A stretch of DNA of 64,000 bases from Candidatus Dormiibacterota bacterium (GTDB taxonomy: Bacteria > Chloroflexota > Dormibacteria > Aeolococcales > Aeolococcaceae). Under the pieces are notes generated by a model, which worked only from the letters and a program-made list of their open reading frames with translations, had not been told where the DNA came from and made no database searches. The stretch is taken from positions 16,288 to 80,287 of the forward strand of contig CAVPTG010000007.1 in the NCBI GenBank assembly GCA_963708605.1, given 5' to 3'. Shown here piece after piece: positions 1-64,000 of this stretch (positions within the stretch are counted from its first letter, which is position 1; each line of letters starts with the position of its first letter). The position numbers and the translations under genes are program-made.

Positions 1-350
1 AGGTCTCGCAGGCTGACCCCAGGCTGGACGACCGCGACCTGATTCTCGATGTCGATCTCCAGGATGGCGCCCATCTCACGAAACACGATGAGGATGCCGC
101 CCTCGCGGGGGACGCACGCCCCGGCGAGGCCGGTCCCGGAGCCGCGCGCGGTGACCGGCATGCCGAACTCGCGGGCGATCGTGACGATCTCGGCGACCTC
201 GGCCGCGGAGTGGGGGAGGACGACGACGTCCGGGGCATGCCACCGTGCGACCAGCAACTCATCGTGCAAGTCGTCCTCAGTGACCTCCGCGCCACTCAAT
301 ACTCGCGCCGGACCGAGCAGGGCGGTGAGCTTGTCGAGAGCGGTGAGCAT
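1..350 (-). CDS. FAD-linked oxidase (GlcD-like), N-terminal part, truncated by window edge
   Basis: Manual translation from ATG 350: MLTALDKL...PDVVVLPHSAAEVAEIV...VTARGSGTGLAGACVP...EIDIENQVAVVQPGV, a FAD_binding_4 pattern. Confidence 0.8.
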   Translation of the reverse strand, partial: MLTALDKLTALLGPARVLSGAEVTEDDLHDELLVARWHAPDVVVLPHSAAEVAEIVTIAREFGMPVTARGSGTGLAGACVPREGGILIVFREMGAILEIDIENQVAVVQPGVSLRD

Positions 351-358
351 CCGGCGGC

Positions 359-1159
359 CTACGAGCCGGTGAACGCTGCTCGACGCTTCTCGAGAAAGGC
401 GCCCACGCCCTCGGCAAAGTCGGTGGTGGTCGTGGCCTCGGTTTGGAGCCGCTCCTCGACGGCGAGCTGCGCCTCGAGGTCGTTCTCGTGCGACACCTCG
501 AGCGCCTGTTTGGTGAGGCCGATCGAGCGAGGGCCTCGGGCGAGGCGGCCGGCGAGCTCGGAGGAGGCGGCGGCGAGCTCGCCATCCGGAACCACGCGGT
601 TGACGATGCCCAGCTCGAGCGCGCGGGCGGAGTCGACCGTCTCACCGAGCATCATCAGTTCCGCAGCCCTGGCCGGCCCGATCAACCGCGGCAGGAAATA
701 CGTACTGGCGAGGTCGGGGATGAGCCCGATGCGCACGAATGCCGAAACGAAGGTGGCCGATTCGGCGGCGATTCGGAGGTCGCACGCGAGCGCGAGCGAG
801 AAGCCGGCGCCCGCTGCGACCCCGTTGACGGCCGCGATGACCGGCTGGTCCATCGAACGGATCGCCCGGATCACCGGTGCGTAGTGATTCCGAAGTACCG
901 CTCCGACGTCGAGGCCGTCCGCGGAGGTGGCGGCGCGCAGGTCCTGGCCGCTGCAGAAGCCGCGTCCAGCGCCGGTGATGATCACCGCGCGCACGGTGCG
1001 CCGCGACGCCGCCTCGCGAAGCGCCTCCGTGACCTCATCGACGAGGGCGGGGGTGATCGCGTTGAGCACCTCCGGCCGGTTCAGCGTCAGGGTGAGGACG
1101 CCGTGATCGACGGTTGCGAGGAGCTGCGGAGCGGTGGCCGGCGTCGCTTCTGCGGTCAT
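359..1159 (-). CDS. Enoyl-CoA hydratase/isomerase (PaaG-like)
   Basis: LNRPEVLNA, GRGFCSGQDL, AVNGVAAGAG crotonase motifs. Confidence 0.9.
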   Translation of the reverse strand: MTAEATPATAPQLLATVDHGVLTLTLNRPEVLNAITPALVDEVTEALREAASRRTVRAVIITGAGRGFCSGQDLRAATSADGLDVGAVLRNHYAPVIRAIRSMDQPVIAAVNGVAAGAGFSLALACDLRIAAESATFVSAFVRIGLIPDLASTYFLPRLIGPARAAELMMLGETVDSARALELGIVNRVVPDGELAAASSELAGRLARGPRSIGLTKQALEVSHENDLEAQLAVEERLQTEATTTTDFAEGVGAFLEKRRAAFTGS

Positions 1160-1171
1160 CGCGGCGAAACT

Positions 1172-1489
1172 CTACGCCGACGCGTCGCCGAGCTCGCGGA
1201 GCCGCTGGTACGTGTAGATCCCGGTGTTGTGCCCGTCGGCCCACACGGTGTTCAACCCGTAGGCGCCCACCAGCGAGATGTCGGCGAGTTCGTCCTCGCC
1301 GGGGTGCAGGTCCGGGTCGGAGCTGAACCTGCCGCGATACCCCGGCTCGCCTTTGCACGCAGCGCATGGGCACGCACGCCGCAGCACCGCGAACGGAATG
1401 CGCTGCGCCGCGCCATCAGACCACTCGATCAGCAGTGATCGATGCGGTTCGTCGTAGTCGAAGCGCACCGGTCGCAGATCCACGGCCAC
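1172..1489 (-). CDS. DUF971 / gamma-butyrobetaine hydroxylase N-terminal-like protein
   Basis: LRRACPCAAC ... VGAYGL..WADGHNTGIY. Confidence 0.85.
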   Translation of the reverse strand: MAVDLRPVRFDYDEPHRSLLIEWSDGAAQRIPFAVLRRACPCAACKGEPGYRGRFSSDPDLHPGEDELADISLVGAYGLNTVWADGHNTGIYTYQRLRELGDASA

Positions 1490-1509
1490 CGTGTGCGGAT
1501 CGATGCCGC

Positions 1510-1836
1510 TTAGCGGAGCACCGACTGGAGTTTCATCGCCAGCCCCATGTCACCCTTGATCTTGATCTTGCCGCTCATGAACGCCATGGTCCCATCGAGC
1601 TTGCCGGTGGCAAGGTCGACGAAATCCTCCGACTTCATGGTGATGGTGATGTTGGGGTTCTCGGGAGCGCCTTCACCGACATCGGCGCTGCCGTCCTTGA
1701 GCGAGATGTGGTATTTGCCGGGCGCTTCGCCGCCCAGATCGAAGGCGTAGATCGCGTTCATCCCTGCCGTCTTGGCGGGATCTGCGGAAATGCGGGAATT
1801 GATCTCGCTGAAGATTTCGGCCGGAGTGGACGGCAT
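1510..1836 (-). CDS. SCP2 sterol-binding domain protein
   Basis: AFMSGKIKIKGDMGLAMKL signature. Confidence 0.9.
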   Translation of the reverse strand: MPSTPAEIFSEINSRISADPAKTAGMNAIYAFDLGGEAPGKYHISLKDGSADVGEGAPENPNITITMKSEDFVDLATGKLDGTMAFMSGKIKIKGDMGLAMKLQSVLR

Positions 1837-1954
1837 TGTTGGTGCTCCCTTGCATGGATCGGTGCGCAGCCCGCGACAAGGCGGGCTCGATCTCAGTGTA
1901 CCGACTGGGCAACGAGGGGAGGCGGCGCTCGAACCGGGAGTCCAACTCTGAGAG

Positions 1955-3475
1955 TTGTCTGAGACAGACCCGTCAGGAGCCGGTACCCACGCGAATTCTC
2001 AGGTCGGATCCGGAGACTTCGCGGCCATGGGCAGCCCCAACGTCAAGCTCAGCCGCCGGCAGGTGCTGGGCATCGCGGCCGGTGGGGTCGCCGGCGCCGT
2101 TGGGTTTCGGTACCTGACGCTGCAGCTCCCCGGCGGCTCGCGGCAGGTCACGCCGGCAGCGGGGACCGCCGGGTCATGGGCAAGCCCGCTCACCGGAGCG
2201 AGTGGCCGTGCCGCACACCTTCTGCGCCGAGCGACCTTCGGCTGCAACGCAGCGGAGCTCGACGCGGCGGCATCGATGCCGTATTCGGATCTGGTCGACA
2301 TGGTCATCAACCAGCCCGCCCAGGCGTTGCCAGCCGTGTCGAGCCCGACCAGTTACCAGGCGGTCGTTCGCGCCTGGTACCAGCACATGGCGACCACACC
2401 GGCGCAATTCGCGGAGCGGATGACGCTGTTCTGGCACGGGCTGCTCACCAGCGACTACCGCAAGGCCGCGCGCCTGCCCTTCGTGCTCCAGCAGAACGAG
2501 CTGTATCGATCCGCGGGACGGGGCGACTTCCGCACGCTGATCAACGCGGTCACGTACGACCCGTTGATGATTCGCTATCTCGACCTCGAGGAGAGCACCG
2601 CAGCCGCTCCCAACGAGAACTACAGCCGGGAGTTGATGGAGCTGTTCACGCTCGGCGCCGGCAACTACACCGAGACCGACGTGCGCGAGGGGGCGCGCGC
2701 GTTCTCCGGGATCCGGACCATCCTGGTGGACGCCACCGGCGGACGCCTGCAGCCGCCGAAGCTGAAGGGCTCGACGCCGGCGGCATATGCCCAGGCGGTC
2801 GAGCAACTCCTCTCCCAGGGGGCGACCTTCAAGGGGATCCTTGCGGGAGCCCAGCACGACGGTGGGAACAAGACGCTGCTCGGACACACCGGAAACCTCG
2901 GCCCTGCCGAGGCGCTGGACATCATCCTGGCGCAGCCCTCGTGCGCTCCTCACATCGCGCGCAAGGCACTGGTGGCGTTCTGCACGCCGAATCCGCCGGT
3001 GTCGCTCATCGACAGCGTGGCGACCGCGTTTCGCACCAGCAACTACGACATCAAGACGCTGATGCGCTCCATCTTCACCAGTGATGCGTTCACGTCACCG
3101 GACGCGTACCGGTCACTCGTGCGCGGTCCCGTCGAGTACATGGTCGCGACCATGCGAGCGCTCGGCAGGCCGGATCTTGCGGCATCGTGCGTGCGGTCGG
3201 GCGTGTCCATGGACCAGATCCTCTACGACATGCCGACGGTCGCGGGCTGGCCGTCCAATCAAGGGTGGGTGTCCTCGGGAGCGTGGCTGGCGCGTCTCAA
3301 CTTCGCGAACACGGTCGTGGCCACGCAGGGAACCTTCCCGGATCCGGCCGATGCTATACGCGTGCAACTCGACGGCGTCGTGGGGCCGGACACCGCCGCC
3401 GTCTTCAACGCGAGCCCGAGCGATGCCGATCGGTGGTACGCGCTGCTCGCCAGCCCCGAATTTCAGCTCAAGTGA
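1955..3475 (+). CDS. DUF1800 family protein with Tat-like signal
   Basis: LSRRQVL; HLLRRATFG, ERMTLFWH, PNENYSRELMELFTLG, C-terminal SPEFQLK. Confidence 0.85.
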   Translation: MSETDPSGAGTHANSQVGSGDFAAMGSPNVKLSRRQVLGIAAGGVAGAVGFRYLTLQLPGGSRQVTPAAGTAGSWASPLTGASGRAAHLLRRATFGCNAAELDAAASMPYSDLVDMVINQPAQALPAVSSPTSYQAVVRAWYQHMATTPAQFAERMTLFWHGLLTSDYRKAARLPFVLQQNELYRSAGRGDFRTLINAVTYDPLMIRYLDLEESTAAAPNENYSRELMELFTLGAGNYTETDVREGARAFSGIRTILVDATGGRLQPPKLKGSTPAAYAQAVEQLLSQGATFKGILAGAQHDGGNKTLLGHTGNLGPAEALDIILAQPSCAPHIARKALVAFCTPNPPVSLIDSVATAFRTSNYDIKTLMRSIFTSDAFTSPDAYRSLVRGPVEYMVATMRALGRPDLAASCVRSGVSMDQILYDMPTVAGWPSNQGWVSSGAWLARLNFANTVVATQGTFPDPADAIRVQLDGVVGPDTAAVFNASPSDADRWYALLASPEFQLK

Positions 3476-3486
3476 GGCAGAGCAAC

Positions 3487-4723
3487 ATGATCAGCAGACG
3501 CGACTTCATGGTGAGCGGTATCAGCGCAACCGGCGTGGGCATCATCGTGCCGCCGGTCTTCGCCAAGTCCGTGTTCGCCGCCACCATGGAGGATGTTCAC
3601 AACGACCGCGTGCTGGTGATCCTCCAGCTCGGTGGTGGCAACGACGGGCTGAATACCGTCGTTCCCTACGCGGATCCCGCGTATCTGCAGGCGCGGCCGA
3701 CGATCGGCATCCCTGCCGACAAGGTGCTGCCGCTGACTGCGGAGATCGGCCTCAACCCGGTGATGCCCGGCACGAAGAAACTCTTCGATGCGGGCGAGCT
3801 CGCGCTGGTGCAGGGTGTCGGATATCCGAACCCCGTCTATTCCCATTTCGAGAGTCTGTACATCTGGGAGCATGCCGACCCGACGATGCAGCAGAGCGAG
3901 GGATGGCTCGGCAAGTTGCTCGCCGGCCAGCTCGACGCCCAGGGACATCCGCTCACCGGATGTGCGCTCGGGCAGGCGAGCACGCCGCCTGAGCTGCTGG
4001 CCCAGAACGCGACCGTGAGCGTGATCGAACTCGATTCCCAGCTACCAGGTGCAGGGCGGTGACGGCCGGCGGGTCGCAGCACCGGCCCTGTACAAGCGGA
4101 CGCCGGGAATCTACGGCGCGCTCTACGACCAGGCGTTGAGCACCGCGGAGTATGGGATTGCCGCACTCGCCAACTCGCAGAGCCGCTACGCGCCCTCGGT
4201 CGCCTACACGCCTCAGAGCACGATGCACGGCACCAAGAACAGCCTCGCGACATCGCTGCAGCTGACTGCGGAGATGATCGTGACCCAGCCCAGCGTGAAG
4301 ATCTGCCACGTGGTGCTCGGTGGGTTCGACACCCATCAGGACGAGGACACGCGTCAGAACGCGCTGCTGGCCTACGTCGACAGCGCCATCAGCGCATTCA
4401 TGCAGGACATCGCCAACCACGGGATGGCGGACCGCGTGGTGCTCATGGCCTGGTCGGAGTTCGGCCGGCGGATAGCAGAAAACGGAGGTCACGGCACCGA
4501 CCACGGCGCGGCTGCACCGATATTCGTCGTGGGGAAGCCCGTCAAGGGTGGCGTCTTCGGCGAGCAACCCTCGCTCACCAGCACCGTCAACTCCGGAAAC
4601 CTGCAGTACAACATCGACTTTCGCAGCGTCTACCAGACGCTCATCCGTGACTGGCTGCAGGCCGATCCGGTATCGGTGCTCGGCGCGTCGTTCCCCGAGC
4701 TTCCCTTGCTCCGGACCGCGTGA
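3487..4723 (+). CDS. DUF1501 family protein with Tat signal (frameshift near 4040)
   Basis: MISRRDF; QLGGGNDGLN, GGFDTH, SEFGRR, GTDHG, DFRSVY; split over two frames. Confidence 0.8.
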
Positions 4724-4846
4724 CCCCCTGATCGCTGGGCAACGCCTGGTGGCCACCTTGCTCCGGCGCTCCTCCGTGCTGCGGGCGGAAGGGATGTCCA
4801 TCGATCCGCCTGTGTAGCTCTTTCTCGGGGCGGGTACACTCGCTGC

Positions 4847-5305
4847 ATGGTGTCCTGGATGTGGGTGGTCTGGTTGCTTGCCGGCCTGGTCCTCGTGGGC
4901 ATGGAAGTCCATACCCAGGCGTTCTACGCACTTTTCCTTGCGCTCGGTTCCTTCGCCGCGACCGTTGTCGCGCTGTTCCCAACCGAGGTCTGGCTGCAGG
5001 CGGTCATCGGTGCCGCGGTAGCGATCGTCGGCACGCTCGCGGTTCGACCGACCCTCTCGCGACTCTCCGCGCGCCATCTCGGACCGAAGCTGAGCATGCC
5101 GGGTGCATCCGACAACCTGGTCGGCCAGGCAGCGCTGACGCTCGAACCCGTCGGTGACGAGAATCATCCGGGCCACGCCCGCCTCTTCAATGAGAAATGG
5201 CTGGCGGTAACGACCGATCCCGGCGGCGTCCCTGCGCATCAGCAGGTTACCGTCGTCGCAGTGCGCGGCACCACCCTCGTGGTCGCGCCCCCCAAGGGAG
5301 GCTGA
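4847..5305 (+). CDS. NfeD-like membrane protein
   Basis: Hydrophobic N-terminus plus OB-fold-like C-terminus (EKWLA...VRGTTLVV); upstream of an SPFH gene. Confidence 0.85.
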   Translation: MVSWMWVVWLLAGLVLVGMEVHTQAFYALFLALGSFAATVVALFPTEVWLQAVIGAAVAIVGTLAVRPTLSRLSARHLGPKLSMPGASDNLVGQAALTLEPVGDENHPGHARLFNEKWLAVTTDPGGVPAHQQVTVVAVRGTTLVVAPPKGG

Positions 5306-5310
5306 ACTCA

Positions 5311-6276
5311 GTGGATAACACCGGTCTGGTCACGGCGATCATCGTCGTCGTCCTGCTCATCGTCGTGGCGATCCTGATCGGCGGCGCGGTCCGTGTCGTG
5401 CCGCAGGGATTCGCCGGTGTGGTCACACGTTTTGGTCGCTTTCGGCGGGAATCCCAGGCCGGTCTGACCATCATCACCCCCTTCATCGACAAGCTGCTGC
5501 GGGTCGATATGCGCGAGACGCCGCGAACCGGTGATCGTCAGGACGTGATCACCCGCGACAACGTCGCCGTCGCGGTCAACGCGACCATCTTCAGCCAGGT
5601 GATCGAGCCCCGAGCGGCGCTGTTCAACGTTTCGGACTACCTGATCGCCATCGATCAGCAGGCCCGAACCACGCTCCGTAACGCCTTCGGCAACGTCAGC
5701 CTCGACGAGGCTCTCTCGTCTCGCGAGCAGATCAATGCCGCGATGCAGCAGCAGATGGAACAGGTCACCGACAAATGGGGGATCCGGATCAACCGCATCG
5801 AGATCGTTGACATCTCGCCGCCGGTGCAGATCCTCCAGGCGATGGCGCTGCAGAAGCAGGCGGACCAGGAGAAGCGCGCTCGGATCCTCCAGTCAGAGGG
5901 CCAACAGCAATCCGCGGTCAACATCGCCGACGGCAACCGGCAGGCCGCGATCAAGCAGGCGGAGGGCGAGCGGCAGGCTGCGATCCTTCGCGCCGAGGGC
6001 AACCGGCAGGCAGCCATCCTCGAAGCGGAAGGCCGCGCCCAGGCAATCTCGACCGTGTACGGATCCATCAAGGCGGCCGCGCCGGATCCGACCCTGGTCG
6101 CGATTCTCCAGCTGGACACGTTGACGAAGTTCGCCGAGAGCCCCAACGCCAAGCTGGTCGTGCCGGCAGAGACTTCAGGGCTGCTTGGTGCCGCGCAGGT
6201 GCTGCGCAGCGTCCTCGGTGATGCGCCGGGGCTCGAACCGCCCACGGTCGTCACGGTTCCGCCGTCCACCAGCTGA
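5311..6276 (+). CDS. SPFH/stomatin (QmcA-like) protein
   Basis: QDVITRDNV, WGIRINRIEI, AEGERQAAILRAEG repeats; GTG at 5311 after GGGAGG. Confidence 0.9.
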   Translation: MDNTGLVTAIIVVVLLIVVAILIGGAVRVVPQGFAGVVTRFGRFRRESQAGLTIITPFIDKLLRVDMRETPRTGDRQDVITRDNVAVAVNATIFSQVIEPRAALFNVSDYLIAIDQQARTTLRNAFGNVSLDEALSSREQINAAMQQQMEQVTDKWGIRINRIEIVDISPPVQILQAMALQKQADQEKRARILQSEGQQQSAVNIADGNRQAAIKQAEGERQAAILRAEGNRQAAILEAEGRAQAISTVYGSIKAAAPDPTLVAILQLDTLTKFAESPNAKLVVPAETSGLLGAAQVLRSVLGDAPGLEPPTVVTVPPSTS

Positions 6277-6290
6277 GCGGATCGTCGCCG

Positions 6291-7658
6291 GTGACCGGGC
6301 AGAGTTCGCTCTTCGGCGCAGACCCCGTCAGCCCGGAGGATCCGGCAGGCGCACAGCGTCACGCGCCGCTGGCAACGCGGATGCGGCCGCGGACCTTCGA
6401 GGAATTCGTCGGCCAGCACCGCGCCATCGGCGCCGGAACCGTGCTCCGCCGAGCCGTCGATGCGGGGGAGGTGCCGTCGCTCATCCTCTGGGGGCCGCCG
6501 GGGAGCGGCAAGACGACGCTTGCAGCGCTCATCGCCGGCGCGAGCAACGCCACCTTCGAGGCCGTGAGCGCGACCAGCGCGGGCGTCGCCGACCTGCGCA
6601 AGGTGGTGGAGCGGGCGAGCGAGCGCCTACGAACAGGGAGACGCACGGTTCTCTTCATCGACGAGATCCACCGGTTCAACAAGAGCCAGCAGGATGCGGT
6701 GCTCCCTCACGTGGAGAACGCCACAGTGACGCTTCTCGGGGCGACCACCGAGAATCCCTCCTTCGAGGTCAACGCGGCACTGCTCTCGAGAAGCCGGGTC
6801 ATCCGCCTCGAGGCGCTTGAGGCCGAGGACCTGCGCAATCTCATCAGGCGGGCGCTCACGGACAGCGAGCGCGGGCTGGGGAGTCAGCAGGTCGCCGTCG
6901 ATCCCGACGCCATCGACCGGCTGGTGACGCTCTGCGGCGGCGACGCGCGCATCGCGCTCAACTCGCTCGAGCTCGCGGTGCAGGCGACGGTGCCAGACGG
7001 CTCGGGCGCGGTGCGAGTGACCGCCGCGGACATCGAGGGCGCGCTGCAGAACCCAGCGCTTCTGTACGACCGCGCGGGCGATCAGCACTACTGGCTCGTC
7101 TCCGCCTTCATCAAGTCAGTTCGCGGCAGCGACCCTGACGCCGCGGTGTACTGGCTCGCCCGGATGCTCGAGGCCGGAGAGGATCCCCTCTTCGTGGCCC
7201 GCCGGATGGTGATCCTGGCCGCTGAGGACATCGGGCTTGCCGACCCGCAAGCGCTGAGTGTCGCCGTCGCGGCACAACAGGCGGCCCACTTCATCGGGAT
7301 GCCCGAGGGATTCCTGCCGCTCACCGAGGCAGCGCTGTACCTGGCTGCCGCCCCGAAGAGCAACAGCGTCCTCCGCGCCTACGTGGCCGCATCGGCGGAC
7401 GTCGCCGAGACGCTCCACCAGCCGGTGCCGCTGCACCTCCGCAATGCGGTGACCGGCCTCGGCCGGGCCATGGGCTACGGCACCGGCTACCGGTACGCCC
7501 ACGACCACGAGGGCGGGGTCGTCGAGCAGGAGCACCTGCCCGAGCAGCTCACCGGGCATCGGTATTACGACCCGTCGTCGCACGGCGCCGAGGCTGAGGT
7601 CGCGAGACGGCTGGAGTCGAACCGGAACGCGCTCGCACGGCGGGGAGACCGGTCTTAA
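6291..7658 (+). CDS. rarA: Replication-associated recombination protein A (AAA+ ATPase)
   Basis: PLATRMRP, WGPPGSGKTT, FIDEIHRFNKSQQD, GATTENP, SAFIKSVRGSDPDA. Confidence 0.95.
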   Translation: MTGQSSLFGADPVSPEDPAGAQRHAPLATRMRPRTFEEFVGQHRAIGAGTVLRRAVDAGEVPSLILWGPPGSGKTTLAALIAGASNATFEAVSATSAGVADLRKVVERASERLRTGRRTVLFIDEIHRFNKSQQDAVLPHVENATVTLLGATTENPSFEVNAALLSRSRVIRLEALEAEDLRNLIRRALTDSERGLGSQQVAVDPDAIDRLVTLCGGDARIALNSLELAVQATVPDGSGAVRVTAADIEGALQNPALLYDRAGDQHYWLVSAFIKSVRGSDPDAAVYWLARMLEAGEDPLFVARRMVILAAEDIGLADPQALSVAVAAQQAAHFIGMPEGFLPLTEAALYLAAAPKSNSVLRAYVAASADVAETLHQPVPLHLRNAVTGLGRAMGYGTGYRYAHDHEGGVVEQEHLPEQLTGHRYYDPSSHGAEAEVARRLESNRNALARRGDRS

Positions 7659-7710
7659 GACGATCGACCTAGCGACGCAGGGACGTCCACGGGCTGACTA
7701 TCGTCGCGAC

Positions 7711-7875
7711 GGGAATTCACCTCTTTCGAAACGCAAGTCCCCCTGATAGGCGGGCGGGCGCCGACCCAGTTCAGTGGTTTACCCTCGCGGGCTCCCCCTC
7801 CCCGCGGCACCGGGTGTATCGCGGTTCTGCTGGGTCGGTGCCACCGCCGATTTCTTTCTCCATCGCTAGAGATAT
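7711..7875 (+). ncRNA. Structured intergenic RNA, candidate 6S RNA
   Basis: About 100-nt irregular hairpin 7749-7848 (GGCGCCGACCCAG / CTGGGTCGGTGCC plus inner helices with G-U pairs on the + strand); -10-like TATCGT at 7699; U-rich tract 7851-7860; ends approximate. Confidence 0.35.
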
Positions 7876-7896
7876 CGGTTAGGCTGGGCTACGACT

Positions 7897-8538
7897 GTGG
7901 AAGTTACGCATCCCACTCCCATTCGAGTGCTCATTGTCGATGACCACCCATTGGTGAGGCGGGGACTGACCTCCCTTCTCAACGGGACCACCGACATCAA
8001 GGTCGTCGGTGCGGCGTCAGACGGCGAGGAAGCGGTCGCCTATGCCGTCGAGGAGCACCCGGACATCGTCCTCATGGACATCTCGATGCCGGGGATGAAC
8101 GGCTTCGAGGCACTCCGCCGAATGCTGAAAGCCGTGGCCGGCACCAAGGTCGTGATGCTCACGTCGTACTCCGAGCACGACATGGTGGTCGAGGCGATCG
8201 ACAACGGCGCGGTGGGGTTCCTGCTCAAGGACACCGAGCCGCAGGAGCTCCTCAACGGCATCCGGTCCGCCGCGAAGGGGGACACGCCGCTGTCACCCAA
8301 GGCCGCGAAGGAGCTGCTCCGTGATCGGATCAAGCGCCGGCCGCTCGACGACCTGACCCAGCGCGAGCTCGACGTCCTCACGCTGGTCGGGCGCGGGATG
8401 AGCAACAAGCAGATCGCGTGGCGGCTGGGCATCAGCGAGAAGACCGTCAAGGCACACCTCGGATCGGTGTTCGACCGCCTCGGCGTCGAGGACCGCGTCC
8501 AGGCCGCGCTCTGGGCGCAACGACACGGGATCATCTAG
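7897..8538 (+). CDS. NarL/LuxR-family response regulator
   Basis: VLIVDDH, DIVLMD, LTQRELDVL...GMSNKQIA...ISEKTVKAH. Confidence 0.92.
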   Translation: MEVTHPTPIRVLIVDDHPLVRRGLTSLLNGTTDIKVVGAASDGEEAVAYAVEEHPDIVLMDISMPGMNGFEALRRMLKAVAGTKVVMLTSYSEHDMVVEAIDNGAVGFLLKDTEPQELLNGIRSAAKGDTPLSPKAAKELLRDRIKRRPLDDLTQRELDVLTLVGRGMSNKQIAWRLGISEKTVKAHLGSVFDRLGVEDRVQAALWAQRHGII

Positions 8539-8566
8539 GTGGGCTTCGGGCAGGCCTAGGCCTGAG

Positions 8567-9796
8567 CTATGCAGTCGAGGCCGTGATGATCGCGCGAGCG
8601 AATGCCGCGACCGACTGCTCGAGATCGGCGATCGTGTGCACCGACGAACAGAAGGCGCTCGTGTTGAGGATGTCGATGCCCTGGGCTCGCATCGCGTTCG
8701 CGATGCGCGCCTGGGCCCCGGGATCGCCCAGGAAGATGTGGAGGATGCTTGACAGCCGGCGGATGGTTCCAGGGATGCCGGCCGCTGCCAGCGCGGCGGT
8801 CCATTCGCCGGCGAGGCTCGTGGCATACGCTTCGGCCGTTCGCTGAGGGCTGCCGTCGGCGACCAGGCGGAGGGTCGCGATTCCAGCGGCCGCGCTCAGC
8901 GGGTTGGCGTTGAAAGTTCCCGGATGAGCGATCGTCGTTGCCAGCAGCTCGAGCAGGTCGGACCGCCCGGCAACCGCGCCTGAGGGCAGCCCGCCGGCCA
9001 TGACCTTGCCGAGGACGCTGATGTCCGGTGTGATCTCCAGCACCGCCTGCATCCCGCCGGGGGAGACGCGGAACCCGGTGACCACCTCGTCGAAGACGAG
9101 CACCGTGCCTGTCGCGGTGCATGCCGCCCGGGCCGCAGCGATGAATGACCTGTCGAGTGGCAGCTGGCCGTAGTGCGCGCCGGACGGCTCCATGATCACG
9201 GCCGCCACGTCACCTCGGGCGAGCTCCGCTTCGAGGGCCCCGGGATCGTCAGGACGGATCACCTTGGTCAGCTGCCCCATGGTCTCGGGGACGCCTACGG
9301 GCGTCCGTGTGTGGCCCTCCACATCGAGATACGGGCTGACGGCGTCCGACCAGCCGTGAAAGTGCTCCTGGATCTTGATGATGCGGTCCCTGCGGGTCGC
9401 CGCCCTGGCCACCCGCAACGCGAGCATCACGGCCTCGGTGCCGGATGCGGTGAACCGGACCTTCTCGGCCGACGGGACCAGCGAGACGATCTGCTCCGCC
9501 CACTCGACCTCGAGCGGATGGGCGGCGCCGTAGTGCGTGCCCCGGGACACCTGCTCCTGGACTGCCGCAACCACCGCAGGGTGCGCGTGCCCGAGGAGCA
9601 GGGCGCCGTGTCCCATCGTGTAGTCGATCAACTCGGTACCGTCGATCAACCACTTTCGCGAGCCGCTCGATCGAGCCACGTAGATACGGGGATCGTAGGT
9701 TCGCGAAGCGTGGGTGGCGCCGCCGGGAAGGACTCGTCGCGCCCGCTCGGCAAGGTCGGCGTGCGCGCGCGTGTGAACGGCGTCGGTCACGGACAC
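8567..9796 (-). CDS. Class III aminotransferase (GSA-aminomutase-like paralog)
   Basis: RFTASGTEA, FDEVVTGFR, GKVMAGG, GTFNANP. Confidence 0.88.
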   Translation of the reverse strand: MSVTDAVHTRAHADLAERARRVLPGGATHASRTYDPRIYVARSSGSRKWLIDGTELIDYTMGHGALLLGHAHPAVVAAVQEQVSRGTHYGAAHPLEVEWAEQIVSLVPSAEKVRFTASGTEAVMLALRVARAATRRDRIIKIQEHFHGWSDAVSPYLDVEGHTRTPVGVPETMGQLTKVIRPDDPGALEAELARGDVAAVIMEPSGAHYGQLPLDRSFIAAARAACTATGTVLVFDEVVTGFRVSPGGMQAVLEITPDISVLGKVMAGGLPSGAVAGRSDLLELLATTIAHPGTFNANPLSAAAGIATLRLVADGSPQRTAEAYATSLAGEWTAALAAAGIPGTIRRLSSILHIFLGDPGAQARIANAMRAQGIDILNTSAFCSSVHTIADLEQSVAAFARAIITASTA

Positions 9797-9815
9797 GCCG
9801 AGAGGATACCCGGCG

Positions 9816-9889
9816 TGGAGGCGACGGTGGGAATCGAACCCACGATCAGGGTTTTGCAGACCCGTGCCTTACCACTTGGCTACGTCGCC
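9816..9889 (-). tRNA. tRNA-Cys (GCA), CCA encoded
   Basis: Reverse complement GGCGACGTAGCCAAGTGGTAAGGCACGGGTCTGCAAAACCCTGATCGTGGGTTCGATTCCCACCGTCGCCTCCA folds as a cloverleaf. Confidence 0.97.
9853..9889. repeat. Left attachment core, 37-bp direct repeat
   Basis: TTTGCAGACCCGTGCCTTACCACTTGGCTACGTCGCC identical to 24740-24776. Confidence 0.95.
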
Positions 9890-9933
9890 GCTCGTATTCG
9901 GTTGTCCCCGGTTCGGTACTCTTCTCGGCCCTT

Positions 9934-9956
9934 CTGACACCTTCCCTGACACCTTC
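9934..9956 (+). repeat. Tandem CTGACACC sites, putative integrase arm-type sites (left)
   Basis: CTGACACCTTC at 9934 and 9946, 12-bp spacing; matching pair at 24611/24623. Confidence 0.75.
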
Positions 9957-10033
9957 GTGCCCTGGAGTTGTAAGCTTCCCGTAGAAGAACCCCCGCACCG
10001 CTCGAACGGCCGGGGGCATGGCCAGCAATTGAG

Positions 10034-11267
10034 GTGCTGACAGTGACGCAGTCTACCGAACCCCCGCTCGACGAGACACCCTCGCCACCTTCAAGTAGTG
10101 GGCGCCGGCGTCCGACCCGACGTGATCCAGGTGACGGTTCGATCTTTCAGCGAACCGATGGCCGCTGGGTCGCGAGGCTCCGAGTTCCTCACGGCGCCGG
10201 GTCATCCCGCTATTTCTATGCGAAGACCAAGGGGGAGGCGAAGGTCCGTCTGGCCGAGGCGAAGCGAGCGATCGAGGACGGTCGGCCGCTGCCCGATCAG
10301 CGGGTCACCGTGGGCACGTACCTCCAGGTGTGGCTCGCCGGTTTGCCGGTTGGCACCGCCAAGGCGTCGACGATCGCCTATTACGAGAAGTACGTCCGCC
10401 TCCACATCCTCACGAGCGATCTGGCGAGGAAGCCGCTGGCGCGCCTCGATGCCGCCGACCTCCGGCGCCTGTACGCCGAGAAGCTCGCCGACGGGGCTGA
10501 GCTCCACCACGGTCCACCACCTGCACGCGGTCATCCATCGGGCACTCAACAGCGCAGTCGAGGACGGCAAGCTGTCGCGCAACGTCGCGTCGCTCATCGG
10601 TCGAAGCAATCGCCCGAAGGTCGCCCGGAGGGAGATGGTCACTATCGCCAATGGCGACCAACCCCGCCGGTTCCTCATCGCTGCCAAAGGCGAGCGGCTC
10701 GAGGCGCTCCTGGTGCTCGCGCTCACGACCGGACTGCGCAAGGGCGAACTGCGCGCGCTGCGCTGGAAGGACGTGGACCTCGACCGCGGCGTGCTGGCTG
10801 TCCGCGGCTCGCTCATGGGCACAGCCAGGGCGGACATGGCGATCGGCACGCCGAAGAATGGCAAGGAGCGCGCCGTGTCGCTCGGGTCGACCGCTGTGAC
10901 AGCCCTCGGCGACCATCGGGCGCGTCAGCTCGAGGAGCGCAAGGTTGTGCCGATCCGTGGTGACCTCGGACTGGTGTTCTGCACTGAGTGGGGCGAGTTC
11001 CTACCCACGAACACCATTGTGCTCGCGCTTGAGCGGGTGCTCGCGCGCGCCGGCCTTCCGCACATTCGGTTCCATGACCTTCGGCACACTGCCGCCACCC
11101 TCATGCTCCAGCAAGGCGTCCATCCGAAGATGGCGTCGGAGATGCTCGGACACAGCAACGTGGCGATCACGCTCGACCTCTACTCGCACATCACGCCAAC
11201 GATGCAGCGCCAGGCCGCGGACGCCATCGAGCGCGCGCTGACCGACCCTCTCGTGATCCGATCGTAG
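10034..11267 (+). CDS. int: Tyrosine integrase (frameshift in GGGG near 10495)
   Basis: GDGSIFQRTDGRWVA arm domain; TGLRKGEL, FHDLRHTAAT, LGHSNVAITLDLYSH catalytic motifs. Confidence 0.93.
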
Positions 11268-11284
11268 GAAGATCGAGGGCCAAG

Positions 11285-11662
11285 ATGCGGTATCAGCAAC
11301 CCGGGTCGAGCCCTGAGATCGATTCCTCAGAGATCGAAATCCCCGACGAGCGCGACTGGGGCACCGGGAGTTTCACGACGAACTTTTTGCCGTCCGCTCT
11401 AACAGCGACCAAGGCCATTTTCTCCGTCATGGCGAACCCTCCCACGTTCTTCATAACCGCGACCATGGGCGTGGGCGGCGACATCATCGCCGTTCTCGGC
11501 GAAGTGGACGGCTCGACCGGCAAAGATCACCGGGTGTTCCTTCTTCCCAGGAATCTCGACCCGGAGCCAGCTCATTCCCTAGTCATTCACTTCAAGGATT
11601 GGCGTCTCGTTCAGGCCGATCTTGACGGCGTCTACCTAGCCACCAAGACCACGACCACATAG
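11285..11662 (+). CDS. Hypothetical cargo protein
   Basis: 125-aa ORF with normal protein composition downstream of int. Confidence 0.55.
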   Translation: MRYQQPGSSPEIDSSEIEIPDERDWGTGSFTTNFLPSALTATKAIFSVMANPPTFFITATMGVGGDIIAVLGEVDGSTGKDHRVFLLPRNLDPEPAHSLVIHFKDWRLVQADLDGVYLATKTTTT

Positions 11663-11667
11663 TCGGA

Positions 11668-13891
11668 TCACGATGGCGAACTGATGTCCAGGCCACCACG
11701 GATAGGGGTCATGCGGTGGTTTCCAGCCACTAACTGCCGCCGAAGATCGAGGGGATCGACCCCGCGCGTTTGAGGGTGAGCAGCTGATTGCGCATCTGCT
11801 TGGCGGTCGCCTCTGGACTCTGCGCGCGCCGGGATGTGGAAGTGGATACCGCCGTTCACGTTGACGCCGCCGCCCCCGCCGCCGTTCGGGGCGACGCTGG
11901 CGATGTTGATCCCGTTGCCGCCGGCCAGCGCCTGCTTGATGATCGAGCCCGTCTGGTTGTAGGCCAGGCTCGTCCCCACCGCTCGGGCGTCCGCGATGAT
12001 CCCCTGGATCAGCCCTGCGGCCCGGATCGCGTCGGCGGTGGCGTTGCGGGTGGCGATGATCTCCGCGGTCATGGCCGCGTGGTAGTCGCGCATGTCCTGC
12101 TGAGCGGTGTCAGTGCCCCGCTTGACCGCCTCGTTGTATGCCTTGATCCTGGCGAGACGGTCGTCCTCCTCCCTCTGCAAGGCGAGGTTGCGCCAGTTGT
12201 TCGGACCACCGCGACCGGTCCCAGCGCCTCCTGCGCCAACCCCCTCCCCGGGCTTAGTGGTATGCCCTCCGGTCAGGATGTTGTAGAAGTCGAAGAGAAC
12301 CCCGCCGGCGACGACCGCGCCAGCCGCGACCGTCACGCCGCGCTGCGATCGATCCGCCGCCGCCGGCACCTTCGGCCGCGTTCACAGCCCCGCTCCCGGC
12401 ACCGCCGCCGCCGGCCATCATTTCCCAGTTAGTGACGAACACCCGCTGACCGGCCGCGGACGAGGCGGCACCGAGCACACCCCCGCCGGACGAGGACGAG
12501 CTGCCAAGCCCGGTGATCGCATGGAGGAGGTTCCCCGCGACGTTCCCGGTCAACAGGGTCTTCAAGTCGCCGAGCACGCTGCCCGCGGCCGTCTTGATCT
12601 TCGCTCCCGCCCAGAGCGCGGTCATGGTTCCTGCGAAGGCTTCGAACACAGTCTTGTGGTCGACGATGAAGCCGATCACATCCTTCACCGGGGGATACAG
12701 GTCGTTGGCGATGAAGCTGCCGGCGTCCTGCGCCGCGGTGCCGAGGAATTGCACCGCGTTGACCGCGAAGCTCTCGATCTGCGCCTCGTGGCCGCTCACC
12801 CACTTGGCGATGTTGTCGAGCCCCGGGAGCAGCGCCTGGCCCGGCCACCCGAGCGACGCTCTGCATGTCCGCGCCCATGGTCGCGAACGGATTTGCCGGC
12901 CACATAGGACGATGCGGCCGCCCCCCACGTGCTTCTCGATCGGTGGTCGAGCGACGCTGCGGGCAGGTTGCGCGAACTGGTTCGCTCATCGCCTTGGTGT
13001 CGGTGGCTCACCTTCAGGGTCGCTAGCATCGAGCTTCTCGTGCGCGGCGATCGTGCTGTGCGCGCTGCCCTGTCCGTATTTGTCGAGCAGCAAGCTGATA
13101 CGCCTGCTGCGCCTTCTCCGCAGCCGCCGTTGCGCTGTTGAGCGCCGTCATCTTGGGGACGATGGTTGGCAGGATGATGCCCAGGTCCTGCAGCCCTCGT
13201 CCCTGTCCTTGGGTGGCTGTTGAGCAGGTCATCCATGGACGTGCCGAGGTCCGAGACGCCATCAGCAGAGTTTGCATCGCGCGAGGTCGCGGCGATCCAT
13301 GTCACTGGCGCCGCATCTGCTCGGTCGACCGGGATGCGTGCCTGGTGCGAGCTTCAGCAGGGCTGCGTGGTTGACTCGGTCCTCGATGAATCCGACGTGC
13401 GGCCAGCTTGTCCAGCAGTGAGCGTCGATCGGCTGCATCGGTAACCCGAGCTAGGTGGTAGCGCCTGCATGCTTCGGGCTCTGCAGTGCGGTCCGGCGAA
13501 TGCCGCCCCATTTGCGTCGTCGTATATGCCTGCGGCGATGAGGATCATCGCTGCTGGACTGCAGCCGCCTTCACGCCCTCGGCCGCCCTGCGGCCCCGCC
13601 AAAGAGCGCGCCGATCCCGGCGGTCTGGCCGACCATGGAGACGCATGCCGCCGAGCGCGCCCTTGATCGAACTGCCAACGCTTGCCGAATGCCTTGTCGA
13701 GCAGGGAGACGTTCTTCACGCCCTTGCCGCCGATCTCGCTCTCCGCAGCCTTGCCGATGCCGCCCATGCCGCCGCTCACATTGCCGAGCCGCGAACTCCA
13801 GGGATCCGGCGGCGGCCTCACCCTCGCCGGCGGCACGGACCAGGCCGGCGGATGAGCCGGTGATGTCGACAAAGAATTACTCTATGGACAT
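11668..13891 (-). CDS. Phage tail tape-measure-like protein (multiple frameshifts)
   Basis: Stitched frames: VDITGSSAGLVRAAGEGEAA..., GLQDLGII, ALLPGLDNIAKWVSGH..., GQRVFVTNW, GGGVNVNGGIHFHI; Ala/Gly-rich helical composition; about 740 codons. Confidence 0.65.
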
Positions 13892-14116
13892 GCGTCAGGT
13901 CGCTCGACGTGTCGTTGCCACGCCCCCAGCGTGGCGGTCCCGAGGAGTTGCTCGCGCTGGGATCCGACTTACTATCGCGGGGCACACTCGACCGCGAAAT
14001 AGGACACCGATCGGCGAGCGTTCGGCGCTGAAATGCGTTACACTGCAACGGAAAAGGGCCGCGCTGCTACTGAACAGCCGGCCCCGTGGCCAGACCCTGG
14101 ATTGGAGGACCTGACA

Positions 14117-14482
14117 ATGGCAATCGTACCCTGTGACCCCGTCACATCACCCGCCGCTGGTATCGGCGCGCCGTTCGCAGCATGGCACCGTGACGGGGGG
14201 TGTGACACAGCACGTGACCCCCTCACACCGAGCTGGACCCGCCAGCGTCTGGAGCGTGTCGCGCGACGTCATGGCCTGCAGCTCGTCGAGACGAGGCATC
14301 GCTGGAGCGAGGCCGACGGCGGGGGCGAGGGCGGATTCGGGCTCGTGGATTGGGAAGGTGGGGTGATCGCCTATGGCGGCGGCCTTCCCTGGCCGGGCGC
14401 AACCCTCGAGGAGGTCATCGACTTTCTGCATTCGCCGGAAGCCGAGGCGAAGGTGTGGAGGATGGAGAACTGGGGTCTGTGA
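14117..14482 (+). CDS. Hypothetical protein
   Basis: ATG after GGAGGA; in frame with ORF 14033-14482; stop overlaps the recombinase start. Confidence 0.55.
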   Translation: MAIVPCDPVTSPAAGIGAPFAAWHRDGGCDTARDPLTPSWTRQRLERVARRHGLQLVETRHRWSEADGGGEGGFGLVDWEGGVIAYGGGLPWPGATLEEVIDFLHSPEAEAKVWRMENWGL

Positions 14483-15525
14483 CCTCAGTCAAGAGGCGCA
14501 GGCGGGCCCGAATGGGCCCGCCACATCCCCGGGCCACGCGACCCAGTGCCGGCGCAGTTCGGCACCTACCTTGAGTGGCTGAGTGTCGAGCGCAACCGTC
14601 CCCGCACGACCGTCCGCACCTACCGGCAGGATCTCGCGAAATTCGTGGCGTTCCTGTCGACCACTGTCGACCTGCGCAGTCCTGACGTGCTCGAGGGCGT
14701 CGACCGGGCGGTGCTTCGGCGCTATCAGATCGAGCTCGCCGACGTGCTGCCCAATCCACGAACGCGCAACCGTTCCCTGGTGGTGCTGCGCAACTTCCTC
14801 CGCTTCGCCTATGACGAGGGTTGGACCGACGAAGGAGTTGAGCCGGCAGGTCACCCTGCCACGCTTCGTGATGGGCGACCCGCACCCGATCCCCACCGAA
14901 GACGTTCCAAAGCTGCTCGCCGCGTTGCCGAAGCGCAACCTGCGTGACCAGCGTGACCGGGCACTGGTGGCCTTCCTGATGGCGTCCGGCTGCCGCATCG
15001 CCGAGGCGCTGGCGCTGAATCGCGGCGACGTGCGCGCCGACGGCTTCCGCGTGCTCGGCAAGGGTGGAAAGCATCGAACCGTATACGTCACCGCGGCGGC
15101 ACTGGCGACGGTGCGCGAGTATCTGCGCCGGCGGGGTCCGGATCTGTCGCCGGCTCTGTTCATCAGCCTTGCGCGGAAGGACGTCTTTCAGGGTGTGCAG
15201 GCGGACAATCGGCTGACAGACAGATGGCGCCAGGAGGGCCGTGGCGGCGCTGCGCGGCCGGATGAGCACCGATGCCGAGAGCTTCCGGCTGTGGAGGGGC
15301 TTGCATTCGCCTCACGTCGCGCGTCACACCGCGGCGACCACGCTCCTCGAGGCGACCGACGGCGACGTGCGCCTGGTGCAGGAAGTCCTCGGCCACGCGT
15401 CGCTCTCGACCATGCAGATCTACACCGAGATCACCGACAAGCGGAAGAAGGAGGCCTATCGCCGGCTGAGCGCCTACCTCACCGGCGTCGCCAACCCTGA
15501 ACACCAGTCCGGCGCGCATCGATGA
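14479..15525 (+). CDS. Second tyrosine recombinase, XerC/D-like (2-3 frameshifts)
   Basis: [23 protein letters not shown] (SAM-like), [49 protein letters not shown]. Confidence 0.85.
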
Positions 15526-15785
15526 GCGTCCAGTGGAACCCGGAGCCAGGCGCGACGTTGCCATGGTGGCTCACCGAGGAGCTGCCGGCCGGGACAGGGA
15601 CCGCGATGGTGCGGTGTCTCGCCGTTCTCGCGGCGTTCCTTGCTGACGAGCTCGCGCTACCAGCAGGGACAGTGCCCGCGCTGCTGCGCGCAGCTCTCGA
15701 CGACTACAGCCGGTCGGATGGGCCGATGGGCGTCGAGCGTGGTCTGTTGAGCGTGTATGACGCTGTGCGCGCCGCCTTCGGTTAG
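15522..15785 (+). CDS. Hypothetical protein
   Basis: ATGA overlap with the recombinase stop. Confidence 0.6.
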
Positions 15786-15997
15786 CGGACTGATGTTCGG
15801 CCGAGGTGGCTTATGGAAACGGGGGTCGTTACGGTGGCTGGGCTGCTGAGCCCGCCGTACACCGGGCCACCGACGTAGGCCGGCATCAGCACGGCCTGGT
15901 GCGGTGGCGCGGGCTGGAGAACGATGGCGAGCCCGATTGCGATGCCGAGCGCCACTGCTGACAGGATGGCCAGCCGGAGCGCGTTCACCTTCCTCAC
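15782..15997 (-). CDS. Small single-TM protein (leaderless)
   Basis: MRKVNALRLAILSAVALGIAIGLAIVL; TATACT 7 nt upstream of GTG. Confidence 0.65.
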   Translation of the reverse strand: MRKVNALRLAILSAVALGIAIGLAIVLQPAPPHQAVLMPAYVGGPVYGGLSSPATVTTPVSISHLGRTSVR

Positions 15998-16073
15998 GGG
16001 GCTGAGTATAGAAGGCCCGCGAACACGACCGCCGAGGTTGCTATGGGCTCAGCTCTGACCCGACAATGGGCGG

Positions 16074-16229
16074 GTGAGAGCTTGGGTCATCGTGCTCGCT
16101 CCGCTGCTTGCGCTCGCTGTCCTCGGCCTGGCGCTGCATATGGTCACACGATGGGAACTCGCGGTCTTTGCCGCGGCCTTCGGTGTGCTGGTCGGCACGA
16201 CGCGAGTGCTCGATCAGAAGTTGAGGTAA
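16074..16229 (+). CDS. 51-aa two-TM microprotein (below ORF-track cutoff)
   Basis: MRAWVIVLAPLLALAVLGLALHMVTRWELAVFAAAFGVLVGTTRVLDQKLR; GACAAT 6 nt upstream of GTG. Confidence 0.6.
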   Translation: MRAWVIVLAPLLALAVLGLALHMVTRWELAVFAAAFGVLVGTTRVLDQKLR

Positions 16230-16239
16230 GGCAACCCGG

Positions 16240-16410
16240 TCAGCGTTTCCCCGGTGCTCTCACATCGGGCGCGTAGACCGCGATCCCCAGAAGCACCACG
16301 AGCAATGGCCATGGCAGCCCGAAGGGCCGGATGCGCAGGATCCAGAGGATCACCGACAGGAGTAGGAGCGCTCCCACGATGGGCCAGCGTCCCTTCTGGA
16401 GCCCAAGCAC
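16240..16410 (-). CDS. 56-aa two-TM microprotein (below ORF-track cutoff)
   Basis: MLGLQKGRWPIVGALLLLSVILWILRIRPFGLPWPLLVVLLGIAVYAPDVRAPGKR; CACACT 7 nt upstream of GTG. Confidence 0.6.
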   Translation of the reverse strand: MLGLQKGRWPIVGALLLLSVILWILRIRPFGLPWPLLVVLLGIAVYAPDVRAPGKR

Positions 16411-16425
16411 ACGCGCAAGTGTGCG

Positions 16426-16974
16426 CTAGCAGGCAGGGTCACCGCCAGGATTGTGCGAGAGCAGCGGCATGGTCCAATACTGATTGCCACCAGCACCCTG
16501 GTTGGTCAGGAACGATCCATAGCCGTAGTTGTCCACGATCGCGACCGCCGGGTTGCACTCCTGACCATCGGGTCCATTGCCGTTGTAGAACGGACTGTAA
16601 TAGGCGCCGTGGTTCTGCGCCCCGGCCGGGGTAATGCCTCCAAATCCGCTCTGGTAGTACACCGGATTGGTATTGACCCCCGGCCAGTCCTCGAGCGTCA
16701 CGGCGCTGTTGGTGTTATCCATGTCGTTGTCGGAACTGGTCCATTCCATTCCGACCAGCGTGTTGTTGATGCAGATGCCCGAGTGGTTGACCCATTCCTC
16801 AAGGTAGACGTAGACCTGCCCGCTGCCGTAGGGGAAATGGCCGGCCTGCGCTGTGCGGGTGAAATTGTTGAGGTTGGTGCAACCGTTCGCCGAGGCGATC
16901 TTCGGCGATCCGATGGCGAAGGCCGACACCGTTCCGAGGATGGCAACCGTCAGGAGCGCGAGGCGTCGTTTCAC
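16426..16974 (-). CDS. Secreted Asn/Gly/Tyr-rich protein
   Basis: Signal peptide MKRRLALLTVAILGTVSAFA...ASA; four Cys in the mature part. Confidence 0.75.
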   Translation of the reverse strand: MKRRLALLTVAILGTVSAFAIGSPKIASANGCTNLNNFTRTAQAGHFPYGSGQVYVYLEEWVNHSGICINNTLVGMEWTSSDNDMDNTNSAVTLEDWPGVNTNPVYYQSGFGGITPAGAQNHGAYYSPFYNGNGPDGQECNPAVAIVDNYGYGSFLTNQGAGGNQYWTMPLLSHNPGGDPAC

Positions 16975-17017
16975 TCCCCGACGTTGCGATCAGGCCGAAC
17001 TTGCCCCGTTCACGCGC

Positions 17018-17362
17018 TCAGTCGAACCACCCGGGTAAAAGCCCGGGCAGTGCGGATGGCAGGATCTCATCCACCCACCAGTTGCGCGTGCTCGGGACGG
17101 TTTGGCCCGGTGCAACGACGTCGGGGAGGGGATACGCGGCTCTCACCACCCTCGCGTCGCCCACACGCGTCCAGTGATTGCCGGCCGCATCGATGCAGCG
17201 CCAGAGCGCCCACTCGTCGGCGTCACGCGGAAGGTCCGGAAACTGAGCCCAATCGATGCCGTCGTGGAAACCAGGGACCTGAGCCACCGGCAAGAGGGTT
17301 ACATGGTCCGTCCAGGCGAGCTCGCCGACCGGGCCCTCCATGGACACGTGCAACGCGGTCAC
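17018..17362 (-). CDS. Hypothetical Trp-rich protein
   Basis: 4-nt overlap with the upstream gene in the minus-strand operon. Confidence 0.6.
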   Translation of the reverse strand: MTALHVSMEGPVGELAWTDHVTLLPVAQVPGFHDGIDWAQFPDLPRDADEWALWRCIDAAGNHWTRVGDARVVRAAYPLPDVVAPGQTVPSTRNWWVDEILPSALPGLLPGWFD

Positions 17363-17544
17363 GCGAACACCGCCGCCTCAACCGGCAGGAGCCCGTCCTC
17401 CGCGGCCTCGTTGAGCGCGTCGGCCTCCGGATGCCCGCAGTGACCTTCGCGTTCCCAGCACTCCGCGCACAACGCGCCCTCGCACCACCAGCAGATCTCA
17501 TCGCAGCCCGGAGCAATCCCGACACCGCAACATCCGCAGGTCAC
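17359..17544 (-). CDS. Small Cys-rich zinc-finger protein
   Basis: MTCGCCG...[21 protein letters not shown]. Confidence 0.65.
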
Positions 17545-18054
17545 GCGGTCGCCTCGAACTCGAATGGCGGCGTCTGACAGAACCCTCTATGCCCGGCGAA
17601 ATAGCCGCACCGTGGCGATCCGCCGCGTCCTCCACAGTGGTCCCGTTGGTTTCGCCGGCGGTTGCGCGCCTGCGTCGAAGCGGTAGCCCAACGAGCGTTA
17701 TCCGGGCTGTATGGGCCATTGACGTCGATGCGATCGAGGGTCATCCCGAACGGCCGCGGGCCCATGTCGGCGAGAAAGTTCTCGAACCGATCCCAGCGCG
17801 GATCGATGGTGATGCCGCGGCCGCCGTAGTTGCCGAAATGCAGGTGGTGGGCGTTCCGGACCCGCTCGCGCATGCTTATCCAGCTCTTGTATTCGGGTGT
17901 TTGACCGCCTCTCGAGGCGGCGCCATGGGTGGTACGGGCTCGGGCGGCGGCCGGCATCGCCGTGCTCTCCCAGCAGGCGACACACAGCGGCGTCCGGCAA
18001 TGCCAGCAGTGCTCCGACCTGGTCGATCTCGCCCCCGCACCGACCGCAGGTCAT
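17541..18054 (-). CDS. Zinc-finger + phage HNH-like endonuclease (frameshift near 18015)
   Basis: [12 protein letters not shown]...[42 protein letters not shown]; upstream Cys-rich segment joined by one shift. Confidence 0.75.
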
Positions 18055-18066
18055 GGGATCAGGCAG

Positions 18067-18322
18067 CTACCAGAGCGGCTGCCAGTGGGCGCCGGCGTCG
18101 CCGACGGGATTCGTGCCCTTGAGGCCGGAGACCTTGGTCACGTAGACGTGCCCGTCAGACCCGGTGGCCTGGGCGCCGAGCGCGTAGCTGATCGATGCGC
18201 TCCATGTGGCAACGTCCTGGTGGACAACCGCGAACTGCTGTGTTCCGTCAGGCCAGGTCGGCTGACCCGAGATCGGGCGCAAGAAAGATCGTTCCTGTCG
18301 GTGCCGATGTCGGCGTGGTCAT
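18067..18322 (-). CDS. Small protein with CBM5/12 (ChtBD3)-like domain (frameshift near 18283)
   Basis: WSASISYALGAQATGSDGHVYVTK...NPVGDAGAHWQ aromatic spacing. Confidence 0.55.
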
Positions 18323-18919
18323 CGCTGAGGTGCGCCCCGGCCTGCGCACGTGCCGTTGCCGGCCGCAGACACAGCCAGCGGCGTGCGAGCGTACCCGATG
18401 CCATCGACCCAGGCGTCGTACCAGCGTCGGACGCTGCCCGGCGCCCTCGAGGTTCGCTGCGGTTGCCGAGGTCAGGCCGACGCGTCGCAGGCGATCGCGA
18501 AGGCGCGGGCGTCGGTCGACACGCGCGACCCTGACGGCGGATCTCGTCGCACCATGCCCTGGAGCGACGCCAGCGCTTCCTGCGGCGTCAACGCAGCGGG
18601 CACGGCGGGTGGCGCCACGGTGCGGGCTGCGGTGAGCACGACGGTTCGGGTCGAGCGTGAGCAGTGCGATGGCAGGCGTCCGGCGAGCTGCTTCGCGCAA
18701 CCGCGGTGAGCTGTGCGCGGCGTCAGGTAGCAAACGATCCTCGGGCACTGCCGCGAACCGTGGTTGCGCTGCCGGGTGGCATCCATGACCGCATCGGTGG
18801 CTGCGTCGTGTCGAGGCGTTCGCGCGGCGCAGCGCCGGATCTCGATGAGCGGCTCGCCGGTGCTCGAGCTGCGGTTCCGGCGTCCGCGGGTCTCGGATCA
18901 TCTCGCTGAGTGTCGGCAT
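18319..18919 (-). CDS. Hypothetical protein, frameshifted
   Basis: ATG after GGAGA (MPTLSEMIRDP...); fragments in several frames; ATGA overlap with the next gene. Confidence 0.35.
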
Positions 18920-19100
18920 GTTGGTCTCCAGGTGGTGAGGCGAATGAGGGCGACGCCAACGGTGCCTAACCCGCAACCAAGAAGCACAGCCGTCCGTTGG
19001 CCGTCGCCTCGCCTGCATCTTCGCGCTGCGCGAGGGTTGCGTCCGCGGCGAACAGGCGCCACGATTAGGCGCGCTGGGCGAGCTTGAAGAAGGAGAAGCC

Positions 19101-19214
19101 ATGAGAGGACGCACTTGGGGGATGGAGGCTCAGACGATTGCGTTCTGCGTGGTCTGGGCGATCGGCCTGCTGATTCTTATCGCCGTTCTCAATGCCCTCA
19201 CCACGGTTAAGTAG
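19101..19214 (+). CDS. 30-37-aa single-TM microprotein
   Basis: (MRGRTWG)MEAQTIAFCVVWAIGLLILIAVLNALTTVK; AGGAGA upstream of 19101, alternative ATG at 19122. Confidence 0.5.
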   Translation: MRGRTWGMEAQTIAFCVVWAIGLLILIAVLNALTTVK

Positions 19215-19443
19215 CGTCTGGCGAGTGAGGGTGGCGACGCCCCAGGTGACGCAGCCAGGTGCAGTGGAAAACAGCCCAACCGCAGGGGCGCCGCCGTGAG
19301 TTGCGAGACGATGGCGCGCCCCGCACCGTCTTGACCCAGCGCGGGACGCGCCGACCGATCAACCACGACGATCATCGGGTATGGTCAGGTTTGCCGCTGC
19401 TGCGAGTGGAAAGTCTCGACCTCAGCGGTCATGATTGCCCGTA

Positions 19444-19599
19444 ATGGGAAGGCACGCGGTCGTGGCGGCAGCCGTGGCCTTCGTCGTCGTGGCAGTCTGG
19501 CTCGCCGTGGCGCTAGTCCTGGTCACGCCCGTCACGGCGCCGGGGCCGGCGCAAATCATCCCGACGTTCAGCGGCATCCCGAACGCCCTCTCGTCATGA
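19444..19599 (+). CDS. 51-aa single-TM microprotein
   Basis: MGRHAVVAAAVAFVVVAVWLAVALVLVTPVTAPGPAQIIPTFSGIPNALSS; CATGAT 8 nt upstream. Confidence 0.6.
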   Translation: MGRHAVVAAAVAFVVVAVWLAVALVLVTPVTAPGPAQIIPTFSGIPNALSS

Positions 19600-19607
19600 T
19601 TGCCCGC

Positions 19608-19805
19608 ATGGGAAGGCTTCTGCGGCAGATCGGCATCGCGACGCTGATGACGGCCGTCGTCGTCGTGCCGATGGTTGTCTTGGGCCCGCGGCCCGCGCGT
19701 CCGGAACCTGACGTCATTGCACCTTGCCGTTCGCCCAACAGGTCGCTCGGATCGCCGCGCCCCCGACCTTCACGGCCACGCCGAAGCGCGCCAGCGCCCT
19801 CGTGA
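19608..19805 (+). CDS. Small single-TM protein, paralogous start to 19444
   Basis: MGRLLRQIGIATLMTAVVVVPMVVLGP...; CATGAT 7 nt upstream; C-terminus may be frameshifted. Confidence 0.5.
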   Translation: MGRLLRQIGIATLMTAVVVVPMVVLGPRPARPEPDVIAPCRSPNRSLGSPRPRPSRPRRSAPAPS

Positions 19806-19806
19806 G

Positions 19807-20355
19807 GTGAACCGGCTGCTCGCGGGTCTAGCCATCTCCGGAGCGGCGCTCGCGGCGGCGAGTTGCAGTCCTGGAGGCACGACGGTCAATAGCCCGTCGA
19901 CGCCCGACACATCGACATCCAAACCAGCCGCGGCGTCGGCTCACGTTGGCGCCACGCTAACGCTGAATGGCCTCACCTCCGAGAAGCTGCAGATCACCGT
20001 CGTGAAGCTGGTCGACCCAGCACCGCCGTCCAGCCAGTTCGAGGCCCCGCCGGCTGGCACTCGCGAGATTGCGCTCGAGATCCGCTACAAGAACATGGGC
20101 ACCGTGACCTACAACCAGAGCATCCTCACCGACATCACGGTGGTCGACAAGGGCTCACACGACTTCAGCGTCGATCTCGCCTACGACACCTCTGCCGGCC
20201 CTGGCTTTCCGAGCGACAACGTCGACATCGCGCCAGGCGAGACCGAGGACGGTTTCGTGCCCTTCCAGGTCGAGACGGCATCAGTGATCAGCGAAGTGAA
20301 AATTGGCCTCGACGAAGGCTTCGGGCCAGATACCGGCGAATGGCTGGTCCCGTAA
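19807..20355 (+). CDS. DUF4352-like lipoprotein
   Basis: Lipobox-like LAAASC; VGATLTL...KLQITV...YKNMG...IAPGETEDGFVPFQV Ig-like fold pattern. Confidence 0.75.
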   Translation: MNRLLAGLAISGAALAAASCSPGGTTVNSPSTPDTSTSKPAAASAHVGATLTLNGLTSEKLQITVVKLVDPAPPSSQFEAPPAGTREIALEIRYKNMGTVTYNQSILTDITVVDKGSHDFSVDLAYDTSAGPGFPSDNVDIAPGETEDGFVPFQVETASVISEVKIGLDEGFGPDTGEWLVP

Positions 20356-20415
20356 GGTCCAAACCCTGGCGTACTCTCAGGCTGTGGCGCAACGGATCTT
20401 TCAGAGGAGCGAGGA

Positions 20416-20649
20416 ATGACGTTCATCGAGATCGCGGGTAACAGGAAGGCGTGGGTCAACACGGATGCCATTGCGTCGATCGAGGAAGGCCCGGAGCACC
20501 ACGGCGCAATAGTGGCGCTGGCTGGTGGTGACCACTATCACGTCACCGATGGCGCCGATGCGGCACGGATCGCGGTCATCGAAGCGGCGAACGGCGGCAA
20601 ATCCATCCTCCTCCGTGATGAAAGCGTTGAGGCTGCGCCCGTCGAGTAA
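20416..20649 (+). CDS. Hypothetical protein
   Basis: GAGGA RBS; WVNTDAIASIEE small beta-rich domain. Confidence 0.6.
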   Translation: MTFIEIAGNRKAWVNTDAIASIEEGPEHHGAIVALAGGDHYHVTDGADAARIAVIEAANGGKSILLRDESVEAAPVE

Positions 20650-20725
20650 CGATCCTCAGCGCACGACCGACTTCCTAAGGGCGGGTCAATTGCGCAGTCA
20701 TCAGACGTGTACGGGTCTAAGCGAT

Positions 20726-21642
20726 ATGGCTATGACGACGGGTTCGACTGGGAACGCCAGATGGACGGTTGAGTTCGCGCGGCGACTTGCGCTCGTGCGT
20801 TACACGCTGCAGCTCGCTCAGGACCAAGCAGAGATCGCCATCCCCTCCACGCCCCGGCACTCCTGCTGATGCACGATGCCGCCGAACTCTTCCTCGTCCT
20901 TGTCGCCCAAGCATCGGACGCCGACGTCAAGAGCAGCATGGAGTTCCTGGCTTACTGGGACGTGATCGACACAAAGCTAGCGCCGGACCAACTCGGGCAC
21001 AAAGCCGAGATGGCTGCGATCAACAAGGCCCGTGTGGGGTTCAAGCACTCTGGTGTCATACCCAGCAGAGCCGAGATCCGACGCTTCGTTGCGATGACAC
21101 GCTCGTTCCTCGAGGACGCGACGCCGACCGTCTTTGGAGTTGCCCTCGATCAGGCGACGTTGGTCGACCTCGTTCCGTCCGCAGCAGTGCGCACTGCGCT
21201 CCAAGAGGCGGAGGCCGCAATCGCGGCAGGTGATGTGGCGACTGCCATGGGAAGGGCGCGGGTCGGATTCGAGTTGAGCTTGCGCGAAGACGATGAACGT
21301 GTCCGTCAGGCCACAGGCAGTCATCCACTCCGGATCACCGCCGCACATCTGCCCTCGGCCTTCTCGTTGAGCCTCCAGAAACTCCACGGCCAGTTCGGGC
21401 TGGCATGGGACGACCTGATCGCGGTAGTGAAGCGGACGGATGATGCCGTGCGCTTGATGGCGAAGGGCATCGATTACGCCGACTACATGCGCTTCGCGGC
21501 ACTCACGCCGCATCCCTTCTGGTCGTACGGACGCGACGAGCCGACTTTGATCAGCGGCGCCTCACAAGCCGCGGCGACGATCGACGACGCGCGCTGGGCC
21601 GTGGACTTCGCGATCCGCTCCGTGCTGATCGTCCTCGGCTGA
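20726..21642 (+). CDS. HEPN-like protein, candidate defence/toxin (frameshift near 20835)
   Basis: RRLALVRYTLQLAQDQ..HPLHAPALLLMHDAAELFL ... INKARVGFKH (R-x4-H). Confidence 0.55.
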
Positions 21643-21647
21643 GCGAT

Positions 21648-21671
21648 GAAGGTGTCAGGTTTGGGTGTCAG
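21648..21671 (-). repeat. Internal inverted copy of the tandem CTGACACC site pair
   Basis: Reverse complement CTGACACCCAAACCTGACACCTTC versus 24611-24633 CTGACACCCAACCTGACACCTTC. Confidence 0.85.
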
Positions 21672-21728
21672 ACGCGGGGCAACGGCACCTCGTGAATACG
21701 GGCCGGGTGAGTGTGTGAGACCCGCGCC

Positions 21729-22229
21729 TTAGCCGGCAGCGTCGATCCGTAGCGCGGCTTCGTGGAGCAGGGGGGTCGCGCCGCCCTGATAGAGCCCGTA
21801 CCTGATTTTGCTCTCGCAACCCGGACAGAGCTCGAGTTCCGCGGCAGCCATCTGGATCCCGATGAGCACCACCTTGTTGACCTCGGTGCGGAGTTCGTCG
21901 TTGATCTTCGTCTCCGGTTCCCACGCGCCAGCCTCGGAAGCCATCTTGGCGATGGTTGCAGCCTGACGAATCGCCTCGGCGTAGTAGGGCTGACCCTCAG
22001 CCGTCATGAGTGCGGCGCTGCGATCAAGCGCCTCCAGGAGCACATCATTCGGCCGGCGACCGCGCTCAACGAGTTTCGCGGGCAATGTGGTCATCGCGAC
22101 CCGGAGCTTGGCCTTGCGCCGGACGCGCGGCGCCTTGCCGCCGTGGAAGTCGCACACCGTGCCGCCGAGCATCGATTGACGTCCGCACTGCTGGCCTTGA
22201 CGATTCGTCGCGTGGCAGCGATCGCTCAT
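21729..22229 (-). CDS. HGGxSTG-like zinc-knuckle protein, putative terminase small subunit
   Basis: RCHATNRQGQQCGRQSMLGGTVCDFHGGKAP followed by a helical region. Confidence 0.6.
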   Translation of the reverse strand: MSDRCHATNRQGQQCGRQSMLGGTVCDFHGGKAPRVRRKAKLRVAMTTLPAKLVERGRRPNDVLLEALDRSAALMTAEGQPYYAEAIRQAATIAKMASEAGAWEPETKINDELRTEVNKVVLIGIQMAAAELELCPGCESKIRYGLYQGGATPLLHEAALRIDAAG

Positions 22230-22306
22230 GGGGTCTCGCTCATCTCATGGGGTTGTTCGGTCTGGCGGGGATGTCAGTAGTCTGAGGACGTCACGGCCTT
22301 GCGCTT

Positions 22307-23251
22307 TCATCCGACCGGTGGCACCGCTGCGCGCATCCGCTGAGTGACATAGCGGTCGTACGCGACGAGCGCCGCTTCGAATCGAGGTCGATCACGAAGG
22401 AACGTCGCATCTCGGATCGCCTCCTCGAGGTCTGCGAGAGGTCGATCGGCGAAGAAGATATCGGGTCGATCCCTGACGATCGCCCTGCGCCGGCGGAGTT
22501 CTCGGAGTGCGAGTATCGCCATTCGATCACTCCACGCCTCGTCGGTCGCCTGTGCGTGCTCCCTGCCCTTCTGCGCTGGCCGTCGGCGATGGTTTGCGCT
22601 CGGCGGTGGTCCTCGGCTTCCATCCACCCGGGTGGCAAACCTTGCCCTGATGGCTCTGGCACGCCGGCGACGCGTCGACACTCATCGATCGCGGTTCGCA
22701 TATCGACGTCCTTGGTCGGTTTCTGATCGCCTCCAGCATCCTCGGATGCGTCGTCGCCTCTGATCAGACTCTGATCTAAAGATCTGTTATCAGATCTGTT
22801 AAATAGGAACCGTAGGCGTTTCGTCCATGGTCGGTGGATGATTCGCCCATGGTTGAGGGACGGAATTACCACGGTCGAAGCCAGGATCGCCCATGGTCAC
22901 CTGGGCGGATCGCCCATAGTCACCGTGGGAGTTTCGACCATGGTTAGGGGAACTCCTGAACCGATCGATATTGTCGCGAAGTGCCTCGACGCGGATGCGA
23001 TATCTCGACGGATTGGATCGCGATGTGCCGCGCTGGTACTCGAGCTCACCGAGCCTTTCTAGGTCGTTGATCCCGAGGTTCGCAGTCTTGCGATCGAGCC
23101 GCGCCAGCCAGGCGATGCGGTCGAGCGACGCGTGCGTCCAGCCATTCTCGTTCCTGTTGCCGAGCGCCGCGATCGCCTGACCCACCAGGTAGGCGCGGTG
23201 CTGAGCGTTGCTGCGCGCTTGGAAGAGTTCGGTTGTCTTCCAATCGCTCAT
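22307..23251 (-). CDS. Phage-type replication initiator (N-terminal wHTH, iteron linker; frameshifted)
   Basis: ASLDRIAWLARLDRKTANLGINDLERLGELEYQRG...RYRI; repeats inside the gene. Confidence 0.65.
22759..22945. other. Putative replication origin: iterons plus AT-rich region
   Basis: CCAYRGT cores at 22825, 22847, 22869, 22891, 22914, 22938; AGATCTGTTA twice (22780, 22792). Confidence 0.7.
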
Positions 23252-23583
23252 TGCAGCCAGCCCTGAGCATCGAGGATCCGCAAGATGCGGCTCCATTGTT
23301 CCAGGTCGATGACCACGTAGGCGCTCGAGATGCTGGCGCGCCTGCGCTTGAAGATGACGCACCACCAGCGGGCGCCGGCGTTCTTCGCTTCCTTCTCGGC
23401 CTCGGCGACTGCGCGACCCATCTCCATGACGCCGGTGTTCTTGAGCTCCATGCAGACGTTCGGGATGCCGGCCACATCGCCGCGGTCGAGAGAGCCGCCC
23501 ATGACGCGCCGCTCCGCCTTGTCCCAGCCCTCCGCCCGGAGGTAAGCGATCACGTCGGCCTCGAATTTCGGCCCGCGCTTCAT
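23248..23583 (-). CDS. Phage Holliday-junction resolvase-like PD-(D/E)xK nuclease
   Basis: GPKFEADV...DRGDVAG...MELKN...FKRR. Confidence 0.75.
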   Translation of the reverse strand: MKRGPKFEADVIAYLRAEGWDKAERRVMGGSLDRGDVAGIPNVCMELKNTGVMEMGRAVAEAEKEAKNAGARWWCVIFKRRRASISSAYVVIDLEQWSRILRILDAQGWLQ

Positions 23584-23972
23584 GCCGGCTCGCCTGACAT
23601 GGCTTCGCGATACAGCTCGCTGAGACGCTCACGACTGACGCCAAGGGCCTCGGCGACTGTGACGAACGCCTCCGCAACTTTGACGTCAAGCCGTCCTCGA
23701 AGTTCGCAGCACCGCAACAAGCCAAGGACGACAGATGCGATCTCGCCGCTCGGCTCGAGGGCGCCATCTACCTTGAGTTCGGCCTGCCAAAGGGTAAGCG
23801 CGCCCACGGCAAGGCGAAACAGGCGGTCGTTCTCACGGACGGCAGCTGCGATCCGGTCGGTACGTTCTGCCGGGCCGTATATCCAGTCGGGATCCCAGTC
23901 CGGTCCGGGGGCAGCCTCGTCGTCCGTGGGATGATCGATGTGTTGATCGCGGTGGGCGGCGGCATCTTTCAT
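23580..23972 (-). CDS. Hypothetical protein
   Basis: ATGA overlaps on both sides. Confidence 0.65.
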   Translation of the reverse strand: MKDAAAHRDQHIDHPTDDEAAPGPDWDPDWIYGPAERTDRIAAAVRENDRLFRLAVGALTLWQAELKVDGALEPSGEIASVVLGLLRCCELRGRLDVKVAEAFVTVAEALGVSRERLSELYREAMSGEPA

Positions 23973-24193
23973 GTGGTGTCGCTGCCTCCCGGCCCTTTCG
24001 TCGACCGGAGCCGCTCGAGATACGCGCGGAGCGACGACTCGACGACACGCGTCGCCCGAGCGCCGAGGGAAACCGCCTCAAGCTCCCCGCGGCCAACCAG
24101 TCGCCACGCCTGGCGTTCGGAGATTCCGAGACGCCGCCCAGCCTCACCGACGGACACCAGCAGAGGGGGCTCGAGAACTGTATGGGTGTTCAT
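23969..24193 (-). CDS. Excisionase/AlpA-like HTH protein
   Basis: LLVSVGEAGRRLGISERQAWRLVGRGEL. Confidence 0.85.
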   Translation of the reverse strand: MNTHTVLEPPLLVSVGEAGRRLGISERQAWRLVGRGELEAVSLGARATRVVESSLRAYLERLRSTKGPGGSDTT

Positions 24194-24267
24194 CGCGACC
24201 TACCCTGCCAGTGGGTGCCTGTTGCCCCTACGCGGTGTGGAAATGGGCGCCAAGCCGTCGTCCATCG

Positions 24268-24516
24268 CTATCCGTGGTCGGGGAGTTCAGCCTGGACGCG
24301 CTCCGCGATATAGCTGCTGACACTGCTCGCCGGGATGCGCCGCAGCCGGCCGACGTGAATCGAACTGAGGTCGCCGGCGACGATCAACCTCCAGACGAAC
24401 GAGCGGCTGCAGCCGAGCATCTCGGCCACCTCCACATCACGCAATAGCCGGTCGGGCGCGGCCAGAGTTGGGGCGGTCGCTTCCAAAGGTTTGTCTCCTT
24501 GCGCTGCTGTGTGCAA
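24268..24516 (-). CDS. Excisionase-like HTH protein
   Basis: LLRDVEVAEMLGCSRSFVWRLIVAGDLSSIHVGRLRRIP. Confidence 0.85.
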   Translation of the reverse strand: MHTAAQGDKPLEATAPTLAAPDRLLRDVEVAEMLGCSRSFVWRLIVAGDLSSIHVGRLRRIPASSVSSYIAERVQAELPDHG

Positions 24517-24520
24517 CTAG

Positions 24521-24537
24521 GAGTTCCAGTAGAACTC
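24521..24537. promoter_or_regulatory. Inverted repeat upstream of the xis operon, possible operator
   Basis: GAGTTC-N5-GAACTC. Confidence 0.4.
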
Positions 24538-24610
24538 GGAAGCGTTACGACCGATCAACCCAAGCGTTGCTCGCCGCGCACCCGTGAATGGATAAAGACG
24601 CGAGCCCGAG

Positions 24611-24633
24611 CTGACACCCAACCTGACACCTTC
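24611..24633 (+). repeat. Tandem CTGACACC sites, putative arm-type sites (right)
   Basis: CTGACACC at 24611 and 24623, 12-bp spacing. Confidence 0.75.
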
Positions 24634-24739
24634 GTCAGTGAATGCGCCGCAACGCCGGTGGACGCGACAGGCTGTCTAGGCGCTTGTTTCGTATTCGGGA
24701 GACACTCTCTGCAACGTCTGTGGACGGTACAAACCGGAC

Positions 24740-24776
24740 TTTGCAGACCCGTGCCTTACCACTTGGCTACGTCGCC
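24740..24776. repeat. Right attachment core; displaced 5' half of tRNA-Cys
   Basis: 37-bp exact match to 9853-9889. Confidence 0.95.
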
Positions 24777-24844
24777 CCGTGACCTGGAATGCGCCATTGT
24801 CGCCGAAGAACCCGCGCGCGCCTCACCGAGGCCGCGGCATGGGG

Positions 24845-25393
24845 TCACGCCGCCGAAGTTTGCGCGGCACCGTCGGCACCCGGCTCGGGCGGCATCACGA
24901 ACCCGACCTCGAGCGCGCTTGCGAGAGCACGCAGGCGCGCGTAGAACCCCGCGGTGTGCGGCGAGCGGGGGAGGCGGAGGCCGGCGAAATCATGGTGGTG
25001 CTCCCATTCATGGAGCAGCGTGTTCAGGAAAACCTTGGTGCTGATGACCTGCTGGCGCACAGCCGTCTTGTGATAGATGCGGATGCGAGCGGTCTTCACG
25101 GCGCCCTCTGCAAACGTGCAGCGGTAGTAGCCGTAGGTCTTGCTCTGCAAACGCTGTCCGTTGTGTGAATGCACCTGGGCCCGATCGGCGACAACAAGGT
25201 CGCAATGGGGGAGACGCGCAAGAGCGTCGAGCTCGTCGATGAGAAGTTGTCCGAGCCGTTTGCGCTCCTGCGGATCCTCCGACGAGTCGATGATCCGCAG
25301 GGCGAGCCCACGCGCGATCGGACTTGGTTGCACGGGGAGCCCGGTGCTGCTCTGGCTCCGGCGATAGGTGGCATCGGGGCGGCGACCGAACAT
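24845..25393 (-). CDS. HExxH zinc metalloprotein, SprT-like
   Basis: FLNTLLHEWEHH...SPHTAGF; ATG 25393 downstream of TATACT. Confidence 0.65.
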   Translation of the reverse strand: MFGRRPDATYRRSQSSTGLPVQPSPIARGLALRIIDSSEDPQERKRLGQLLIDELDALARLPHCDLVVADRAQVHSHNGQRLQSKTYGYYRCTFAEGAVKTARIRIYHKTAVRQQVISTKVFLNTLLHEWEHHHDFAGLRLPRSPHTAGFYARLRALASALEVGFVMPPEPGADGAAQTSAA

Positions 25394-25482
25394 CTGCTCC
25401 AGGAGTATACGGCCGTCCTCGAGGGCGCAGCCCGGACAGTCGCGGCCGGGTCGAACGCGACCACGACCCATAGAATCCTGGT

Positions 25483-25567
25483 GCCGGGCTGGCGAAATGG
25501 CAGACGCGGCGGTCTTAAAAACCGCTGGGGGGAAACCCTCGTCCGGGTTCAATTCCCGGGCCCGGTA
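25483..25567 (+). tRNA. tRNA-Leu (TAA), CCA not encoded
   Basis: GCCGGGC/GCCCGGT acceptor, GCGGT-CTTAAAA-ACCGC anticodon arm, long variable arm, GTTCAATTC; TAGAAT at 25471. Confidence 0.93.
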
Positions 25568-25695
25568 TTGGTGCGCTCCCCGCTGCACCTTGTACTCCCT
25601 TCATGGACGCATAGTCTGGGGCCCACGGGGTTCTCCGTCCATGTTGGTTCGCTTGCGGACATACCGGCGCACGAGCGCGTGCAACAATCCCGGCG

Positions 25696-25950
25696 TTGAT
25701 CCTTTGCGGCCGTTGCGGGGCCGATCGCGTGATCCCGCTGACTTTCACCCCGCGCAGCCGCGATGACCGCCATCAGGGCGGCTGGCCCGACGCTCCTGGG
25801 CGACCCCGATTCAAGTGCCTCGAGTGCCGGAGCCATCTGGGTCGAGCGGGCATGGCCACGCGTCGCACCCCACAAAGGCCGCCGTCCAGCGCTATGCTCG
25901 CATCTCGCGCTCCGGGCCCTGCGGTCCGTGAGGTGGGTCCGTCGGGCTAA
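25696..25950 (+). CDS. Possible zinc-ribbon protein
   Basis: CGRCG ... KCLECR pairs. Confidence 0.35.
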   Translation: MILCGRCGADRVIPLTFTPRSRDDRHQGGWPDAPGRPRFKCLECRSHLGRAGMATRRTPQRPPSSAMLASRAPGPAVREVGPSG

Positions 25951-26038
25951 TGGACCCCGCGGTGCTTGATCCACATCGCACCGCCGCGTCACACCCCAGA
26001 CCGAGGCAGGGCGACTTTTGTGCATCATTCGTCCGCCC

Positions 26039-26149
26039 ATGGACACGAGGACGAAGCTGGTGATCGCTGTGCTGCTGATGCTGGTGCTCGCCTTCCTGGT
26101 CATCGGCGGCATCATCGCGATCGCAAGTCCGCCCAACGCATGTTGCTGA
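26039..26149 (+). CDS. 36-aa single-TM microprotein
   Basis: MDTRTKLVIAVLLMLVLAFLVIGGIIAIASPPNACC. Confidence 0.55.
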   Translation: MDTRTKLVIAVLLMLVLAFLVIGGIIAIASPPNACC

Positions 26150-26189
26150 TCTTCGTGTCGTTTGCCCTACACGAGGGAAATGCCAAGCC

Positions 26190-26543
26190 ATGTTCCTAGG
26201 TTTGCGAACCGTCATCTACCCGGCACCGGACCTGGCCGCTGCGAAGGCCTGGTACGCGGCGCTGCTCGACCAGGATCCGTACTTCGACCAGCCGTTCTAC
26301 GTCGGTTTCAACGTCGGCGGCTACGAGTTCGGACTCGACCCCAACGCTGACGTCGCCGTGGGACCGGTCGCGTACTGGGGCGTCACCAATGCCGACGAGG
26401 CCCTGGCTCGACTGGTCGCCGACGGCGCCACCGCGGAGAGTGCGGTGAACGACGTCGGCGACGGGATCCGCGTGGCGACCGTTCGCGATGAGGCCGGCAA
26501 TGTGCTCGGGATCATCGAGAACCCGCACTTCAAGCTCCCCTGA
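26190..26543 (+). CDS. VOC/glyoxalase family protein
   Basis: DLAAAKAWY, VAYWGV, DVGDGIRVATVRD..GNVLG. Confidence 0.88.
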   Translation: MFLGLRTVIYPAPDLAAAKAWYAALLDQDPYFDQPFYVGFNVGGYEFGLDPNADVAVGPVAYWGVTNADEALARLVADGATAESAVNDVGDGIRVATVRDEAGNVLGIIENPHFKLP

Positions 26544-27316
26544 ACGATCTCGCAACGCTGACCGCGCTGCTCGCGCGCGAAGGATTCATCGCGGCGGCTA
26601 GCGAGGCGGAGGAGTTGCTCGCATTCGCGGCGGGCGATCCGGCGCTGCTCGACGCGTCGGTTCGGCGCCGGCTCACCGGTGAGCCGCTGGCCTGGATCAC
26701 CGGGACCGTCGTCTTCTGCGACATCACCGTCCGCGTCGATCGTGACGTCTACGTCCCGCGATGGCTCAGCGAGCCGCTCGCGCGCAGAGCGGTGCAGCGG
26801 CTGCCCGCCACCGGGACCGCGATCGACCTGTGCACGGGATCCGGCGCGATCGCCGCGGTCCTTCGCGCCCATCGTCCGCACGCACGCGTCGTGGCCTCCG
26901 ACATCGATGCACGAGCGGTTGCGTGCGCTGCCCGAAACGGCGTCGATGTGTACCTGGGCGACCTCTTCAGCCCATTGCCAGCTGACCTTGCGGGTCAAGT
27001 CGACGTCGTGGTCAGCGTTGTCCCATATGTTCCAACGCCCGAGTTGCCGTTGCTGCAGCGGGATACCTTCGCCTTTGAGCGACCGCTTTCCTATGACGGT
27101 GGGACCGATGGCACCGACATCCTCCGGCGCGTCATCCGCGAAGGTCCGCGCTTCCTCCGTGACGGAGGTGCGCTCCTCCTCGAGCTCGGCGGCGACCAGG
27201 CGGGACTCCTCACCGACGAGCTCGTCCGCCTCGGTTACAGCGAGCCGGCGGTTCTCACCGATGAGGACGGCGACGTGCGGGGGATCGAGGCGACCTTCAG
27301 GCGGCGAACCGCCTGA
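26540..27316 (+). CDS. HemK/PrmC-like SAM-dependent methyltransferase
   Basis: RRLTGEPLAWITG, YVPR, DLCTGSGAIA, DGGTDG; frame stays protein-like back to CTG 26540. Confidence 0.8.
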   Translation: MNDLATLTALLAREGFIAAASEAEELLAFAAGDPALLDASVRRRLTGEPLAWITGTVVFCDITVRVDRDVYVPRWLSEPLARRAVQRLPATGTAIDLCTGSGAIAAVLRAHRPHARVVASDIDARAVACAARNGVDVYLGDLFSPLPADLAGQVDVVVSVVPYVPTPELPLLQRDTFAFERPLSYDGGTDGTDILRRVIREGPRFLRDGGALLLELGGDQAGLLTDELVRLGYSEPAVLTDEDGDVRGIEATFRRRTA

Positions 27317-27733
27317 TCAGGACTCGGGTCGGCCGGCTTCCTGCACCATCCAGCGATTGCCATCGGGGTCGCTGAAGGCGAGAAACGAGTTGAAGGCAGA
27401 TCGATCCGGATCGAGGCCCGGCATCTGCGCACCCGTCGCGAAGTCGAAGTGAAAGGGCTCGCCCGTGTCGAGACCACGCTCCGAGAGCTCGTCTCGCGCA
27501 GCGGTGACGTCGGACACGACCAGTTGCAGCCCCTGCGCCGAGCCAGCGGCTTCGGCATTCCTCATCAAGGCGATTGAGCAGGCCGAGCCGCGAGGGGTCA
27601 GCTGGACGACGCGGAAATCCTCGCCGGCGCTGTGGTCGACATCGAGCCTGAACCCGGCGCGATCGACGTAGAAGGCCTTGGCGCGGTCAACGTCGGACAC
27701 CGGGACGACCACGAGCTCCAGCTTCCAGTCCAC
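27317..27733 (-). CDS. VOC/glyoxalase family protein
   Basis: PVSDVDRAKAFY, QLTPRGSACSI, FSDPDGNRW. Confidence 0.88.
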   Translation of the reverse strand: MDWKLELVVVPVSDVDRAKAFYVDRAGFRLDVDHSAGEDFRVVQLTPRGSACSIALMRNAEAAGSAQGLQLVVSDVTAARDELSERGLDTGEPFHFDFATGAQMPGLDPDRSAFNSFLAFSDPDGNRWMVQEAGRPES

Positions 27734-27767
27734 GGCTGCAGTTTCTCATCTCGCGCGTGGCGAGCGG

Positions 27768-29057
27768 CTACCCGACCGGTTGCGCCGACAGGGTCGTGAC
27801 CGCTTCCTCGATCACGCCGATCGCCCGATCGAGGTCGTCCTCGCCGATCACCAGGGGTGGCTGAATGCGGACGACGTTGCCCAGCGACCCGCCGACGCCG
27901 ATGAGCACGCCACGCTCGCGACAATGCCGTTTGACCGCGGCAGCCTCAGCGGTCGCGGGCTCCTTGGTCACACGATCGCGCACCAGCTCGACGCCGATCA
28001 TCAGCCCACTTCCTCGAATGTCACCGACCAGCTCCGACTCAGCGGCAAACGCATCGAGACGTGCCCTCACCATCGCGCCAACCCGTGCCGCGCGTTCGGG
28101 CAGGCGTTCGTCGACGAGCATGTCGATCGTGGCCACACCCGCCGCACAGGAGACCGGATTGCCACCGAAGGTGCTCATGTGATCGCCGGGTTCGAACGCA
28201 TCCGCGACGTCCTCGCGCGCGATGAAGGCGCCCAGTGGGAAGCCGCTCGCGATCCCCTTGGCCATGGTCATGATGTCGGGCTCCACGTCGTACGCCTCGA
28301 TCGCGAACATCCGGCCACTGCGGCCGAACCCACTCTGCACCTCGTCGACGATGAGCAGAATTCCGCGGGCATCGAGGATCTCCTTGACCCGCTGGAGGTA
28401 TCCGGCAGGGAGCGGGATGATGCCGCCCTCACCGATGATCGGCTCCACGATGAACGCGGCGACGTCGTCGCTGGTGTCGTACCGAATGACATCCTCGACG
28501 GCATCGGCACATGCCAGCGAGCACGAGCCCGAGCACATGCGGCAGCGATACGGATTCGGCGTGGGAGCGAACGCGATCCCAGCGATCTGCGCCCCGCCGC
28601 GATGCTTGCGCAGCGCGTTGCCGGTGACCGCCAGCGCGCCGGCGGTGCGGCCGTGGAACGAGCCTTGCAGCGCGATGACCTCGCGGCGCCCGGTTGACAC
28701 GCGGGCCAGGCGAAGCGCTCCTTCAACGGCCTCGGCGCCGCTGTTGCCGAAGAAGGTCTTCTGCAGGCGGCCGGGCGTCACCTGGGCGAGCCGCTCGGCG
28801 AGGTCGGCCACGATGGGGACGTGATAGACATACGAGCAGGAGTGCACCACCTTGTCCATCTGCCGTTTGGCGGCTTCCGCAACCTTCGGGGGCACATGCC
28901 CGGCGTTCACCACACCGATGCCGGAGTAGAGGTCGGTGTACTCGGTGCCGTCGGTTGCGGTCACGGTCGCGCCGCGAGCACTCTCGACGGTGATCGGTTC
29001 GACCGTGGCGAGCGCGCTGGTGGTGAGGTAGCGGCGGTATTTCTCGACCGTGTCCAT
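27768..29057 (-). CDS. Class III aminotransferase (GabT-like)
   Basis: NSGAEAVE, SFHGRT, IVDEVQSGFGRSG, MAKGIASG, STFGGNP. Confidence 0.9.
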   Translation of the reverse strand: MDTVEKYRRYLTTSALATVEPITVESARGATVTATDGTEYTDLYSGIGVVNAGHVPPKVAEAAKRQMDKVVHSCSYVYHVPIVADLAERLAQVTPGRLQKTFFGNSGAEAVEGALRLARVSTGRREVIALQGSFHGRTAGALAVTGNALRKHRGGAQIAGIAFAPTPNPYRCRMCSGSCSLACADAVEDVIRYDTSDDVAAFIVEPIIGEGGIIPLPAGYLQRVKEILDARGILLIVDEVQSGFGRSGRMFAIEAYDVEPDIMTMAKGIASGFPLGAFIAREDVADAFEPGDHMSTFGGNPVSCAAGVATIDMLVDERLPERAARVGAMVRARLDAFAAESELVGDIRGSGLMIGVELVRDRVTKEPATAEAAAVKRHCRERGVLIGVGGSLGNVVRIQPPLVIGEDDLDRAIGVIEEAVTTLSAQPVG

Positions 29058-29071
29058 GCTGCTCGCTCCTC

Positions 29072-29848
29072 TCAGAAGGTGGGTGGGGTGTTGACCCAGA
29101 ACATCCGGGTCGTCTCGCTGGTTTGATTCATCCAGCGATGCTGCTGAAGACTGTGGAAATACAACGTGTCGCCTGCCTCGACGTGGTAGTGCTCGGTCTC
29201 GTCGAGCCACACGTCAAGCTCGCCGCTGAGCACGAAGATCGCCTCCTCGCCCGCGTGCGAATATGCCCCGCCGCTGCCACCGCCCGGAGCGACGCTGAAG
29301 ATGTCGATCTCCAGCACCGCATTGGGAAACGTGACCAGGTCCTCGATCTCGACGCGGTCGAAGCCACGCAGCCGGCGACGCTCGGTCTCGCGAACCAGCT
29401 TCGGCCCCGCGGTGCCGGCGGGCGCTGCGCCGAAGAATTCGAGCAGCGTGCCGCCATATGCCGACGCCACCCGCTGGAGGAGCGACACCGAGGGTTCGGC
29501 CAGTCCTCGCTCGACCAGGCTCAAGTACGACGCCGAGATGCCGGCACGCTCCGCGGCGCTGCGCAACGAGAGGGCACGTTTGGTGCGCGCGGCGCGCAGG
29601 CGTTTGCCGACGGCGTGGTCCTCGGGCACGGCCTCGCCGGCGATGAGCGACTGCAGCGCCGGGGGCGCGAATCCGCGGGTGAGCAGGGCGCGCACGTCGC
29701 GAAGTCGCGCGATGTCGTCAGACGTGTACCGACGATGGCGCCCACCGGCGCGCAGCGGGCGGACCAGCCCCTTGCGTTCCCACGCCCTGAGCGTGGACGG
29801 GCTGACGCCGACTCGCCGGGCGACCTCGCCGATGCGGATGTCGTCCAC
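29072..29848 (-). CDS. MerR-HTH + XRE-HTH + cupin regulator (PuuR-like)
   Basis: IGEVARRVGVSPSTLRAWE; SLRSAAERAGISASYLSLVERG; HAGEE...GDTLYF...HRW; AGGAG upstream of GTG 29848. Confidence 0.85.
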   Translation of the reverse strand: MDDIRIGEVARRVGVSPSTLRAWERKGLVRPLRAGGRHRRYTSDDIARLRDVRALLTRGFAPPALQSLIAGEAVPEDHAVGKRLRAARTKRALSLRSAAERAGISASYLSLVERGLAEPSVSLLQRVASAYGGTLLEFFGAAPAGTAGPKLVRETERRRLRGFDRVEIEDLVTFPNAVLEIDIFSVAPGGGSGGAYSHAGEEAIFVLSGELDVWLDETEHYHVEAGDTLYFHSLQQHRWMNQTSETTRMFWVNTPPTF

Positions 29849-29929
29849 GCGCGCACTCCTCGACACGACCCGGGGCGGGCAGCAGCTACGCTGTCCGACC
29901 AGGTCGAACTTGTCACTGTTGAGTAGATT

Positions 29930-31243
29930 ATGAGCCTCTGGTCGCCCCCCGGTCCGCCCGGCAGACGCGCCGCGCCACTCGCCGAGAACTACCGCGAAGC
30001 GCCGCTCTGGTGGGACGACACCGAATTCCCACCGCTTGCGACGTCGCCACTTCCGGCAACCGCCGATGTGGTCGTCGTCGGGGCCGGATTCACCGGGCTG
30101 GCCGCCGCCGCGCGGCTCGGCGCCCTCGGGAAGCACGTGGTCGTGGTTGACCGAGACGCGTTGGGCGAGGGCGCGAGCGGACGCAACGCAGGGATGATCC
30201 ACGGTGGTGTTCGGCACGATGTCGCGTTGCTCGAGCGGAAATACGGCGCCGCAGGCCGCGCACTGCACGAAGCGAGCGTCGAAGCCTATGCCTTCGTCGC
30301 GCGGACCGCCGCCACAGCGGCTCCGGACGCGATGTACACGCAGTCCGGCTGGTTGCACCTCGCCCACCGCAGGTCGCGGATGGCGCGACTCCGGCGCGAG
30401 GAGGTGGAACGGCGGACGCGCCTCGGTGAGGCCACGGTGATGCTCGAGGAGCCGGCGCTCGAGAGCGAGACTCCCGGCCGCGGGTTTCACGGCGGGATGC
30501 TGACGGACAACGGGGCGAGCATCCATCCCGCTCGATACCTCGCCGGGCTGGCACGTCTCGCACTCGCGAGCGGCGCCGACGTGCACGAGAACACCCACGT
30601 CACGTCCATCGAGCCGCTCGGCACGGGATCGCTCGTCCACACCTCGGGCGGCGACATCAGCGCCGGTGACGTGCTCGTTGCCACAAACGGATACACGGAC
30701 GGCGCTGCTCCATGGGCTCGGCGGAGGATCATCCCGATCGGCAGCTACATCATCGCCACCGAGCCGCTGGGCGACGTGCGCGCCGCAGATATCAGCCCGC
30801 AGCGCCGGATGATGAGCGACACGCGAAATTTCCTGCATTACTGGCGTCTCTCGCCCGACGGACGGCTGGTCTTCGGCGGCAGGACGAGCTTCGCGCCGGT
30901 CACCGTGCAGACCGCCCGCGACCGTTTGTATGGGGCGATGATCGGGATCTACCCGCAACTTGCCGGCGTGCGCGTGAGCCATGCGTGGACGGGCACGGTC
31001 GGCTTCACGTTCGACCAGCTGCCGCACCTCACGCGGTCGGACGGCATCACCTACGCGATGGGGTACTGCGGCAGTGGCGTGGCGCTGGGCAGCTGGATGG
31101 GAACCCTCGCCGCGGAGTGGATCGCCAGGGGCGCCCGGCCAGCCTTTTCGGACCTCCGCTTTCCGCGGATCCCGTTGTACCGGGGGCACCCCTGGTTCCT
31201 CCCACTCGTCGGCGCGTATTACGGGTTGCTCGATCGGCTCTGA
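29930..31243 (+). CDS. FAD-dependent oxidoreductase (PuuB/DadA family)
   Basis: VVGAGFTG, GASGRNAG, ATNGY, GYCGSGV. Confidence 0.9.
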   Translation: MSLWSPPGPPGRRAAPLAENYREAPLWWDDTEFPPLATSPLPATADVVVVGAGFTGLAAAARLGALGKHVVVVDRDALGEGASGRNAGMIHGGVRHDVALLERKYGAAGRALHEASVEAYAFVARTAATAAPDAMYTQSGWLHLAHRRSRMARLRREEVERRTRLGEATVMLEEPALESETPGRGFHGGMLTDNGASIHPARYLAGLARLALASGADVHENTHVTSIEPLGTGSLVHTSGGDISAGDVLVATNGYTDGAAPWARRRIIPIGSYIIATEPLGDVRAADISPQRRMMSDTRNFLHYWRLSPDGRLVFGGRTSFAPVTVQTARDRLYGAMIGIYPQLAGVRVSHAWTGTVGFTFDQLPHLTRSDGITYAMGYCGSGVALGSWMGTLAAEWIARGARPAFSDLRFPRIPLYRGHPWFLPLVGAYYGLLDRL

Positions 31244-32820
31244 TCAGTCGGGTCCGCTCCCGGACCAGCGCCGGCGGCTGCGACCGCCAGATCCACCGGC
31301 CGCTCCCCGCCGACCGAGGCCATGAGCTGGCCTCTGACCTCCACGTATGACACGGTCTTCTCGTGAAAGAAATCCGATCGCGAGGTCATTGCGGCGAGGA
31401 TCACCAAGGGTAGCCCGAGGGCGATCGTGATGAGGATCGGCAAGCTCGTGCCCCAGTCCGGCGACTGTCCGAATGGCAGCGTGTTCGGCGCGATCACGAC
31501 ATAGGCGATCAGGAGGAGGTACACACCTCCGAGCAGTGGGAGCAGACCGGCGAAGAAGAACCGGCTCGCGCTCGTGAGCAGCACCTTGCGGAACGCCCAT
31601 GCGCACGCAATGCCGGTGATCCCGTAGTACAGGGCAACAAGCACCCCGATGTCGAGGATCAGGTTGGCGAAGACGCTGCCGACGTTGTCGAACACCACGG
31701 TCAGCACGATGACGATGATCGCCAGCCCGGACGAGATGATGGTCCCGACCCACGGGGTCTTCCAGCTCTTATGGACCGTCCCGAACGCCTTGGGGAAGAC
31801 CCCGTCCCGCGACATCGAGTAGGTGAGGCGGCTCGACGGCAGCAGCGTGGTCTGGGTGGTGGCGACGGTGGAGGAGAGCACCGCGAGCACCATGAAGTAC
31901 GCCACCGGAGTCCCCGAGATCTGCTGCGCGAAGAAGTAGAGGATGTCGTTCTGGTTGTTGGGGTCGTTGATCGCATGCAGCGAGAGGAAGGACTGGATCG
32001 CGCCGTCCGCGACAAGGAAGATGAACAGGAGGATGAACATGCTGTAGATGCCGGCCAGGCCCGGCGATTCATTCGCGTCCTTGGACTCCTCGTTCACGTT
32101 GGCCGCCGTGTCCCAGCCCCAGAAGAAGAACACCGCCAGCGCCGACCCGGTCGCGAGACCATTGAGGTCGTGCAACTGCAGCGGGTTGAACCACTGCGCG
32201 GAGATCGCGTTCGCGGCGGCATGGCCGCCGACGATCTTGCCGATTGCCCAGAGGGCAAAGGCCAGAACGATCAGGTACTCGATGAACACCAGGATCCACT
32301 GGAAGTTCGCGGTCACCCGAATACCCCGGGCCACCATGAACGTCACGAGCAGCAGCCACAGCACGCCGACCGCGGCTATCAGACGGTTGTCACCCGCGGC
32401 CGTGGCACTGACCCACCCAAAGCTGTTGAAGAGTTGCAGCGTATAGGCGCCCGCGATCAATGGCGCGGCTGCGCAGAAGAGGACATTCGCAGCGAGTTGG
32501 ATCCACCCTGATACCCAGCCGATGTACGGGTTGAGCGTCCTGCTCACCCAGGAGTACGACGCACCGCAGTTCGGGTCCTGCCGGTTCAGGTAGTAGTACG
32601 CGATGGCGATGCAGAGCACCGGCAGGAATCCCACCAGGATCGCAGCCGGCGAGGCGAGACCGACCGCGACGATGAGAAACGCCGCGGTCGCCGCGAGCGT
32701 ATACGCCGGCGCCACGCTCGACGTCGCGATGACCGTCGTGTCGAACAGCGTGAGCGTGTTGACCTTGAGCTCCGATTCGACCGGCTTCCCGAGCACGATC
32801 GGCTCGACTAACGTCGCCAT
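31219..32820 (-). CDS. APC-family amino acid/polyamine permease
   Basis: About 12 TM segments; FWGWDTAANVNEE, SRDGVFP, WKTPW. Confidence 0.9.
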   Translation of the reverse strand: MATLVEPIVLGKPVESELKVNTLTLFDTTVIATSSVAPAYTLAATAAFLIVAVGLASPAAILVGFLPVLCIAIAYYYLNRQDPNCGASYSWVSRTLNPYIGWVSGWIQLAANVLFCAAAPLIAGAYTLQLFNSFGWVSATAAGDNRLIAAVGVLWLLLVTFMVARGIRVTANFQWILVFIEYLIVLAFALWAIGKIVGGHAAANAISAQWFNPLQLHDLNGLATGSALAVFFFWGWDTAANVNEESKDANESPGLAGIYSMFILLFIFLVADGAIQSFLSLHAINDPNNQNDILYFFAQQISGTPVAYFMVLAVLSSTVATTQTTLLPSSRLTYSMSRDGVFPKAFGTVHKSWKTPWVGTIISSGLAIIVIVLTVVFDNVGSVFANLILDIGVLVALYYGITGIACAWAFRKVLLTSASRFFFAGLLPLLGGVYLLLIAYVVIAPNTLPFGQSPDWGTSLPILITIALGLPLVILAAMTSRSDFFHEKTVSYVEVRGQLMASVGGERPVDLAVAAAGAGPGADPTDQSRSSNP

Positions 32821-32862
32821 GGTTTCCTCCTCACCGTGTCCTCCTGGGTGGCGCCTGAGAGA

Positions 32863-34305
32863 TCAGGCGTCGTTGTTGCTCATCACGTGCTTGATGCGCG
32901 TGTAGTCCTCGAACCCGTACATCGAAAGATCCTTGCCGTACCCCGAATGCTTGAACCCGCCGTGGGGCATCTCGGAAACGAGCGGAATGTGTGTGTTGAT
33001 CCAGACGCAGCCGAAATCCAGCGCGCGAGCCATGCGCATCGCGCGTCCATGGTCGCGGGTCCAGACGCTCGCGCTGAGACCGTATTCGACGCCGTTGGCC
33101 CACTCGAGCGCCGTAGCCTCGTCGTCGAATCGCTGGACCGTGATCACCGGGCCGAAGATCTCGCGCTGGATGAGGTCGTCGTCCTGGCGCAGGCCGGCGA
33201 TGACCGTCGCCTCGTGGAAATAGCCGCGCTCCCCGACGCGGTGCCCTCCGGCGACCACGCCGGCGTGTGCCGGTGCGTTACCGACGAGGTCGCGCACGCG
33301 GTCGAGCTGCCGGGCATTGTTGAGTGGTCCGAAGGCAACCTCGTCGTCATCAGGCGCCCCGGTCTTGTTGGCCGCAGCCTGCTCGGCGAGCGCGGCCACC
33401 AGCTCATCGTGGACCGACGCGGATGCAAGCACTCGGGTGGCCGCGGTGCAGTCCTGCCCGGCATTGAAGTACCCGGCCATCGCAACCGCCTCGGCGGTGG
33501 AGGCGACATCCGAGTCGTCGAAGACGATCACCGGTGCCTTGCCGCCGAGCTCGAGGTGGACCCGCTTGAGGTCGCCGGCGGCCGCGCGTGCGACCTCCAT
33601 CCCGGCGCGGACGCTGCCGGTGATCGATGCCATGGCCGGGATCCTGTGAGTCACCAGGGCGGCGCCGGTCGTCGGGTCGCCGCAGATGACGTTGAAGACA
33701 CCGGGTGGCAGAAACTCCGCCATGATCTCGGCCATCAGGAGTGTGGTCACCGGGGTGGTGTCGGACGGCTTGAGGACCACGGTATTGCCCGCGGCGATCG
33801 CCGGCGCCCACTTCCAGATCGCCATCAGCATCGGGTAGTTCCAGGGCGTCACCTGCGCGCAGACACCAAGGGGTTCGCGGCGGATCATCGAGGTGTGGCC
33901 CGTCATGTACTCGCCGGCGCTCGTCCCCTCGAGGATCCTCGCGCACCCCGCAAAGAAGCGCACCGGGTCGATCAATTGCGGGATCTCCTCGCTGCGCGTG
34001 AGCGAGATCGGCTTGCCGGTGTTCTCACATTCGAGGGCGACGAATTCCTCCGATCGCTTCTCGAACGCATCGGCGATGCGCAGGAGCGCCAGACTGCGCT
34101 CTCGCGGCGTCGTGTCGCGCCAACCACTGAAGGCGCGCTGTGCTGCCTGGAGCGCGACGTCCACGTCGGCCGGGCTCGATACCGGTGCCCGCGCGAATTC
34201 CTCACCCGTGGCCGGGTTGATCAGCGGCGTCGACGCATCGGTGCTCGGCTCGCGATATGCACCGTCGACGAAGTTGCGAAGGGTGCGAACCGCGACCGTG
34301 CTCAT
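32863..34305 (-). CDS. Gamma-aminobutyraldehyde dehydrogenase (PatD-like)
   Basis: PWNYP, LELGGKAP, NAGQDCTA, EIFGPV, SGYGKDLS. Confidence 0.88.
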   Translation of the reverse strand: MSTVAVRTLRNFVDGAYREPSTDASTPLINPATGEEFARAPVSSPADVDVALQAAQRAFSGWRDTTPRERSLALLRIADAFEKRSEEFVALECENTGKPISLTRSEEIPQLIDPVRFFAGCARILEGTSAGEYMTGHTSMIRREPLGVCAQVTPWNYPMLMAIWKWAPAIAAGNTVVLKPSDTTPVTTLLMAEIMAEFLPPGVFNVICGDPTTGAALVTHRIPAMASITGSVRAGMEVARAAAGDLKRVHLELGGKAPVIVFDDSDVASTAEAVAMAGYFNAGQDCTAATRVLASASVHDELVAALAEQAAANKTGAPDDDEVAFGPLNNARQLDRVRDLVGNAPAHAGVVAGGHRVGERGYFHEATVIAGLRQDDDLIQREIFGPVITVQRFDDEATALEWANGVEYGLSASVWTRDHGRAMRMARALDFGCVWINTHIPLVSEMPHGGFKHSGYGKDLSMYGFEDYTRIKHVMSNNDA

Positions 34306-35672
34306 GCCTTCAAGTCCCGGGCCAGCTCGCGGAAGTTGCTGACGTAACGCCTGACGTCCTCCGACGAATGCTGGACCGAGAGAGTCCAGTTCTCCTCTGC
34401 GCCCGGCGCCATCAGCACGCCGCGATTGGTCTGGTAGAGCCAGGAGACGTAGGCCAGCGACTTGTCCATGGCCGCATAGTCGCGGTAGTTGCGCACCGGT
34501 TCCTCGCGGTAGGTGACGCAGCCTCGGGCGCCCATCGAGACCACGTGGAACGGCAGGCTGTACTCGGACATCACATCGCGAAGCCCGCCGCTGAGCTCCT
34601 CGGTCAGCGCGTCGAGGTGCGAATAGGCCTGGCCTGTGAGCACCTCGATCAGCGTGGCCCGCGACGCCGCCGTGGTCAGCGGATTGCCATTGAAGGTGCC
34701 GAGCTGCGCGACCTTGCCGTCGCTGATGGTCGCCATGATGTCGGCGCGTCCGCCGACGGCGCCGCAGGGGAGTCCGCCGCCGATCGCCTTGGCAAGGCAG
34801 ACGATGTCGGGGACGACGCCGAAGCGCTCGGTGGCGCCACCGGGAGCGATCGTGACCCCGGTCTTGACCTCGTCGAAGATGGCCACGGCGCCGTGCCGGT
34901 GTGCGGTCTCGACGAGGCCGGCCAGGTAACCGTCGTCCGGCAGCACAAAGCCGATGTTCATCATCGCCGGCTCGACGATCACCGCCGCCACCTCGCCGGG
35001 ATGAGCGGCAAAGGCGCGCTCCAGCGAGGCGAGATCGTTGAAGCCGACGACGGTGGTGAGCTCGACGGTCGACTTCGGGATGCCGCCGGTCATCGGCACG
35101 GAATTCGGGAAATCCGAATCGCCCATGGCATCGATGGGTGGCTCGACCGAGACCAGCAGCGCATCGTGGTGGCCGTGGTACGAGGCCTCGATCTTGATGA
35201 TCCGCTCGCGATCGGTGAACCCGCGCGCCAGGCGGATCGCGTCCAACGTGGACTCGGTGCCGCTGTTGGTGAAGCGCCACTGCGGCTGATGGAACCGGCG
35301 CGCCAGCTCGCGCGCGACGACGATGTTTTCGGCCACCGGCTGGGCAAAGTGTGATCCGCGGTGAATCTGTGATTCGACCGCCGCGACGATCGCCGGATGC
35401 GCATGGCCGACGACCATGACCCCGAACCCATTGTGAAAGTCGACGTACTCGTTGCCGTCGACGTCCCACACCCGGCTGCCCTTCCCGTGGTCGATGAACA
35501 CCGGTTGCGGCGGCGTGTCCTGGAAGGAGCTCGGCACGCCGCGCGGGATGTACGCGGTTGCCTCCTTCCACAGCTCGCGCGAACGCGTACGTCGTGAACG
35601 GAAGTCGGCCTCCTCGCGGGCGGTCAGCGATGCGACCCGTTCCGAATCGACGTCACCCAAGCTCAAGCCCAT
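34302..35672 (-). CDS. Class III aminotransferase (GSA-aminomutase-like)
   Basis: RFTNSGTE, FDEVKTG, AKAIGGG, GTFNGNP. Confidence 0.88.
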   Translation of the reverse strand: MGLSLGDVDSERVASLTAREEADFRSRRTRSRELWKEATAYIPRGVPSSFQDTPPQPVFIDHGKGSRVWDVDGNEYVDFHNGFGVMVVGHAHPAIVAAVESQIHRGSHFAQPVAENIVVARELARRFHQPQWRFTNSGTESTLDAIRLARGFTDRERIIKIEASYHGHHDALLVSVEPPIDAMGDSDFPNSVPMTGGIPKSTVELTTVVGFNDLASLERAFAAHPGEVAAVIVEPAMMNIGFVLPDDGYLAGLVETAHRHGAVAIFDEVKTGVTIAPGGATERFGVVPDIVCLAKAIGGGLPCGAVGGRADIMATISDGKVAQLGTFNGNPLTTAASRATLIEVLTGQAYSHLDALTEELSGGLRDVMSEYSLPFHVVSMGARGCVTYREEPVRNYRDYAAMDKSLAYVSWLYQTNRGVLMAPGAEENWTLSVQHSSEDVRRYVSNFRELARDLKA

Positions 35673-35776
35673 CGATCAGGTCCCTCCAGTAGCCCGTGCC
35701 GGCGCAAAAATTCTACTGAACGCCTGTAGAATCTGGGCTACGTTAGACGCAAACCCGGTGGACCGTCAAGCGCTCG

Positions 35777-36091
35777 TCAGCGCCAGTCCAGACGGGTGAC
35801 CTCGCCGTCCAGGATCTCGACGGTTCGGTTCGTGCAGGGACCATGACCCCAGAGCGTCCACATCCCGGTTCCGAGCGACGGGAAGAGCGCAACCGGGAGC
35901 GTGCTGCCGGACATCGGCCGCTCGTGCACGCCCGTGTGGGTGCGGGCCTCAGGCTGCCCGACGGGGCTGACCTCGATCTCGGTGTGGAGGAGCGCCGCCG
36001 GCACGATCACCAGCAGCGCTCCTGTCCCACCGCCGATGTCGAGGACCGCCGGCCCGCGGGGAGCGGGACCGGCTGGCTCGATCAGGTTCAA
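35777..36091 (-). CDS. Hypothetical protein linked to the DUF4331 gene
   Basis: VLDIGGGTGAL...RTHTGVHER; overlaps the DUF4331 stop. Confidence 0.65.
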   Translation of the reverse strand: MNLIEPAGPAPRGPAVLDIGGGTGALLVIVPAALLHTEIEVSPVGQPEARTHTGVHERPMSGSTLPVALFPSLGTGMWTLWGHGPCTNRTVEILDGEVTRLDWR

Positions 36092-37467
36092 CTCGGGGTG
36101 TCGAATCCGTTGAGTGGCATGCCCAGGTACGGGAAGTGGTCGATGTACCGGCCGTTCCCCGGAACCGAACCGCCGCTGAACTGGGCGGATGAGAAGTCGC
36201 TGACCGCGCCCGCGGCGCCGTCCGGCGTGAAGCTCGTGTCGACCAGCGGGATGGTGGCGCCGGCGATCGCGCGGATCTCGATGGTGGCCACGTCATCGAA
36301 CACCCGGCGGCCGTTCGGGAACCCGGCGAGGTCCCCACCGAGGATGCCGTTCAGACTGGGCGACGATGCCGGTGGTATCGCCATGTTGAGGCGCAACAGG
36401 TCCGCCGGCGTCGAGCCGGTGTTGTTCTGGAATCCCGCGATGATTCCCGACGGGATGCCGGTGAGCAGGATCGCCTCGAGGTCGGCGCGTGCGGACGTGT
36501 AGGCGGCGAGGTGTGGGAAAACGCCCGGGTAGAGCACCGGCAGCAGCCCGGCGAGCTCGGGATGAGCGTAGTTGGCCACGAACTGCGCATCGTTCCTGGG
36601 CTTGCTCGAGTTCCAGAAGTCCTTCTTGCCGATCGGGATGACGACCTCGTTCACCAGGGGCATGCCCAGGCGCGAGACCTGCACCCAGGGGCCGACGTCC
36701 ATCGCGTGACCGCCGTGCTCGAGCACGGTCGACTTGCGACGGCTGGCCGTCGTATAGACACCGATGACCGAGTCGGCGCTCGTCGGATCGGTGGGCATCT
36801 CGCCGTGCCTGGTGAGATGGGTCTTGGGGATCTGGATCGCGATCGTGTGAACGTTGAGGTGCTTGGTGGAATCAACACCACCAACCGCGGGCAGCGGGAT
36901 GAGATGGGCGTTCTGGAAGGGACGCAGCACGCCGAGGTCGAAGATCGATCCCAGGTCGACGTAGAACCCCTCGCGCCGCTGGCCGGCGAAGACCCACCCG
37001 CCGTCGAGGGAATGAACCGCCGCCTGCGCGAGCGCGCTGTAGTTCGGTGTCGAGCGCACACCGACGTTGACCGGCGGGCAGGCGAGCCTGGAGGCGAGCA
37101 CTTCGGCGATGCCGTGCTCGATCCGGGTCACCGAGTAGAACTGGCGGACGTTCCAGCTCGAGCTGGTCAGGCTGGTGATCGGGCCCGTGTTGTACAGGAA
37201 GGTGTTCGGGTCGGTGTACTCGGTGGTGAACTGGAATTGATAGGTGATCGCGTCCGCCACGGTGCCGCCGTTGGTGACGGTGATCTCGTAGAGCACGTCG
37301 TCGCCGAAGCTGTAGAAGTTCGGTCCGCCGTCCGGTCCCTCGAGCGGGATGTAGTTGGCGATCAGCGTCACCGTGTCCGGATGATCCGGGCTGGTGAACG
37401 CGTAAAGGTCAGTACTGTCAGCAACCGGGTCCTTCGAGATTCCCGGTGCTTCACGATGCGAAGACAT
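36088..37467 (-). CDS. DUF4331 family protein
   Basis: MSSHREAP, DLYAF, QVSRLGMPLVNE, GFPNGRR..DD, FPYL. Confidence 0.9.
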   Translation of the reverse strand: MSSHREAPGISKDPVADSTDLYAFTSPDHPDTVTLIANYIPLEGPDGGPNFYSFGDDVLYEITVTNGGTVADAITYQFQFTTEYTDPNTFLYNTGPITSLTSSSWNVRQFYSVTRIEHGIAEVLASRLACPPVNVGVRSTPNYSALAQAAVHSLDGGWVFAGQRREGFYVDLGSIFDLGVLRPFQNAHLIPLPAVGGVDSTKHLNVHTIAIQIPKTHLTRHGEMPTDPTSADSVIGVYTTASRRKSTVLEHGGHAMDVGPWVQVSRLGMPLVNEVVIPIGKKDFWNSSKPRNDAQFVANYAHPELAGLLPVLYPGVFPHLAAYTSARADLEAILLTGIPSGIIAGFQNNTGSTPADLLRLNMAIPPASSPSLNGILGGDLAGFPNGRRVFDDVATIEIRAIAGATIPLVDTSFTPDGAAGAVSDFSSAQFSGGSVPGNGRYIDHFPYLGMPLNGFDTPS

Positions 37468-37509
37468 GTTTACCCCTCGTGAGGTTGTGGATGCGGTTCT
37501 GTGCGTGCG

Positions 37510-37779
37510 TCAGCGCGCTGCGCGCTGAAGACGCCGGATGAGCTGCGGATCCCTGGTCACGACCTCGCGATGGCCGACCATCACGGAGATCTCGCCGGTC
37601 GCCGCATCGCGGACATATGCGGTCATCGGCTCGCCAGACATCGGACCGTCACTCGCGTCGGCGACGTTCTGAGCCGCCTCTACGAGGGTGCTCGGCCCGG
37701 CGACCAGCCCCATCGCCGCAACTCCGCCCGCTGCCCCCACCGTTGTGGACAGAAACGTCCGCCGTGTCACCTTGGCCAT
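37510..37779 (-). CDS. Small Tat-signal protein
   Basis: MAKVTRRTFL twin-arginine motif. Confidence 0.75.
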   Translation of the reverse strand: MAKVTRRTFLSTTVGAAGGVAAMGLVAGPSTLVEAAQNVADASDGPMSGEPMTAYVRDAATGEISVMVGHREVVTRDPQLIRRLQRAAR

Positions 37780-37849
37780 GTGCACACCTCTCTGGGGCGG
37801 TCGTTGGCGATCCGGTTGGCCGTCTTGTCACCGCCCAGTCACCGCTTGG

Positions 37850-37875
37850 TACGCACGGCTCCGGGCACCGGATCA
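37850..37875 (-). promoter_or_regulatory. Possible ECF-type promoter
   Basis: TGATCC-N16-CGTA upstream of the Tat/DUF4331 operon. Confidence 0.4.
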
Positions 37876-37923
37876 CTGCCTCGCGACGCCGGTCGCATCA
37901 AACCGGCTGCGTAGCTCCCCGCC

Positions 37924-38599
37924 TCAGGTCCAGGTGGGAACGCGCACCTCGACGTTGTCGGCGTTTATTCGCGTCTCGATCGCAGGCAGCGGGTTCAGGC
38001 GATAGTCGCCGGGGTTGGCCGCGCCGGTGAGGTTGAAGCTCATGGGATGGCACGGGCAGACCAGCCGTCGCTGCGCGGCCTGGGGGATCAGCGTGCATCC
38101 CTGGTGGGTGCACACCGCGCTGAGGCCCCGGACCTTGCCGTCGAGGGTGAATACCACGCCCTGGACGCCGCCGGCGGAGAACTGCTTGATCTTCCCCGGG
38201 GTCACCTCGGCGAGGGTCGCCACCGCGACCCATGTGCTGATGTACGGCTGGATGGTTCCACCGCCACCTGCCGGCTCGGTCAGCGCCTCGGTGACGCGGT
38301 CGAGAGCGACGCCGCCCGCAACCGATGCTGCCACCGCAGCAAGCCCGCCGACCAGGAACCGGCGGCGGCGGATGCCCGCCTCCGTCCAGTCAGGATCGTG
38401 GGCGGGCGCCTCGCGCAGCTGCCGCGCCAGGTTGTCGACGAACGCCGGCGAGGGTGTGGAGCCACCCGGATGCGCCGCACGAAGCCGCGTTGCAACCTGC
38501 ATCGCCGCCGAGGTCATCGCCGGCGGGAGACCGGGGTGGCCGCCGGTTGGCGAGCAGCGCGTTGACGAAACGCGAGAGGCGGCGATCAGCCTTGGACAT
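37924..38599 (-). CDS. Membrane-anchored Rieske [2Fe-2S] protein, putative anti-sigma (frameshift near 38515)
   Basis: PSPAFVDNLARQL, RRRRFL + TM, CTHQGC and CPCH. Confidence 0.75.
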
Positions 38600-39167
38600 C
38601 ACGAACTCCAGTGACCGCAGCGCGTCGGAGCGCACGCAGCTGCAGCACCTTGGCGTTGGCGACGCTGACGCCCATCGCGGCAGCGGTTTCCCGAATGGAG
38701 TATCCGCGGAGGAATCGGAACTCGAGCACCCTCCGATAATTCTCTGGCAGGCCGTCGAGGATCGGGCTCACGTCGACGTCATGGTCTCGTTCGGCGGCGG
38801 GAGCGGCGTCGCGCTGCTCATCGAACTCCATCAGGACCGTCCCGTGCCGCTGCCGCCAGACATCGGCGAGCACGCTCCGTGCCGTGGTCCGCAGGTAGGC
38901 GCCGATCTCCCCCGGGGAGACGTCGGAGCGCAGCCGCGGCAGCGCACGGAGGAACGTGGTCGAGGTCACGTCCTCGGCATCGGGGGTGTTGCCGGTTCTC
39001 GAGTAGACATATCGGTAGAGGGGAGCCACGTGCTCCTGGTAGACGGATTCCCAGTCGTTCGCGGGATCTGAGGCGACAACCACGCGAAGCGGGGGCGACG
39101 TTTCGGGCACAGCCACGTTCGATGATGTCCTACGCCGGGGAGTTACGCGATCGCCACTTCGGGGCAT
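38586..39167 (-). CDS. ECF sigma-70 factor
   Basis: DAEDVTSTTFLRA, LPENYRRVLEFRFLRGYSIRETAAAMG; start uncertain. Confidence 0.88.
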   Translation of the reverse strand: MPRSGDRVTPRRRTSSNVAVPETSPPLRVVVASDPANDWESVYQEHVAPLYRYVYSRTGNTPDAEDVTSTTFLRALPRLRSDVSPGEIGAYLRTTARSVLADVWRQRHGTVLMEFDEQRDAAPAAERDHDVDVSPILDGLPENYRRVLEFRFLRGYSIRETAAAMGVSVANAKVLQLRALRRAAVTGVRDVQG

Positions 39168-39169
39168 GA

Positions 39170-40240
39170 TTGACGCAGAGGGTTTTCATCATGAGTTCCG
39201 AGACGTCCCACGACCGCCTCATCGGCACGGTGTCGCTGATCCTGGATCGAATGGTGCACGTTCGGTTGACAGCGGTTGGTCTGAGCCGTCCCGACACGAT
39301 CGACCGCGTCCCCATCGAGCCTGCAGCGTTCTGGGAGGCAAGCCGGGTTCTTACTCCCCGTGGGATCCATGTCAACCGGGAATGGGAGTCGCTCGGCGGT
39401 CCGAGGTGGCGCGAGATGGAGCTCCAGGGCGACAGCGAAGGCCCGGGGGGGCACTGGGGGAGCCGCAACCTGGTCGCGACCGCCCACATCCGGCGTGAGC
39501 CTGGACCCGCGCCCTTCGTCCTGATGCTGCACGGCTATGCGGTGCCGCAGACCACGTACGACCGGTGGCTCGCGAAGCAGATGCGCCTCCGCGGTGCGCA
39601 CACCGCGCGGCTCGACCTTCCGTTGCACCTGCGCCGCACCCTGCCCGGTCAGCGCAGCGGCGACGGCTACTTCAGCCTCGACCCCGCCCACATCCGGGCG
39701 GTCGTTCGGCAGTCCGTGGAGGACGCCGCGGCGCTGATCGCCTGGGCTCGCGCCGAGGTCAGCCCGCACGTGACCGTGGTGGGCGTGAGCCTTGGCGGTC
39801 TGATCGCCACCATGCTCGCCGCCCAGCTCGAGCTCGATCGCGTGATCGCGGTCGCGCCGTTCTGCGACCCCGCGGCCACGCTGTCGCAGCGACCGCCGAC
39901 CCCGTCGCTGCGCCACCTCGGCATGATCGGCGAGTACAGCGGGTCCTGGGGGCCCGACCGCGCGAGTGCCGGTCGCTTCCTCGAGTCGACGCTCGCGCCG
40001 CTGCTCGCGAGGAACTTCATCCCGCGGACGCCGGGGGACCGCATCACCCTGGTTCGTGCCATGCAGGATCTCGTGGTGGGACCCGATCCCGTCACCCGGC
40101 TGAGCACCGAGTGGCAGACGGATCTCTGGACCTACCCGCACGGTCACATGACCGTGATGAGCGCGAGTGGGATCGCGCGCCGGATCGCCGACCGAGCCAC
40201 CACCATGCACGACGACCCCGGCCTGTCTGTCGCGGTATGA
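39170..40240 (+). CDS. Alpha/beta hydrolase
   Basis: LMLHGY, GVSLGG nucleophile elbow, D and GH near the C-terminus. Confidence 0.8.
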   Translation: MTQRVFIMSSETSHDRLIGTVSLILDRMVHVRLTAVGLSRPDTIDRVPIEPAAFWEASRVLTPRGIHVNREWESLGGPRWREMELQGDSEGPGGHWGSRNLVATAHIRREPGPAPFVLMLHGYAVPQTTYDRWLAKQMRLRGAHTARLDLPLHLRRTLPGQRSGDGYFSLDPAHIRAVVRQSVEDAAALIAWARAEVSPHVTVVGVSLGGLIATMLAAQLELDRVIAVAPFCDPAATLSQRPPTPSLRHLGMIGEYSGSWGPDRASAGRFLESTLAPLLARNFIPRTPGDRITLVRAMQDLVVGPDPVTRLSTEWQTDLWTYPHGHMTVMSASGIARRIADRATTMHDDPGLSVAV

Positions 40241-40827
40241 CGCTCACCCGACCGGTGCTCCACCGCGAGGGCGTGACGGCGAACGGCCGTCGCTACGTGA
40301 TCAGGCCCTCCCAGGAGGGAGACGCTCCCGGCCTCGCAGCGCTCATGGATGCGGTGGCAGGGGAGGGTGAGTTGATCGCTGCGGTGCCGGGTGAGCCCGA
40401 CACCATCGTGCAGAGCACACGGCTCATCTCGATCGTCCTCGAGGGTGGGCTGACCCTGACCCTCGAGGTCGACGGCGTCACGGCCGGCCACGTGATGGTG
40501 CAGCGGCGTCCTGGGCGCCATTACGCCCACGTCGGTGAAATAGCCATCCTTGTCAGCAACGTGCAGCGCGGGCTCGGATTCGGGCGGATGCTGATGGACA
40601 TGGCGATCGATTGGGGCCGCGTGGTCGGCCTCGCCAAGGTCAGTCTTCGGGTGTTTCCCGACAACACCCGCGCCATCGCGCTCTACCGATCGCTCGGGTT
40701 CGAGGAGGAAGGCCTGGCACGGGGGGAGGTGCGCATGCCCGGCGGTGACCGCGACGTGCTGCTCATGGGCCTCGCCCTGGGCGGGCCTGACGTGACCGGC
40801 GCCCCTGCTATCCTGCGGAACGAATGA
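40237..40827 (+). CDS. GNAT acetyltransferase
   Basis: QRGLGFG, NTRAIALYRSLGF. Confidence 0.88.
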   Translation: MTLTRPVLHREGVTANGRRYVIRPSQEGDAPGLAALMDAVAGEGELIAAVPGEPDTIVQSTRLISIVLEGGLTLTLEVDGVTAGHVMVQRRPGRHYAHVGEIAILVSNVQRGLGFGRMLMDMAIDWGRVVGLAKVSLRVFPDNTRAIALYRSLGFEEEGLARGEVRMPGGDRDVLLMGLALGGPDVTGAPAILRNE

Positions 40828-41681
40828 GCGACTCGCGCCCGATCGGCGTGTTCAACTCCGGTGTCGGCGGCCTGACCGTGCTCCGCGAGATCCGTCGCCA
40901 GATGCCTGCCGAAACGCTCATCTATGTCGCCGACCTGGGGCACTTTCCGTACGGTCCGCGTTCGCAAGCCCAGGTCCGTGGCCTCGCCCTCGACATCATC
41001 GCGATGCTCGCGGCGATGGACACCAAACTGGTGGTGATCGCCTGCAACACGGCAACCGCGGCAGCGCTCCACACCGCGAGGGAGCGCTTCGACATCCCGG
41101 TTGTGGGCGTCATCGCCCCGGGTGCGCAGGCGGCGGCGGCGGCGACGCGCAACGGACGGGTGGCCGTCCTCAGCACCGAGGGAACCCGGGCGAGCGGCGA
41201 GTACGTCCACGCCATCAAGGAGGCCAACCCGGGGATCGCGGTGCTCAGCGAGGTCGCAGCCGACCTGGTCGAGATCGTCGAGGACGGAGATGCCGACACC
41301 GCGAGGGCCGATGCCGCGCTGGCGCCGGTGCTCCGACGCATCGTCGACTGGCGAGCGGACACGCTGGTCCTCGGGTGCACGCACTACCCGCTGCTCCGTC
41401 CGGCGTTGCGCCGCCTGATCGGAACCCGGCGCCTCCGTGTCGTGGACAGCGCGGACACGACCGCGGCGCGCGTCAAGCGGATCGTCGCAGTCAATCGGAT
41501 CGGCGCCGGCGGCTCGGCCGCGTCCGACTCCGGGTCCCTGGCGGCGCGCACCGAGATACTGGTGACCGCCGCCCCGGCGCGGTTCCGAACCAGCGCGGCC
41601 CGGATCTTCGGGGAGCCCCTCCCGGAACCCCGCCTGGTCCGGCCGGTGGCGCAGGCGATTCGGGTGGCGGCGGGGTCATGA
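40824..41681 (+). CDS. murI: Glutamate racemase
   Basis: GVFNSGVGG, FPYG, IACNTA, LGCTHYP. Confidence 0.9.
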   Translation: MSDSRPIGVFNSGVGGLTVLREIRRQMPAETLIYVADLGHFPYGPRSQAQVRGLALDIIAMLAAMDTKLVVIACNTATAAALHTARERFDIPVVGVIAPGAQAAAAATRNGRVAVLSTEGTRASGEYVHAIKEANPGIAVLSEVAADLVEIVEDGDADTARADAALAPVLRRIVDWRADTLVLGCTHYPLLRPALRRLIGTRRLRVVDSADTTAARVKRIVAVNRIGAGGSAASDSGSLAARTEILVTAAPARFRTSAARIFGEPLPEPRLVRPVAQAIRVAAGS

Positions 41682-42654
41682 GCATCGCCGCCGAGGAACT
41701 CCTCGAGCCGATTTCCACGGAGTTGATCGAGTTCGAGCGGCGCCTCGACGCCGAGATCGCGTCCGACCTCGGCCCGATGGCGAGCGCCATGTCGCACATC
41801 GTCAAGGCGGGGGGCAAACGCCTCCGGCCGGCGCTGGTCATCCTCGCCGCCCGGCTGGGCGACGCCAACTCGAACGCCGTCTTCAACCTGGCGATGGGGA
41901 TCGAGTTCATCCATACCGCGACCCTCGTCCACGATGACCTCATCGACAAGGCACCCACCCGGCGCGGGATCAGGACCATCCATGAGGCGCTTGGACCGGA
42001 CCCCGCGGTCATCATCGGCGACTACTACTTCGCCAAGGGCGCCTACCTCCTGGCGGAGATCGGGATGCCGGCGATCGAACTCGGCGATCAGCCACGCGGT
42101 TATGACCATCTGCATGGGCGAGCTGTTGCAGATGACCAGCCGCAACGAGTACGACCAATCCCTCACCGACTACCACCGCAAGATCGGACGAAAGACCGCC
42201 ACGCTCGTCTCCACCAGTTGCTACGGCGGCGGGTTGATCGCCGGTTTGGACACCCCGGCGGTCGAGAGCCTGCGCCGGTACGGCCACAGCCTCGGCATGG
42301 CGTTTCAGATCGCGGACGACGTCCTCGATTACGTCGCGACCACCGCCGAGGTGGGCAAGCCGGTTGGGGCAGATCTTCGCCAGGGCACGGTGACGCTGCC
42401 GCTCATGCTGGCCCTCAAGGACCGCGAGGTCGGTGCCCGCCTCCAGCGGATTCTGGCCAAGAATGACCTCAACGAGGAGGACTTCGACACGGTGGTGACC
42501 CTGGTTCGCGGATCGGATGCGATCGCCGCCGCGGAGCGAAGCGCCCAGGAATTCGCGCGTGAGGCTGCGGCCGAGCTGAAGGGCTTTCCGAAGTCGGACG
42601 CCCGCGAGACTTCTCGAGCGCGTCTGCGACTACGTCGTCGAGCGCAGGATCTGA
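41678..42654 (+). CDS. Polyprenyl diphosphate synthase (frameshifts near 42080 and 42612)
   Basis: GGKRLRP, HDDLID, FQIADDVLD, GKPVGADL. Confidence 0.85.
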
Positions 42655-42676
42655 TCCGGAGCGCACGCCGGGGTGC

Positions 42677-43261
42677 TCAGAGAGCGCCGAGCCGGCGAAC
42701 CTCCTCTCCGAAGGCGCGAGCCCAGGCTCCCAGCACCAGAGCGGCGGCGACGTATCCCAGAGCCTCGACGACGGTCGCGGGCATGGTGGTTGCGAGGTGC
42801 CTGTCGCCGGACTGCACCGCGATCACGCTCGCGACGGTGCGGGCAGCGTCGACAGCGGCCAGGAGGCACACCACCACCAGCGCGCAGCGAACGATTCGAT
42901 ATTCGCGGCGGAGGCCCGCGCGGAGCTGGCCGAGCGTCTGGCGCTCGACCGACGTTCGCCCCGGCGGCGGTTCGGTGGCGCCGTGTCGGAGGCGCAGGAC
43001 GGCGGCTGCAAAGCAGACCGCCGCAACCCAACCCGGCCACAGCGTCCGCACGGTTGACCCCGTCGCGATGACCGTTTGGAGCGGATTGAGCGAAGCATGC
43101 GCGGCGAGCTGGCCCGCCAGGGTCTGGTGCAGGCGCACGAGCAACGTGCCGGCCACGCCGCACGCGGCCGCGACAACCGCCACTGCGAGACCACGCAGCG
43201 CGATCGGACCACGGTCGAGGAAGACGAGCTCGGTGAGTTGTGCGTCGCGCTGTGGCTGCAC
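42677..43261 (-). CDS. Membrane protein
   Basis: Four hydrophobic segments; TACAAT 6 nt upstream of GTG. Confidence 0.65.
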   Translation of the reverse strand: MQPQRDAQLTELVFLDRGPIALRGLAVAVVAAACGVAGTLLVRLHQTLAGQLAAHASLNPLQTVIATGSTVRTLWPGWVAAVCFAAAVLRLRHGATEPPPGRTSVERQTLGQLRAGLRREYRIVRCALVVVCLLAAVDAARTVASVIAVQSGDRHLATTMPATVVEALGYVAAALVLGAWARAFGEEVRRLGAL

Positions 43262-43283
43262 CGTGGCATTGTAAGTTCGGTCG

Positions 43284-44304
43284 ATGTCGCGAGCCAGAAA
43301 GATCACACCACGCAGGATTCGCGTCGCCACCTACAACATCCTGCTTGGAGGCGAAGAGCGTCGCGAACTGGTTCGCAACGTGCTCCGGCGCATCGATGCC
43401 GATGTCGTCGCCCTCCAGGAGGTTCGCGAGGTCGATCGCATCCGCGACCTTGCCGAGGACCTCGGCATGGCGATGTTCCTCGGAGAGCCGAGCGATCCGG
43501 ACTCGCCGATGCACACGGCGATCCTCACACGCTTACCGGTGCGCGGCTGGCGCAATCGCCGTCACCACGGCCGCATGCTGCGCTCGCACCTCCATTGCGA
43601 TATCGAGACGGGCGGTTCAGCGCTGCCGCTGATCGGAGTCCACTGTCTGCACCTCGCCGCGCGCTTTGGCGACCGCAACAAGGGTGAGGCGAGACGCATC
43701 CGCGAAATCGGCGCGGTGCTCACCGATATCGCAGACGAGCCGGCCTTGCCGCATCTGCTCATCGGCGACTTCAACGCGCTCTCGCCCGGGGACGACATCC
43801 TCGCCACGTCGTTCTTCCGCCGCATGAACGACTTGCGCCGCGCCGGCCTGCTCGTGGTGGGATCCAACGGCATTCTGACTCCGCTGGCACCGCACGGGAA
43901 CAGCACGGATGACGGCCTCGCGGATCGCTGGCGTCGGGCCGGTGTTGATCCGCGAACTCCTCGGCGGGATACCGGCACTGCCCCGCGTCGTCGCGCCGCT
44001 GACAGTCGGCCTGCCCGTCTCGCGCGCGATGGACCGTTTTCTGGGCCGCATGATCGAGCGCTGGACCGTCGAGCGCCTGCTCTCGGAGGGTTACGTCGAC
44101 TGCTACCGGCGCGTTCATCCGCGCGCCAGGGGACTCACGTGCGCGACCTGGCAACTCTCGGCACGCGTCGACTATGTCTTCGCCACCGAGGATCTCGCAG
44201 CGCATGTGGTCGGAGCGGACGTGGTCGGAGCCAGGACGTGGCCAGATCCCGAGGCCGCGGTTGCGTCAGATCACTACCCGGTGGTCGCCGATTTCAGCGT
44301 GTGA
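43284..44304 (+). CDS. Endonuclease/exonuclease/phosphatase family protein (frameshift near 43955)
   Basis: ATYNI, LQE, GDFN, RVDYVF, ASDHYP. Confidence 0.85.
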
Positions 44305-44333
44305 CACGCCTGGGCACGGCCGCCCCTCGCTTC

Positions 44334-44777
44334 TCATCCGACGATGACGTTGCCGTTGGCATTGATAGAGGTCACCGCGGTGTAGATGATGGCCAGGAAA
44401 AGGACCGAGATCACCAGCGCGACGATCCCGGTGACCAGCCCGGTGATCGCCATGCCCTTGCCCGCGCCATGTGCATTTGCGTGGCGGATACCGAGGGCGC
44501 CGAAGACGATGGCCAGGGCCCCGAGGACGATGCTGACGTAGTCGACGAACGGGATCCAGCAGAGCACCACCGCCACGATGCCGCAGACGCCGCCGGCGAT
44601 CCCGAGCCCGTTCCCCGATTGGGCGACCGCATACGGCTGCGGCTGGTAGTACCCGTACGGAGCGCCCTGAGGCGGCGGATACCCCGGTTGGGCGGGGAAC
44701 CCCGGCGGTTGCGGCGGGTTTTCGGGTTGGGATGCTCCCCATCCCGGCGGTCGGGGGGCCTCCGGGCCGTCAGGCAC
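44334..44777 (-). CDS. DUF4190-like membrane protein
   Basis: Pro/Tyr-rich N-terminus, GNGLGIAG, GKGMAITGLVTG. Confidence 0.8.
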   Translation of the reverse strand: MPDGPEAPRPPGWGASQPENPPQPPGFPAQPGYPPPQGAPYGYYQPQPYAVAQSGNGLGIAGGVCGIVAVVLCWIPFVDYVSIVLGALAIVFGALGIRHANAHGAGKGMAITGLVTGIVALVISVLFLAIIYTAVTSINANGNVIVG

Positions 44778-44867
44778 GTGGCGCCCGCTCGCCGACGCTC
44801 GTCAGGGGCACGGTCACAGTGCCCCTGACGGTACGGACCGCCGCTGTCGGGCCGGCAATGCCTGAGG

Positions 44868-45425
44868 TCAGACGCTTGGCGGAGGCGGTGGTGGCGGCGT
44901 TCCGTATCCCCCGGGAGGATTGCCGTACCCACCCGTCGGCCCGGCGGCCACCAGCGGTGTGTCACCAGGAAACCGGCTGATGATCACGATGTACCAGACG
45001 ATCGCGTAGATGATCACGTCGATGATCAGACCGACGATGGCTCCACCGTATCCGACGCCGAGGACCGCGTAGCCGGCGTAGAAGATGATCGTCCCGATCG
45101 CGCTCACGACCCCGCCGACAAATCCCAGAGCGAGACCATAGATGACCAGCCGCTTCCCGTCGCGATTGAGCTGGTACATCTGGTAGGCGCCATAGGTGCC
45201 AACGCACACACCGACCAGTCCGATGATCGCTCCCAGGAGCCAAAGGATTGGGAACCCGCAGCCTCCGAGCGTGCACGCACCGAACGTGGCCGTGAGTCCG
45301 AGGATGCCGAAGATGATGCCGATAGCACCCAGGATCAGCAGGACCAACCCCAGTGTCTTGGCAGGGATGTTCATCTTGAACGGGGGGTCGGCCGCAAACG
45401 GCGGGTCAGTCAGGATGTTTGCCAT
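44868..45425 (-). CDS. Membrane protein
   Basis: Four TM segments, Pro-rich tail. Confidence 0.75.
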   Translation of the reverse strand: MANILTDPPFAADPPFKMNIPAKTLGLVLLILGAIGIIFGILGLTATFGACTLGGCGFPILWLLGAIIGLVGVCVGTYGAYQMYQLNRDGKRLVIYGLALGFVGGVVSAIGTIIFYAGYAVLGVGYGGAIVGLIIDVIIYAIVWYIVIISRFPGDTPLVAAGPTGGYGNPPGGYGTPPPPPPPSV

Positions 45426-45512
45426 GGGTTCGGGTGGTCCTCCCAGATGAATGAGCAGCTGTGGCATCGCCGGTGACCGGGGCGCCACGTCCCCCGATCG
45501 CGGATCGCTGGA

Positions 45513-45968
45513 TTATGGGGTAATCAGACCCTCATGGGAAAGACCTTCGCGAACAGTTCGGCGACGGTTGGGATGCAGCCGTCGAAGCACCGCAGACGCG
45601 CACAGACCCGCTGCCGCAATGAGCGCCAGAAAGATTCCAATCCCGAGTGAGCGACCGGTGGCTCGCGCCAGGATGAGCTGAATAAGGACGCTCCCCATCG
45701 TGACAGCGGCCGCGGTGGCGTGTGCCGTGACTTCCGGAACGTGTGGTGTGACCACGTCATCAACGAATCCGCGCCCGATCAGCAGCAGCAGGACCGAGGC
45801 GGCTATACCGATGAAGAACAGATCCCCGAAGACCGACGCGCGAAACGCGTTCACCGATATGTGCGAACCACTCGCTGTATAGGCGTACCAGGGCAGGAAC
45901 GCCACGAGGACGCCCAGGGCGGCGGATGCGGTACCGATCGCCTCGGCCCTGTTGATGTGGCTGGGCAA
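45513..45968 (-). CDS. Membrane protein
   Basis: AFLPW motif, four TM segments; GAGGA upstream of TTG. Confidence 0.65.
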   Translation of the reverse strand: MPSHINRAEAIGTASAALGVLVAFLPWYAYTASGSHISVNAFRASVFGDLFFIGIAASVLLLLIGRGFVDDVVTPHVPEVTAHATAAAVTMGSVLIQLILARATGRSLGIGIFLALIAAAGLCASAVLRRLHPNRRRTVREGLSHEGLITP

Positions 45969-46074
45969 TGCAATGTCCTCGAGATGAACCTGGATGAAGT
46001 ACCGAGTCGCATGGCAGCGAACCGGGATGAGTGTGGTTGGTTCGAGTGGATGGTATGCAGCGCTGGGCGTGCTG

Positions 46075-46866
46075 TCAACGCCGCCGGCGCGTTCGAGAGC
46101 TCGAGACAGCGCCTTTCGGCGCTCCCCCTGGAGGCACAACGCCCACATCGGCGGCAAATGCCGGGGGCTTTCCCGCCATCAGGAGGTCACCGAGGGTGCG
46201 CCAGTTGAAGCGCTCGCCTCCTCGCTTGACCAGCTCGACGAAACACGCCGCGGTTGCCTCCGCGTCGGCGAGAGCATGGTGCGGCTTTCGGTGCACCACG
46301 CCCAACTCGCGGCAGAGCCGCTCGAGCCCGATCGTGTCCTTGAGATCGAAGAGCTTCGCCGCGAGCCTCGTGGTGTCAACGTTGTCCGCATCGAGGCTCG
46401 ATCCGATAGCGCGGCCGATGAGTCGCGTGTCGAACGCATCGGCGCTGTGTTCCACGAGCACCGCGCCCTTTGCGAAGCGTTGAAACCGCTCGACCACGAT
46501 CGAGACAGGGGGGGCGCCATTGAGGGTCGACGCGTCGATGCCGTGGATGCGTCGCGCATAGGGGTTGATCCGATCGTTGCTGTGCACCAGCGTCTCGAAG
46601 CTCATCAGATGGTCGCGCATCGTGAATGCGACCGCGCCGAGCTCGACCAGGTGGTGCGGCGATTGGCCCGTCGTCTCGCAGTCCAGGGCAACGAAGTGAA
46701 GGTCCTGGATCAGCGTGTCCGGCGACGGTCGCTCCGCGGACCAGGAATCGACGGCGTCGTCGAGCGTGGCGAAGGGCTCGGCTCCCGCCGGACCGAGGCG
46801 CGGTAAGAATTTGTCGCCCGTGGGGACCCTCCCTCGGCGGCGACCGTATCGCCGGCGAGCTTCCAT
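46075..46866 (-). CDS. DEDDh 3'-5' exonuclease (DnaQ-like)
   Basis: ALDCETTG, HSADAFD, HHALADA. Confidence 0.85.
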   Translation of the reverse strand: MEARRRYGRRRGRVPTGDKFLPRLGPAGAEPFATLDDAVDSWSAERPSPDTLIQDLHFVALDCETTGQSPHHLVELGAVAFTMRDHLMSFETLVHSNDRINPYARRIHGIDASTLNGAPPVSIVVERFQRFAKGAVLVEHSADAFDTRLIGRAIGSSLDADNVDTTRLAAKLFDLKDTIGLERLCRELGVVHRKPHHALADAEATAACFVELVKRGGERFNWRTLGDLLMAGKPPAFAADVGVVPPGGAPKGAVSSSRTRRRR

Positions 46867-46936
46867 ACACCCCCATCCTAGAACTCCTGGACGGAGGGAC
46901 CGGTGCGGACGGGCCGGAAACCTATACTCGCTCGTG

Positions 46937-48184
46937 ATGCGACTGGTAGCCGCCGGGCTGAGCTTTCGCACCGCTCCACTGGCTGTGCGGGAGGCTGCGG
47001 CCATCCCAGCGGCGCGCGCTGCAACGACCCTGCGATACCTCGTGGGCCATGCCGGCCTGCACGGCGCGGCCGTGCTTTCGACGTGTAATCGCACCGACTT
47101 CTATGTGGTCTGCCCCGACGACCTCAGCGCCCAGGTGACCCCGCGACTGGCTCGATACCTCGACCCGGACGGCTCGGGCGAGGTGGAGCGCCACATGGTC
47201 ACCTTCGAGGACCGCGAGGCCGCTGAGCACATGTTTCGAGTGGCCAGCGGCCTCGAGAGCATGGTCATCGGCGAGGCGCAGGTGCTCGGCCAGTTCAAGG
47301 ATGCGCATCGAGTCGCGACTGACGCGGGCACGGTGGACGCGCGCCTCGACTACGTGATGCGCCGAGCCATCTCCACCGCCAAACGCGTGCGCACCGATAC
47401 GTTGCTCGGCCGCGGCGCGGCGAGCCTCAGCGAGATCGCCGTCGAGTGTGCCCGCGCCTCGTGCGGGGAACTCGAGGGGAAGGGCGTCCTGCTCATCGGC
47501 GCGGGAAAGATGAGCCGCCTGGCCGCCGATCGCCTGCACGACCAGGGGGCTCGGATCATGACCACGTCGCGGGGCGAGTCGAGCCGCCGGCTGGCGCAGG
47601 CACTCGGTGCGGAAGCAGTCGCCCTGCGCGAAATCGCCGAGGTTGCTGACGAGGTTGACGTGATCATCGCCTCCACCGACAGCGCAACGACGGTGCTCGA
47701 CGCAGCCACCGTCGAGCTGCTCCAACGCCGGCGCGGGCTCCGACCACTGTGCATCGTCGATATGGCCGTGCCTCGTGATGTCGCCGCCGCTGCCGGCGGC
47801 GTTGCGGGTGTGACCCTGATCGACATCGATGAGCTCGGGCGGCGGGTCGGACAGCGGCTCGATCAGCGCCGCGAAACCGTGCCCGCCGCCGAGAGGATCA
47901 TCGACATCGAGCTCGAGAAGACGGTCACGGTCATCGGTCAGCGCGACACTGCCGGGCCGACCATCACCGCGCTCGTCGAATGGGCGGAGCAACTGCGAGC
48001 CGAGGAGGTCGCTCGAACCTTCAGCACCGGGCGTCCGATCGATGACGCGACCCGCGAGCGGGTCGAGGTGCTGACCAGGAGCATGGTGCGCAAGCTCCTG
48101 CACGGACCGGTCACCCGGCTGCGTGAATCGGGAGACCCCGCGACGACGGTGGCGATCCGTGAGGCCTTCCGGCTCGACCGCTGA
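46937..48184 (+). CDS. hemA: Glutamyl-tRNA reductase
   Basis: LSTCNRT, SGLESMVIGEAQVLGQ, IGAGKM, DMAVPRDV. Confidence 0.93.
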   Translation: MRLVAAGLSFRTAPLAVREAAAIPAARAATTLRYLVGHAGLHGAAVLSTCNRTDFYVVCPDDLSAQVTPRLARYLDPDGSGEVERHMVTFEDREAAEHMFRVASGLESMVIGEAQVLGQFKDAHRVATDAGTVDARLDYVMRRAISTAKRVRTDTLLGRGAASLSEIAVECARASCGELEGKGVLLIGAGKMSRLAADRLHDQGARIMTTSRGESSRRLAQALGAEAVALREIAEVADEVDVIIASTDSATTVLDAATVELLQRRRGLRPLCIVDMAVPRDVAAAAGGVAGVTLIDIDELGRRVGQRLDQRRETVPAAERIIDIELEKTVTVIGQRDTAGPTITALVEWAEQLRAEEVARTFSTGRPIDDATRERVEVLTRSMVRKLLHGPVTRLRESGDPATTVAIREAFRLDR

Positions 48185-49068
48185 TGCCGGCCGCCGAAAC
48201 GTCGACACTTCGGCTGGCAACGCGCGGCAGCGCCCTCGCCCTGCGCCAGACAGCACTGGCTGCGGACGCGCTGCGCGGGGCCGGGAGCGGTGATGTGGAG
48301 AGCCTGGTCATCCGCACTGAGGGCGATCGCCGCACCGACGCCGCGATCGACCAACTCGAAGGCGAGGGGTGGTTCACCGCCGATCTCGAGCGCAGCCTCG
48401 TGGACCGGCGCGCGGACGTGGCCGTCCACAGCGCAAAGGACCTCCCGTCGGCGCTCGCTCCCGGTCTGAGCATTGCCGCCTACCTCGGCCGCGCTGATGC
48501 TCGGGACGGGGTGGTATCGAGGACGGGCGGCGCGCTGGAGGAACTGCCCGCGGGAGCTACGGTGGGGACGAGCAGCGCCCGGCGAGCCGGGCTGCTCGCG
48601 GCGCTCTACCCACGGCTGAAGGCGGTGCCGATCCGCGGCAATGTCGACACCCGGCTGCGGAAGCTCGACACCGGAGAGGTGGATGCGCTCGTGCTCGCGT
48701 GCGCCGGAATCGACCGGCTGGCACTCGGCAACCGGCTCGCCCAACGCCTCGATCCCCTCAAGTTCGTGCCATCTCCGGCGCAGGGTGCCATCGCGCTGGA
48801 GACGGTCACCGGCTCCGCGGCGGCGCGCGCCTGCGTGCCGGTCGACGATCGCGCAACCAGGTTGGCGGTGACCGCCGAGCGAGCGGTGCTGAGCGCTCTC
48901 GGCGGCGGCTGCCTCCTGCCCCTCGGCGCCTGGGCACGGGTCGAAGCCGGCCGGTTGGTGCTGGTCGCCGCGCTGGTCGCGGAGGGATCGATTCACCGGG
49001 CGGAGGCCGAGGGAAGCCTCGAGGATCCCAAGGCTCTCGGTGAGGCGGTGGCGGCCCGGCTCCGTTGA
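48184..49068 (+). CDS. hemC: Hydroxymethylbilane synthase
   Basis: ATRGSALALRQ, VHSAKD, GTSSARR, RGNVDTR, GGGCLLP. Confidence 0.95.
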   Translation: MPAAETSTLRLATRGSALALRQTALAADALRGAGSGDVESLVIRTEGDRRTDAAIDQLEGEGWFTADLERSLVDRRADVAVHSAKDLPSALAPGLSIAAYLGRADARDGVVSRTGGALEELPAGATVGTSSARRAGLLAALYPRLKAVPIRGNVDTRLRKLDTGEVDALVLACAGIDRLALGNRLAQRLDPLKFVPSPAQGAIALETVTGSAAARACVPVDDRATRLAVTAERAVLSALGGGCLLPLGAWARVEAGRLVLVAALVAEGSIHRAEAEGSLEDPKALGEAVAARLR

Positions 49069-49847
49069 CCGAGCCCCCGCCAGCGCTCGCCGGAAGGCGG
49101 ATCCTCGTGACGCGAACACGCGAGCAAGCGGAGGGACTCGTCGACCGGCTCCACAGGGCGGGCGCATCGGTGATGGTCGTTCCGCTGATCGCGACCGTCC
49201 CCGTCGCCGAGCCTGCAGCCATCGTCGCGTTTGCCGCCGAGAACGCTGCCGCGCCTTCACCGCGTTGGGTGGCCTTCACCAGCGCCACCGCCGTTCGCCT
49301 CGTCATCGGCGCCGCCGGTGCAGCGGCCCTGTCGGGGATGCTGATCGCAGCGGTGGGACCCGCGACGGCTGCCGCGCTCCTCGCTGAGGGAGTCACTCCC
49401 CAGCTTGTGGCGAGCGAGCCCGACGCGGATGGGCTGGCCACGGCGATGCTCGAGCACGGGATGACCGGCGCCACGGTGTGGATCCCGGTCGCCGAAGGCG
49501 CACGCGGCGATCTTGCGGAGCGCCTTCGGAGAGCGGGAGCCGCAGTGAGCGTCCAACTTATCTATCGAAGCGTCATGCCCGCAGAGGCCCCCGATCGCGT
49601 CAGGGCCGCGCTCGCAGGGGGCGTCGACGCAATCACGCTCACCAGCGGGAGCACGGCACGCAATCTCGCCCGGGCAGCGGGCGAAGGCGGTGTGGTTCCG
49701 GGCATTGCGATCGTGTGCATCGGTGAGCAGACGGCTGCGGAGGCGCGAGCGGCCGGACTCATCGTCGAGGCGGTCGCTCGCGAGGCATCGGTTGACGGGC
49801 TGATGGCGGCGCTGACTGAGTGCCTGGCCCCCCAGCCGCTACGCTGA
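49065..49847 (+). CDS. hemD: Uroporphyrinogen-III synthase
   Basis: ILVTR, FTSATAV, AVGPAT, LTSGST, CIG. Confidence 0.88.
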   Translation: MTEPPPALAGRRILVTRTREQAEGLVDRLHRAGASVMVVPLIATVPVAEPAAIVAFAAENAAAPSPRWVAFTSATAVRLVIGAAGAAALSGMLIAAVGPATAAALLAEGVTPQLVASEPDADGLATAMLEHGMTGATVWIPVAEGARGDLAERLRRAGAAVSVQLIYRSVMPAEAPDRVRAALAGGVDAITLTSGSTARNLARAAGEGGVVPGIAIVCIGEQTAAEARAAGLIVEAVAREASVDGLMAALTECLAPQPLR

Positions 49848-49855
49848 TCAACGAC

Positions 49856-50861
49856 ATGGGATTTCCTTCCGAACGACCACGCCGTCTTCGCCGCACCCCG
49901 GCGCTGCGCAGGCTCGCCCGGGAGTCGACGCTGAGATCCATCTCAGCTGATTCACCCGGCGTTCATTCGCGAGGGTCTCCGATCGCCCCAACCGATCGGG
50001 TCGATGCCGGGTCAGCGCCACGAGAGCATCAACTCGCTCTGCACGACGGTGGAGGAGACGATCGCGCTCGGTCTCGGCGGCGTTCTCCTCTTCGGCCTCC
50101 CCGGATCCAAGGACGCGCAGGGCTCAGGCGCGTTCGCTGACGACGGTGTCGTCCAGCAGTCGATCCGCGCGGTGCGCGAGCGTTTTGGCGACGCGTGTGT
50201 CGTGATCGCCGACTGCTGCCTGTGCGAGTACACCGACCACGGGCACTGCGGCTTTCTGCTCGAGAGCGGCGAGGTCGACAACGACGCGACCCTCGAGTTG
50301 TATGCGCGGACCGCGGTGAGCCAGGCGGCCGCGGGGGCCGACATCATCGCCCCGAGCGGGATGATGGACGGGCAGGTCGCCGCGATTCGTGAGGCGCTCG
50401 ACATGTCGGGCTACACCGACACCGCGATCCTCGCCTACAGCGCGAAGTTCGCCACCGTCCTCTATGGACCCTTCCGCGACGCCGCCGAATGCGCGCCACG
50501 TTCTGGTGATCGGCGCTCATACCAGATGGACCCCGCCAACCAGCGCGAGGCCGTTCGCGAGGCGATGCTCGATGTCGAGGAGGGCGCGGACATGGTCATG
50601 GTCAAGCCGGCGCTCACCTACCTGGACGTGGTCGCACGGGTGCGCGACGCGACCGACCTGCCGCTTGCCGCCTATTGCGTCAGCGGTGAATTCGCCATGC
50701 TTCACCATGCCGCGGCCGCCGGCGCGTTCGACGAGCGCAGCGCGGTCCTCGAGGCCCTGGGCGGCATCCGCCGCGCGGGAGCCGACATGATCATCACGTA
50801 CCACGCGCGGGCCGCCGCCGGCTGGCTCGCCGAGACCAACGTGCAAGGAGCCTATGCATGA
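49856..50861 (+). CDS. hemB: Porphobilinogen synthase (frameshift near 49940)
   Basis: RPRRLR, CLCEYTDHGHC, APSGMMDG, YGPFRDA, MVKP. Confidence 0.93.
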
Positions 50862-51649
50862 ATGACCCATCCGGCGGCAGGCGCCGCCTTCCATTGGTGC
50901 TCGGATCAGGTGGCGTCGTTATCGTCGCCATCGTCGCTATCGCGATCGGCGTCAACGGCGCGAGCGCGCCGCTCCCCGCGGTGCCGACTTCGACGCCGAC
51001 TGTCGCGCCGACTCCGAGCGCAAGCGTCTCGGCAACGCCGTCGCCGACCGCGGCCCCCACGATCCCCTTCGCGGACTGCGCGAAAACGACCTTCGGCGCC
51101 GTGCTGGCACCGCTCCACCCGCCGGCGAGCGTCCACACGTACAGCGCGGCACCCGCGATGACGATCAACACGGGGAAGCTGTACCAGGCGACCATCGCCA
51201 CATCGAAGGGGAATATCGTCCTTTGCCTGCAGCCGAATCTCGCGCCCACCACGGTCAACGTCTTCGTGACCCTGGCGCGAAATCACTTCTACGACGGCAT
51301 CCCGTTCCATCGGGTGGTGGCGAGCTTCGTCATCCAGGGTGGTGATCCCCAGTGCATCGGCAAGGTCCCATCACTCCCGGCGACGCCGTCCGCGACCTGC
51401 GGGAGCGGCGGCCCAGGCTTTCAGTTCAACGATGAGCCGGTGCATCAGCAGTACGTCGACGGCGCGGTGGCGATGGCCAACAGCGGCGCCAACACCAATG
51501 GCTCGCAGTACTTCATCTGCATCGCCAACGACACGCAGCTGCCGGCGTCCTACAACCTCTTCGGCAAGGTCGAGAGCGGGATGAGCGTCGCGCTGAAGAT
51601 CGTGCAAGGCGATCTCATGAAGTCGATCACGGTGCGACAGCAGACCTAG
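50858..51649 (+). CDS. Membrane-anchored cyclophilin-type PPIase
   Basis: N-terminal TM and Pro/Thr linker; FHRVV..FVIQGGDP, AMAN, NGSQYFI. Confidence 0.9.
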   Translation: MNDPSGGRRRLPLVLGSGGVVIVAIVAIAIGVNGASAPLPAVPTSTPTVAPTPSASVSATPSPTAAPTIPFADCAKTTFGAVLAPLHPPASVHTYSAAPAMTINTGKLYQATIATSKGNIVLCLQPNLAPTTVNVFVTLARNHFYDGIPFHRVVASFVIQGGDPQCIGKVPSLPATPSATCGSGGPGFQFNDEPVHQQYVDGAVAMANSGANTNGSQYFICIANDTQLPASYNLFGKVESGMSVALKIVQGDLMKSITVRQQT

Positions 51650-51668
51650 TTTTGATGCGCAGCCGGCG

Positions 51669-52961
51669 GTGAAGGACAGCAAGGCGCGGGCACTGCGCGA
51701 GCGCGCCGAGCGGGTGCTGCCGGGGGGTGTCGACAGCCCGGTGCGCGCTTACCGCGCCGTTCCCGGCGTGCCGCCGCACGTCATCGCCGGCGAGGGTGCT
51801 CACGTCGTCGACGCGGACGGCAACGAATTCATCGATTACGTCCTCGCCTACGGGCCGCACATCCTCGGCCACCAGCCGCCACGGGTCATGGCGGCGATCC
51901 GTGCCCAGCTCGAGCGGGGGGTCGCATACGGCCACACGGTGGAGCTCGAGGTGGACCTCGCCCAACGGATCGTCGACGCTGTGGAATCGGTGGAGATGGT
52001 CCGGTTCGTCACCTCGGGCACCGAGGCCGCGATGTCCGCCGTCCGCCTCGCCCGTGCGGCGACGGGCCGCGACCGCATCGTGAAGTTCGCGGGGGGCTAT
52101 CACGGCCACGCGGATGCGCTGCTCGCCGAGTCGGGGTCCGGCATCGCCACCCTCGGCATCCCGGGCTCGCCGGGCGTCCCCGCCGCGGCTGTCGCCGGCA
52201 CCGCCGTGCTGCCCTACAACGACCTCGAGAGGGTCATGGCGCTCTTCGAAGCTGAGGGCGACCAGATCGCCGCGGTGATCGTGGAACCGGTCGCCGGGAA
52301 CATGGGATGCGTGCCTCCAGACCCCGGCTTTCTGGAGGGACTTCGCGACGGCACATCCAAATGGGGTGCTTTGCTCGTATTCGATGAGGTGATGACCGGA
52401 TTCCGCGTCGCGTACGGCGGGGCTCAGACCCGATACGGGGTCCGCCCCGATCTCAGCCTCTTCGGCAAGGTTATCGGCGGCGGCCTGCCGGTCGGCGCTT
52501 ACGGAGGCCGCCGCGACCTCATGGAGCAGATCGCCCCATCCGGCCCCGTCTATCAGGCGGGCACCCTTTCGGGCAGCCCGCCCGCGATGGCCGCCGGGAT
52601 TGCCGCGCTCGACGTGCTTCGTGAGAATCCCGGCCTCTACGAGCGGTTGGAGCGCCTGGGGCACCGCCTCGAAACCGGCTTCGCGGAGGCTGCCGCAGCG
52701 GCCGGGGTCGCGTGCACCGTCGGTCGCGTCGGCAGCATGGTCACGCCCTTCATCGGGCTCGACAGGGCGCGCTCGTTTGAGGACGTGAAGCGGGCCGACC
52801 GCGAACGCTTCGGGCGCCTGCACGCGGCGTGGCTGGACGCCGGCGTCCTCTGGCCGCCCTCGCAATTCGAGACCGCATTTCTTTCGACGACACACTCGGA
52901 TGAAGACGTCGACAGGACCGTCGAGTCGTTCGCTCGCACCCTGTCTTCGGTCTCAGTCTGA
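51669..52961 (+). CDS. hemL: Glutamate-1-semialdehyde 2,1-aminomutase
   Basis: PGGVDSPVRA, EPVAGNMG, FDEVMTGFR, GKVIGGG, YQAGTLSG, PSQFE. Confidence 0.93.
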   Translation: MKDSKARALRERAERVLPGGVDSPVRAYRAVPGVPPHVIAGEGAHVVDADGNEFIDYVLAYGPHILGHQPPRVMAAIRAQLERGVAYGHTVELEVDLAQRIVDAVESVEMVRFVTSGTEAAMSAVRLARAATGRDRIVKFAGGYHGHADALLAESGSGIATLGIPGSPGVPAAAVAGTAVLPYNDLERVMALFEAEGDQIAAVIVEPVAGNMGCVPPDPGFLEGLRDGTSKWGALLVFDEVMTGFRVAYGGAQTRYGVRPDLSLFGKVIGGGLPVGAYGGRRDLMEQIAPSGPVYQAGTLSGSPPAMAAGIAALDVLRENPGLYERLERLGHRLETGFAEAAAAAGVACTVGRVGSMVTPFIGLDRARSFEDVKRADRERFGRLHAAWLDAGVLWPPSQFETAFLSTTHSDEDVDRTVESFARTLSSVSV

Positions 52962-53003
52962 TCTCAGGGGCTGTAAAAAGATGGTGCTAGACTGGAGGCT
53001 GAC

Positions 53004-53306
53004 ATGGGATTCATAGGCGGACATCTGCCGGAAATCATCATCGTGCTGGTGGTGATCCTGATCATCTGGGGGCCGGGGAAGCTGCCCGACGTGGGGGCAG
53101 GCATCGGCAAGGGAATTCGCGAGTTTCGGAAGGCTTCGTCCGAGACTCATGACGCGGTCATGGGCACGACCACGACTCCGGCGCAGCCGGCGCCCGTCGT
53201 TCAGGCCGTTGCCGCACCCGCCGCGGCACCGGCGCCGGTTCAGCCTGCCGAGCCGGCCACGGTTCCGGCTGACGCGCCGACACACCAGCCCTCAGTTTCT
53301 GGCTGA
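53004..53306 (+). CDS. tatA: Twin-arginine translocase subunit A
   Basis: IIWGPGKLP...IGKGIREFRK. Confidence 0.92.
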   Translation: MGFIGGHLPEIIIVLVVILIIWGPGKLPDVGAGIGKGIREFRKASSETHDAVMGTTTTPAQPAPVVQAVAAPAAAPAPVQPAEPATVPADAPTHQPSVSG

Positions 53307-53344
53307 CGCGCCGCTCACGCGCGCGCTGACCTGAGGCACGTAAG

Positions 53345-54097
53345 GTGCAGGGAGTGGCTGGCGACGACGAGCGGCGGATGACGATCGTCCAGCACCTGGA
53401 GGAATTGCGACGCGTCCTCATCTGGGTGATGGGTGCCTGGATCGTCGGAACAGCCGTCGCGTTCGTGTTCAACGGATTCTTCATCGGCGTGCTGCTGCAC
53501 CCGCTGTCGACCGTCCTGAAGAACTCGCACAGCATCATCCCCAACAACGAGGCCATCTATACGAGCCCCACCGAGGGCCTCACCGTCCCGCTGAAGGTGG
53601 CGGCGGTCGTCGGGTTGATCATCGCGCTGCCGGTGGTGCTCTGGCAGGTCTGGAACTTCGTGTCGCCGGGATTGCGTCCGAAGGAGCGGAAATTCGTCGG
53701 ACCGTTCATCGCCAGTGCACTCCTGCTCTTCGCCGCTGGAGCGGCGTTCGCATATTTCGTGATGCCCATCGGGCTGAGTTTCCTGACCAACTTCCTCAAT
53801 GGACACGCCGTCTATTTCCCCGACATCAACTCGTACATCGGGTTCTTCCTGATCATCGTGTTCATCTTCGGAGCAACATTCGAGATGCCGGTCGTGATCG
53901 TGCTGCTCGGCCTGCTCGGGTTCGTCTCCTCGAAAAAGCTCAAGGGATGGCGGAAGATCGCCTACATCGGGATCATCATCGTGTCGCTGGTGATCACGCC
54001 GGGTGCGGATCCGTTCACGCCGACGCTGCTCGCAATCCCGCTGCTGCTGCTCTACGAAGCATCGATCATCGTTCTCCAGCGCATCTTCCGGCGCTGA
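53345..54097 (+). CDS. tatC: Twin-arginine translocase subunit C
   Basis: HLEELR, FVSPGL, FEMP, ITP..DP, LYE. Confidence 0.93.
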
Positions 54098-54126
54098 CGG
54101 CCGGGCCGACCGATACACTCGGGCCA

Positions 54127-54849
54127 ATGCGTCCAGATGAACGTGCCTCTGATGAGCTCCGCTCGACCACCATCGAATTGCATCCGATCCCGTACGCGGA
54201 GGGCAGCGCGCTCATCACCATGGGGGACACCAGGGTCCTCTGTGCCGCATCGGTCGAGGAACGCGTGCCGCCGTTCCGCAAGGGAAGCGGTCGCGGTTGG
54301 GTGACCGCCGAGTACGCGATGCTCCCGCGGAGCACGCAGACGCGAACCGAGCGCGACGGTCGCAAGGGGAGGGTGGACGGCCGCGTCCAGGAGATCCAGC
54401 GGCTGATCGGCCGGAGCCTCCGGGCTGCGGTCGACTTCGAGGCACTCGGCGAGCGCAGCATCCTCATCGACTGCGACGTCATCGTCGCCGACGGGGGAAC
54501 GCGCACCGCGTCGATCACCGGGGGTTACGTCGCGCTCGCACTCGCGGTCGCGAGGCTACGCGATGCGCGCGTCCTTCGCTCCGACCCGCTGCGCTGGCCG
54601 GTCGCCGCGGTGAGCGCCGGCATCGTGGCGGGAGAGCCGCGCCTCGACCTCTGCTATCTCGAGGACTCGGCCGCGGAGACCGACATGAATTGCGTCGGAT
54701 CGTCCGACGGCCGGTTCATCGAGCTGCAGGGATCGGCGGAACAGGAGCCCTTCTCGCGCCAGGAGCTCGATTCCCTTCTCGGCCTTGCCGGTGCGGGGCT
54801 GAAGCAGCTGTTCGCCCTGCAGGCCGAGGTGTTGGGCAGCGCCAGATGA
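54127..54849 (+). CDS. rph: Ribonuclease PH
   Basis: [40 protein letters not shown]. Confidence 0.96.
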
Positions 54850-54859
54850 GCCGGGCGCG

Positions 54860-55471
54860 ATGAGCGGGGCGATCCTGATCCTGGCCACGCGCAACCCCGG
54901 CAAGTTCCGCGAGCTCCGGGATCTCCTGAACCGGTGGCACCTGGATCTCCGCTCGCTCGATGACATCGGCTTCCACGCGGCGCTCGAGGAGCCCGGACCC
55001 GGCTACACCGAATCCGCGCTCGCCAAGGCGACCGCGGTCTGCACCGCGACCGGTCTTCCTGCTCTCGCAGACGACAGCGGCATCGAGATCGATGCGCTTC
55101 GTGGCTGGCCGGGTCCGATGTCGGCCCGCTGGCTGGGTGACCAGGCGACCGATGCGGACCGCCTCCTCGCTCTGATCGCCGAGGTTGAGCGTCGGACGCC
55201 CGACGACCGCCGCGCGCGGTACGTGTGCGTGGCCGCGCTGGCCCGGCCGGAGGCCGAGCCGGTGACCGCCCATGGGGAATGCCTCGGCACGATCGTGTCT
55301 CCGCCGCGGGGCACCAATGGCTTCGGCTACGACCCGGCATTCCTGTCGGCTGATCTCGGGATCACCTTCGGTGAAGCCCCGGAAGCGGACAAGGCGCGTG
55401 TCTCGCACCGATCCCGAGCGATTGCCCGGCTGGGAGACGCGGGGGTCTTCGCGGCGGCTCCGTTCGTCTGA
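54860..55471 (+). CDS. rdgB: RdgB/HAM1 non-canonical purine NTP pyrophosphatase
   Basis: ATRNPGK, ADDSG, GFGYDP, SHR. Confidence 0.93.
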   Translation: MSGAILILATRNPGKFRELRDLLNRWHLDLRSLDDIGFHAALEEPGPGYTESALAKATAVCTATGLPALADDSGIEIDALRGWPGPMSARWLGDQATDADRLLALIAEVERRTPDDRRARYVCVAALARPEAEPVTAHGECLGTIVSPPRGTNGFGYDPAFLSADLGITFGEAPEADKARVSHRSRAIARLGDAGVFAAAPFV

Positions 55472-55474
55472 TGC

Positions 55475-56155
55475 TCAGCCGGCAGGAATCGCGGCTCCGG
55501 TCACCGCTGCGGCGGCGTCGGAAAGCAGCCACTCGATGACCGCGGCAACGGCGTCGGTGCTGACCCACGACGAGCGATTTGCCTTGGGCATCGACTCGCG
55601 ATTCGCGGACGTGTCCATGGTGCCGGGCAGCACGGCGTTGACCGTGATGCCGTGTCCCTGCAGCTCGGCGGCCATCACCTGAGCCAGCCGGAGGACCGCC
55701 GCCTTGCTCACCTGGTACGCAGCCTGCCCACGCGTGACGTCGATCGCCGCACGCGACGCAACGATCACGATCCTGCCGCCCGACCCACCGGCGACCATCG
55801 ATGCGGCCGCGGCGCGGGCGAGACGCCAGGGCCCGAGCAGGTTGGCAGCGATCTGGCCTTCGATGGCAGCGTCCTCGACCTCGTGAGCACGTCCCCCGGC
55901 GTAGCCGCCGGACGCGCTCACCATGGCCTCCCACCGACCCATCGCCTCGACGGCTGCCCGGAGGCGCGTCACCGCTGCGAGGTCGTCAAGGTCGCTCTCG
56001 ATCTCGGTGGCTCCCGCCGGAGTCGCCGAGTGCCCGGGGTGGCGCGTCGGAATCACCACCCTCCGGCCTGCGGCCGTCAGCCTGCTCACGACCGCGGCCC
56101 CGAGCGCACCACCGCCACCGCCGACGACGGTGATGCCGCCTTGACGAACTACCAC
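55475..56155 (-). CDS. SDR family oxidoreductase
   Basis: GGGGGALG, YQVSK, VNAVLPG; AGGAGA upstream of GTG. Confidence 0.88.
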   Translation of the reverse strand: MVVRQGGITVVGGGGGALGAAVVSRLTAAGRRVVIPTRHPGHSATPAGATEIESDLDDLAAVTRLRAAVEAMGRWEAMVSASGGYAGGRAHEVEDAAIEGQIAANLLGPWRLARAAAASMVAGGSGGRIVIVASRAAIDVTRGQAAYQVSKAAVLRLAQVMAAELQGHGITVNAVLPGTMDTSANRESMPKANRSSWVSTDAVAAVIEWLLSDAAAAVTGAAIPAG

Positions 56156-56166
56156 AATGTCTCCTC

Positions 56167-56976
56167 GTGGACCAGGGGACCGAGCCGACATTTCAGCCGC
56201 GAGCGGTGGCTCGAGCCGCCGCGGCCATCATCGCGCTCCTGGCCACCGGGCTGGCGGGCTTCCTGGTCGCACATCAGGTAGCTCTCGTCAGTCCGGCCAA
56301 GACCGTTCCAGTCACCCTTCCCGCCGCGAGTGCGCCCACGCCGTCGCCACCGCCGCTGACCGACCTCGGACGCAACGACCTGACCAGCGTGGTCACCGTG
56401 GAAGCGGAGCTCGAGAGCGGCTCCGCCGAGTTGCTCGGCACCGGCTGGGTCTTCGACAATCTGGGTGACGTGGTCACCAATGCCCACGTGGTCAACGGCA
56501 ACAACACGGTCCGCGTGACCGATCGCGCCGGCAACACGTTTGTCGCGCGCCTGGTGCAGAGCAGCCAGAGCAGTGACCTGGCGCTGCTTCGCGTCACCGG
56601 CACCCTCGAGGGGTCACCGCTCCCCATCGACTCACGGGGCCTCAGCGTGGTGCCCGTTCCGGTCATCACCCTCGCGTCCAGCCGCGCCACAGGGCACACC
56701 GACATGACCTCGGAGATGCTCATCGGGCTCAACGACAATGTCCCTCTCCAGGGCAGCGGTATCGAGGCCGGCCAGGCGCTGCCCCAAGAGTACGACGACA
56801 TGCTCCACCTCCAGGGGACGCGCATCTATCAAGGCAACAGCGGGGGCCCTGTGCTGGACGCTTCGGGACGGGTGGTGGGGATCGTCACGCTGGCCAGCCC
56901 CTCCAGCCCGGACGCGTATGCGATTCCCATCAGCCGGGTGCTGTCGACGCTACGTCAGTGGGTGGCAGCGGGATGA
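56167..56976 (+). CDS. Trypsin-like (S1C) serine protease, membrane-anchored, no PDZ
   Basis: TNAHV, SDLAL, GNSGGP. Confidence 0.88.
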   Translation: MDQGTEPTFQPRAVARAAAAIIALLATGLAGFLVAHQVALVSPAKTVPVTLPAASAPTPSPPPLTDLGRNDLTSVVTVEAELESGSAELLGTGWVFDNLGDVVTNAHVVNGNNTVRVTDRAGNTFVARLVQSSQSSDLALLRVTGTLEGSPLPIDSRGLSVVPVPVITLASSRATGHTDMTSEMLIGLNDNVPLQGSGIEAGQALPQEYDDMLHLQGTRIYQGNSGGPVLDASGRVVGIVTLASPSSPDAYAIPISRVLSTLRQWVAAG

Positions 56977-57045
56977 TTCGGTCCCGCATTGGGTATCGTC
57001 ATCAGTGACGGGACGTACAGACGTACCCCGAGGAGTGCAACCACA

Positions 57046-58032
57046 GTGCCCACACACAACTTCGACATCGCCATCATCGGGGGAGGTCCCGCGGGGCTGA
57101 CGGCTGCGCTCTATGCGGGACGGAACCGCGAGCGCGCGGTGCTCCTCGAGGGCAAGGCCCCGGGCGGACAGCTGCTCAACACCGAGCTGATCGAGGATTA
57201 CCCGGGGTACCTCTCGATCCTTGGCGGCGAGCTCGCCACGGTGATGGAGGAGCAGGCGGCTCACTTCGGCACCGAGCTGGTGCGCACCGAGGTCAAAGCG
57301 ATCAAGGTGCAACCTGACGGCTTGAAGCTCGTCGAGACCTACGACGGCGATTACCTCGTGCCGGCGGTGATCATCACCGCGGGTGGGAATCCCCGTAAGT
57401 TGGACGTCCCCGGCGAGGAGGAGTTCGCGGGCCGTGGCGTCTCGTACTGCGCGGTGTGCGACGGTGCGTTTTTCAAGGACGTGCGCCTGGCGGTCGCGGG
57501 TGGGGGTGACGCCGCGGTGGAGGAGGCGCTGTTCCTCACGCGTTACGCAAGCAAGGTCACGATCATCCACCGGCGTAAGGAGTTCCGCGCCCAGCCGATC
57601 CTGCTCGACGAGGCGCGCAAGCATCCGAAGATCGATTTCGTGGTCGACACCATCATCGAGTCGATCGAAGGCGACGAGAAGGTGCGCCGTCTGTCGTTGC
57701 GCAATCTCGACACCGAGCGTCGCTCCGCGCTCGAGGTTGGCGGCATCTTCATCTTCGTCGGTTTCATCCCCAATACTCAGCTCGTCGACGCCCACATCGA
57801 TCATGACAAAGCCGGCTATTACAAGACCGACCCGATGACCATGATGACCAACATCCCGGGCATCTTCGCAGCGGGTGACGTGCGCAGCCAGCTGACCCGG
57901 CAGATCACCACCGCCGTCGGTGACGCCACCACCGCGACGATCGCGGCGAGCAAGTGGATCGAAGACTTCAAGCGCGGCCGCGACGATACCCCTCCCGAGC
58001 TCGTCGAAGCGACCCTGCACGGCGCCGTCTAG
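57046..58032 (+). CDS. trxB: Thioredoxin reductase
   Basis: GGGPAG, GVSYCAVCDG, GGGDAAVEEA, FAAGD. Confidence 0.95.
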   Translation: MPTHNFDIAIIGGGPAGLTAALYAGRNRERAVLLEGKAPGGQLLNTELIEDYPGYLSILGGELATVMEEQAAHFGTELVRTEVKAIKVQPDGLKLVETYDGDYLVPAVIITAGGNPRKLDVPGEEEFAGRGVSYCAVCDGAFFKDVRLAVAGGGDAAVEEALFLTRYASKVTIIHRRKEFRAQPILLDEARKHPKIDFVVDTIIESIEGDEKVRRLSLRNLDTERRSALEVGGIFIFVGFIPNTQLVDAHIDHDKAGYYKTDPMTMMTNIPGIFAAGDVRSQLTRQITTAVGDATTATIAASKWIEDFKRGRDDTPPELVEATLHGAV

Positions 58033-58042
58033 CCCCGCGAAC

Positions 58043-58633
58043 GTGAGCATCACCACCGGTCACGGCGACGGGGGAGAGACGGGGCTGCTCTACGGCGGAC
58101 GGGTTGCCAAAGACGATATCCACACCGAGGCGTACGGCTCACTTGACGAGGCCATCTCCGCGCTCGGATTGGCGAGAGCACTGACCGATTCGGCGGACCG
58201 GGCGGCGCGCATCCTCGAACTCCAGCGCGAGCTCTTCGTGGTAGGCGCCGAGCTTGCGACCGGTCCTGGCCATCGGGCCGACCTCGAGCGCCACTTCAAT
58301 GTCGTGACCTCTGCGATGTCCGACGCGCTCGAGACTGAGATCCATGACCTGGAGGCGCGCGTCCCATTGCCCGGCGGCTTCGTCATCCCGGGCGGCACCC
58401 CGGTTGGCGCAGCGCTCGACATGGCGAGAACGCTCGTGCGTCGCGCCGAGCGCCGAACCGTGTCGCTGCAACGTGCGGGCGGCCTCGAGAATCCCGAGGT
58501 GCTCCGCTACCTCAATCGATGCTCGGACCTGCTCTTCATGCTCGCGCGCGAGGCGGAGCAGGGTGCCACCGTCGCCTCGGGCGGACAGCGCCGCCACGAG
58601 GCTGACGGGAAGATGACGGACAGCAAACGCTAG
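58043..58633 (+). CDS. PduO-type ATP:cob(I)alamin adenosyltransferase
   Basis: TGHGDGGET, YGSLDE, RTLVRRAER, YLNRCSDLLF. Confidence 0.9.
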   Translation: MSITTGHGDGGETGLLYGGRVAKDDIHTEAYGSLDEAISALGLARALTDSADRAARILELQRELFVVGAELATGPGHRADLERHFNVVTSAMSDALETEIHDLEARVPLPGGFVIPGGTPVGAALDMARTLVRRAERRTVSLQRAGGLENPEVLRYLNRCSDLLFMLAREAEQGATVASGGQRRHEADGKMTDSKR

Positions 58634-59439
58634 GCGGGAATCAATCCGCGCCTGCGGAGGAGTCCACGCTCCAGCGGCGCGAAGATCGCATCGTTGACGG
58701 CAATACCGACCACAAGGATTGTGATCACCGCGGCAAACATCTCCGGAATGTCGAGCACGCTCCGGCCGTCGTCAAGAATCGGTCCAAGCCCGCTGCTCGC
58801 CACCGATCCGATGATCAACTCTGCCGCCATCAGCGACCGCCACGAGAACGCCCAGGCCTGTTTCATGCCCGCGACGTAGCCGGGCAGCGCAGCGGAGAAA
58901 AGGAAATGCCGGTAGAACTGCGAGCCCCCCGCTCCCATCGAGCGCGCGAGACTGAACGTCAGCGGGGGGATATTGTCGTACGCCGACATCACTCCCATCG
59001 CGATCGAGGGGAAGGCACCCATGATCACCACGAAGTACATGGCGTTCTCGACCTGACCGCCGAACGAGAGAAAGATGACGGCGACCGGCACCCAGACGAC
59101 CGACGGAAGGCTCTGGAGGCCAGCCAGCAACGAGCCCACCCCCGCTCGGAGCACGGGCACCCGAGCGACCGCCAAGCCTACGACGGTGCCGATCCCAAGC
59201 GCGAGCGTATATCCGATCGCCGCGCGCTCGAGCGTCTTGAACAGTGCGGGAATGAGCACACCGGTGCGGATCAGGAAGCCGAGCTCGGCGACGGTGTCTC
59301 CCGGACCGGGCAGCGCCAAGCCACCGGGCGACGTGACCCCGATGATGACGAGCACCTGCCAGATGCCGACCAGGATCCCGATCGCGAGGATTCGGGGCCA
59401 CGCGACGCGCAGGATCCGTGTGAGCCTATTCCGTTCCAT
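58630..59439 (-). CDS. ABC permease, NitT/TauT/SsuC family
   Basis: QSLPSVVW, AWAFSWRSLMAAEL. Confidence 0.9.
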   Translation of the reverse strand: MERNRLTRILRVAWPRILAIGILVGIWQVLVIIGVTSPGGLALPGPGDTVAELGFLIRTGVLIPALFKTLERAAIGYTLALGIGTVVGLAVARVPVLRAGVGSLLAGLQSLPSVVWVPVAVIFLSFGGQVENAMYFVVIMGAFPSIAMGVMSAYDNIPPLTFSLARSMGAGGSQFYRHFLFSAALPGYVAGMKQAWAFSWRSLMAAELIIGSVASSGLGPILDDGRSVLDIPEMFAAVITILVVGIAVNDAIFAPLERGLLRRRGLIPA

Positions 59440-60223
59440 TGCTCACCGATCCGGCCCGCAGCCGCGTGGTGATCTCGTGCGCCAAGCCGGACACCTCGAA
59501 GGAGTCGAGCTCGCGAGGGCGCTGGATGTCGACGTCCCAGATCTGGGCGACGCGGCCCGGGCGCGCAGTCATGAGTATCACGCGGTCACCCAGGCGCACG
59601 GCCTCGCGGACGTTGTGGGTGACAAAGATGACTGTCCTACCGGTCTCCTGCCAGATACGGTTCAGGTCGTCGTGGAGCTGATCCCTGGTGATCGCGTCGA
59701 GGGCGGCGAAAGGCTCGTCCATGAGCAGCAGTTCCGACTCCTGGGCCAGCGCGCGGGCCAGCGCACAACGCTGCCGCATGCCACCCGAGAGCTGATGCGG
59801 GCGGTGGTCGGAGAAGTCGATGAGCCCGACCATCGTGAGCAGACGGTTGACTCTCCTGTTCCGCTCATCGTTGTCCACCCCATGAATCCGCATTGGCAAC
59901 TCGACGTTGCGGCGAACCGTCAGCCAGGGCAGAAGCGCCGGCTCCTGGAACATGACCGCAGGACGTCCGTCGGCGATGTGGATCGCTCCCGAGGTCACCT
60001 TGTCGAGCCCGGCGATCAGTGAGAGCAGCGTCGATTTGCCACACCCGGAGGCGCCAAGGATGCAGACGAACTCTCCCTTGTTCAGCTCGAGCGAGACGTT
60101 CTCCAGCGCTGTTGTCGAACGCTTGCCGTTGCCGAACACCTTCGTGACCCCGACCAGGGTCACGAAGGCGTCATCGGCCTCGACGGTCAGTACTGCGGGC
60201 CGCCGCGCAAGCGAGAGGTTCAT
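59426..60223 (-). CDS. ABC ATP-binding protein, NitT/TauT/SsuB family
   Basis: GASGCGKST, LSGGMRQR, LLMDEPF, VTH. Confidence 0.93.
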   Translation of the reverse strand: MNLSLARRPAVLTVEADDAFVTLVGVTKVFGNGKRSTTALENVSLELNKGEFVCILGASGCGKSTLLSLIAGLDKVTSGAIHIADGRPAVMFQEPALLPWLTVRRNVELPMRIHGVDNDERNRRVNRLLTMVGLIDFSDHRPHQLSGGMRQRCALARALAQESELLLMDEPFAALDAITRDQLHDDLNRIWQETGRTVIFVTHNVREAVRLGDRVILMTARPGRVAQIWDVDIQRPRELDSFEVSGLAHEITTRLRAGSVSNGTE

Positions 60224-61344
60224 CAGCCGAGCGATCCAGCGCTGATTGTCGGGTCTCCCGCAGCGGTGAGGATCCTGTTCAAGGGTCTGAGGTCGAAGAT
60301 GCCCTTGATGTTGGCCGTGCTGTTGAAGCCGAGCTTCTCTGCGTTGCTGGCGTCGGTCTGCACGTCGGCCGTCAAGGGGTCGAAGCCGAAGCTGAGGTGC
60401 GTCCACGCGAGTGCGATGACGTTTGTCTTAAGCAACTTGCCGCCGGTGGTCGTCGCCAGCGCGGTGTTGACGGCATCCGGCGCCGCCGATTCGTTGGCAT
60501 TGATCCAGTTCACCGATTGGACGAGTCCCTTGAGCAGGTCGTTCACGATGTCGGGATGGTTCGTGAGCAGGTTCTCGGTGACCACAAGGACTGTCGTGGG
60601 GAACTGTCCGTTCGGCCAGGTTGACGCCTCGTCCACCGCCAGGACACCCTTGCCCTGGAGGATGAACTCGGACTCGTACGGTTCTGGAACCCACCCACCG
60701 GCGATCTTGCCGGCCTCGAAGTTCTGCAGACTGACCGAGTTGCCCGAGCTCGAGTCAATGTTCACCGCGCCCCCGGATGTCGAGCTGGCGGCAAACCCTT
60801 TGGTCTTGAGCCAGCTGCGAAGCGCGATGTCCTGGGTGTTCCCGAGCTGAGGCGAGGAGACCGTCTTGCCGGCGAGGTCCGCCGGGAAGTTGCCGTCGGC
60901 AACGGACTTGCTGACCACCAACCCCGCTCCGCCGGACGCGGCGCCCGCGACGATGAACACCTTGCCCTTGGTCTTGATGAAGTCGTTGATGGCCGGCCCC
61001 GGGCCCATGAATGCGGCGTCGAGCGTGCCGCCGAGGAGCGCCTCGCTCTCGGCGGGGCCGGCGCTGAATGTGGTCGTGTTGATCTTCGTGCCCTTCGGGG
61101 CCGCAGCCTGGAAGAAGCCCTTGGACACTCCGATCAGGGCCGGGGCATGCGTCAGGTTGACGAGGTAGCCGAGGTTGACGGTTGACGGATCCGGCTGGGT
61201 CGCGGCGTCGCTGCCGGAAGGCGTGGTGCTCGAGCCGCAGGCACCCACCACCAGTGCGGTCGCGAGCAGCGCGACGGATGTCGCGGCGCGCCCGCCGCCA
61301 CGGTGGCGTGGCGCCGATGAATGCAGAACTGTTTCCCCAAACAT
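60223..61344 (-). CDS. ABC substrate-binding lipoprotein, SsuA-like
   Basis: VGAC lipobox; NLTHAPA, GPGPAIN, PQLGNTQD, WVPEP. Confidence 0.9.
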   Translation of the reverse strand: MFGETVLHSSAPRHRGGGRAATSVALLATALVVGACGSSTTPSGSDAATQPDPSTVNLGYLVNLTHAPALIGVSKGFFQAAAPKGTKINTTTFSAGPAESEALLGGTLDAAFMGPGPAINDFIKTKGKVFIVAGAASGGAGLVVSKSVADGNFPADLAGKTVSSPQLGNTQDIALRSWLKTKGFAASSTSGGAVNIDSSSGNSVSLQNFEAGKIAGGWVPEPYESEFILQGKGVLAVDEASTWPNGQFPTTVLVVTENLLTNHPDIVNDLLKGLVQSVNWINANESAAPDAVNTALATTTGGKLLKTNVIALAWTHLSFGFDPLTADVQTDASNAEKLGFNSTANIKGIFDLRPLNRILTAAGDPTISAGSLG

Positions 61345-61606
61345 GATGTGTCTCCCCTTTACGGAATTTCTCTTCCCGAGGCCCCCTCTCGATCGGCCTC
61401 AACTGGTCGATGTGCTGTCTCCACTGCTCTCTCTGGTGCGCTTGCTTTACTTTGAGAAGTGGGCGATCCTACGGTCAATGAGGATCGGTCAATGGAAAGG
61501 ATCTCTTCCTAGAATGGATCGGCCATCCCGTACCAAGGCTGTTTAGCTGGTCTCAGGCGGCCCGCACGAACTCGTCCGGCCGTCGAATCGCCGCGACGTG
61601 GCCGGC

Positions 61607-62809
61607 TCAGCCCTCGAGCAGTCGAGCGCAGCGGAGTGCGAGCCAGAGCTGGTGGCGCTGCTCGGGGTCGTCGGCGTCAATGCCAAGTTGGCGGAGGCGG
61701 CCGACGCGATACACGACGGTGTGGCGATGGACGTCGAGGCGATCGGCGGCATCCCCGATGCTCCGGCTATCGAGCAGCGCCTCGAGCGTCGCGACGAGCT
61801 CGAGGCGGCGGTTGGGCGTGCGCTCGGTAAGGGGGCCGAGCACCCGGTCGACGAAGGTTCGCATCGCCTCGCGGTCGTCGGCCAGTGCGGCGAAGACGCC
61901 CACCTCCGCATCGGTGTGCACGGTGCGTCCGGGATAGAGGGTCCGGCCGACCTCCAGAGCCCTGCGCGCGTGCTGTGCCGACGGGGCGATCGCGTCCAGC
62001 GTCGCAGCGACCGGTCCGACCCCGAAGACGACCGGGCCGACCTCGGCGCAGAGCTTCGCAAGATCGCGCCCCTCCGGGACGAGCGCGATCCACAGCCCGG
62101 GCTCCTCGCCGATCAGATGCGCGCCCTCCGCCCTCCACGTCTCCTCGAGCTGCCGCTCCGCCTCGATGGTGGGGGCCGAGCAGGCCACCACGGTATAGGG
62201 TGGGAGCAGCGTCAACTCCGCCGATGCGGCGATGCGACGCAACTCCGCGGTCGAGTCGCCCGCAAGCAGCCGCTGGAGGATCCGGTCGCGGTCCCGGTCA
62301 CGCTGCCTGAGCAGGCGCTCACGCGTCTCGAGATATGCGCCGCCGACGGCAGCGCTGATCTCGTCGAAATACTCGAGCACCGTGCTCGTCAACCCGATGA
62401 CCGTGCTTGGCGGCACATCGTTGAGGACGGCGGGCTGGCCGATCACCTCATCCCACAGGACCCGCGCCGCCAGCCGGTAGGCGCCGAAGACGAGCTCGAG
62501 CGGCACGTCGAGCTCCGCCTGCTGCGCCCCCATCGACCCGAGCCGTTCCAGGTCGCCGGCACGAAGCCCGCGCCCGTCGCGGAGAAGCCGCACGAAGGTC
62601 CGGAGTGCATCCCGGCAGGCAGCGGTCACGGTGCGGAAATAGCCGAGCGTCCGGAAGCGGCTGTCCGGAAGCGAGATCCCGGAGAGAATCTGCCGCGTCA
62701 TCCGGCGCGAGATGACGTCGATCTCCGACAGCAGGCGGACGGTCACCTCGGGCGGCAGAGTGGCCACGACGGACAACCTGAGGTCGGGTGCCTTGGTCAC
62801 TTGGGCCAT
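61607..62809 (-). CDS. PucR/CdaR-family transcriptional regulator
   Basis: C-terminal HTH AADRLDVHRHTVVYRV. Confidence 0.9.
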   Translation of the reverse strand: MAQVTKAPDLRLSVVATLPPEVTVRLLSEIDVISRRMTRQILSGISLPDSRFRTLGYFRTVTAACRDALRTFVRLLRDGRGLRAGDLERLGSMGAQQAELDVPLELVFGAYRLAARVLWDEVIGQPAVLNDVPPSTVIGLTSTVLEYFDEISAAVGGAYLETRERLLRQRDRDRDRILQRLLAGDSTAELRRIAASAELTLLPPYTVVACSAPTIEAERQLEETWRAEGAHLIGEEPGLWIALVPEGRDLAKLCAEVGPVVFGVGPVAATLDAIAPSAQHARRALEVGRTLYPGRTVHTDAEVGVFAALADDREAMRTFVDRVLGPLTERTPNRRLELVATLEALLDSRSIGDAADRLDVHRHTVVYRVGRLRQLGIDADDPEQRHQLWLALRCARLLEG

Positions 62810-62897
62810 ATTGTCCCTTATACACAAATCCTGGGCATGTACGCAGGATGACATTGCCCACCCTTTGTGCCGTACGGAGAAAGTATGCTGACTGTCA

Positions 62898-63713
62898 ATG
62901 CTCTACGACGACATGTTCATCCGCCTGGAGCGCGCCCGCTGGACGCTCAACACCGACATCCCGTTCGACGATATCGATCCGAGCCTGCTGAGCCCGCAAT
63001 GGATCAGCGATCTTCGGAACATCTGCTTGACCGAGCTGTCCGCGCTCTACGCGACCGAGATGTTCCTCCGCGACTTCTACGCGGACATCGACTTCTGCAG
63101 CTTCATCTCCATCTGGTTCTACGAGGAGATGAAGCACCACCTCACCCTGCGCAAGTACCTGGAGCGTTGCGGCGAGACGTTCGACGAGGCCGAGCTTCCC
63201 GAGCTGCGACTCACGTTCGCGCCGGGGCCGGCGATCGAGACCCTCACGATGCATTTCTGCGGCGAGCAGCGTCTTGCACATTGGTACACGGCCTTCAGCG
63301 AACAGGCCCCCGAACCGGTGATCCGCAAGATCTTCAAGATCCTGGCCGCCGATGAGCTGCGCCACGCCGCGTGCTATGCGAAGTACATGCGCCGAGCGGT
63401 CGCCAACAAGCCGGAGGTCCTGCCCGACATCCTCAAGATGTCGCTCTGGATGATGCGCAGCACCAATGACGCCCCCAAGCATCCGACCACGATCACCGAA
63501 CCATCGGTGGTCAGCAAGCTCGAGGATCCCGAGTACGTGTCGCGAATGCTCAACTGGTACCTCCCCGGCCGCGACCACGAGGCCCCGGTGCAACGTCGGA
63601 TTCTCGCCCTGATGTCCGAGTTGAGTGGCGTCGAGATCAAGAACCTTCGGGAGATCCCACCGCTGGTGCGCAAGCTGACGAGCAGCAAAGAGCTCTCCCC
63701 AGCGGCTGCCTGA
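62898..63713 (+). CDS. Ferritin-like diiron-carboxylate protein (acyl-ACP desaturase-like)
   Basis: TE...WFYEEMKH...GE...ADELRH paired ExxH motifs. Confidence 0.8.
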   Translation: MLYDDMFIRLERARWTLNTDIPFDDIDPSLLSPQWISDLRNICLTELSALYATEMFLRDFYADIDFCSFISIWFYEEMKHHLTLRKYLERCGETFDEAELPELRLTFAPGPAIETLTMHFCGEQRLAHWYTAFSEQAPEPVIRKIFKILAADELRHAACYAKYMRRAVANKPEVLPDILKMSLWMMRSTNDAPKHPTTITEPSVVSKLEDPEYVSRMLNWYLPGRDHEAPVQRRILALMSELSGVEIKNLREIPPLVRKLTSSKELSPAAA

Positions 63714-63748
63714 GCCGGCCGAGCCGCCCAACCTATAATCGGTCGGCG

Positions 63749-64000
63749 ATGGGTGAATCGGTGGTGCGTGCGCATGCTGTCGTGCACGGCCGTGTGCAGA
63801 TGGTCGGTTACCGCGCCTTCGTGATCAGTCACGCGGGTGCTCTCGGACTCGCCGGCACGGTGGGCAATCAGCAGGACGGGACGGTCGAGGCAACGCTCGA
63901 AGGCCCGAAGGCGCACGTCGAGCGAATGCTCGACCTGCTCCGCCAGGGGCCGAGCCACGCCCGCGTCGAGCGGGTCGACGTCGAGTATTCGGCACCGACG
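63749..64000 (+). CDS. acyP: Acylphosphatase, truncated by window edge
   Basis: VHGRVQMVGYR, GTVGNQQDGTVE, GP; TATAAT 9 nt upstream. Confidence 0.85.
   Translation, partial: MGESVVRAHAVVHGRVQMVGYRAFVISHAGALGLAGTVGNQQDGTVEATLEGPKAHVERMLDLLRQGPSHARVERVDVEYSAPT

What the first reader, a model, noticed from the sequence alone, without database searches (positions are those of the whole stretch)
9853..24776. Capsid-less, satellite-like element combining TerS-like, tape-measure-like and second-recombinase genes
Seen in sequence: a 14,887-bp unit between exact 37-bp repeats. It has int at one end and a translationally coupled xis-hyp-resolvase-rep run at the other, flanked by a second xis and a TerS-like gene. 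It also has an iteron origin, an HNH-like gene, a tape-measure-like gene and a XerC-like recombinase. I could not recognise a capsid, portal, TerL, tail tube, lysin or cI/Stl repressor. Established: PICIs are about 15 kb, encode integrase, replication functions and often TerS, and borrow helper virions; Gram-negative PICIs use AlpA-type regulators. A primase/helicase is typical there, not a lambdoid initiator, and a tape measure is not part of the standard core. Inference: this may be a distinct satellite type that redirects both packaging and tail assembly of a helper siphovirus.
Basis: partly seen in the sequence, partly recalled or inferred. Interest (0 to 1): 0.85.

Follow-up and report, generated by a model that had tools for sequence, protein, structure and literature searches.

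The report
Decayed relic of capsid-less phage-derived island
This is a real 14.9-kb phage-derived island inserted in a tRNA-Cys gene, but it looks like a broken copy of a small, previously undescribed family whose intact members carry their own DNA-packaging enzymes and a tail tape-measure gene yet no capsid genes.

Summary
The element is real. Exact 37-bp repeats (9853-9889, 24740-24776; the 5' half of tRNA-Cys) bound a 14,887-bp insertion, and a complete genome of the same genus has the empty site.

Confirmed: integrase, two HTH_17 xis-like genes, a coupled xis-hyp-RusA-wHTH run, a five-copy iteron array, an HNH gene, a tape-measure homologue and a Xer-like recombinase. No capsid, portal, TerL or tail gene was found.

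Not supported: the "TerS-like" call. That gene is an HGGxSTG zinc-ribbon protein with no significant terminase match.

In this assembly the integrase, Xer-like and tape-measure genes are frameshifted, while flanking host genes are intact.

Two diverged relatives at the same site (L016; L019/G119) are about 14 kb, with all these genes intact and under purifying selection. Between the tape-measure gene and int they carry a P27/HK97-type TerS and a TerL. Both are missing here without remnant.

So the homologous loci are not full prophages. A real capsid-less family exists, plausibly a new satellite type, and this window holds a decayed, probably immobile member.

Helper dependence and tail redirection are untested. 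The frameshifts could not be checked against reads.

The parts
9816..9889 (-). tRNA-Cys(GCA). It is the only tRNA-Cys found in the assembly, and its 5' half (9853-9889) is the attL core.
   Evidence: ARAGORN; Rfam 68.1 bits; aragorn on the whole genome finds one tRNA-Cys among 48 tRNAs.
9853..9889 (.). attL core, an exact 37-bp repeat.
   Evidence: The same 37-mer bounds the element in L016 and lies at the tRNA end of L019.
9934..9953 (+). Pair of CTGACACC motifs, a candidate arm-type Int-binding site on the attL side.
   Evidence: 7 matches in the window against 2.35 expected. Also present beside the tRNA in L019 and G119.
10055..11264 (+). Tyrosine integrase, out of frame. The N-terminal part is in one frame to about 10489 and the C-terminal part in another from 10491.
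   Evidence: Pfam PF00589 E = 2.7e-27 and phrog_1. tblastn with the intact L016 int gives two frames. There is a 1-nt insertion relative to both L016 and L019.
11268..11741 (.). Unrelated filler at the position where intact relatives carry TerS and TerL. The packaging module is absent.
   Evidence: No tblastn match of L016 or L019 TerS/TerL anywhere in the window at E <= 0.01.
11742..13891 (-). Tape-measure-like pseudogene. It has the full-length footprint of a ~700-aa protein, broken into at least 10 frame changes.
   Evidence: Collinear tblastn to 528-709-aa homologues P0001-P0006 in three frames. About 25 window-specific indels of 1 to 61 nt lie in the first 1.56 kb. Homology to a bona fide TMP is shown.
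14102..14464 (+). Small conserved gene of the Xer module (homologue of L016 9478-9873).
   Evidence: tblastn 69% identity in a single frame.
14362..15522 (+). Xer-like tyrosine recombinase, out of frame (frames 1, 2, 3, 1).
   Evidence: Pfam PF02899 and PF00589, and NCBIfam XerC/XerD, split over three ORFs. Four tblastn segments. Two 1-nt insertions and one 3-nt deletion relative to three homologues. L016's copy is 73% aa identical to the host's own intact Xer on contig C9.
15549..15782 (+). Small conserved gene of the Xer module (homologue of L016 8160-8444).
   Evidence: tblastn 76% identity.
16426..17362 (-). Two window-specific ORFs (182 and 114 aa) of unknown function.
   Evidence: Coding-like GC3. 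No Pfam, PHROG, NCBIfam or PADLOC hit. The 114-aa ORF has a 32%-identical relative in the G014 element.
17359..17957 (-). HNH endonuclease (138 aa) followed by a conserved 60-aa ORF.
   Evidence: phrog_8790, 374 and 3377, E about 1e-34. 72-78% identity to L016.
18070..18358 (-). Homologue of a conserved 113-aa family gene (L016 6399-6737), split over two frames.
19675..21642 (+). Opposite-strand cargo: a DUF4352/phrog_806-like protein (19675-20355) and a phrog_37995 protein (20869-21642). Neither is present in L016 or L019.
21651..21671 (-). Third, inverted pair of CTGACACC motifs, between convergent genes.
21729..22229 (-). Function unassigned.
   Evidence: NF041373 E = 3.8e-6 (26.5 bits, cut-off 29) and phrog_3678. 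Atlas and fold searches.
22760..22943 (-). Candidate replication origin: five iterons (22820-22943), then an AT/GATC-rich stretch (22760-22815).
22799..23251 (-). 150-aa wHTH initiator-like protein whose 3' end contains the iterons.
   Evidence: Weak hits only: phrog_19658 replication initiation protein E = 0.0056 and HTH_36 E = 0.05. Anatomy.
23248..23583 (-). RusA-like Holliday junction resolvase.
   Evidence: phrog_244 E = 7e-20. 83% identity to L016.
23580..23972 (-). Conserved 130-aa hypothetical protein.
   Evidence: Homologues in L016 (35%) and L019 (49%).
23969..24516 (-). Two HTH_17 (AlpA/excisionase-type) genes: 23969-24193 and 24268-24516.
   Evidence: PF12728 E = 2.5e-7 and 2.7e-10; TIGR01764.
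24611..24630 (+). Pair of CTGACACC motifs on the attR side.
24740..24776 (.). attR core, a displaced copy of the tRNA 5' half.

Best explanation
The interval is a genuine integrated, phage-derived, capsid-less island.

Shown:
- It entered by tyrosine-integrase recombination within the first 37 nt of the single tRNA-Cys gene. The intact tRNA therefore now has element DNA upstream.
- It is one member of a small family of ~14-kb elements at this same site in related genomes.
- Intact members (L016; L019/G119) have this order: two HTH_17 genes, hyp, a variable replication module, (RusA), small orphan genes, (HNH), an opposite-strand Xer-like module, a ~700-aa tape-measure homologue, a P27/HK97-type TerS, TerL, and a convergent int.

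Inferred, for the family:
- These are helper-dependent satellites. They excise with Int and Xis and replicate from their own origin.
- They cut and package their own DNA with their own HNH/TerS/TerL into capsids supplied by a helper phage.
- The tape-measure homologue acts in tail assembly or DNA delivery.

For the window's copy (inferred from the assembly):
- It is a decayed relic. TerS-TerL are gone and the tape-measure gene is riddled with indels.
- int and the Xer-like gene are frameshifted, so the copy can probably no longer excise or be packaged.
- It differs from the relatives in carrying a wHTH-initiator/iteron origin, an HGGxSTG protein and two opposite-strand cargo genes.
For: - Insertion and boundaries.
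- Family synteny at the same att site with the same host flanks: L016; L019; G119.
- Intact genes in relatives: TerL matches phrog_9 at E = 4.8e-25 and 7.8e-24, and at 22-28% identity to annotated terminase large subunits of isolate phages.
- TerS in relatives: Pfam Terminase_6 E = 1.6e-4, below cut-off. The nearest ESM Atlas clusters are Hendrixvirinae/Terminase_4 small terminases at 0.94-0.92.
- Tape measure.
- No capsid or portal hit among the 88 ORFs of the 108 listed for L016 that were scanned, and none among the 17 selected L019 ORFs scanned against PHROGs only. The one conserved mid-size orphan is only about 195 aa.
- Purifying selection between L016 and L019: dN/dS is 0.18 for TerL, 0.19 for int, 0.28 for Xer, 0.33 for TerS and 0.42 for TMP.
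- Mobility and mosaicism: the replication modules differ among the three copies.
- Mobility and mosaicism: the window's int is closer to L019's (dN 0.12 against 0.24 to L016), although its host flank proteins are closer to L016's (98.6-98.8% against 91-92% identity).
- Active site: related integrases with different cargo occupy the same site in G014 and G016.
- Decay of this copy. Eleven host ORFs from the flanks of G119 and L016 each map to the window in a single frame. Long coding-like ORFs cover 25% of the element against 72% of the rest of the window.
Against: - The frameshifts could not be checked against reads, because no run was listed.
- About 14 of roughly 25 tape-measure indels, and all 3 int/Xer frameshifts that were localised, are 1-nt insertions. 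That bias would also fit long-read consensus error in a poorly covered region.
- Branch-specific dN/dS on the window lineage is still low (int 0.13, Xer 0.26). Inactivation of those two genes is therefore recent or artefactual.
- No helper phage, encapsidated form or excised circle was seen.
- The family's TerL and TMP have only distant relatives in IMG/VR: 20-21% identity for TerL and 30% for TMP.
- The family is known from few independent lineages: the window, L016 (the same as L017 and L018), and L019/G119. A few further protein-only relatives could not be placed in context.
Confidence: 0.6

Rival explanations
1. Ordinary cryptic prophage. The window's element and its relatives are vertically inherited deletion remnants of a full siphovirus prophage that once integrated at tRNA-Cys. 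The conserved small size is shared ancestry, not a lifestyle.
For: The locus and host flanks are the same in all copies. Element nucleotide divergence (71-81%) is only somewhat greater than flank divergence (81-84%). The window's copy is visibly decaying. All recognisable genes are phage-type.
Against: The relatives keep intact int, xis, TerS, TerL and TMP with dN/dS of 0.18-0.42 at dS of about 0.8-1.2. The order HNH ... TMP-TerS-TerL-int cannot be produced from the usual HNH-TerS-TerL-head-tail-TMP order by deletions alone. The int and host-flank affinities are incongruent. Replication modules are swapped. Empty sites exist in the same genus. TerL occurs in only 1 of 116 other family genomes and the TMP fragment in 0 of 116.
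Confidence: 0.2
2. It is a functional satellite whose apparent frameshifts are assembly errors. It uses the HGGxSTG protein as a TerS to redirect a helper's TerL, and its tape measure to alter helper tails.
For: The excess of 1-nt insertions and the low window-branch dN/dS for int and Xer. The right-hand module (xis to rep) and the HNH gene are in frame. The HGGxSTG protein's nearest named Atlas clusters are small terminases, at lead level only.
Against: The tape-measure gene also carries window-specific 61-, 13-, 6-, 5- and 4-nt indels, which consensus error does not produce. Host genes beside the element are clean. TerS-TerL are truly absent. No profile or fold match links HGGxSTG to TerS.
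Confidence: 0.12
3. This is a non-viral integrative island, a mobilisable or merely site-specific cargo island, that has captured phage genes. TerL, TerS and TMP serve some non-packaging role such as defence or interference with incoming phages.
For: No helper was identified. An opposite-strand Xer module resembling the host's own Xer is embedded. Opposite-strand cargo genes are present. Elements with related integrases at this site carry quite different cargo.
Against: No PADLOC defence hit among 36 proteins tested. No conjugation or relaxase hit in Pfam or PHROG scans. HNH + P27-type TerS + TerL is a coherent cos-packaging set.
Confidence: 0.08

Closest known systems
PICIs (phage-inducible chromosomal islands), as defined for SatelliteFinder in de Sousa et al. 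2023, PMC10085698 (passages read)
   Same: Size of about 10-15 kb, an integrase at one end, HTH_17 (AlpA/MerR-type) genes heading the main operon, an autonomous replication module, no capsid or tail genes, and a packaging gene at the int-distal or int-proximal end.
   Different: PICIs carry TerS only and typically no other phage structural or packaging genes. This family's intact members carry TerL, an HNH gene and a tape-measure homologue. The window's copy has no confirmed TerS and no primase-replicase.
cfPICIs (capsid-forming PICIs; same paper, passages read)
   Same: Own TerS and TerL. HNH is recalled as part of many cfPICIs and was not checked in the text.
   Different: cfPICIs are defined by capsid, head-tail adaptor and connector genes. 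None is present here or in L016, and none was detected in L019.
EPIPs, 11-kb satellites of Mycolicibacterium aichiense prophage HerbertWM (preprint PMC12822802, whole text read)
   Same: A small phage-dependent element that encodes a tape measure protein. The preprint links this to altered tail length. The preprint states that TMPs are otherwise unknown in satellites, apart from a TMP-like protein proposed for PLE11.
   Different: EPIPs have a serine integrase, TerS, head-tail adaptor and stopper, and scaffold and capsid-related genes, and were isolated as particles. The present family has a tyrosine integrase at tRNA-Cys, TerL, HNH, RusA and a Xer-like module, and is known only from sequence.
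HK97-type cos packaging module (HNH endonuclease + P27-family TerS + TerL). The role of HNH is recalled, not checked in a paper here.
   Same: The intact relative L016 has all three components. L019 has TerS and TerL but no clear HNH domain.
   Different: In phages the module is followed by portal, protease and capsid genes. Here it is preceded by a tape-measure gene and followed directly by int.
Lambda O / ori-type replication origin (recalled)
   Same: An initiator-like wHTH gene that contains an array of same-sense iterons, followed by an AT-rich stretch.
   Different: The protein is only 150 aa and ends at the AT-rich region. No Phage_rep_O or other initiator family reached significance.

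Membership tests
PICI | Integrase | tested here: met
   PF00589 and phrog_1. The gene is frameshifted in this assembly.
PICI | Regulator of AlpA/MerR/Stl type next to the main operon | tested here: inconclusive
   Two HTH_17 genes. SatelliteFinder's own AlpA/MerR/Stl profiles were not available.
PICI | Primase-replicase module | tested here: not met
   No primase or helicase hit in the window. It has a wHTH initiator-like gene plus iterons instead. The relatives L016 and L019 do have AAA_25/phrog_906 helicase-type genes.
PICI | Small terminase subunit | tested here: not met
   No TerS family hit for any window ORF. The HGGxSTG protein is unsupported as TerS. The TerS of the relatives is absent here.
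PICI | No other phage structural or packaging components | tested here: not met
   Tape-measure homologue in the window. TerL in the relatives.
cfPICI | Capsid, head-tail adaptor and connector genes plus TerL | tested here: not met
   No such hits in the window or L016, nor among the 17 L019 ORFs scanned against PHROGs. TerL occurs only in the relatives.
P4-like satellites | Alpha-type primase/helicase, Sid/Psu/Delta-type capsid-size and transactivation genes (recalled list) | tested here: not met
   PHROG and Pfam scans of all window ORFs of 65 aa or more gave none. The dedicated SatelliteFinder models were not run.
EPIP satellites | Serine integrase, TerS, head-tail adaptor and stopper, scaffold/capsid-related genes, TMP (PMC12822802) | tested here: not met
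   Only the TMP feature is shared. The integrase is of tyrosine type.
Siphovirus tail tape measure proteins | Sequence homology to established TMP families | tested here: met
   The window fragment matches phrog_973 at E = 5.5e-5. Family member P0002 matches phrog_4704 at E = 2.9e-4. hhalign of the family profile against the G014 TMP gives probability 98.6% and E = 6.7e-16. That G014 protein matches 15 PHROG TMP families (plus one of unknown function), down to E = 5e-31. Pfam gives no hit for P0001, and a PDB sequence search gave none.
Siphovirus tail tape measure proteins | Genomic context among tail genes (chaperones upstream, distal tail and tip proteins downstream) | tested here: not met
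   In L016 and L019 the gene is followed by TerS-TerL-int. No tail genes are nearby, apart from one weak hit (E = 0.003, tail completion/Neck1) for the L019 ORF just upstream of the TMP gene.
Cryptic (defective) prophage or decayed mobile element | Integrated at an att site, phage-type genes, inactivating mutations or deletions of essential functions | tested here: met
   The caveat is that the indels are unverified by reads.
XerC/XerD tyrosine recombinases | SAM-like N-domain plus catalytic domain, scoring above the equivalog cut-off | tested here: inconclusive
   Both domains are present but split over three frames, each far below the NCBIfam cut-offs. L016's intact copy is 73% identical to the host's own Xer.

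The most novel reading that the evidence does not exclude
L016, L019/G119 and this window's relic represent a new class of phage satellite in uncultured soil and peat bacteria. The only named relative locus is from a Candidatus Dormiibacterota MAG. Such elements would carry a complete HK97-like packaging motor (HNH, TerS, TerL) and their own tape measure protein, but no capsid or tail genes. They would take over both DNA packaging and tail-length determination or DNA delivery of a helper siphovirus. They would also integrate, unusually, into the 5' half of tRNA-Cys, and so supply that tRNA's upstream region.
Probability: 0.35. Interest if true: 0.75.

Novelty: new variant of a known kind. Interest (0 to 1): 0.5.

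Why it matters
If the family is a satellite, it fills a gap between two known types. PICIs borrow the helper's TerL and encode only TerS. cfPICIs encode the whole head. This family would bring the full motor and a tape measure, but no shell.

It would also be a sequence-level counterpart, in a barely studied and uncultured lineage, to the recent experimental claim that satellites can carry tape measure proteins.

The window's own copy matters less. It illustrates how such an element decays in place once its packaging module is lost. It also shows that a single-copy tRNA gene can remain dependent on element DNA upstream of it.

Tried and rejected
Searches that found nothing or little:
- Nucleotide search of the whole element against 50,697 phage records: no match.
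- tblastn of the 224-aa TMP fragment and of full-length P0001 against the same phage records: no match.
- IMG/VR scans. The HGGxSTG protein gave none. TMP gave one 30% relative, L015, which was not followed up. TerL gave only 20-21% relatives.
- The first genome-contig scan with the TMP alignment found none.
- PDB sequence search with the TMP profile: 0 hits at E <= 1.
- PADLOC on 36 proteins gave only one weak HTH hit, mad1 at E = 2.8e-4, for an xis-like gene.
- Promoter and terminator consensus scans at both ends found nothing.
- Own-genome searches for a helper. No portal PF04860 and no phrog_9 TerL. One capsid-family fragment lies on another contig. The genome is 80% complete, so absence is weak evidence.

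Steps that were unavailable or inconclusive:
- The look-up of sequencing runs listed no run for 9700-17700 ('none was listed'). Indels, attP and empty attB could therefore not be checked in reads, and read laying was not used.
- The AF2 model of the L019 TerS candidate was of low confidence (pLDDT 63). Foldseek against PDB gave nothing at E <= 0.001, with the HK97 small terminase only at rank 39 and E = 3.9. This was treated as uninformative.
- The AF2 model of the HGGxSTG protein matched only uncharacterised phage proteins at TM 0.23-0.28.
P0003 and P0011 are recorded with the same longest-contig length (11,777 bp), so they may sit on one contig, but this was not shown. The closest relative of the window's own variant therefore stays unseen.

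Ideas considered and rejected:
- An alternative genetic code or programmed frameshifting as the cause of the broken frames. Host genes read normally under table 11, and the indels are irregular in size and position.
- One or several portal or capsid genes hidden among the unknown ORFs of L016. None of the unknown ORFs exceeds about 200 aa.

Supplementary files of the two papers were not consulted.

Full report
**1. The observation**

ARAGORN and Rfam place a tRNA-Cys(GCA) at 9816-9889 on the minus strand. The repeat finder gives an exact 37-bp direct repeat at 9853-9889 and 24740-24776, 14,887 bp apart. The repeat covers tRNA nucleotides 1-37, which is the 5' half.

In G018, a one-contig genome of the same genus, window 5761-9889 and 24843-25567 are contiguous around an intact tRNA-Cys. 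G003 shows nearly the same arrangement. So 9890-24739 is an insertion with exactly the proposed boundaries.

Pairs of CTGACACC motifs sit just inside both ends, with a third, inverted pair at 21651-21671. The motif occurs 7 times in the window against 2.35 expected. The end pairs look like arm-type integrase sites. This is the only tRNA-Cys that aragorn finds in the 80%-complete assembly.

**2. Gene content of the window's element**

I scanned 101 ORFs of 65 aa or more against Pfam and PHROGs, and 58 of them against NCBIfam. They give the following.

- A tyrosine integrase.
- A weak tape-measure hit.
- A Xer-like recombinase split over three ORFs.
- An HNH endonuclease.
- A DUF4352/phrog_806 protein and a phrog_37995 protein on the opposite strand.
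- An HGGxSTG protein.
- A RusA resolvase.
- Two HTH_17/excisionase-type genes.

xis, hyp, RusA and a 150-aa wHTH protein overlap start-to-stop by 4 nt. The 3' end of the wHTH gene holds five same-strand copies of CYATGGNCGAW, spaced 22-44 nt apart. That is 5 of the 6 matches in 64 kb against 0.54 expected, though the motif was derived from this very sequence. An AT/GATC-rich stretch follows. This anatomy resembles a lambda-type origin. The protein itself has only weak initiator hits.

Nothing resembling a capsid, portal, TerL, tail tube or lysin was detected.

It is a zinc-ribbon plus helical protein with no terminase support.

- NCBIfam HGGxSTG scores below its cut-off, and phrog_3678 has no known function.
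- Of 929 relatives at E <= 0.001 in 1.84 billion representatives, most of the 150 listed match only the first ~50 residues.
- A pLDDT-74 model finds uncharacterised Microbacterium-phage proteins at TM 0.23-0.28.
- Atlas terminase clusters appear only at 0.82 and 0.79.

**3. The copy is broken**

- **Tape measure.** A search for longer homologues of the 224-aa tape-measure-like ORF found six proteins of 528-709 aa. They align collinearly to window 13891-11742 across all three minus-strand frames. Ungapped HSPs change frame at least ten times. A nucleotide alignment with the two intact relatives lists about 25 window-specific indels in 1.56 kb. These range from 1 to 61 nt, and 14 of them are 1-nt insertions. 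The alignment is only 63-70% identical, so individual events are uncertain.
- **Integrase.** int has a 1-nt insertion relative to both relatives.
- **Xer-like gene.** It runs through four frame segments, with two 1-nt insertions and a 3-nt deletion relative to three homologues.
- **Small gene.** One small conserved gene is split.
- **Host genes.** By contrast, eleven host ORFs taken from the flanks of G119 and L016 each map to the window in one frame. Long coding-like ORFs cover 72% of the host part of the window but only 25% of the element.

I could not verify the indels in reads, because no run was listed. Two observations leave local assembly error open for int and Xer. One is the excess of 1-nt insertions. 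The other is the still-low branch-specific dN/dS on the window lineage, 0.13 for int and 0.26 for Xer. The larger indels in the tape-measure gene argue for real decay there.

**4. Relatives**

A metagenome scan with the tape-measure alignment returned four loci.

- **L016.** It lies on a 113-kb contig. L017 and L018 are 99.7-99.9% identical copies of it and are not independent.
- **L019.** It is more diverged. G119 in the same genus carries the L019-type copy, truncated at a contig end.

L016 has the same host flanks (81-84% nt identity) and the same 37-bp repeats 14.0 kb apart. Its homologues of the window's xis genes, hyp, RusA, a small orphan, HNH, the Xer module, TMP and int lie in the same order.

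In L016 and L019 these genes are intact: TMP 709/660 aa, Xer 414/371 aa and int 399/408 aa. Between TMP and int lie two further genes.

- A 148-153-aa protein. Its best leads are P27/HK97-type small terminases: Pfam Terminase_6 at E = 1.6e-4, below the cut-off, and Atlas clusters at 0.94-0.92.
- A ~485-aa TerL. It matches phrog_9 at E about 1e-24, and annotated terminase large subunits of isolate phages at 22-28% identity.

The window has no trace of either gene.

The replication modules differ. L016 has an AAA_25 protein, L019 has a phrog_906-type helicase, and the window has the wHTH/iteron unit.

I scanned 88 of the 108 ORFs listed for L016 against both PHROGs and Pfam. The 20 left out overlap the TMP gene or lie beyond the att site. 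No capsid or portal family appeared. For L019, 17 selected ORFs were scanned against PHROGs only, again with no capsid or portal hit. The only conserved unassigned gene of any size has gene calls of about 195 aa. The family is therefore capsid-less by content and by available space.

**5. Is the family alive?**

Nei-Gojobori dN/dS between L016 and L019 is 0.18 (TerL), 0.19 (int), 0.28 (Xer), 0.33 (TerS) and 0.42 (TMP), at dS of about 0.8-1.2. These genes have therefore been under purifying selection.

The order HNH ... TMP-TerS-TerL-int is not what deletions would leave of a standard siphovirus prophage.

The window's host flank proteins are closer to L016's (98.6-98.8% and 87.8% identity) than to G119's (91-92% and 85.6%). 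Its integrase, however, is closer to L019's (dN 0.12 against 0.24), while its Xer-like gene is closer to L016's. That incongruence, together with the module swaps, argues against purely vertical descent.

The site is also used by related integrases with other cargo.

- G016 carries a ~5.4-kb element there.
- G014 carries an element with a second integrase, a serine recombinase and an 848-aa bona fide tape measure protein.

That G014 TMP links the family protein to established TMPs. hhalign gives a probability of 98.6% and E = 6.7e-16.

The family is rare. TerL occurs in 1 of 116 other genomes of the taxonomic family, and the TMP fragment in 0 of 116.

A further ~14-kb element lies on the opposite (3') side of tRNA-Cys in a MAG titled Candidatus Dormiibacterota. 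It has a TerL 61% identical to L016's TerL, a helicase and an unrelated integrase. The window's own taxon was not determined.

**6. Mechanism**

Shown: site-specific insertion in the tRNA 5' half, a phage-type gene set, absence of head and tail genes, selection on the relatives' genes, and loss or breakage of key genes in this copy.

Inferred, for the family:
- Excision by Int with one of the HTH_17 proteins, with the other HTH_17 protein acting as an AlpA-like regulator.
- Replication from an own origin, with RusA resolving junctions.
- Cos cutting and packaging by its own HNH, TerS and TerL into procapsids of an unidentified helper.
- The tape-measure homologue built into helper tails, or acting in DNA delivery.

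The embedded Xer-like gene is, in L016's intact copy, 73% identical to the host's own Xer. It may resolve multimers.

No helper is evident in this genome. There is no portal and no phrog_9 TerL, and only one capsid-family fragment elsewhere. The genome is 80% complete.

**7. Comparison with known systems**

Against the SatelliteFinder definitions (PMC10085698, passages read):
- The element shares with PICIs its size, int, an HTH_17 regulator candidate and autonomous replication.
- It fails on primase-replicase and TerS.
- It violates 'no other phage components' through TMP, and through TerL in the relatives.
- It lacks the capsid, adaptor and connector genes that define cfPICIs.

EPIPs are 11-kb Mycolicibacterium satellites (PMC12822802, whole text read). 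They are the closest precedent for a satellite-borne tape measure, but they use a serine integrase and carry head-related genes.

A literature search for 'phage satellite', 'large terminase' and 'tape measure' (345 papers holding at least two terms, 20 listed) surfaced no description of a TerL+TMP, capsid-less satellite. A search for Dormibacterota plus prophage gave 6 papers, none on such elements judged from their listings. This is not proof of absence. Supplementary files were not seen.

**8. Verdict**

- The family-level idea is plausible and gains real support from conserved, selected synteny.
- The specific copy in this window is best read as a decayed, probably immobile relic that has lost the family's packaging module.
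- Novelty: a new variant of a known kind (phage satellite or defective phage-derived island).
- Interest is moderate. The family deserves a look in viromes. The window's copy by itself is ordinary decay.

Noticed in passing
window 9816-9889 and 24740-24776: The element duplicates the 5' half of the tRNA, not the 3' part that tRNA-targeting integrases usually regenerate (recalled). The only tRNA-Cys found in the assembly therefore now has element DNA upstream, while the native upstream region sits beside the displaced half-copy.
   Followed up: partly
window 21651-21671: A third, inverted pair of the CTGACACC arm-type motif lies between the convergent phrog_37995 and HGGxSTG genes. It could be a relic of a second att arm or recombination joint, or an internal Int-binding site.
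   Followed up: no
window 14362-15522; G000 contig C9 17786-18769: L016's intact copy of the element's Xer-like recombinase is 73% aa identical to the host's own intact Xer. The element copy matches a ~70%-nt homologue in 24 of 24 sampled genomes of the genus. G014 and G016 have extra copies. This suggests capture of a host xer gene by the element family.
   Followed up: partly
L021 (DASYVJ010000086.1), about 4406-18000: A different ~14-kb island lies on the 3' side of tRNA-Cys in a Candidatus Dormiibacterota MAG. It has a TerL 61% identical to L016's TerL, a helicase, an unrelated tyrosine integrase and no recognisable head genes. This may be a second capsid-less, TerL-bearing lineage.
   Followed up: partly
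L027 (G014 contig C61, 24000-40000), locus coordinates about 3970-16000: At the same tRNA-Cys site lie a related integrase (57% aa identity), a second integrase, an 848-aa bona fide tape measure protein, a serine recombinase/invertase, and homologues of two of the window's unknown ORFs. No other tail genes are recognisable in the stretch examined.
   Followed up: partly
L028 (G016 contig C193), locus coordinates 1873-7302: Only about 5.4 kb lies between the same att repeats, with a related integrase (59% aa identity). This is a minimal occupant of the same site. ARAGORN did not call the tRNA there.
   Followed up: no
G000 contig C4 329372-329734: An isolated match to the HK97-type capsid family PF05065 (positions 110-238 of 280, within a 173-aa open frame). 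There is no portal or phrog_9 TerL elsewhere in the assembly. It may be another prophage fragment.
   Followed up: no
window 26591-26680: ARAGORN calls a 90-nt tRNA-Arg(GCG) here, but Rfam's tRNA model does not reach its gathering score. It is probably a false call or an unusual or degenerate tRNA.
   Followed up: no
window 9816-9889 and 25482-25568: tRNA-Cys and tRNA-Leu(TAA) are divergent neighbours in the empty-site genomes, about 1-2 kb apart in G018 and G003. The island sits between them.
   Followed up: partly

Follow-up and report, generated by a model that had tools for sequence, protein, structure and literature searches.

By its sequence, the locus at 11730-13891 (minus strand) is a real relative of phage tail tape-measure proteins, and it is unreadable as sequenced. 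It is probably a siphophage-type tape-measure relic, located in a 14.9-kb defective prophage at the tRNA-Cys gene of the window (the whole stretch of 64,000 nt of Candidatus Dormiibacterota DNA analysed here). Because the gene is unreadable and stands alone in a phage-derived island, it most likely represents a leftover of phage DNA rather than a device that works. As it stands, the object is an ordinary one, a phage island in decay in which a tail gene has been left stranded. It puts on record both DNA of phage origin and integration at tRNA-Cys for the little-known Dormiibacterota lineage. The coordinates of all features are given in Table 1.

Table 1 Features of the tape-measure relic, its surroundings and the tRNA-Cys island (positions in the window).
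Feature	Position	Strand	Evidence or remark
tRNA-Cys (GCA), intact; its 5' 37 nt (9853-9889) are the attL core	9816-9889	-	ARAGORN, Rfam, repeat
Tandem CTGACACCTTC motif	9934-9958		Recurs at 24611-24635; inverted at 21645-21664
Integrase beside attL, one extra base at 10496	10034-11267	+	PF00589, E = 2.7e-27
125-aa gene, no assigned function, intact, convergent with the relic	11285-11662	+	Homologues
Tape-measure-family gene relic	11730-13891	-	Frameshift-aware alignment to P0001/P0003 and A1 profile
3' part of the relic, two isolated frameshifts, each one extra base	11796-12340	-	Near 12337; within 11796-11832
Motif GGVNVNGGIHFHI	11833-11871	-	Sequence read
Motif QRVFVTNW	12425-12448	-	Sequence read
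Indel-dense patch (954 nt), 23 of at least 25 frameshifts	12842-13795	-	Profile alignment
Motif FFVDITGSSAGLVRAA	13829-13876	-	Sequence read
In-frame TAA, codon 5 (M-S-I-E-stop-F-F-V-D-I-T-G)	13877-13879	-	Sequence, translation, profile alignment
7-bp inverted repeat, 5-nt loop	13917-13935		Within a 225-nt divergent intergenic region
121-aa gene, no assigned function, intact, divergent from the relic	14117-14482	+	Homologues
Second tyrosine recombinase (XerC/D-like), in three frames	14546-15525	+	PF02899 and PF00589 on three pieces; PHROG integrase, NCBIfam
HNH/restriction-endonuclease-like phage gene	17544-18050	-	phrog_8790, E = 4.2e-34; phrog_374, E = 4.5e-34
Phage-family gene, no assigned function	19651-20352	+	phrog_806, E = 6.9e-10
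Phage-family gene, no assigned function	20773-21639	+	phrog_37995, E = 4e-20
RusA-like Holliday-junction resolvase	23251-23628	-	phrog_244, E = 5.6e-20
Excisionase/HTH-like small gene near attR	23972-24199	-	phrog_66 (two genes: E = 6.8e-6 and 7.6e-7)
Second excisionase/HTH-like small gene near attR	24271-24516	-	phrog_66 (two genes: E = 6.8e-6 and 7.6e-7)
Right copy of the 37-nt repeat (attR core), 14887 nt from the left copy	24740-24776		Repeat search

The relic spans 2.16 kb (2162 nt) and would have ~712 codons if read through. It starts with an ATG at 13889-13891, and its ancestral stop is found at 11730-11732, just after ...MRNQLLTLKRAGSIPSIFGGS. An end at 11668 had been proposed in the sequence-only reading, but this is where an out-of-frame extension ends. 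From the ATG onward the locus was colinear with six metagenomic proteins of 528-709 aa, full or partial, and is therefore a real gene relic and not a product of chance. The three motifs on which the sequence-only reading had relied were all recovered on the minus strand, each in a different frame. Its impression of an Ala/Gly-rich protein was also borne out, with 17% Ala and 15% Gly in the frame-corrected translation. Hydrophobic segments were computed near residues 78-96 and 477-505 of the homologue P0001. No tandem repeats were present within the relic. Tape measures, which are long, mostly alpha-helical proteins that sit as trimers along the inside of the tail tube, follow a rule of 0.15 nm of tail per residue, by which ~712 aa would correspond to a tail of roughly 105 nm.

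The close family consists of metagenomic proteins of 660-709 aa. Three of the homologues (P0001, P0002 and P0006) were apparently full length, with matching N- and C-termini. Others, from other data sets, looked broken: P0004 and P0005 had out-of-frame tails, and P0003 was cut at both ends. Fragments were found as well (P0011, P0012 and P0014). A profile of six close homologues (A1) detected 1523 proteins at E <= 1e-3, among them P0015 (about 1e-44) and P0016 (about 1e-41), both of which exceed the curated cut-offs of PF10145 and TIGR01760. In their N-terminal 195 aa, P0001 and P0016 shared 41% identity (E = 4e-22); the motif FVDITGSSAGLI.AAGEGEAA was conserved there, and a second block was colinear. 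P0016 matched 95 phage records and, among the matches listed, ten out of ten were annotated as tape measure. PHROG families for “tail length tape measure protein” were matched by 28 of 40 sampled relatives (E <= 1e-5), being the top match for 27 of these 28. A 33-sequence profile (A3) matched solved tape-measure chains (9m8o_M, 4e-17; 6v8i_CF, which is 80alpha gp57, 5.7e-15; 9g8s_w, 5.7e-13) and, at weak E-values, also coiled-coil proteins, e.g., viral fusion proteins. The A1 profile gave nothing against solved structures at E <= 0.1.

Direct matches to curated families were few. None of five window pieces matched Pfam, neither of two matched NCBIfam, and one of five matched the PHROG tape-measure families weakly (phrog_973, E = 5.5e-5; phrog_1272, 8.6e-3). 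Intact homologues behaved similarly, with no Pfam match (0/4) and weak PHROG matches for two of the four. The nearest outgroups, P0007-P0009, had no PHROG or Pfam family match. Membership among the tape measures therefore runs through transitive links. The tape-measure likeness claimed in the sequence-only reading stands at the level of the superfamily, to which this homology chain supports assigning the gene; a direct match was lacking in Pfam and NCBIfam, and weak in PHROGs. By tblastn, two window pieces and P0001 had no match in 50,697 phage records, and one window piece had none in 72,556 plasmid records; a complete phage carrying the exact close family was not seen among the same 50,697 phage records. 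The family alignment gave 43 pattern matches in GTDB representative genomes, none of them confirmed, and 11 proteins of the family and its flanks had no tblastn match in 80 retrieved loci. Together, these proteins define a divergent tape-measure family, recognised by no curated profile at present.

The closest known counterparts are the TP901-1-type tape measures (PF10145 PhageMin_Tail, TIGR01760; solved: 80alpha gp57, PDB 6v8i). Their N-terminal region is homologous to that of the family via P0015 and P0016, and the likeness extends to Ala/Gly richness and hydrophobic segments. In contrast to them, the close family does not pass any curated profile; it is also short compared with most relatives and lacks a lysozyme/peptidase domain, whereas Phage_lysozyme2 was found in 5 of 40 relatives. 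The copy in the window is in addition broken, and lacks chaperone, tube and distal tail genes. The canonical order is seen in Rossellomorea phage phiT1, where the genes share one strand and the related Tmp follows the major tail protein and the tail assembly chaperone, with a tail fibre gene coming next.

An exact direct repeat of 37 nt, corresponding to the 5' half of tRNA-Cys, marks both borders of the island, and a tyrosine integrase lies next to one of them. The CTGACACCTTC repeats are candidate recombinase arm sites. Relative to related genomes the island is an insertion. It was missing from all three related Candidatus Dormiibacterota contigs with enough flank (L001, L003 and L071), in which the tRNA-Cys adjoins a homologue of window positions 24830-25565 with no island between. 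Contigs L002 and L074 end too near the tRNA to judge, and L074 has an integrase-like stretch there. The nearest genomes were Candidatus Dormiibacterota MAGs, in which the flanking aminotransferase was 89% and 87% identical at the aa level. No non-coding RNAs other than tRNAs were found in the island with Rfam.

Both recombinases of the island carried frameshifts as well. In the integrase the junction reads ...LYAEKLADG / LSSTTVHHLH..., and the second recombinase is broken at 14828-14831 and between 15227 and 15301. The HNH-like gene had tblastn matches in 866 phage records and no match in Pfam; the phrog_37995 gene had no tblastn match in phage records. Three PHROG families without assigned function were represented in the island.

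Phage-family genes occurred in the island without essential virion genes. Among 172 stop-to-stop ORFs (37 + 135) between 13.5 and 26.6 kb, PHROGs recognized no terminase, portal, capsid, tail-tube, chaperone or baseplate, a result that is based on profiles, which very divergent virion genes could escape. Such virion genes were not found between 9.9 and 11.7 kb either. The sole tail-related match among the 172 ORFs was a weak one to a tail fibre (E = 1.5e-4, 18070-18318), and with this exception the gene is indeed without neighbouring tail genes, as the sequence-only reading had it. Nor does it occupy the canonical tape-measure position, which has the chaperone pair on one side and distal tail or tip genes on the other, with all of them in one orientation. 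Upstream of the relic lie the divergent 121-aa gene and a recombinase, downstream the convergent 125-aa gene and the integrase. Primase/rep, small terminase, capsid/scaffold and packaging-redirection families were not detected among the island ORFs. PADLOC gave no match for 28 of 29 proteins, and for the remaining one, an xis-like HTH, a weak match to mad1 (E = 2.8e-4); a defence system was therefore rejected as a reading of the island.

The sequence-only reading had noticed coding sequence across several frames. The frames do change, but the damage had been understated: no uninterrupted reading frame is present in the given sequence, in which codon 5 is a TAA and the frameshifts number at least 25. 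At codon 5 the homologues have Ser or Glu, and the TAA is a substitution, not an indel. The frameshifts were strongly clustered, with 23 of 25 falling within 954 of 2162 nt (binomial P = 6.7e-7). Over the whole profile alignment, 17 events had one extra base and seven had two extra bases. Homopolymer slippage was rejected as their source, because no frameshift site lay in a homopolymer run and the homopolymer content of the patch was no higher than that of its flanks. By eye, no shared sequence motif was seen at the 23 patch sites. The isolated frameshifts of measured size all had a single extra base, outside homopolymers. After frame correction, the identity of the patch to outgroup homologues was only ~4 points below that of the intact P0003, and its GC3 was 0.82. 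For comparison, 34 chromosomal ORFs beyond the island borders were examined. Where Pfam matched, the ORF mostly spanned the profile end to end, and one likely frameshift was found, in a DUF1501 gene.

Natural bacterial pseudogenes are deletion-biased, and their substitutions far outnumber indels. The pattern of the dense patch looks more like consensus error than natural decay, since excess substitutions are nearly absent and most of the events add one base at a site outside any homopolymer. A large part of the 23 frameshifts there may have arisen as consensus artefacts rather than by mutation. Such error-like indels call for caution before gene calls in the 954-nt stretch are trusted.

In the reading that we prefer, a prophage would have entered the tRNA-Cys gene, in its 5' half, by site-specific recombination of a tyrosine recombinase. 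The island would once have been a complete phage. It appears to retain the integration and excision ends (integrase, xis-like genes, 37-nt att cores and arm motifs) and early-type phage genes (RusA, the HNH-like gene and the three PHROG families), and would have lost every part of the head and tail module that once surrounded the tape-measure gene. The tape-measure gene is presumably not expressed. It would now be functionless and, if intact, would still be without tail tube, chaperone and tip complex. Cryptic (defective) prophages are known at tRNA genes, with examples in E. coli K-12. The island is like them in its tRNA-borne att repeat, in having its integrase and its xis-like genes at opposite ends, in its scattered phage genes, lost virion modules and frameshifted genes, and in its absence from relatives. 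It differs from them in its host, from an uncultured phylum, in its cargo, most of which is without known family, in a second internal recombinase and in the unusual frameshift density of the 954-nt patch.

Two other explanations bear directly on the frameshifts. The gene could be intact in the organism, with the patch, and perhaps also the isolated insertions, including those in the recombinases, being consensus errors. The island would then be a satellite or “hitcher” of ~15 kb that has its own tape measure, takes capsid and tail from a helper, and may re-set the tail length of the helper or block its assembly. We regard this as rather unlikely. Clustered, insertion-biased and non-homopolymeric indels, atypical of natural decay, would be explained by it, as would the near lack of excess amino-acid divergence and the corrected GC3 of 0.82. 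The full-length-looking homologues and the flanking small genes, intact and conserved elsewhere, fit it too, and the island size, att sites, integrase and xis-like genes suit satellite dimensions. P0006 and P0164, the latter a homologue of the 121-aa gene, both had a longest listed contig of 14568 nt. This length, near that of the island (14887 nt), is a hint that the element is small and conserved rather than the product of a one-off deletion, although we infer the presence of both on one contig solely from the equal figure. Speaking against this reading, the TAA at codon 5 is no indel, no replication initiator or capsid-remodelling family was found in the island ORFs in addition to the missing primase, small terminase and packaging-redirection families, and no PADLOC family was convincingly matched. 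Alternatively, the locus may be a genuine pseudogene, in which the patch reflects a real local insertion-prone process, or the recombination of an older 5' with a younger 3' segment. The one-extra-base lesions elsewhere in the island, the TAA at codon 5, and the broken look of P0003, P0004, P0005 and the three fragments would agree with this, but it is distinctly unlikely. An older 5' segment should show excess divergence, which was not observed, and at the sites of an insertion-prone process neither repeats nor homopolymers nor a common motif stand out. Insertions would also be needed at ~2.4% of sites without substitutions, and no mechanism for such single-base insertion is known to us.

A function for the island as a satellite is unsupported, since genes that mark satellites, for replication or packaging redirection, were not recognized in it. 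Phage satellites comprise classes such as PICI, cf-PICI, P4-like and PLE. The island resembles them in its size of ~15 kb, its integrase and att sites, its xis-like and HNH-like genes and its incomplete virion set; it differs from them in having no recognisable replication or packaging-redirection genes and in a tape-measure gene that is unreadable as sequenced. To our knowledge, which does not come from an exhaustive literature search, no satellite carrying a tape measure has been described. It is highly improbable that the frameshifts are errors and that the island belongs to a conserved family of ~15-kb helper-dependent elements of soil bacteria, with their own tape measure and no other virion gene. 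If true, these would be the first satellites to alter helper tail length or assembly via a substitute tape measure; the locus bears on the use of helper tails by satellites only if the gene is intact and the island architecture is conserved. The sequence-only reading had imagined a copy that replaces or poisons the tape measure of a helper, with a change in tail length or entry, which found no support in a gene that is untranslatable as sequenced. Its other suggestion, anti-phage interference, likewise gained none, as there was no convincing PADLOC match among the 29 proteins. A known case of tail-assembly block via the tape-measure protein, the kind of interference imagined in the sequence-only reading, is the tail assembly blocker Tab of Pseudomonas phage JBD26, for which the tape measure of an invading phage is the recognised target (PMC10884400). 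Tab is expressed from a prophage and acts on a tape measure; it is not itself a spare one. The island differs from it also by having no defence-family match apart from the weak mad1. Finally, the family may not be a phage tail protein at all, but instead belong to an integrative element, as a membrane-associated protein rich in Ala and Gly (for example a conjugation or secretion component) that is similar to tape measures only by composition and coiled coils. This would suit the close family without a direct curated-profile match, the weak coiled-coil matches of A3 and the absence of tail genes nearby. It is extremely improbable, given the 195 aa aligned to the TIGR01760- and PF10145-passing P0016 with their conserved motif, which go far beyond composition, and conjugation or secretion families were not found in the island.

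In the immediate surroundings of the relic, the upstream hairpin (GCCACGC/GCGTGGC) pointed out in the sequence-only reading is present, but at chance level. Stems of 7 bp of this kind numbered 56 in the window, versus a mean of 49 in 20 shuffles. The hairpin was outside the minimum-energy fold, the region folded no better than shuffles (z = +0.45), and no promoter-like or terminator-like site was found at the hairpin. A role as regulatory element was rejected on the basis of stem count and folding. The convergent gene noticed downstream is real and intact. It had no family in Pfam, PHROG, NCBIfam or PADLOC, and four homologues with 75-89% identity, the three named ones all being “hypothetical”. 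The 121-aa gene on the other side of the relic also had four homologues, with 54-78% identity.

The tape-measure-like relic is a single former gene on the minus strand (13891–11730) whose reading frame passes through all three frames, in a window of ~67% G + C. Its anatomy was derived from frameshift-aware DNA alignment to two metagenomic homologues (P0003 and P0001) and to a six-homologue profile, plus motif mapping. The six homologues, proteins of 528–709 aa with 54–73% identity, were retrieved with the longest open piece (12254–12928). Their colinearity with the locus extends from the initial M-x-x-E-x-F-F-V-D-I-T-G to the terminal ...R-N-x-L-L-x-L-x-R-R-G-A.... All three motifs quoted in the sequence-only reading are present within the relic. 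The lower boundary proposed there, 11668, is merely the end of an out-of-frame run-on beyond the ancestral stop. As given, the sequence is untranslatable beyond codon 4.

Features of the relic and of the island around it (window positions)
Feature	Position	Strand	Remark
Relic start codon ATG	13889-13891	-	
In-frame TAA, codon 5	13877-13879	-	Ser or Glu at same position in homologues
Motif FFVDITGSSAGLVRAA	13829-13876	-	
23 frameshifts	between 13795 and 12842	-	
Motif QRVFVTNW	12425-12448	-	
Single frameshift	near 12337	-	
Motif GGVNVNGGIHFHI	11833-11871	-	
Single frameshift	within 11796-11832	-	
Ancestral stop	11730-11732	-	
Integrase	10034-11267		adjoins tRNA; PF00589, E = 2.7e-27; one extra base at 10496
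Intact 125-aa gene	11285-11662		between integrase and relic
Intact divergent 121-aa gene	14117-14482	+	upstream of relic
Second XerC/D-like recombinase	14546-15525		spread over three frames
Small membrane and secreted ORFs			after second recombinase, before HNH-like gene
HNH-like gene	17544-18050		
Genes of PHROG families 806, 37995, 3678			between HNH-like gene and RusA
RusA	23251-23628		
Two xis-like genes	23972-24516		adjoin right repeat

Profile searches against tape-measure families, one of the checks named in the sequence-only reading, succeeded through intermediate relatives, but not with the relic's own pieces in Pfam (0/5) or NCBIfam (0/2); in PHROG, one piece matched tape-measure families weakly (phrog_973, E = 5.5e-5). 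Four intact homologues gave no Pfam family, and two of them weak matches to PHROG tape-measure families. No match to relic pieces or P0001 was found by tblastn among 50,697 phage or 72,556 plasmid records, and the six-sequence profile alone matched no solved structure.

The same profile retrieved 1523 proteins (E ≤ 1e-3), and 40 of the 150 best were sampled for family tests. PHROG “tail length tape measure protein” families were matched by 28 of the 40 (E ≤ 1e-5), as top match in 27; the remaining 12, including the three nearest relatives (P0007–P0009), had no PHROG match. Four sampled relatives matched PF10145, two of them above the cut-off, and five had a phage tail lysozyme domain. These two, P0015 and P0016, which clear the PF10145 cut-off, also pass TIGR01760. 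The latter is 41% identical to P0001 across the first 195 residues (E = 4e-22), a region with the motif FVDITGSSAGLI.AAGEGEAA, and a second block is colinear. P0016 matches 95 phage records, with a tape-measure annotation in 10/10 of the matches listed. A 33-sequence family profile matched the solved tape-measure chains 9m8o_M (E = 4e-17), 80alpha gp57 (6v8i, E = 5.7e-15) and 9g8s_w (E = 5.7e-13). Judged by sequence, the direct evidence for tape-measure identity is thin and the transitive evidence strong, so we file the family as a putative divergent branch of the tape-measure superfamily.

The island holding the relic has at its borders an exact 37-nt direct repeat (9853–9889 and 24740–24776, copies 14887 nt apart), which is the 5' half of tRNA-Cys. 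Five related contigs were compared with the window. In the Dormiibacterota contigs L001, L003 and L071 the tRNA-Cys directly adjoins the homologue of 24830–25565, with no island, and the window therefore carries an insertion relative to these relatives. Contigs L002 and L074 stop too near the tRNA to be informative; L074 has an integrase-like stretch there. The flanking aminotransferase (8567–9796) shares 89% and 87% identity with genes on two Candidatus Dormiibacterota MAG contigs. Relative to this gene, the tRNA-Cys is inverted in L003 (8669–8740) and L071 (7984–8055), the two more distant contigs, against the window (9818–9889), L001, L002 and L074. The CTGACACCTTC motif lies near both island ends (9934–9958, 24611–24635), with an inverted copy inside (21645–21664); these repeats may be candidate recombinase arm sites.

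A PHROG scan of 37 + 135 stop-to-stop ORFs (13.5–26.6 kb) and, separately, a Pfam scan covering 54 ORFs (15.2–31.2 kb) found no terminase, portal, capsid, tail tube, chaperone or baseplate, the only tail-related match being a weak one to a tail fibre (E = 1.5e-4). The relic therefore really stands alone, and its description as a lone tape-measure-like gene was right, by transitive homology and by the lack of neighbouring tail families. In a phage with a distant relative, by contrast, the gene follows the major tail protein and chaperone and precedes the fibre.

The 121-aa protein shares the motif TRQRLERLA.R.GLQLVETRH...GGFGLVDWE with its homologues P0161–P0164. One homologue is named from an Acidimicrobiales MAG and another occurs on 24 contigs that reach 135 kb in length; the gene may mark a widespread mobile element. 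At 15785–16989 (minus strand) lie three small membrane-like ORFs and, after them, a 182-aa protein (16426–16974) with a signal-peptide-like N-terminus. None had a family match; given where they lie, in an island derived from a phage, they may be a lysis or surface cassette.

The lesions are unevenly distributed: 23 of the 25 frameshifts fall in 954 of 2162 nt (binomial P = 6.7e-7), none inside a homopolymer, and 17 of 24 in the profile alignment are a single extra base. Isolated frameshifts of measured size (10496; 14828–14831; 11796–11832; near 12337) are all one extra base; the other break in the second recombinase was bracketed only, between 15227 and 15301. Natural bacterial pseudogenes are biased to deletions, and their substitutions far outnumber indels. 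The pattern departs from this neutral-decay expectation, which limits the pseudogene call, and consensus error, e.g., where noisy or mixed reads cover a segment common to related phages, fits better. After frame correction the patch (12842–13795) is barely more diverged, its identity to five outgroup homologues lying ~4 points below that of intact P0003 (0.60/0.64, 0.61/0.66, 0.58/0.62, 0.66/0.70, 0.64/0.68), and it keeps a third-position G + C of 0.82. Two observations speak against an exclusively technical cause: the TAA at codon 5 is a substitution, and the chromosomal genes outside the island with Pfam matches mostly span their profiles end to end. The one likely frameshift seen in a chromosomal gene there is in a DUF1501-family gene (3085–4723, plus strand), seemingly split into two frames near 4030–4060, the Pfam match in its second ORF spanning profile positions 229–345 only.

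As for origin, the simplest account is that a temperate siphophage inserted itself into tRNA-Cys and that its virion module subsequently disappeared by deletion or rearrangement, with the internal second recombinase cassette as candidate agent. The tape-measure gene would have been left stranded. Because there is no tube, chaperone or tip complex and no translation past codon 4, the relic most likely does not work. A role for a standalone tape measure, by replacing or poisoning that of a helper or by anti-phage interference, is unsupported, and the island has no defence family. The nearest known form of such interference, Tab, is described in PMC10884400 as a prophage protein that recognises the invader's tape measure and blocks tail assembly, unlike a spare tape measure.

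The longest contig listed is 14568 nt both for the tape-measure homologue P0006 and for P0164, a length similar to that of the island. If the two share one contig that is the whole element, islands of this type could be conserved small elements instead of a one-off remnant. This coincidence leaves a satellite reading with a low probability; against that reading, the island has neither a defence family nor recognisable replication or packaging-redirection genes. The island is of an ordinary kind, and the relic adds a new, divergent member to a known kind of gene, of low significance unless the gene is intact in reads and the architecture conserved in homologue contigs. In a full-text literature search pairing Dormibacterota and prophage, neither term appeared in titles or abstracts of the matches.

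The hairpin reported upstream of the relic exists, but at chance level: the window has 56 such stems versus a mean of 49 in shuffles, the hairpin is absent from the minimum-energy fold (z-score of the region +0.45), and no promoter-like site was found in the hairpin region. A regulatory role was rejected on these grounds.

Elsewhere in the window, ARAGORN called a 90-nt tRNA-Arg(GCG) at 26591–26680 (plus strand) that stays below the gathering score of the Rfam tRNA model and could be a miscall or a decayed gene. A tetrapyrrole-synthesis run (46700–52958, plus strand) comprises GlutR_N (glutamyl-tRNA reductase), porphobilinogen deaminase, ALAD and a class-III aminotransferase, with a cyclophilin-domain ORF separating the last two. 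The window has four class-III aminotransferase genes in total (8567–9796, 27771–29213, 34305–35675, 51621–52958). A 723-codon open frame (29075–31243, minus strand) lies antisense to the entire FAD-oxidoreductase gene (29927–31240, plus strand) and has real domains (MerR, HTH_3, Cupin_2) in its last ~250 codons only (about 29090–29835); it is an example of the long spurious antisense ORFs in this G + C-rich DNA.

Follow-up and report, generated by a model that had tools for sequence, protein, structure and literature searches.

A degenerate att-like module with an intact pair of putative integrase arm-type sites inside a tRNA-Cys island: a candidate pseudo-att relic

The attachment sites of lambda Int, mycobacteriophage L5 and the actinophage Int-Y integrases are the closest described systems for a mobile island found in a 64-kb stretch of Candidatus Dormiibacterota DNA (the window). 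The likeness lies in a short motif, repeated as tandem pairs to either side of a core that belongs to a tRNA, and in an adjacent integrase with a predicted three-strand-plus-helix N-terminal domain and a core-binding domain. There is also a likeness to accreted elements of the ICESt1/ICESt3 type, namely an att-derived site inside a composite island. Accretion (tandem elements, CIME) leaves a complete internal att in direct orientation. For actinophage tyrosine integrases, pairs of putative arm-type sites are described as flanking the attP core, and a tRNA 3' half as common core is given as the rule (PMC10865867). In KplE1 (IntS/TorI), the arm sites of the integrase in attL are described as doubling as regulatory sites (PMC2951348).

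The window departs from each of these systems in some respect. Unlike the lambda/L5 type, it has a third, flipped pair at 3 kb from the nearest core, with a decayed core alongside. Unlike the product of accretion, this flipped pair goes with a core-like stretch that is direct but decayed (27/36 columns). A related island, G098, does carry a direct internal P-arm-plus-core module, as accretion would have it. The common core is a tRNA 5' half, in contrast to the 3' half of the phages described in PMC10865867. As in KplE1, the attL pair lies just upstream of the integrase gene (int). However, promoter-like sites were found at none of the three pairs (9880-10110, 24480-24760 and 21300-22100 were scanned), and the internal pair sits between two gene ends. 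What, then, is the internal site? The reading preferred here, with moderate confidence, is that 21645-21750 is a degenerate third att module, a pseudo-att relic with an intact putative integrase-binding pair.

The island measures about 15 kb (9853-24776) and is inserted in a tRNA-Cys gene. The target, tRNA-Cys(GCA), occupies 9816-9889 on the minus strand with its 5' end toward the island (ARAGORN; Rfam tRNA, 68.1 bits). A repeat search showed that the attL core (9853-9889) is a 37-nt direct repeat identical to 24740-24776. It comprises tRNA positions 1-37, the 5' half as far as the anticodon loop. The copy at 24740-24776, the attR core, is the displaced 5' half of the host tRNA-Cys, with the host flank next to it; the relative G102 is 100% identical over 24740-24800. 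In G102 and four further genomes of the same genus the site is empty, with the island flanks contiguous and overlapping by the 37-nt repeat. The left flank is 89.7% and the right flank 93.5% identical in G102, where the overlap is exactly this repeat. Because the flanks are contiguous in relatives and overlap by the repeat, the 14.9 kb between the repeats is an insertion. A megablast comparison of the island with phage records gave no match. Protein P0003 had no relative in viral contigs, and genome contigs yielded only a 28-residue match in an unrelated MAG.

Since the repeat is the tRNA 5' half, the working tRNA gets its 5' half and upstream region from the island after integration. The same arrangement, with the tRNA 5' half (positions 1 to about 37) as direct repeat and int facing the tRNA 5' end, is seen in L066, L081, L082, L084, L085, L086 and L088. 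Within the lineage, islands at tRNA-Tyr, Phe, Arg and Cys have this 5'-half layout. Other islands of the lineage, at tRNA-Ser and at one tRNA-Phe, have the usual 3' half as repeat. ARAGORN also places a tRNA-Arg(GCG) at 26591-26680 of the window which, at 90 nt, is unusually long for its isotype.

One clue to the organization of the att sites is the 8-mer CTGACACC. The window holds seven copies where shuffles give a mean of 2.35 (sd 1.57), and seven copies were reached in 0/100 shuffles. Six of the seven make up three tandem pairs, at 9934-9953 (+), 24611-24630 (+) and 21651-21671 (-). The attL (P') pair at 9934-9953 stands between the tRNA, whose 5' end is 44 nt away, and int, which starts about 80 nt downstream of the pair, and a pair is found in the same place beside int homologues in relatives. 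Between it and the attL core lies a GTATTC box (9894-9899, read from the sequence), which alignment also places in the P arms of relatives. The attR (P) pair at 24611-24630 stands 109 nt before the core, and a distance of 108 nt is found in tRNA-Ser elements as well. The motif is present in both arms at a set distance from the core, 44 nt in attL and 109 nt in attR, with like distances in relatives, as expected of arm-type sites. The seventh copy, at 12106 (-), was taken as chance; it has no partner within 220 nt and lies inside coding sequence. An idea formed by eye, that the second attL copy is a -35 box preceding TAAGCT (9971-9976), was dropped; the promoter scan found none there.

The motif is not peculiar to the window. 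The exact pair (3-6 nt spacer) is found at 38 places in 27/117 genomes of the family (including the unpublished G004 and G005), against 0 for the reversed pattern used as control. Homologues of the N-terminal 120 residues of the integrase are present in 62/117 genomes, a count that includes the unpublished G004, G005, G014 and G060. In the fetched loci the pair occupies two places. One is 45-75 nt from a tRNA (Cys, Tyr, Phe, Arg, Thr or Ser), just upstream of an int homologue, and the other is 108-150 nt before the distal core copy. The P arms of relatives share G(T/C)GGACG words and the GAATAC/GTATTC box, as read by eye from an alignment. The integrases of G039 and G070a have a diverged N-terminal domain, and both of each island's own ends have ATGTCACC pairs instead; these two form one lineage, and the co-variation has no statistical weight.

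A structural model of the integrase N-terminus (pLDDT 86) has strands at residues 2-6, 12-17 and 25-30 and a helix at 33-48, followed by the core-binding domain. The top row of a Foldseek search with this N-terminus was lambda Int at E 8.3e-3, and none reached E 0.001. Residues 55-120 match integrase core-binding domains (Z 6.2-6.8). Residues 1-54 gave Z 5.9 against AP2/GCC-box domains, which is suggestive only, being below the level that excludes a common arrangement. Pfam found no arm-binding family in the N-terminus, the only match being SAM_3 at E 0.072. The pairs are taken as arm-type sites because of the set distances to tRNA and int, the shift of the motif with the N-terminal domain, the model of that domain and the paired arm sites of actinophages. 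Therefore, the CTGACACC pairs are probably the arm-type sites, presumably bound by the integrase, of a lineage common in this bacterial family, and an earlier note's proposal to this effect gains support. For this integrase lineage the survey thus defines the motif of the arms, their spacing from the core and the tRNAs that are targeted.

The internal pair (21651-21671, minus strand) has its two copies 13 nt apart, start to start, and is flipped relative to both end pairs. Its spacer is CAAAC, with one A more than the CAAC of attR. If the start is set at 21648, a conserved TTC flank is included; both 8-mers and the TTC are perfect. Together with its flanks (about 21645-21678) the pair forms a 34-column inverted repeat with 24605-24637, 30/34 columns matching the attR pair region. 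The 2.9-kb segment between them is thus bracketed by a 34-nt inverted repeat, as had been claimed. From left to right the site consists of pair, box and core, which is the order in attR. The box is a GAATAC (21694-21699) that lies 22 nt from the pair; the same box lies 21 nt from the internal pair of another island, G084:C76. Next comes a palindrome, CGGGT-11 nt-ACCCG (21704-21724), which recalls the anticodon stem, with a spacer of 11 nt and not 7.

The core part begins 46 nt (21672-21717) from the pair. Here AGACCCGCGCCTTA, at 21718-21731, matches 9858-9871 of the att core in 13/14 positions. This word belongs to a longer stretch, 21718-21750, that appears to be a decayed att core with tRNA-Cys 5' half. 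It is oriented as in attL and attR and agrees with the tRNA half of attR in 27/36 columns, with 3 gaps. The TTTGCAG overlap is absent; its position reads GTGTGTG and is not identical to the partner sites. The nearest inverted core half-sites, CGGGT/ACCCG, are 11 nt apart, outside the 6-8 bp of functional att. Compared with attR, then, the internal site is compressed (46 nt vs 114 nt from pair to AGACCC), its pair is flipped, its overlap is replaced and its tRNA half is decayed. The earlier note had described an inverted recurrence of the end-site pair that differs from the right copy by one A, and a 13/14 core match at 46 nt in which the TTTGCAG overlap is not conserved. Both descriptions were accurate. 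The likeness extends further than it had noticed, at the pair as well as at the core. Its view that the site is derived from an att is supported.

Could such a likeness be fortuitous? With a 5-nt spacer and no more than two mismatches, the pair pattern has one match where 0.05 is expected, and at least one was obtained in 5/100 shuffles. For the core, the best 14-mer match within 150 nt on either side of the internal pair was taken. Among 1500 random 300-nt windows of the same 64 kb, none reached 13 against any core 14-mer and 44 reached 12. With the pair masked, the score of 21718-21750 against the attR tRNA half was reached in 4/200 shuffles. The internal similarity is not chance, since pair and core-like stretch are both far beyond it. 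Other searches of the site were negative. The exact 24-mer of the internal site had 0 matches in metagenome contigs, the fold of 21636-21740 was no better than shuffles on either strand (z -1.07 and +0.35), and Rfam gave no family other than tRNA over the internal site or the related modules. It was also considered whether the internal pair is followed, at about 109 nt, by a P-arm-like core. MAFFT placed a CTTGTGAGG word 82 nt away, in coding sequence, and this was judged spurious.

The site fills the 86-nt gap between two convergent ORFs, 20869-21642 (+) and 21729-22229 (-), and coding potential extends to both edges of the gap. No intrinsic terminator was found between these ORFs; the only terminator-like match (21884-21900) is inside an ORF. 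On the left is the last ORF of the cargo, 257 aa long (phrog_37995, unknown function), with its stop 8 nt before the internal pair. The island cargo has no counterpart in relatives save for this one ORF; downstream of its homologue in G082 (61% aa identity) the pair is missing. On the right is a phage-like small protein of 166 aa, possibly a small terminase. Its last 6 codons and stop fall inside the tRNA-like remnant, the stop codon within the core-like stretch. The terminase assignment is at best a lead, based on a sub-threshold HGGxSTG, on phrog_3678 (unknown function) and on an atlas score of 0.82 to TerS clusters. The nearest relative of this protein is 91% identical over residues 1-101 and unrelated beyond, and the C-terminal half of that relative matched none of the frames of the window. 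This suggests that the C-terminus is modular or that a recombination joint lies near 21927.

Leftward from attR, the 2.9-kb segment encodes two HTH_17/excisionase-like proteins, a RusA-like resolvase and the 166-aa phage-like protein, all on the minus strand. The two HTH_17 genes (23969-24193 and 24268-24516) match Pfam HTH_17 at 2.5e-7 and 2.7e-10 and TIGR01764, and the RusA-like Holliday junction resolvase gene (23248-23583) matches phrog_244 at 7e-20 with a GC3 of 0.88. The earlier note had spoken of a xis-rep-terS module. The name as a whole is not supported. The two excisionase-like genes and the RusA-like resolvase are supported, no rep gene was found in the island, and terS stays at the level of the lead just described. 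A 322-aa ORF at 22799-23767 overlaps the RusA-like gene in another frame. Third-position GC changes phase along it, and it is probably not one gene.

At the other end of the island, int (10034-11267, plus strand; Pfam Phage_integrase 2.7e-27) adjoins attL. Its translation keeps to one frame until about 10492 and continues in the +1 frame, with the shift at a G run (10492-10495). The homologue in G084, 76-87% identical, is a single open frame. The frameshift may be a true mutation or a homopolymer error. In the second, XerC/D-like recombinase (14546-15525, plus strand) Pfam recognizes SAM_1 and two Phage_integrase pieces, distributed over three ORFs. The assembly has both of the island's recombinase genes interrupted, int by the shift at the G run and the XerC/D-like gene over three frames, whether by decay or by sequencing error. 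The sole other int paralogue in the genome is 37% identical. The island further contains an HNH endonuclease and several ORFs of no known function.

Extra pairs recur in related islands. Ten islands bounded by tRNA direct repeats contain 7 internal extra pairs (up to two mismatches) in 93,723 nt, whereas their flanks, 99,364 nt in all, contain 0; one genome per species was used, and kin are not independent. A flipped internal pair is present in 5/10 islands (the window, G110, G114, G039 and G070a) and direct internal pairs in G098 and G114. G070b and G046 have a flipped pair inside the P' arm, and G089 and G063 have no extra pair. The count leaves aside the pair-bounded L059, L079 and L080, which lack an extra pair, and the incomplete L058, L070/L090, L087 and G084:C76, which have flipped ones. 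Relatives have complete P arms, each with a core-like word, as their extra modules, several of them with a whole tRNA-Ser 3' part. The internal site of the window is without such an extended P arm, only 34 columns matching. The closest to it is that of G084:C76, with a flipped pair of 13-nt spacing, the box at 21 nt, a RusA-like gene beside it and a distance of 3.4 kb to the end pair. G039 and G070a have a flipped CTGACACC pair with TTTGCAGAC after it. These modules share homology with the attR of tRNA-Cys islands that stops right after the word, at the int 3' end. Judged from sequence, they look like recombinant junctions, being att modules whose end coincides with the crossover.

Among the loci inspected, the tRNA-Phe islands L082 (11770-11950) and L084 (17863-18040) have ATGTCACC end pairs and a flipped CTGACACC pair against the int 3' end, with TTTGCAGAC about 150 nt later; their homology to the attR of tRNA-Cys islands extends up to the TTTGCAGAC word only. 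Small islands at other tRNAs (Pro, Val, Met, Leu) carry direct arrays of conserved P-arm-plus-core modules (L061 10090-10845, L067 9430-11223, L062, L065, L060, L052 and L057). Some of these modules have a whole tRNA-Ser 3' part and others a CTCAAGAACC core-like word. In L061 and L067, two of them flank a WapI-family immunity gene. The direct arrays look like cassette-like accretion. Lastly, phage-like IMG/VR contigs of about 80 kb (L091 9823-10106, L092 and L093) have dense two-way CTGACA(CC) arrays, with 7-8 exact copies in about 300-400 nt. No homology of these contigs to any island ORF was found, int included, and the ORFs flanking the arrays had no Pfam match.

How might the internal site have come about? 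In the reading preferred here, earlier recombination among islands of the integrase lineage would have left a pseudo-att relic, which would sit where the cargo meets the xis/RusA/terminase-like module. The perfect arm-type pair can probably still be bound by the integrase N-terminal domain. The core part would have decayed with loss of the overlap, and strand exchange, whether inversion or excision, would not be expected. A scar of module capture had been among the origins suggested earlier, and it fits best because the tRNA-like core is decayed and without overlap. The 166-aa protein, with its relative that is 91% identical up to residue 101, supports a mosaic joint near the internal site as far as sequence comparison goes. 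The geometry does not fit a simple history. The flipped pair is accompanied by a direct core-like stretch, and the 46-nt spacing is close to that of P' (44 nt) while in sequence the pair belongs to the P (attR) type. On paper, four histories were tried, namely tandem accretion, an inversion between attL and an inverted core, an inversion with attR, and a 3'-type attL followed by deletion; none gives the observed layout.

The state of the pair also raises a different idea. Perfect 8-mers and TTC flank beside a decayed core-like stretch could mean selection on the pair. This favours a pair that is maintained as an accessory site for integrase binding and has a part in architecture or regulation, which is put forward tentatively as the main alternative, less probable than the relic. 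Such a site could form a bridge to the attR pair that loops out or insulates the leftward xis-to-terminase-like operon, act as a roadblock between the convergent operons, between which no intrinsic terminator was found, or sequester integrase. The pair may also be a decoy or loop for integrase, as suggested earlier. The 7 internal pairs in the ten islands against none in their flanks, five of the islands having a flipped one and G070b and G046 a flipped one in P', speak for a function, as do the similar 3.4-kb bracket of G084:C76 and the integrase arm sites described as doubling as operators in KplE1 (PMC2951348). However, the extra pairs vary in place from island to island, 0.2 to 10 kb from int and beside different genes, and those of relatives are complete P-arm-plus-core modules, unlike that of the window. 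The pair-bounded L059, L079 and L080 and the repeat-bounded G089 and G063 do without one, the flipped pair of G039 and G070a differs from the island's own arm motif, promoter-like sites are absent at all three pairs, and int is frameshifted. The recurrence in relatives could count against a relic in another way, as a sign of a built-in function. A flipped spare att-like module (arm pair plus core-like word) would then be a regular part of the lineage islands, marking the border between int-proximal cargo and the xis-replication-packaging core rather than being debris. This is rather doubtful. Such a module could be a place of cargo capture, or could let integrase bridge to the P arm in control of excision.

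What if the site is still active? The earlier note had suggested an invertible or separately excisable module, and the 34-column inverted repeat bracketing 21.65 to 24.63 kb, with a core-like stretch beside the pair, is what might suggest it. However, an invertible segment has two inverted cores, and here the arm pair alone is inverted; the core-like stretch is oriented as both att cores, which relative to attR would allow a deletion at most. With a direct core-like stretch that lacks the overlap, neither inversion nor clean excision of the 2.9-kb segment by the integrase is expected. The half-sites stand 11 nt apart instead of 7, the pair is 46 nt from the core against 109 nt in attR, int is frameshifted, the second recombinase is in three pieces and the other int paralogue is only 37% identical. 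Inversion or excision of the module driven by the integrase is thus very unlikely. Might the CTGACACC pairs be the operators of another DNA-binding protein, an HTH_17 protein or a host factor, rather than arm sites? The dense motif arrays in three phage-like IMG/VR contigs without homology to island ORFs would agree with this, as would the many P-arm-like modules of relatives that lie far from any int homologue of the lineage. Nevertheless, the latter carry a tRNA-Ser 3' part and are att sites for that reason. The distances to tRNA cores are conserved on both arms with an int homologue adjacent in most cases, the motif changes with the integrase N-terminal domain in G039 and G070a, and paired arm-type sites are described flanking the core for actinophage tyrosine integrases (PMC10865867). 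Operators of this kind are accordingly improbable. There is hardly any likelihood of chance similarity or of an assembly artefact at the junction. The genome is indeed a draft (19 contigs, 80% complete), but the shuffle and random-window statistics for pair and core, and the coding potential up to both sides of the gap, speak against either. A 34-nt repeat is too short to mislead an assembler.

If the internal site is a pseudo-att relic, it would be a readable trace of module swapping at att sites within one integrase lineage. It would also be a caution against counting each copy of an arm site as a working end. If instead the pair is maintained, a widespread group of tRNA islands would regularly use arm-type sites outside attP as a device for control or capture. 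A device of that kind lies outside the lambda/L5 picture. The survey of arm motif, arm-to-core spacing and tRNA targets helps to delimit such islands in genomes.
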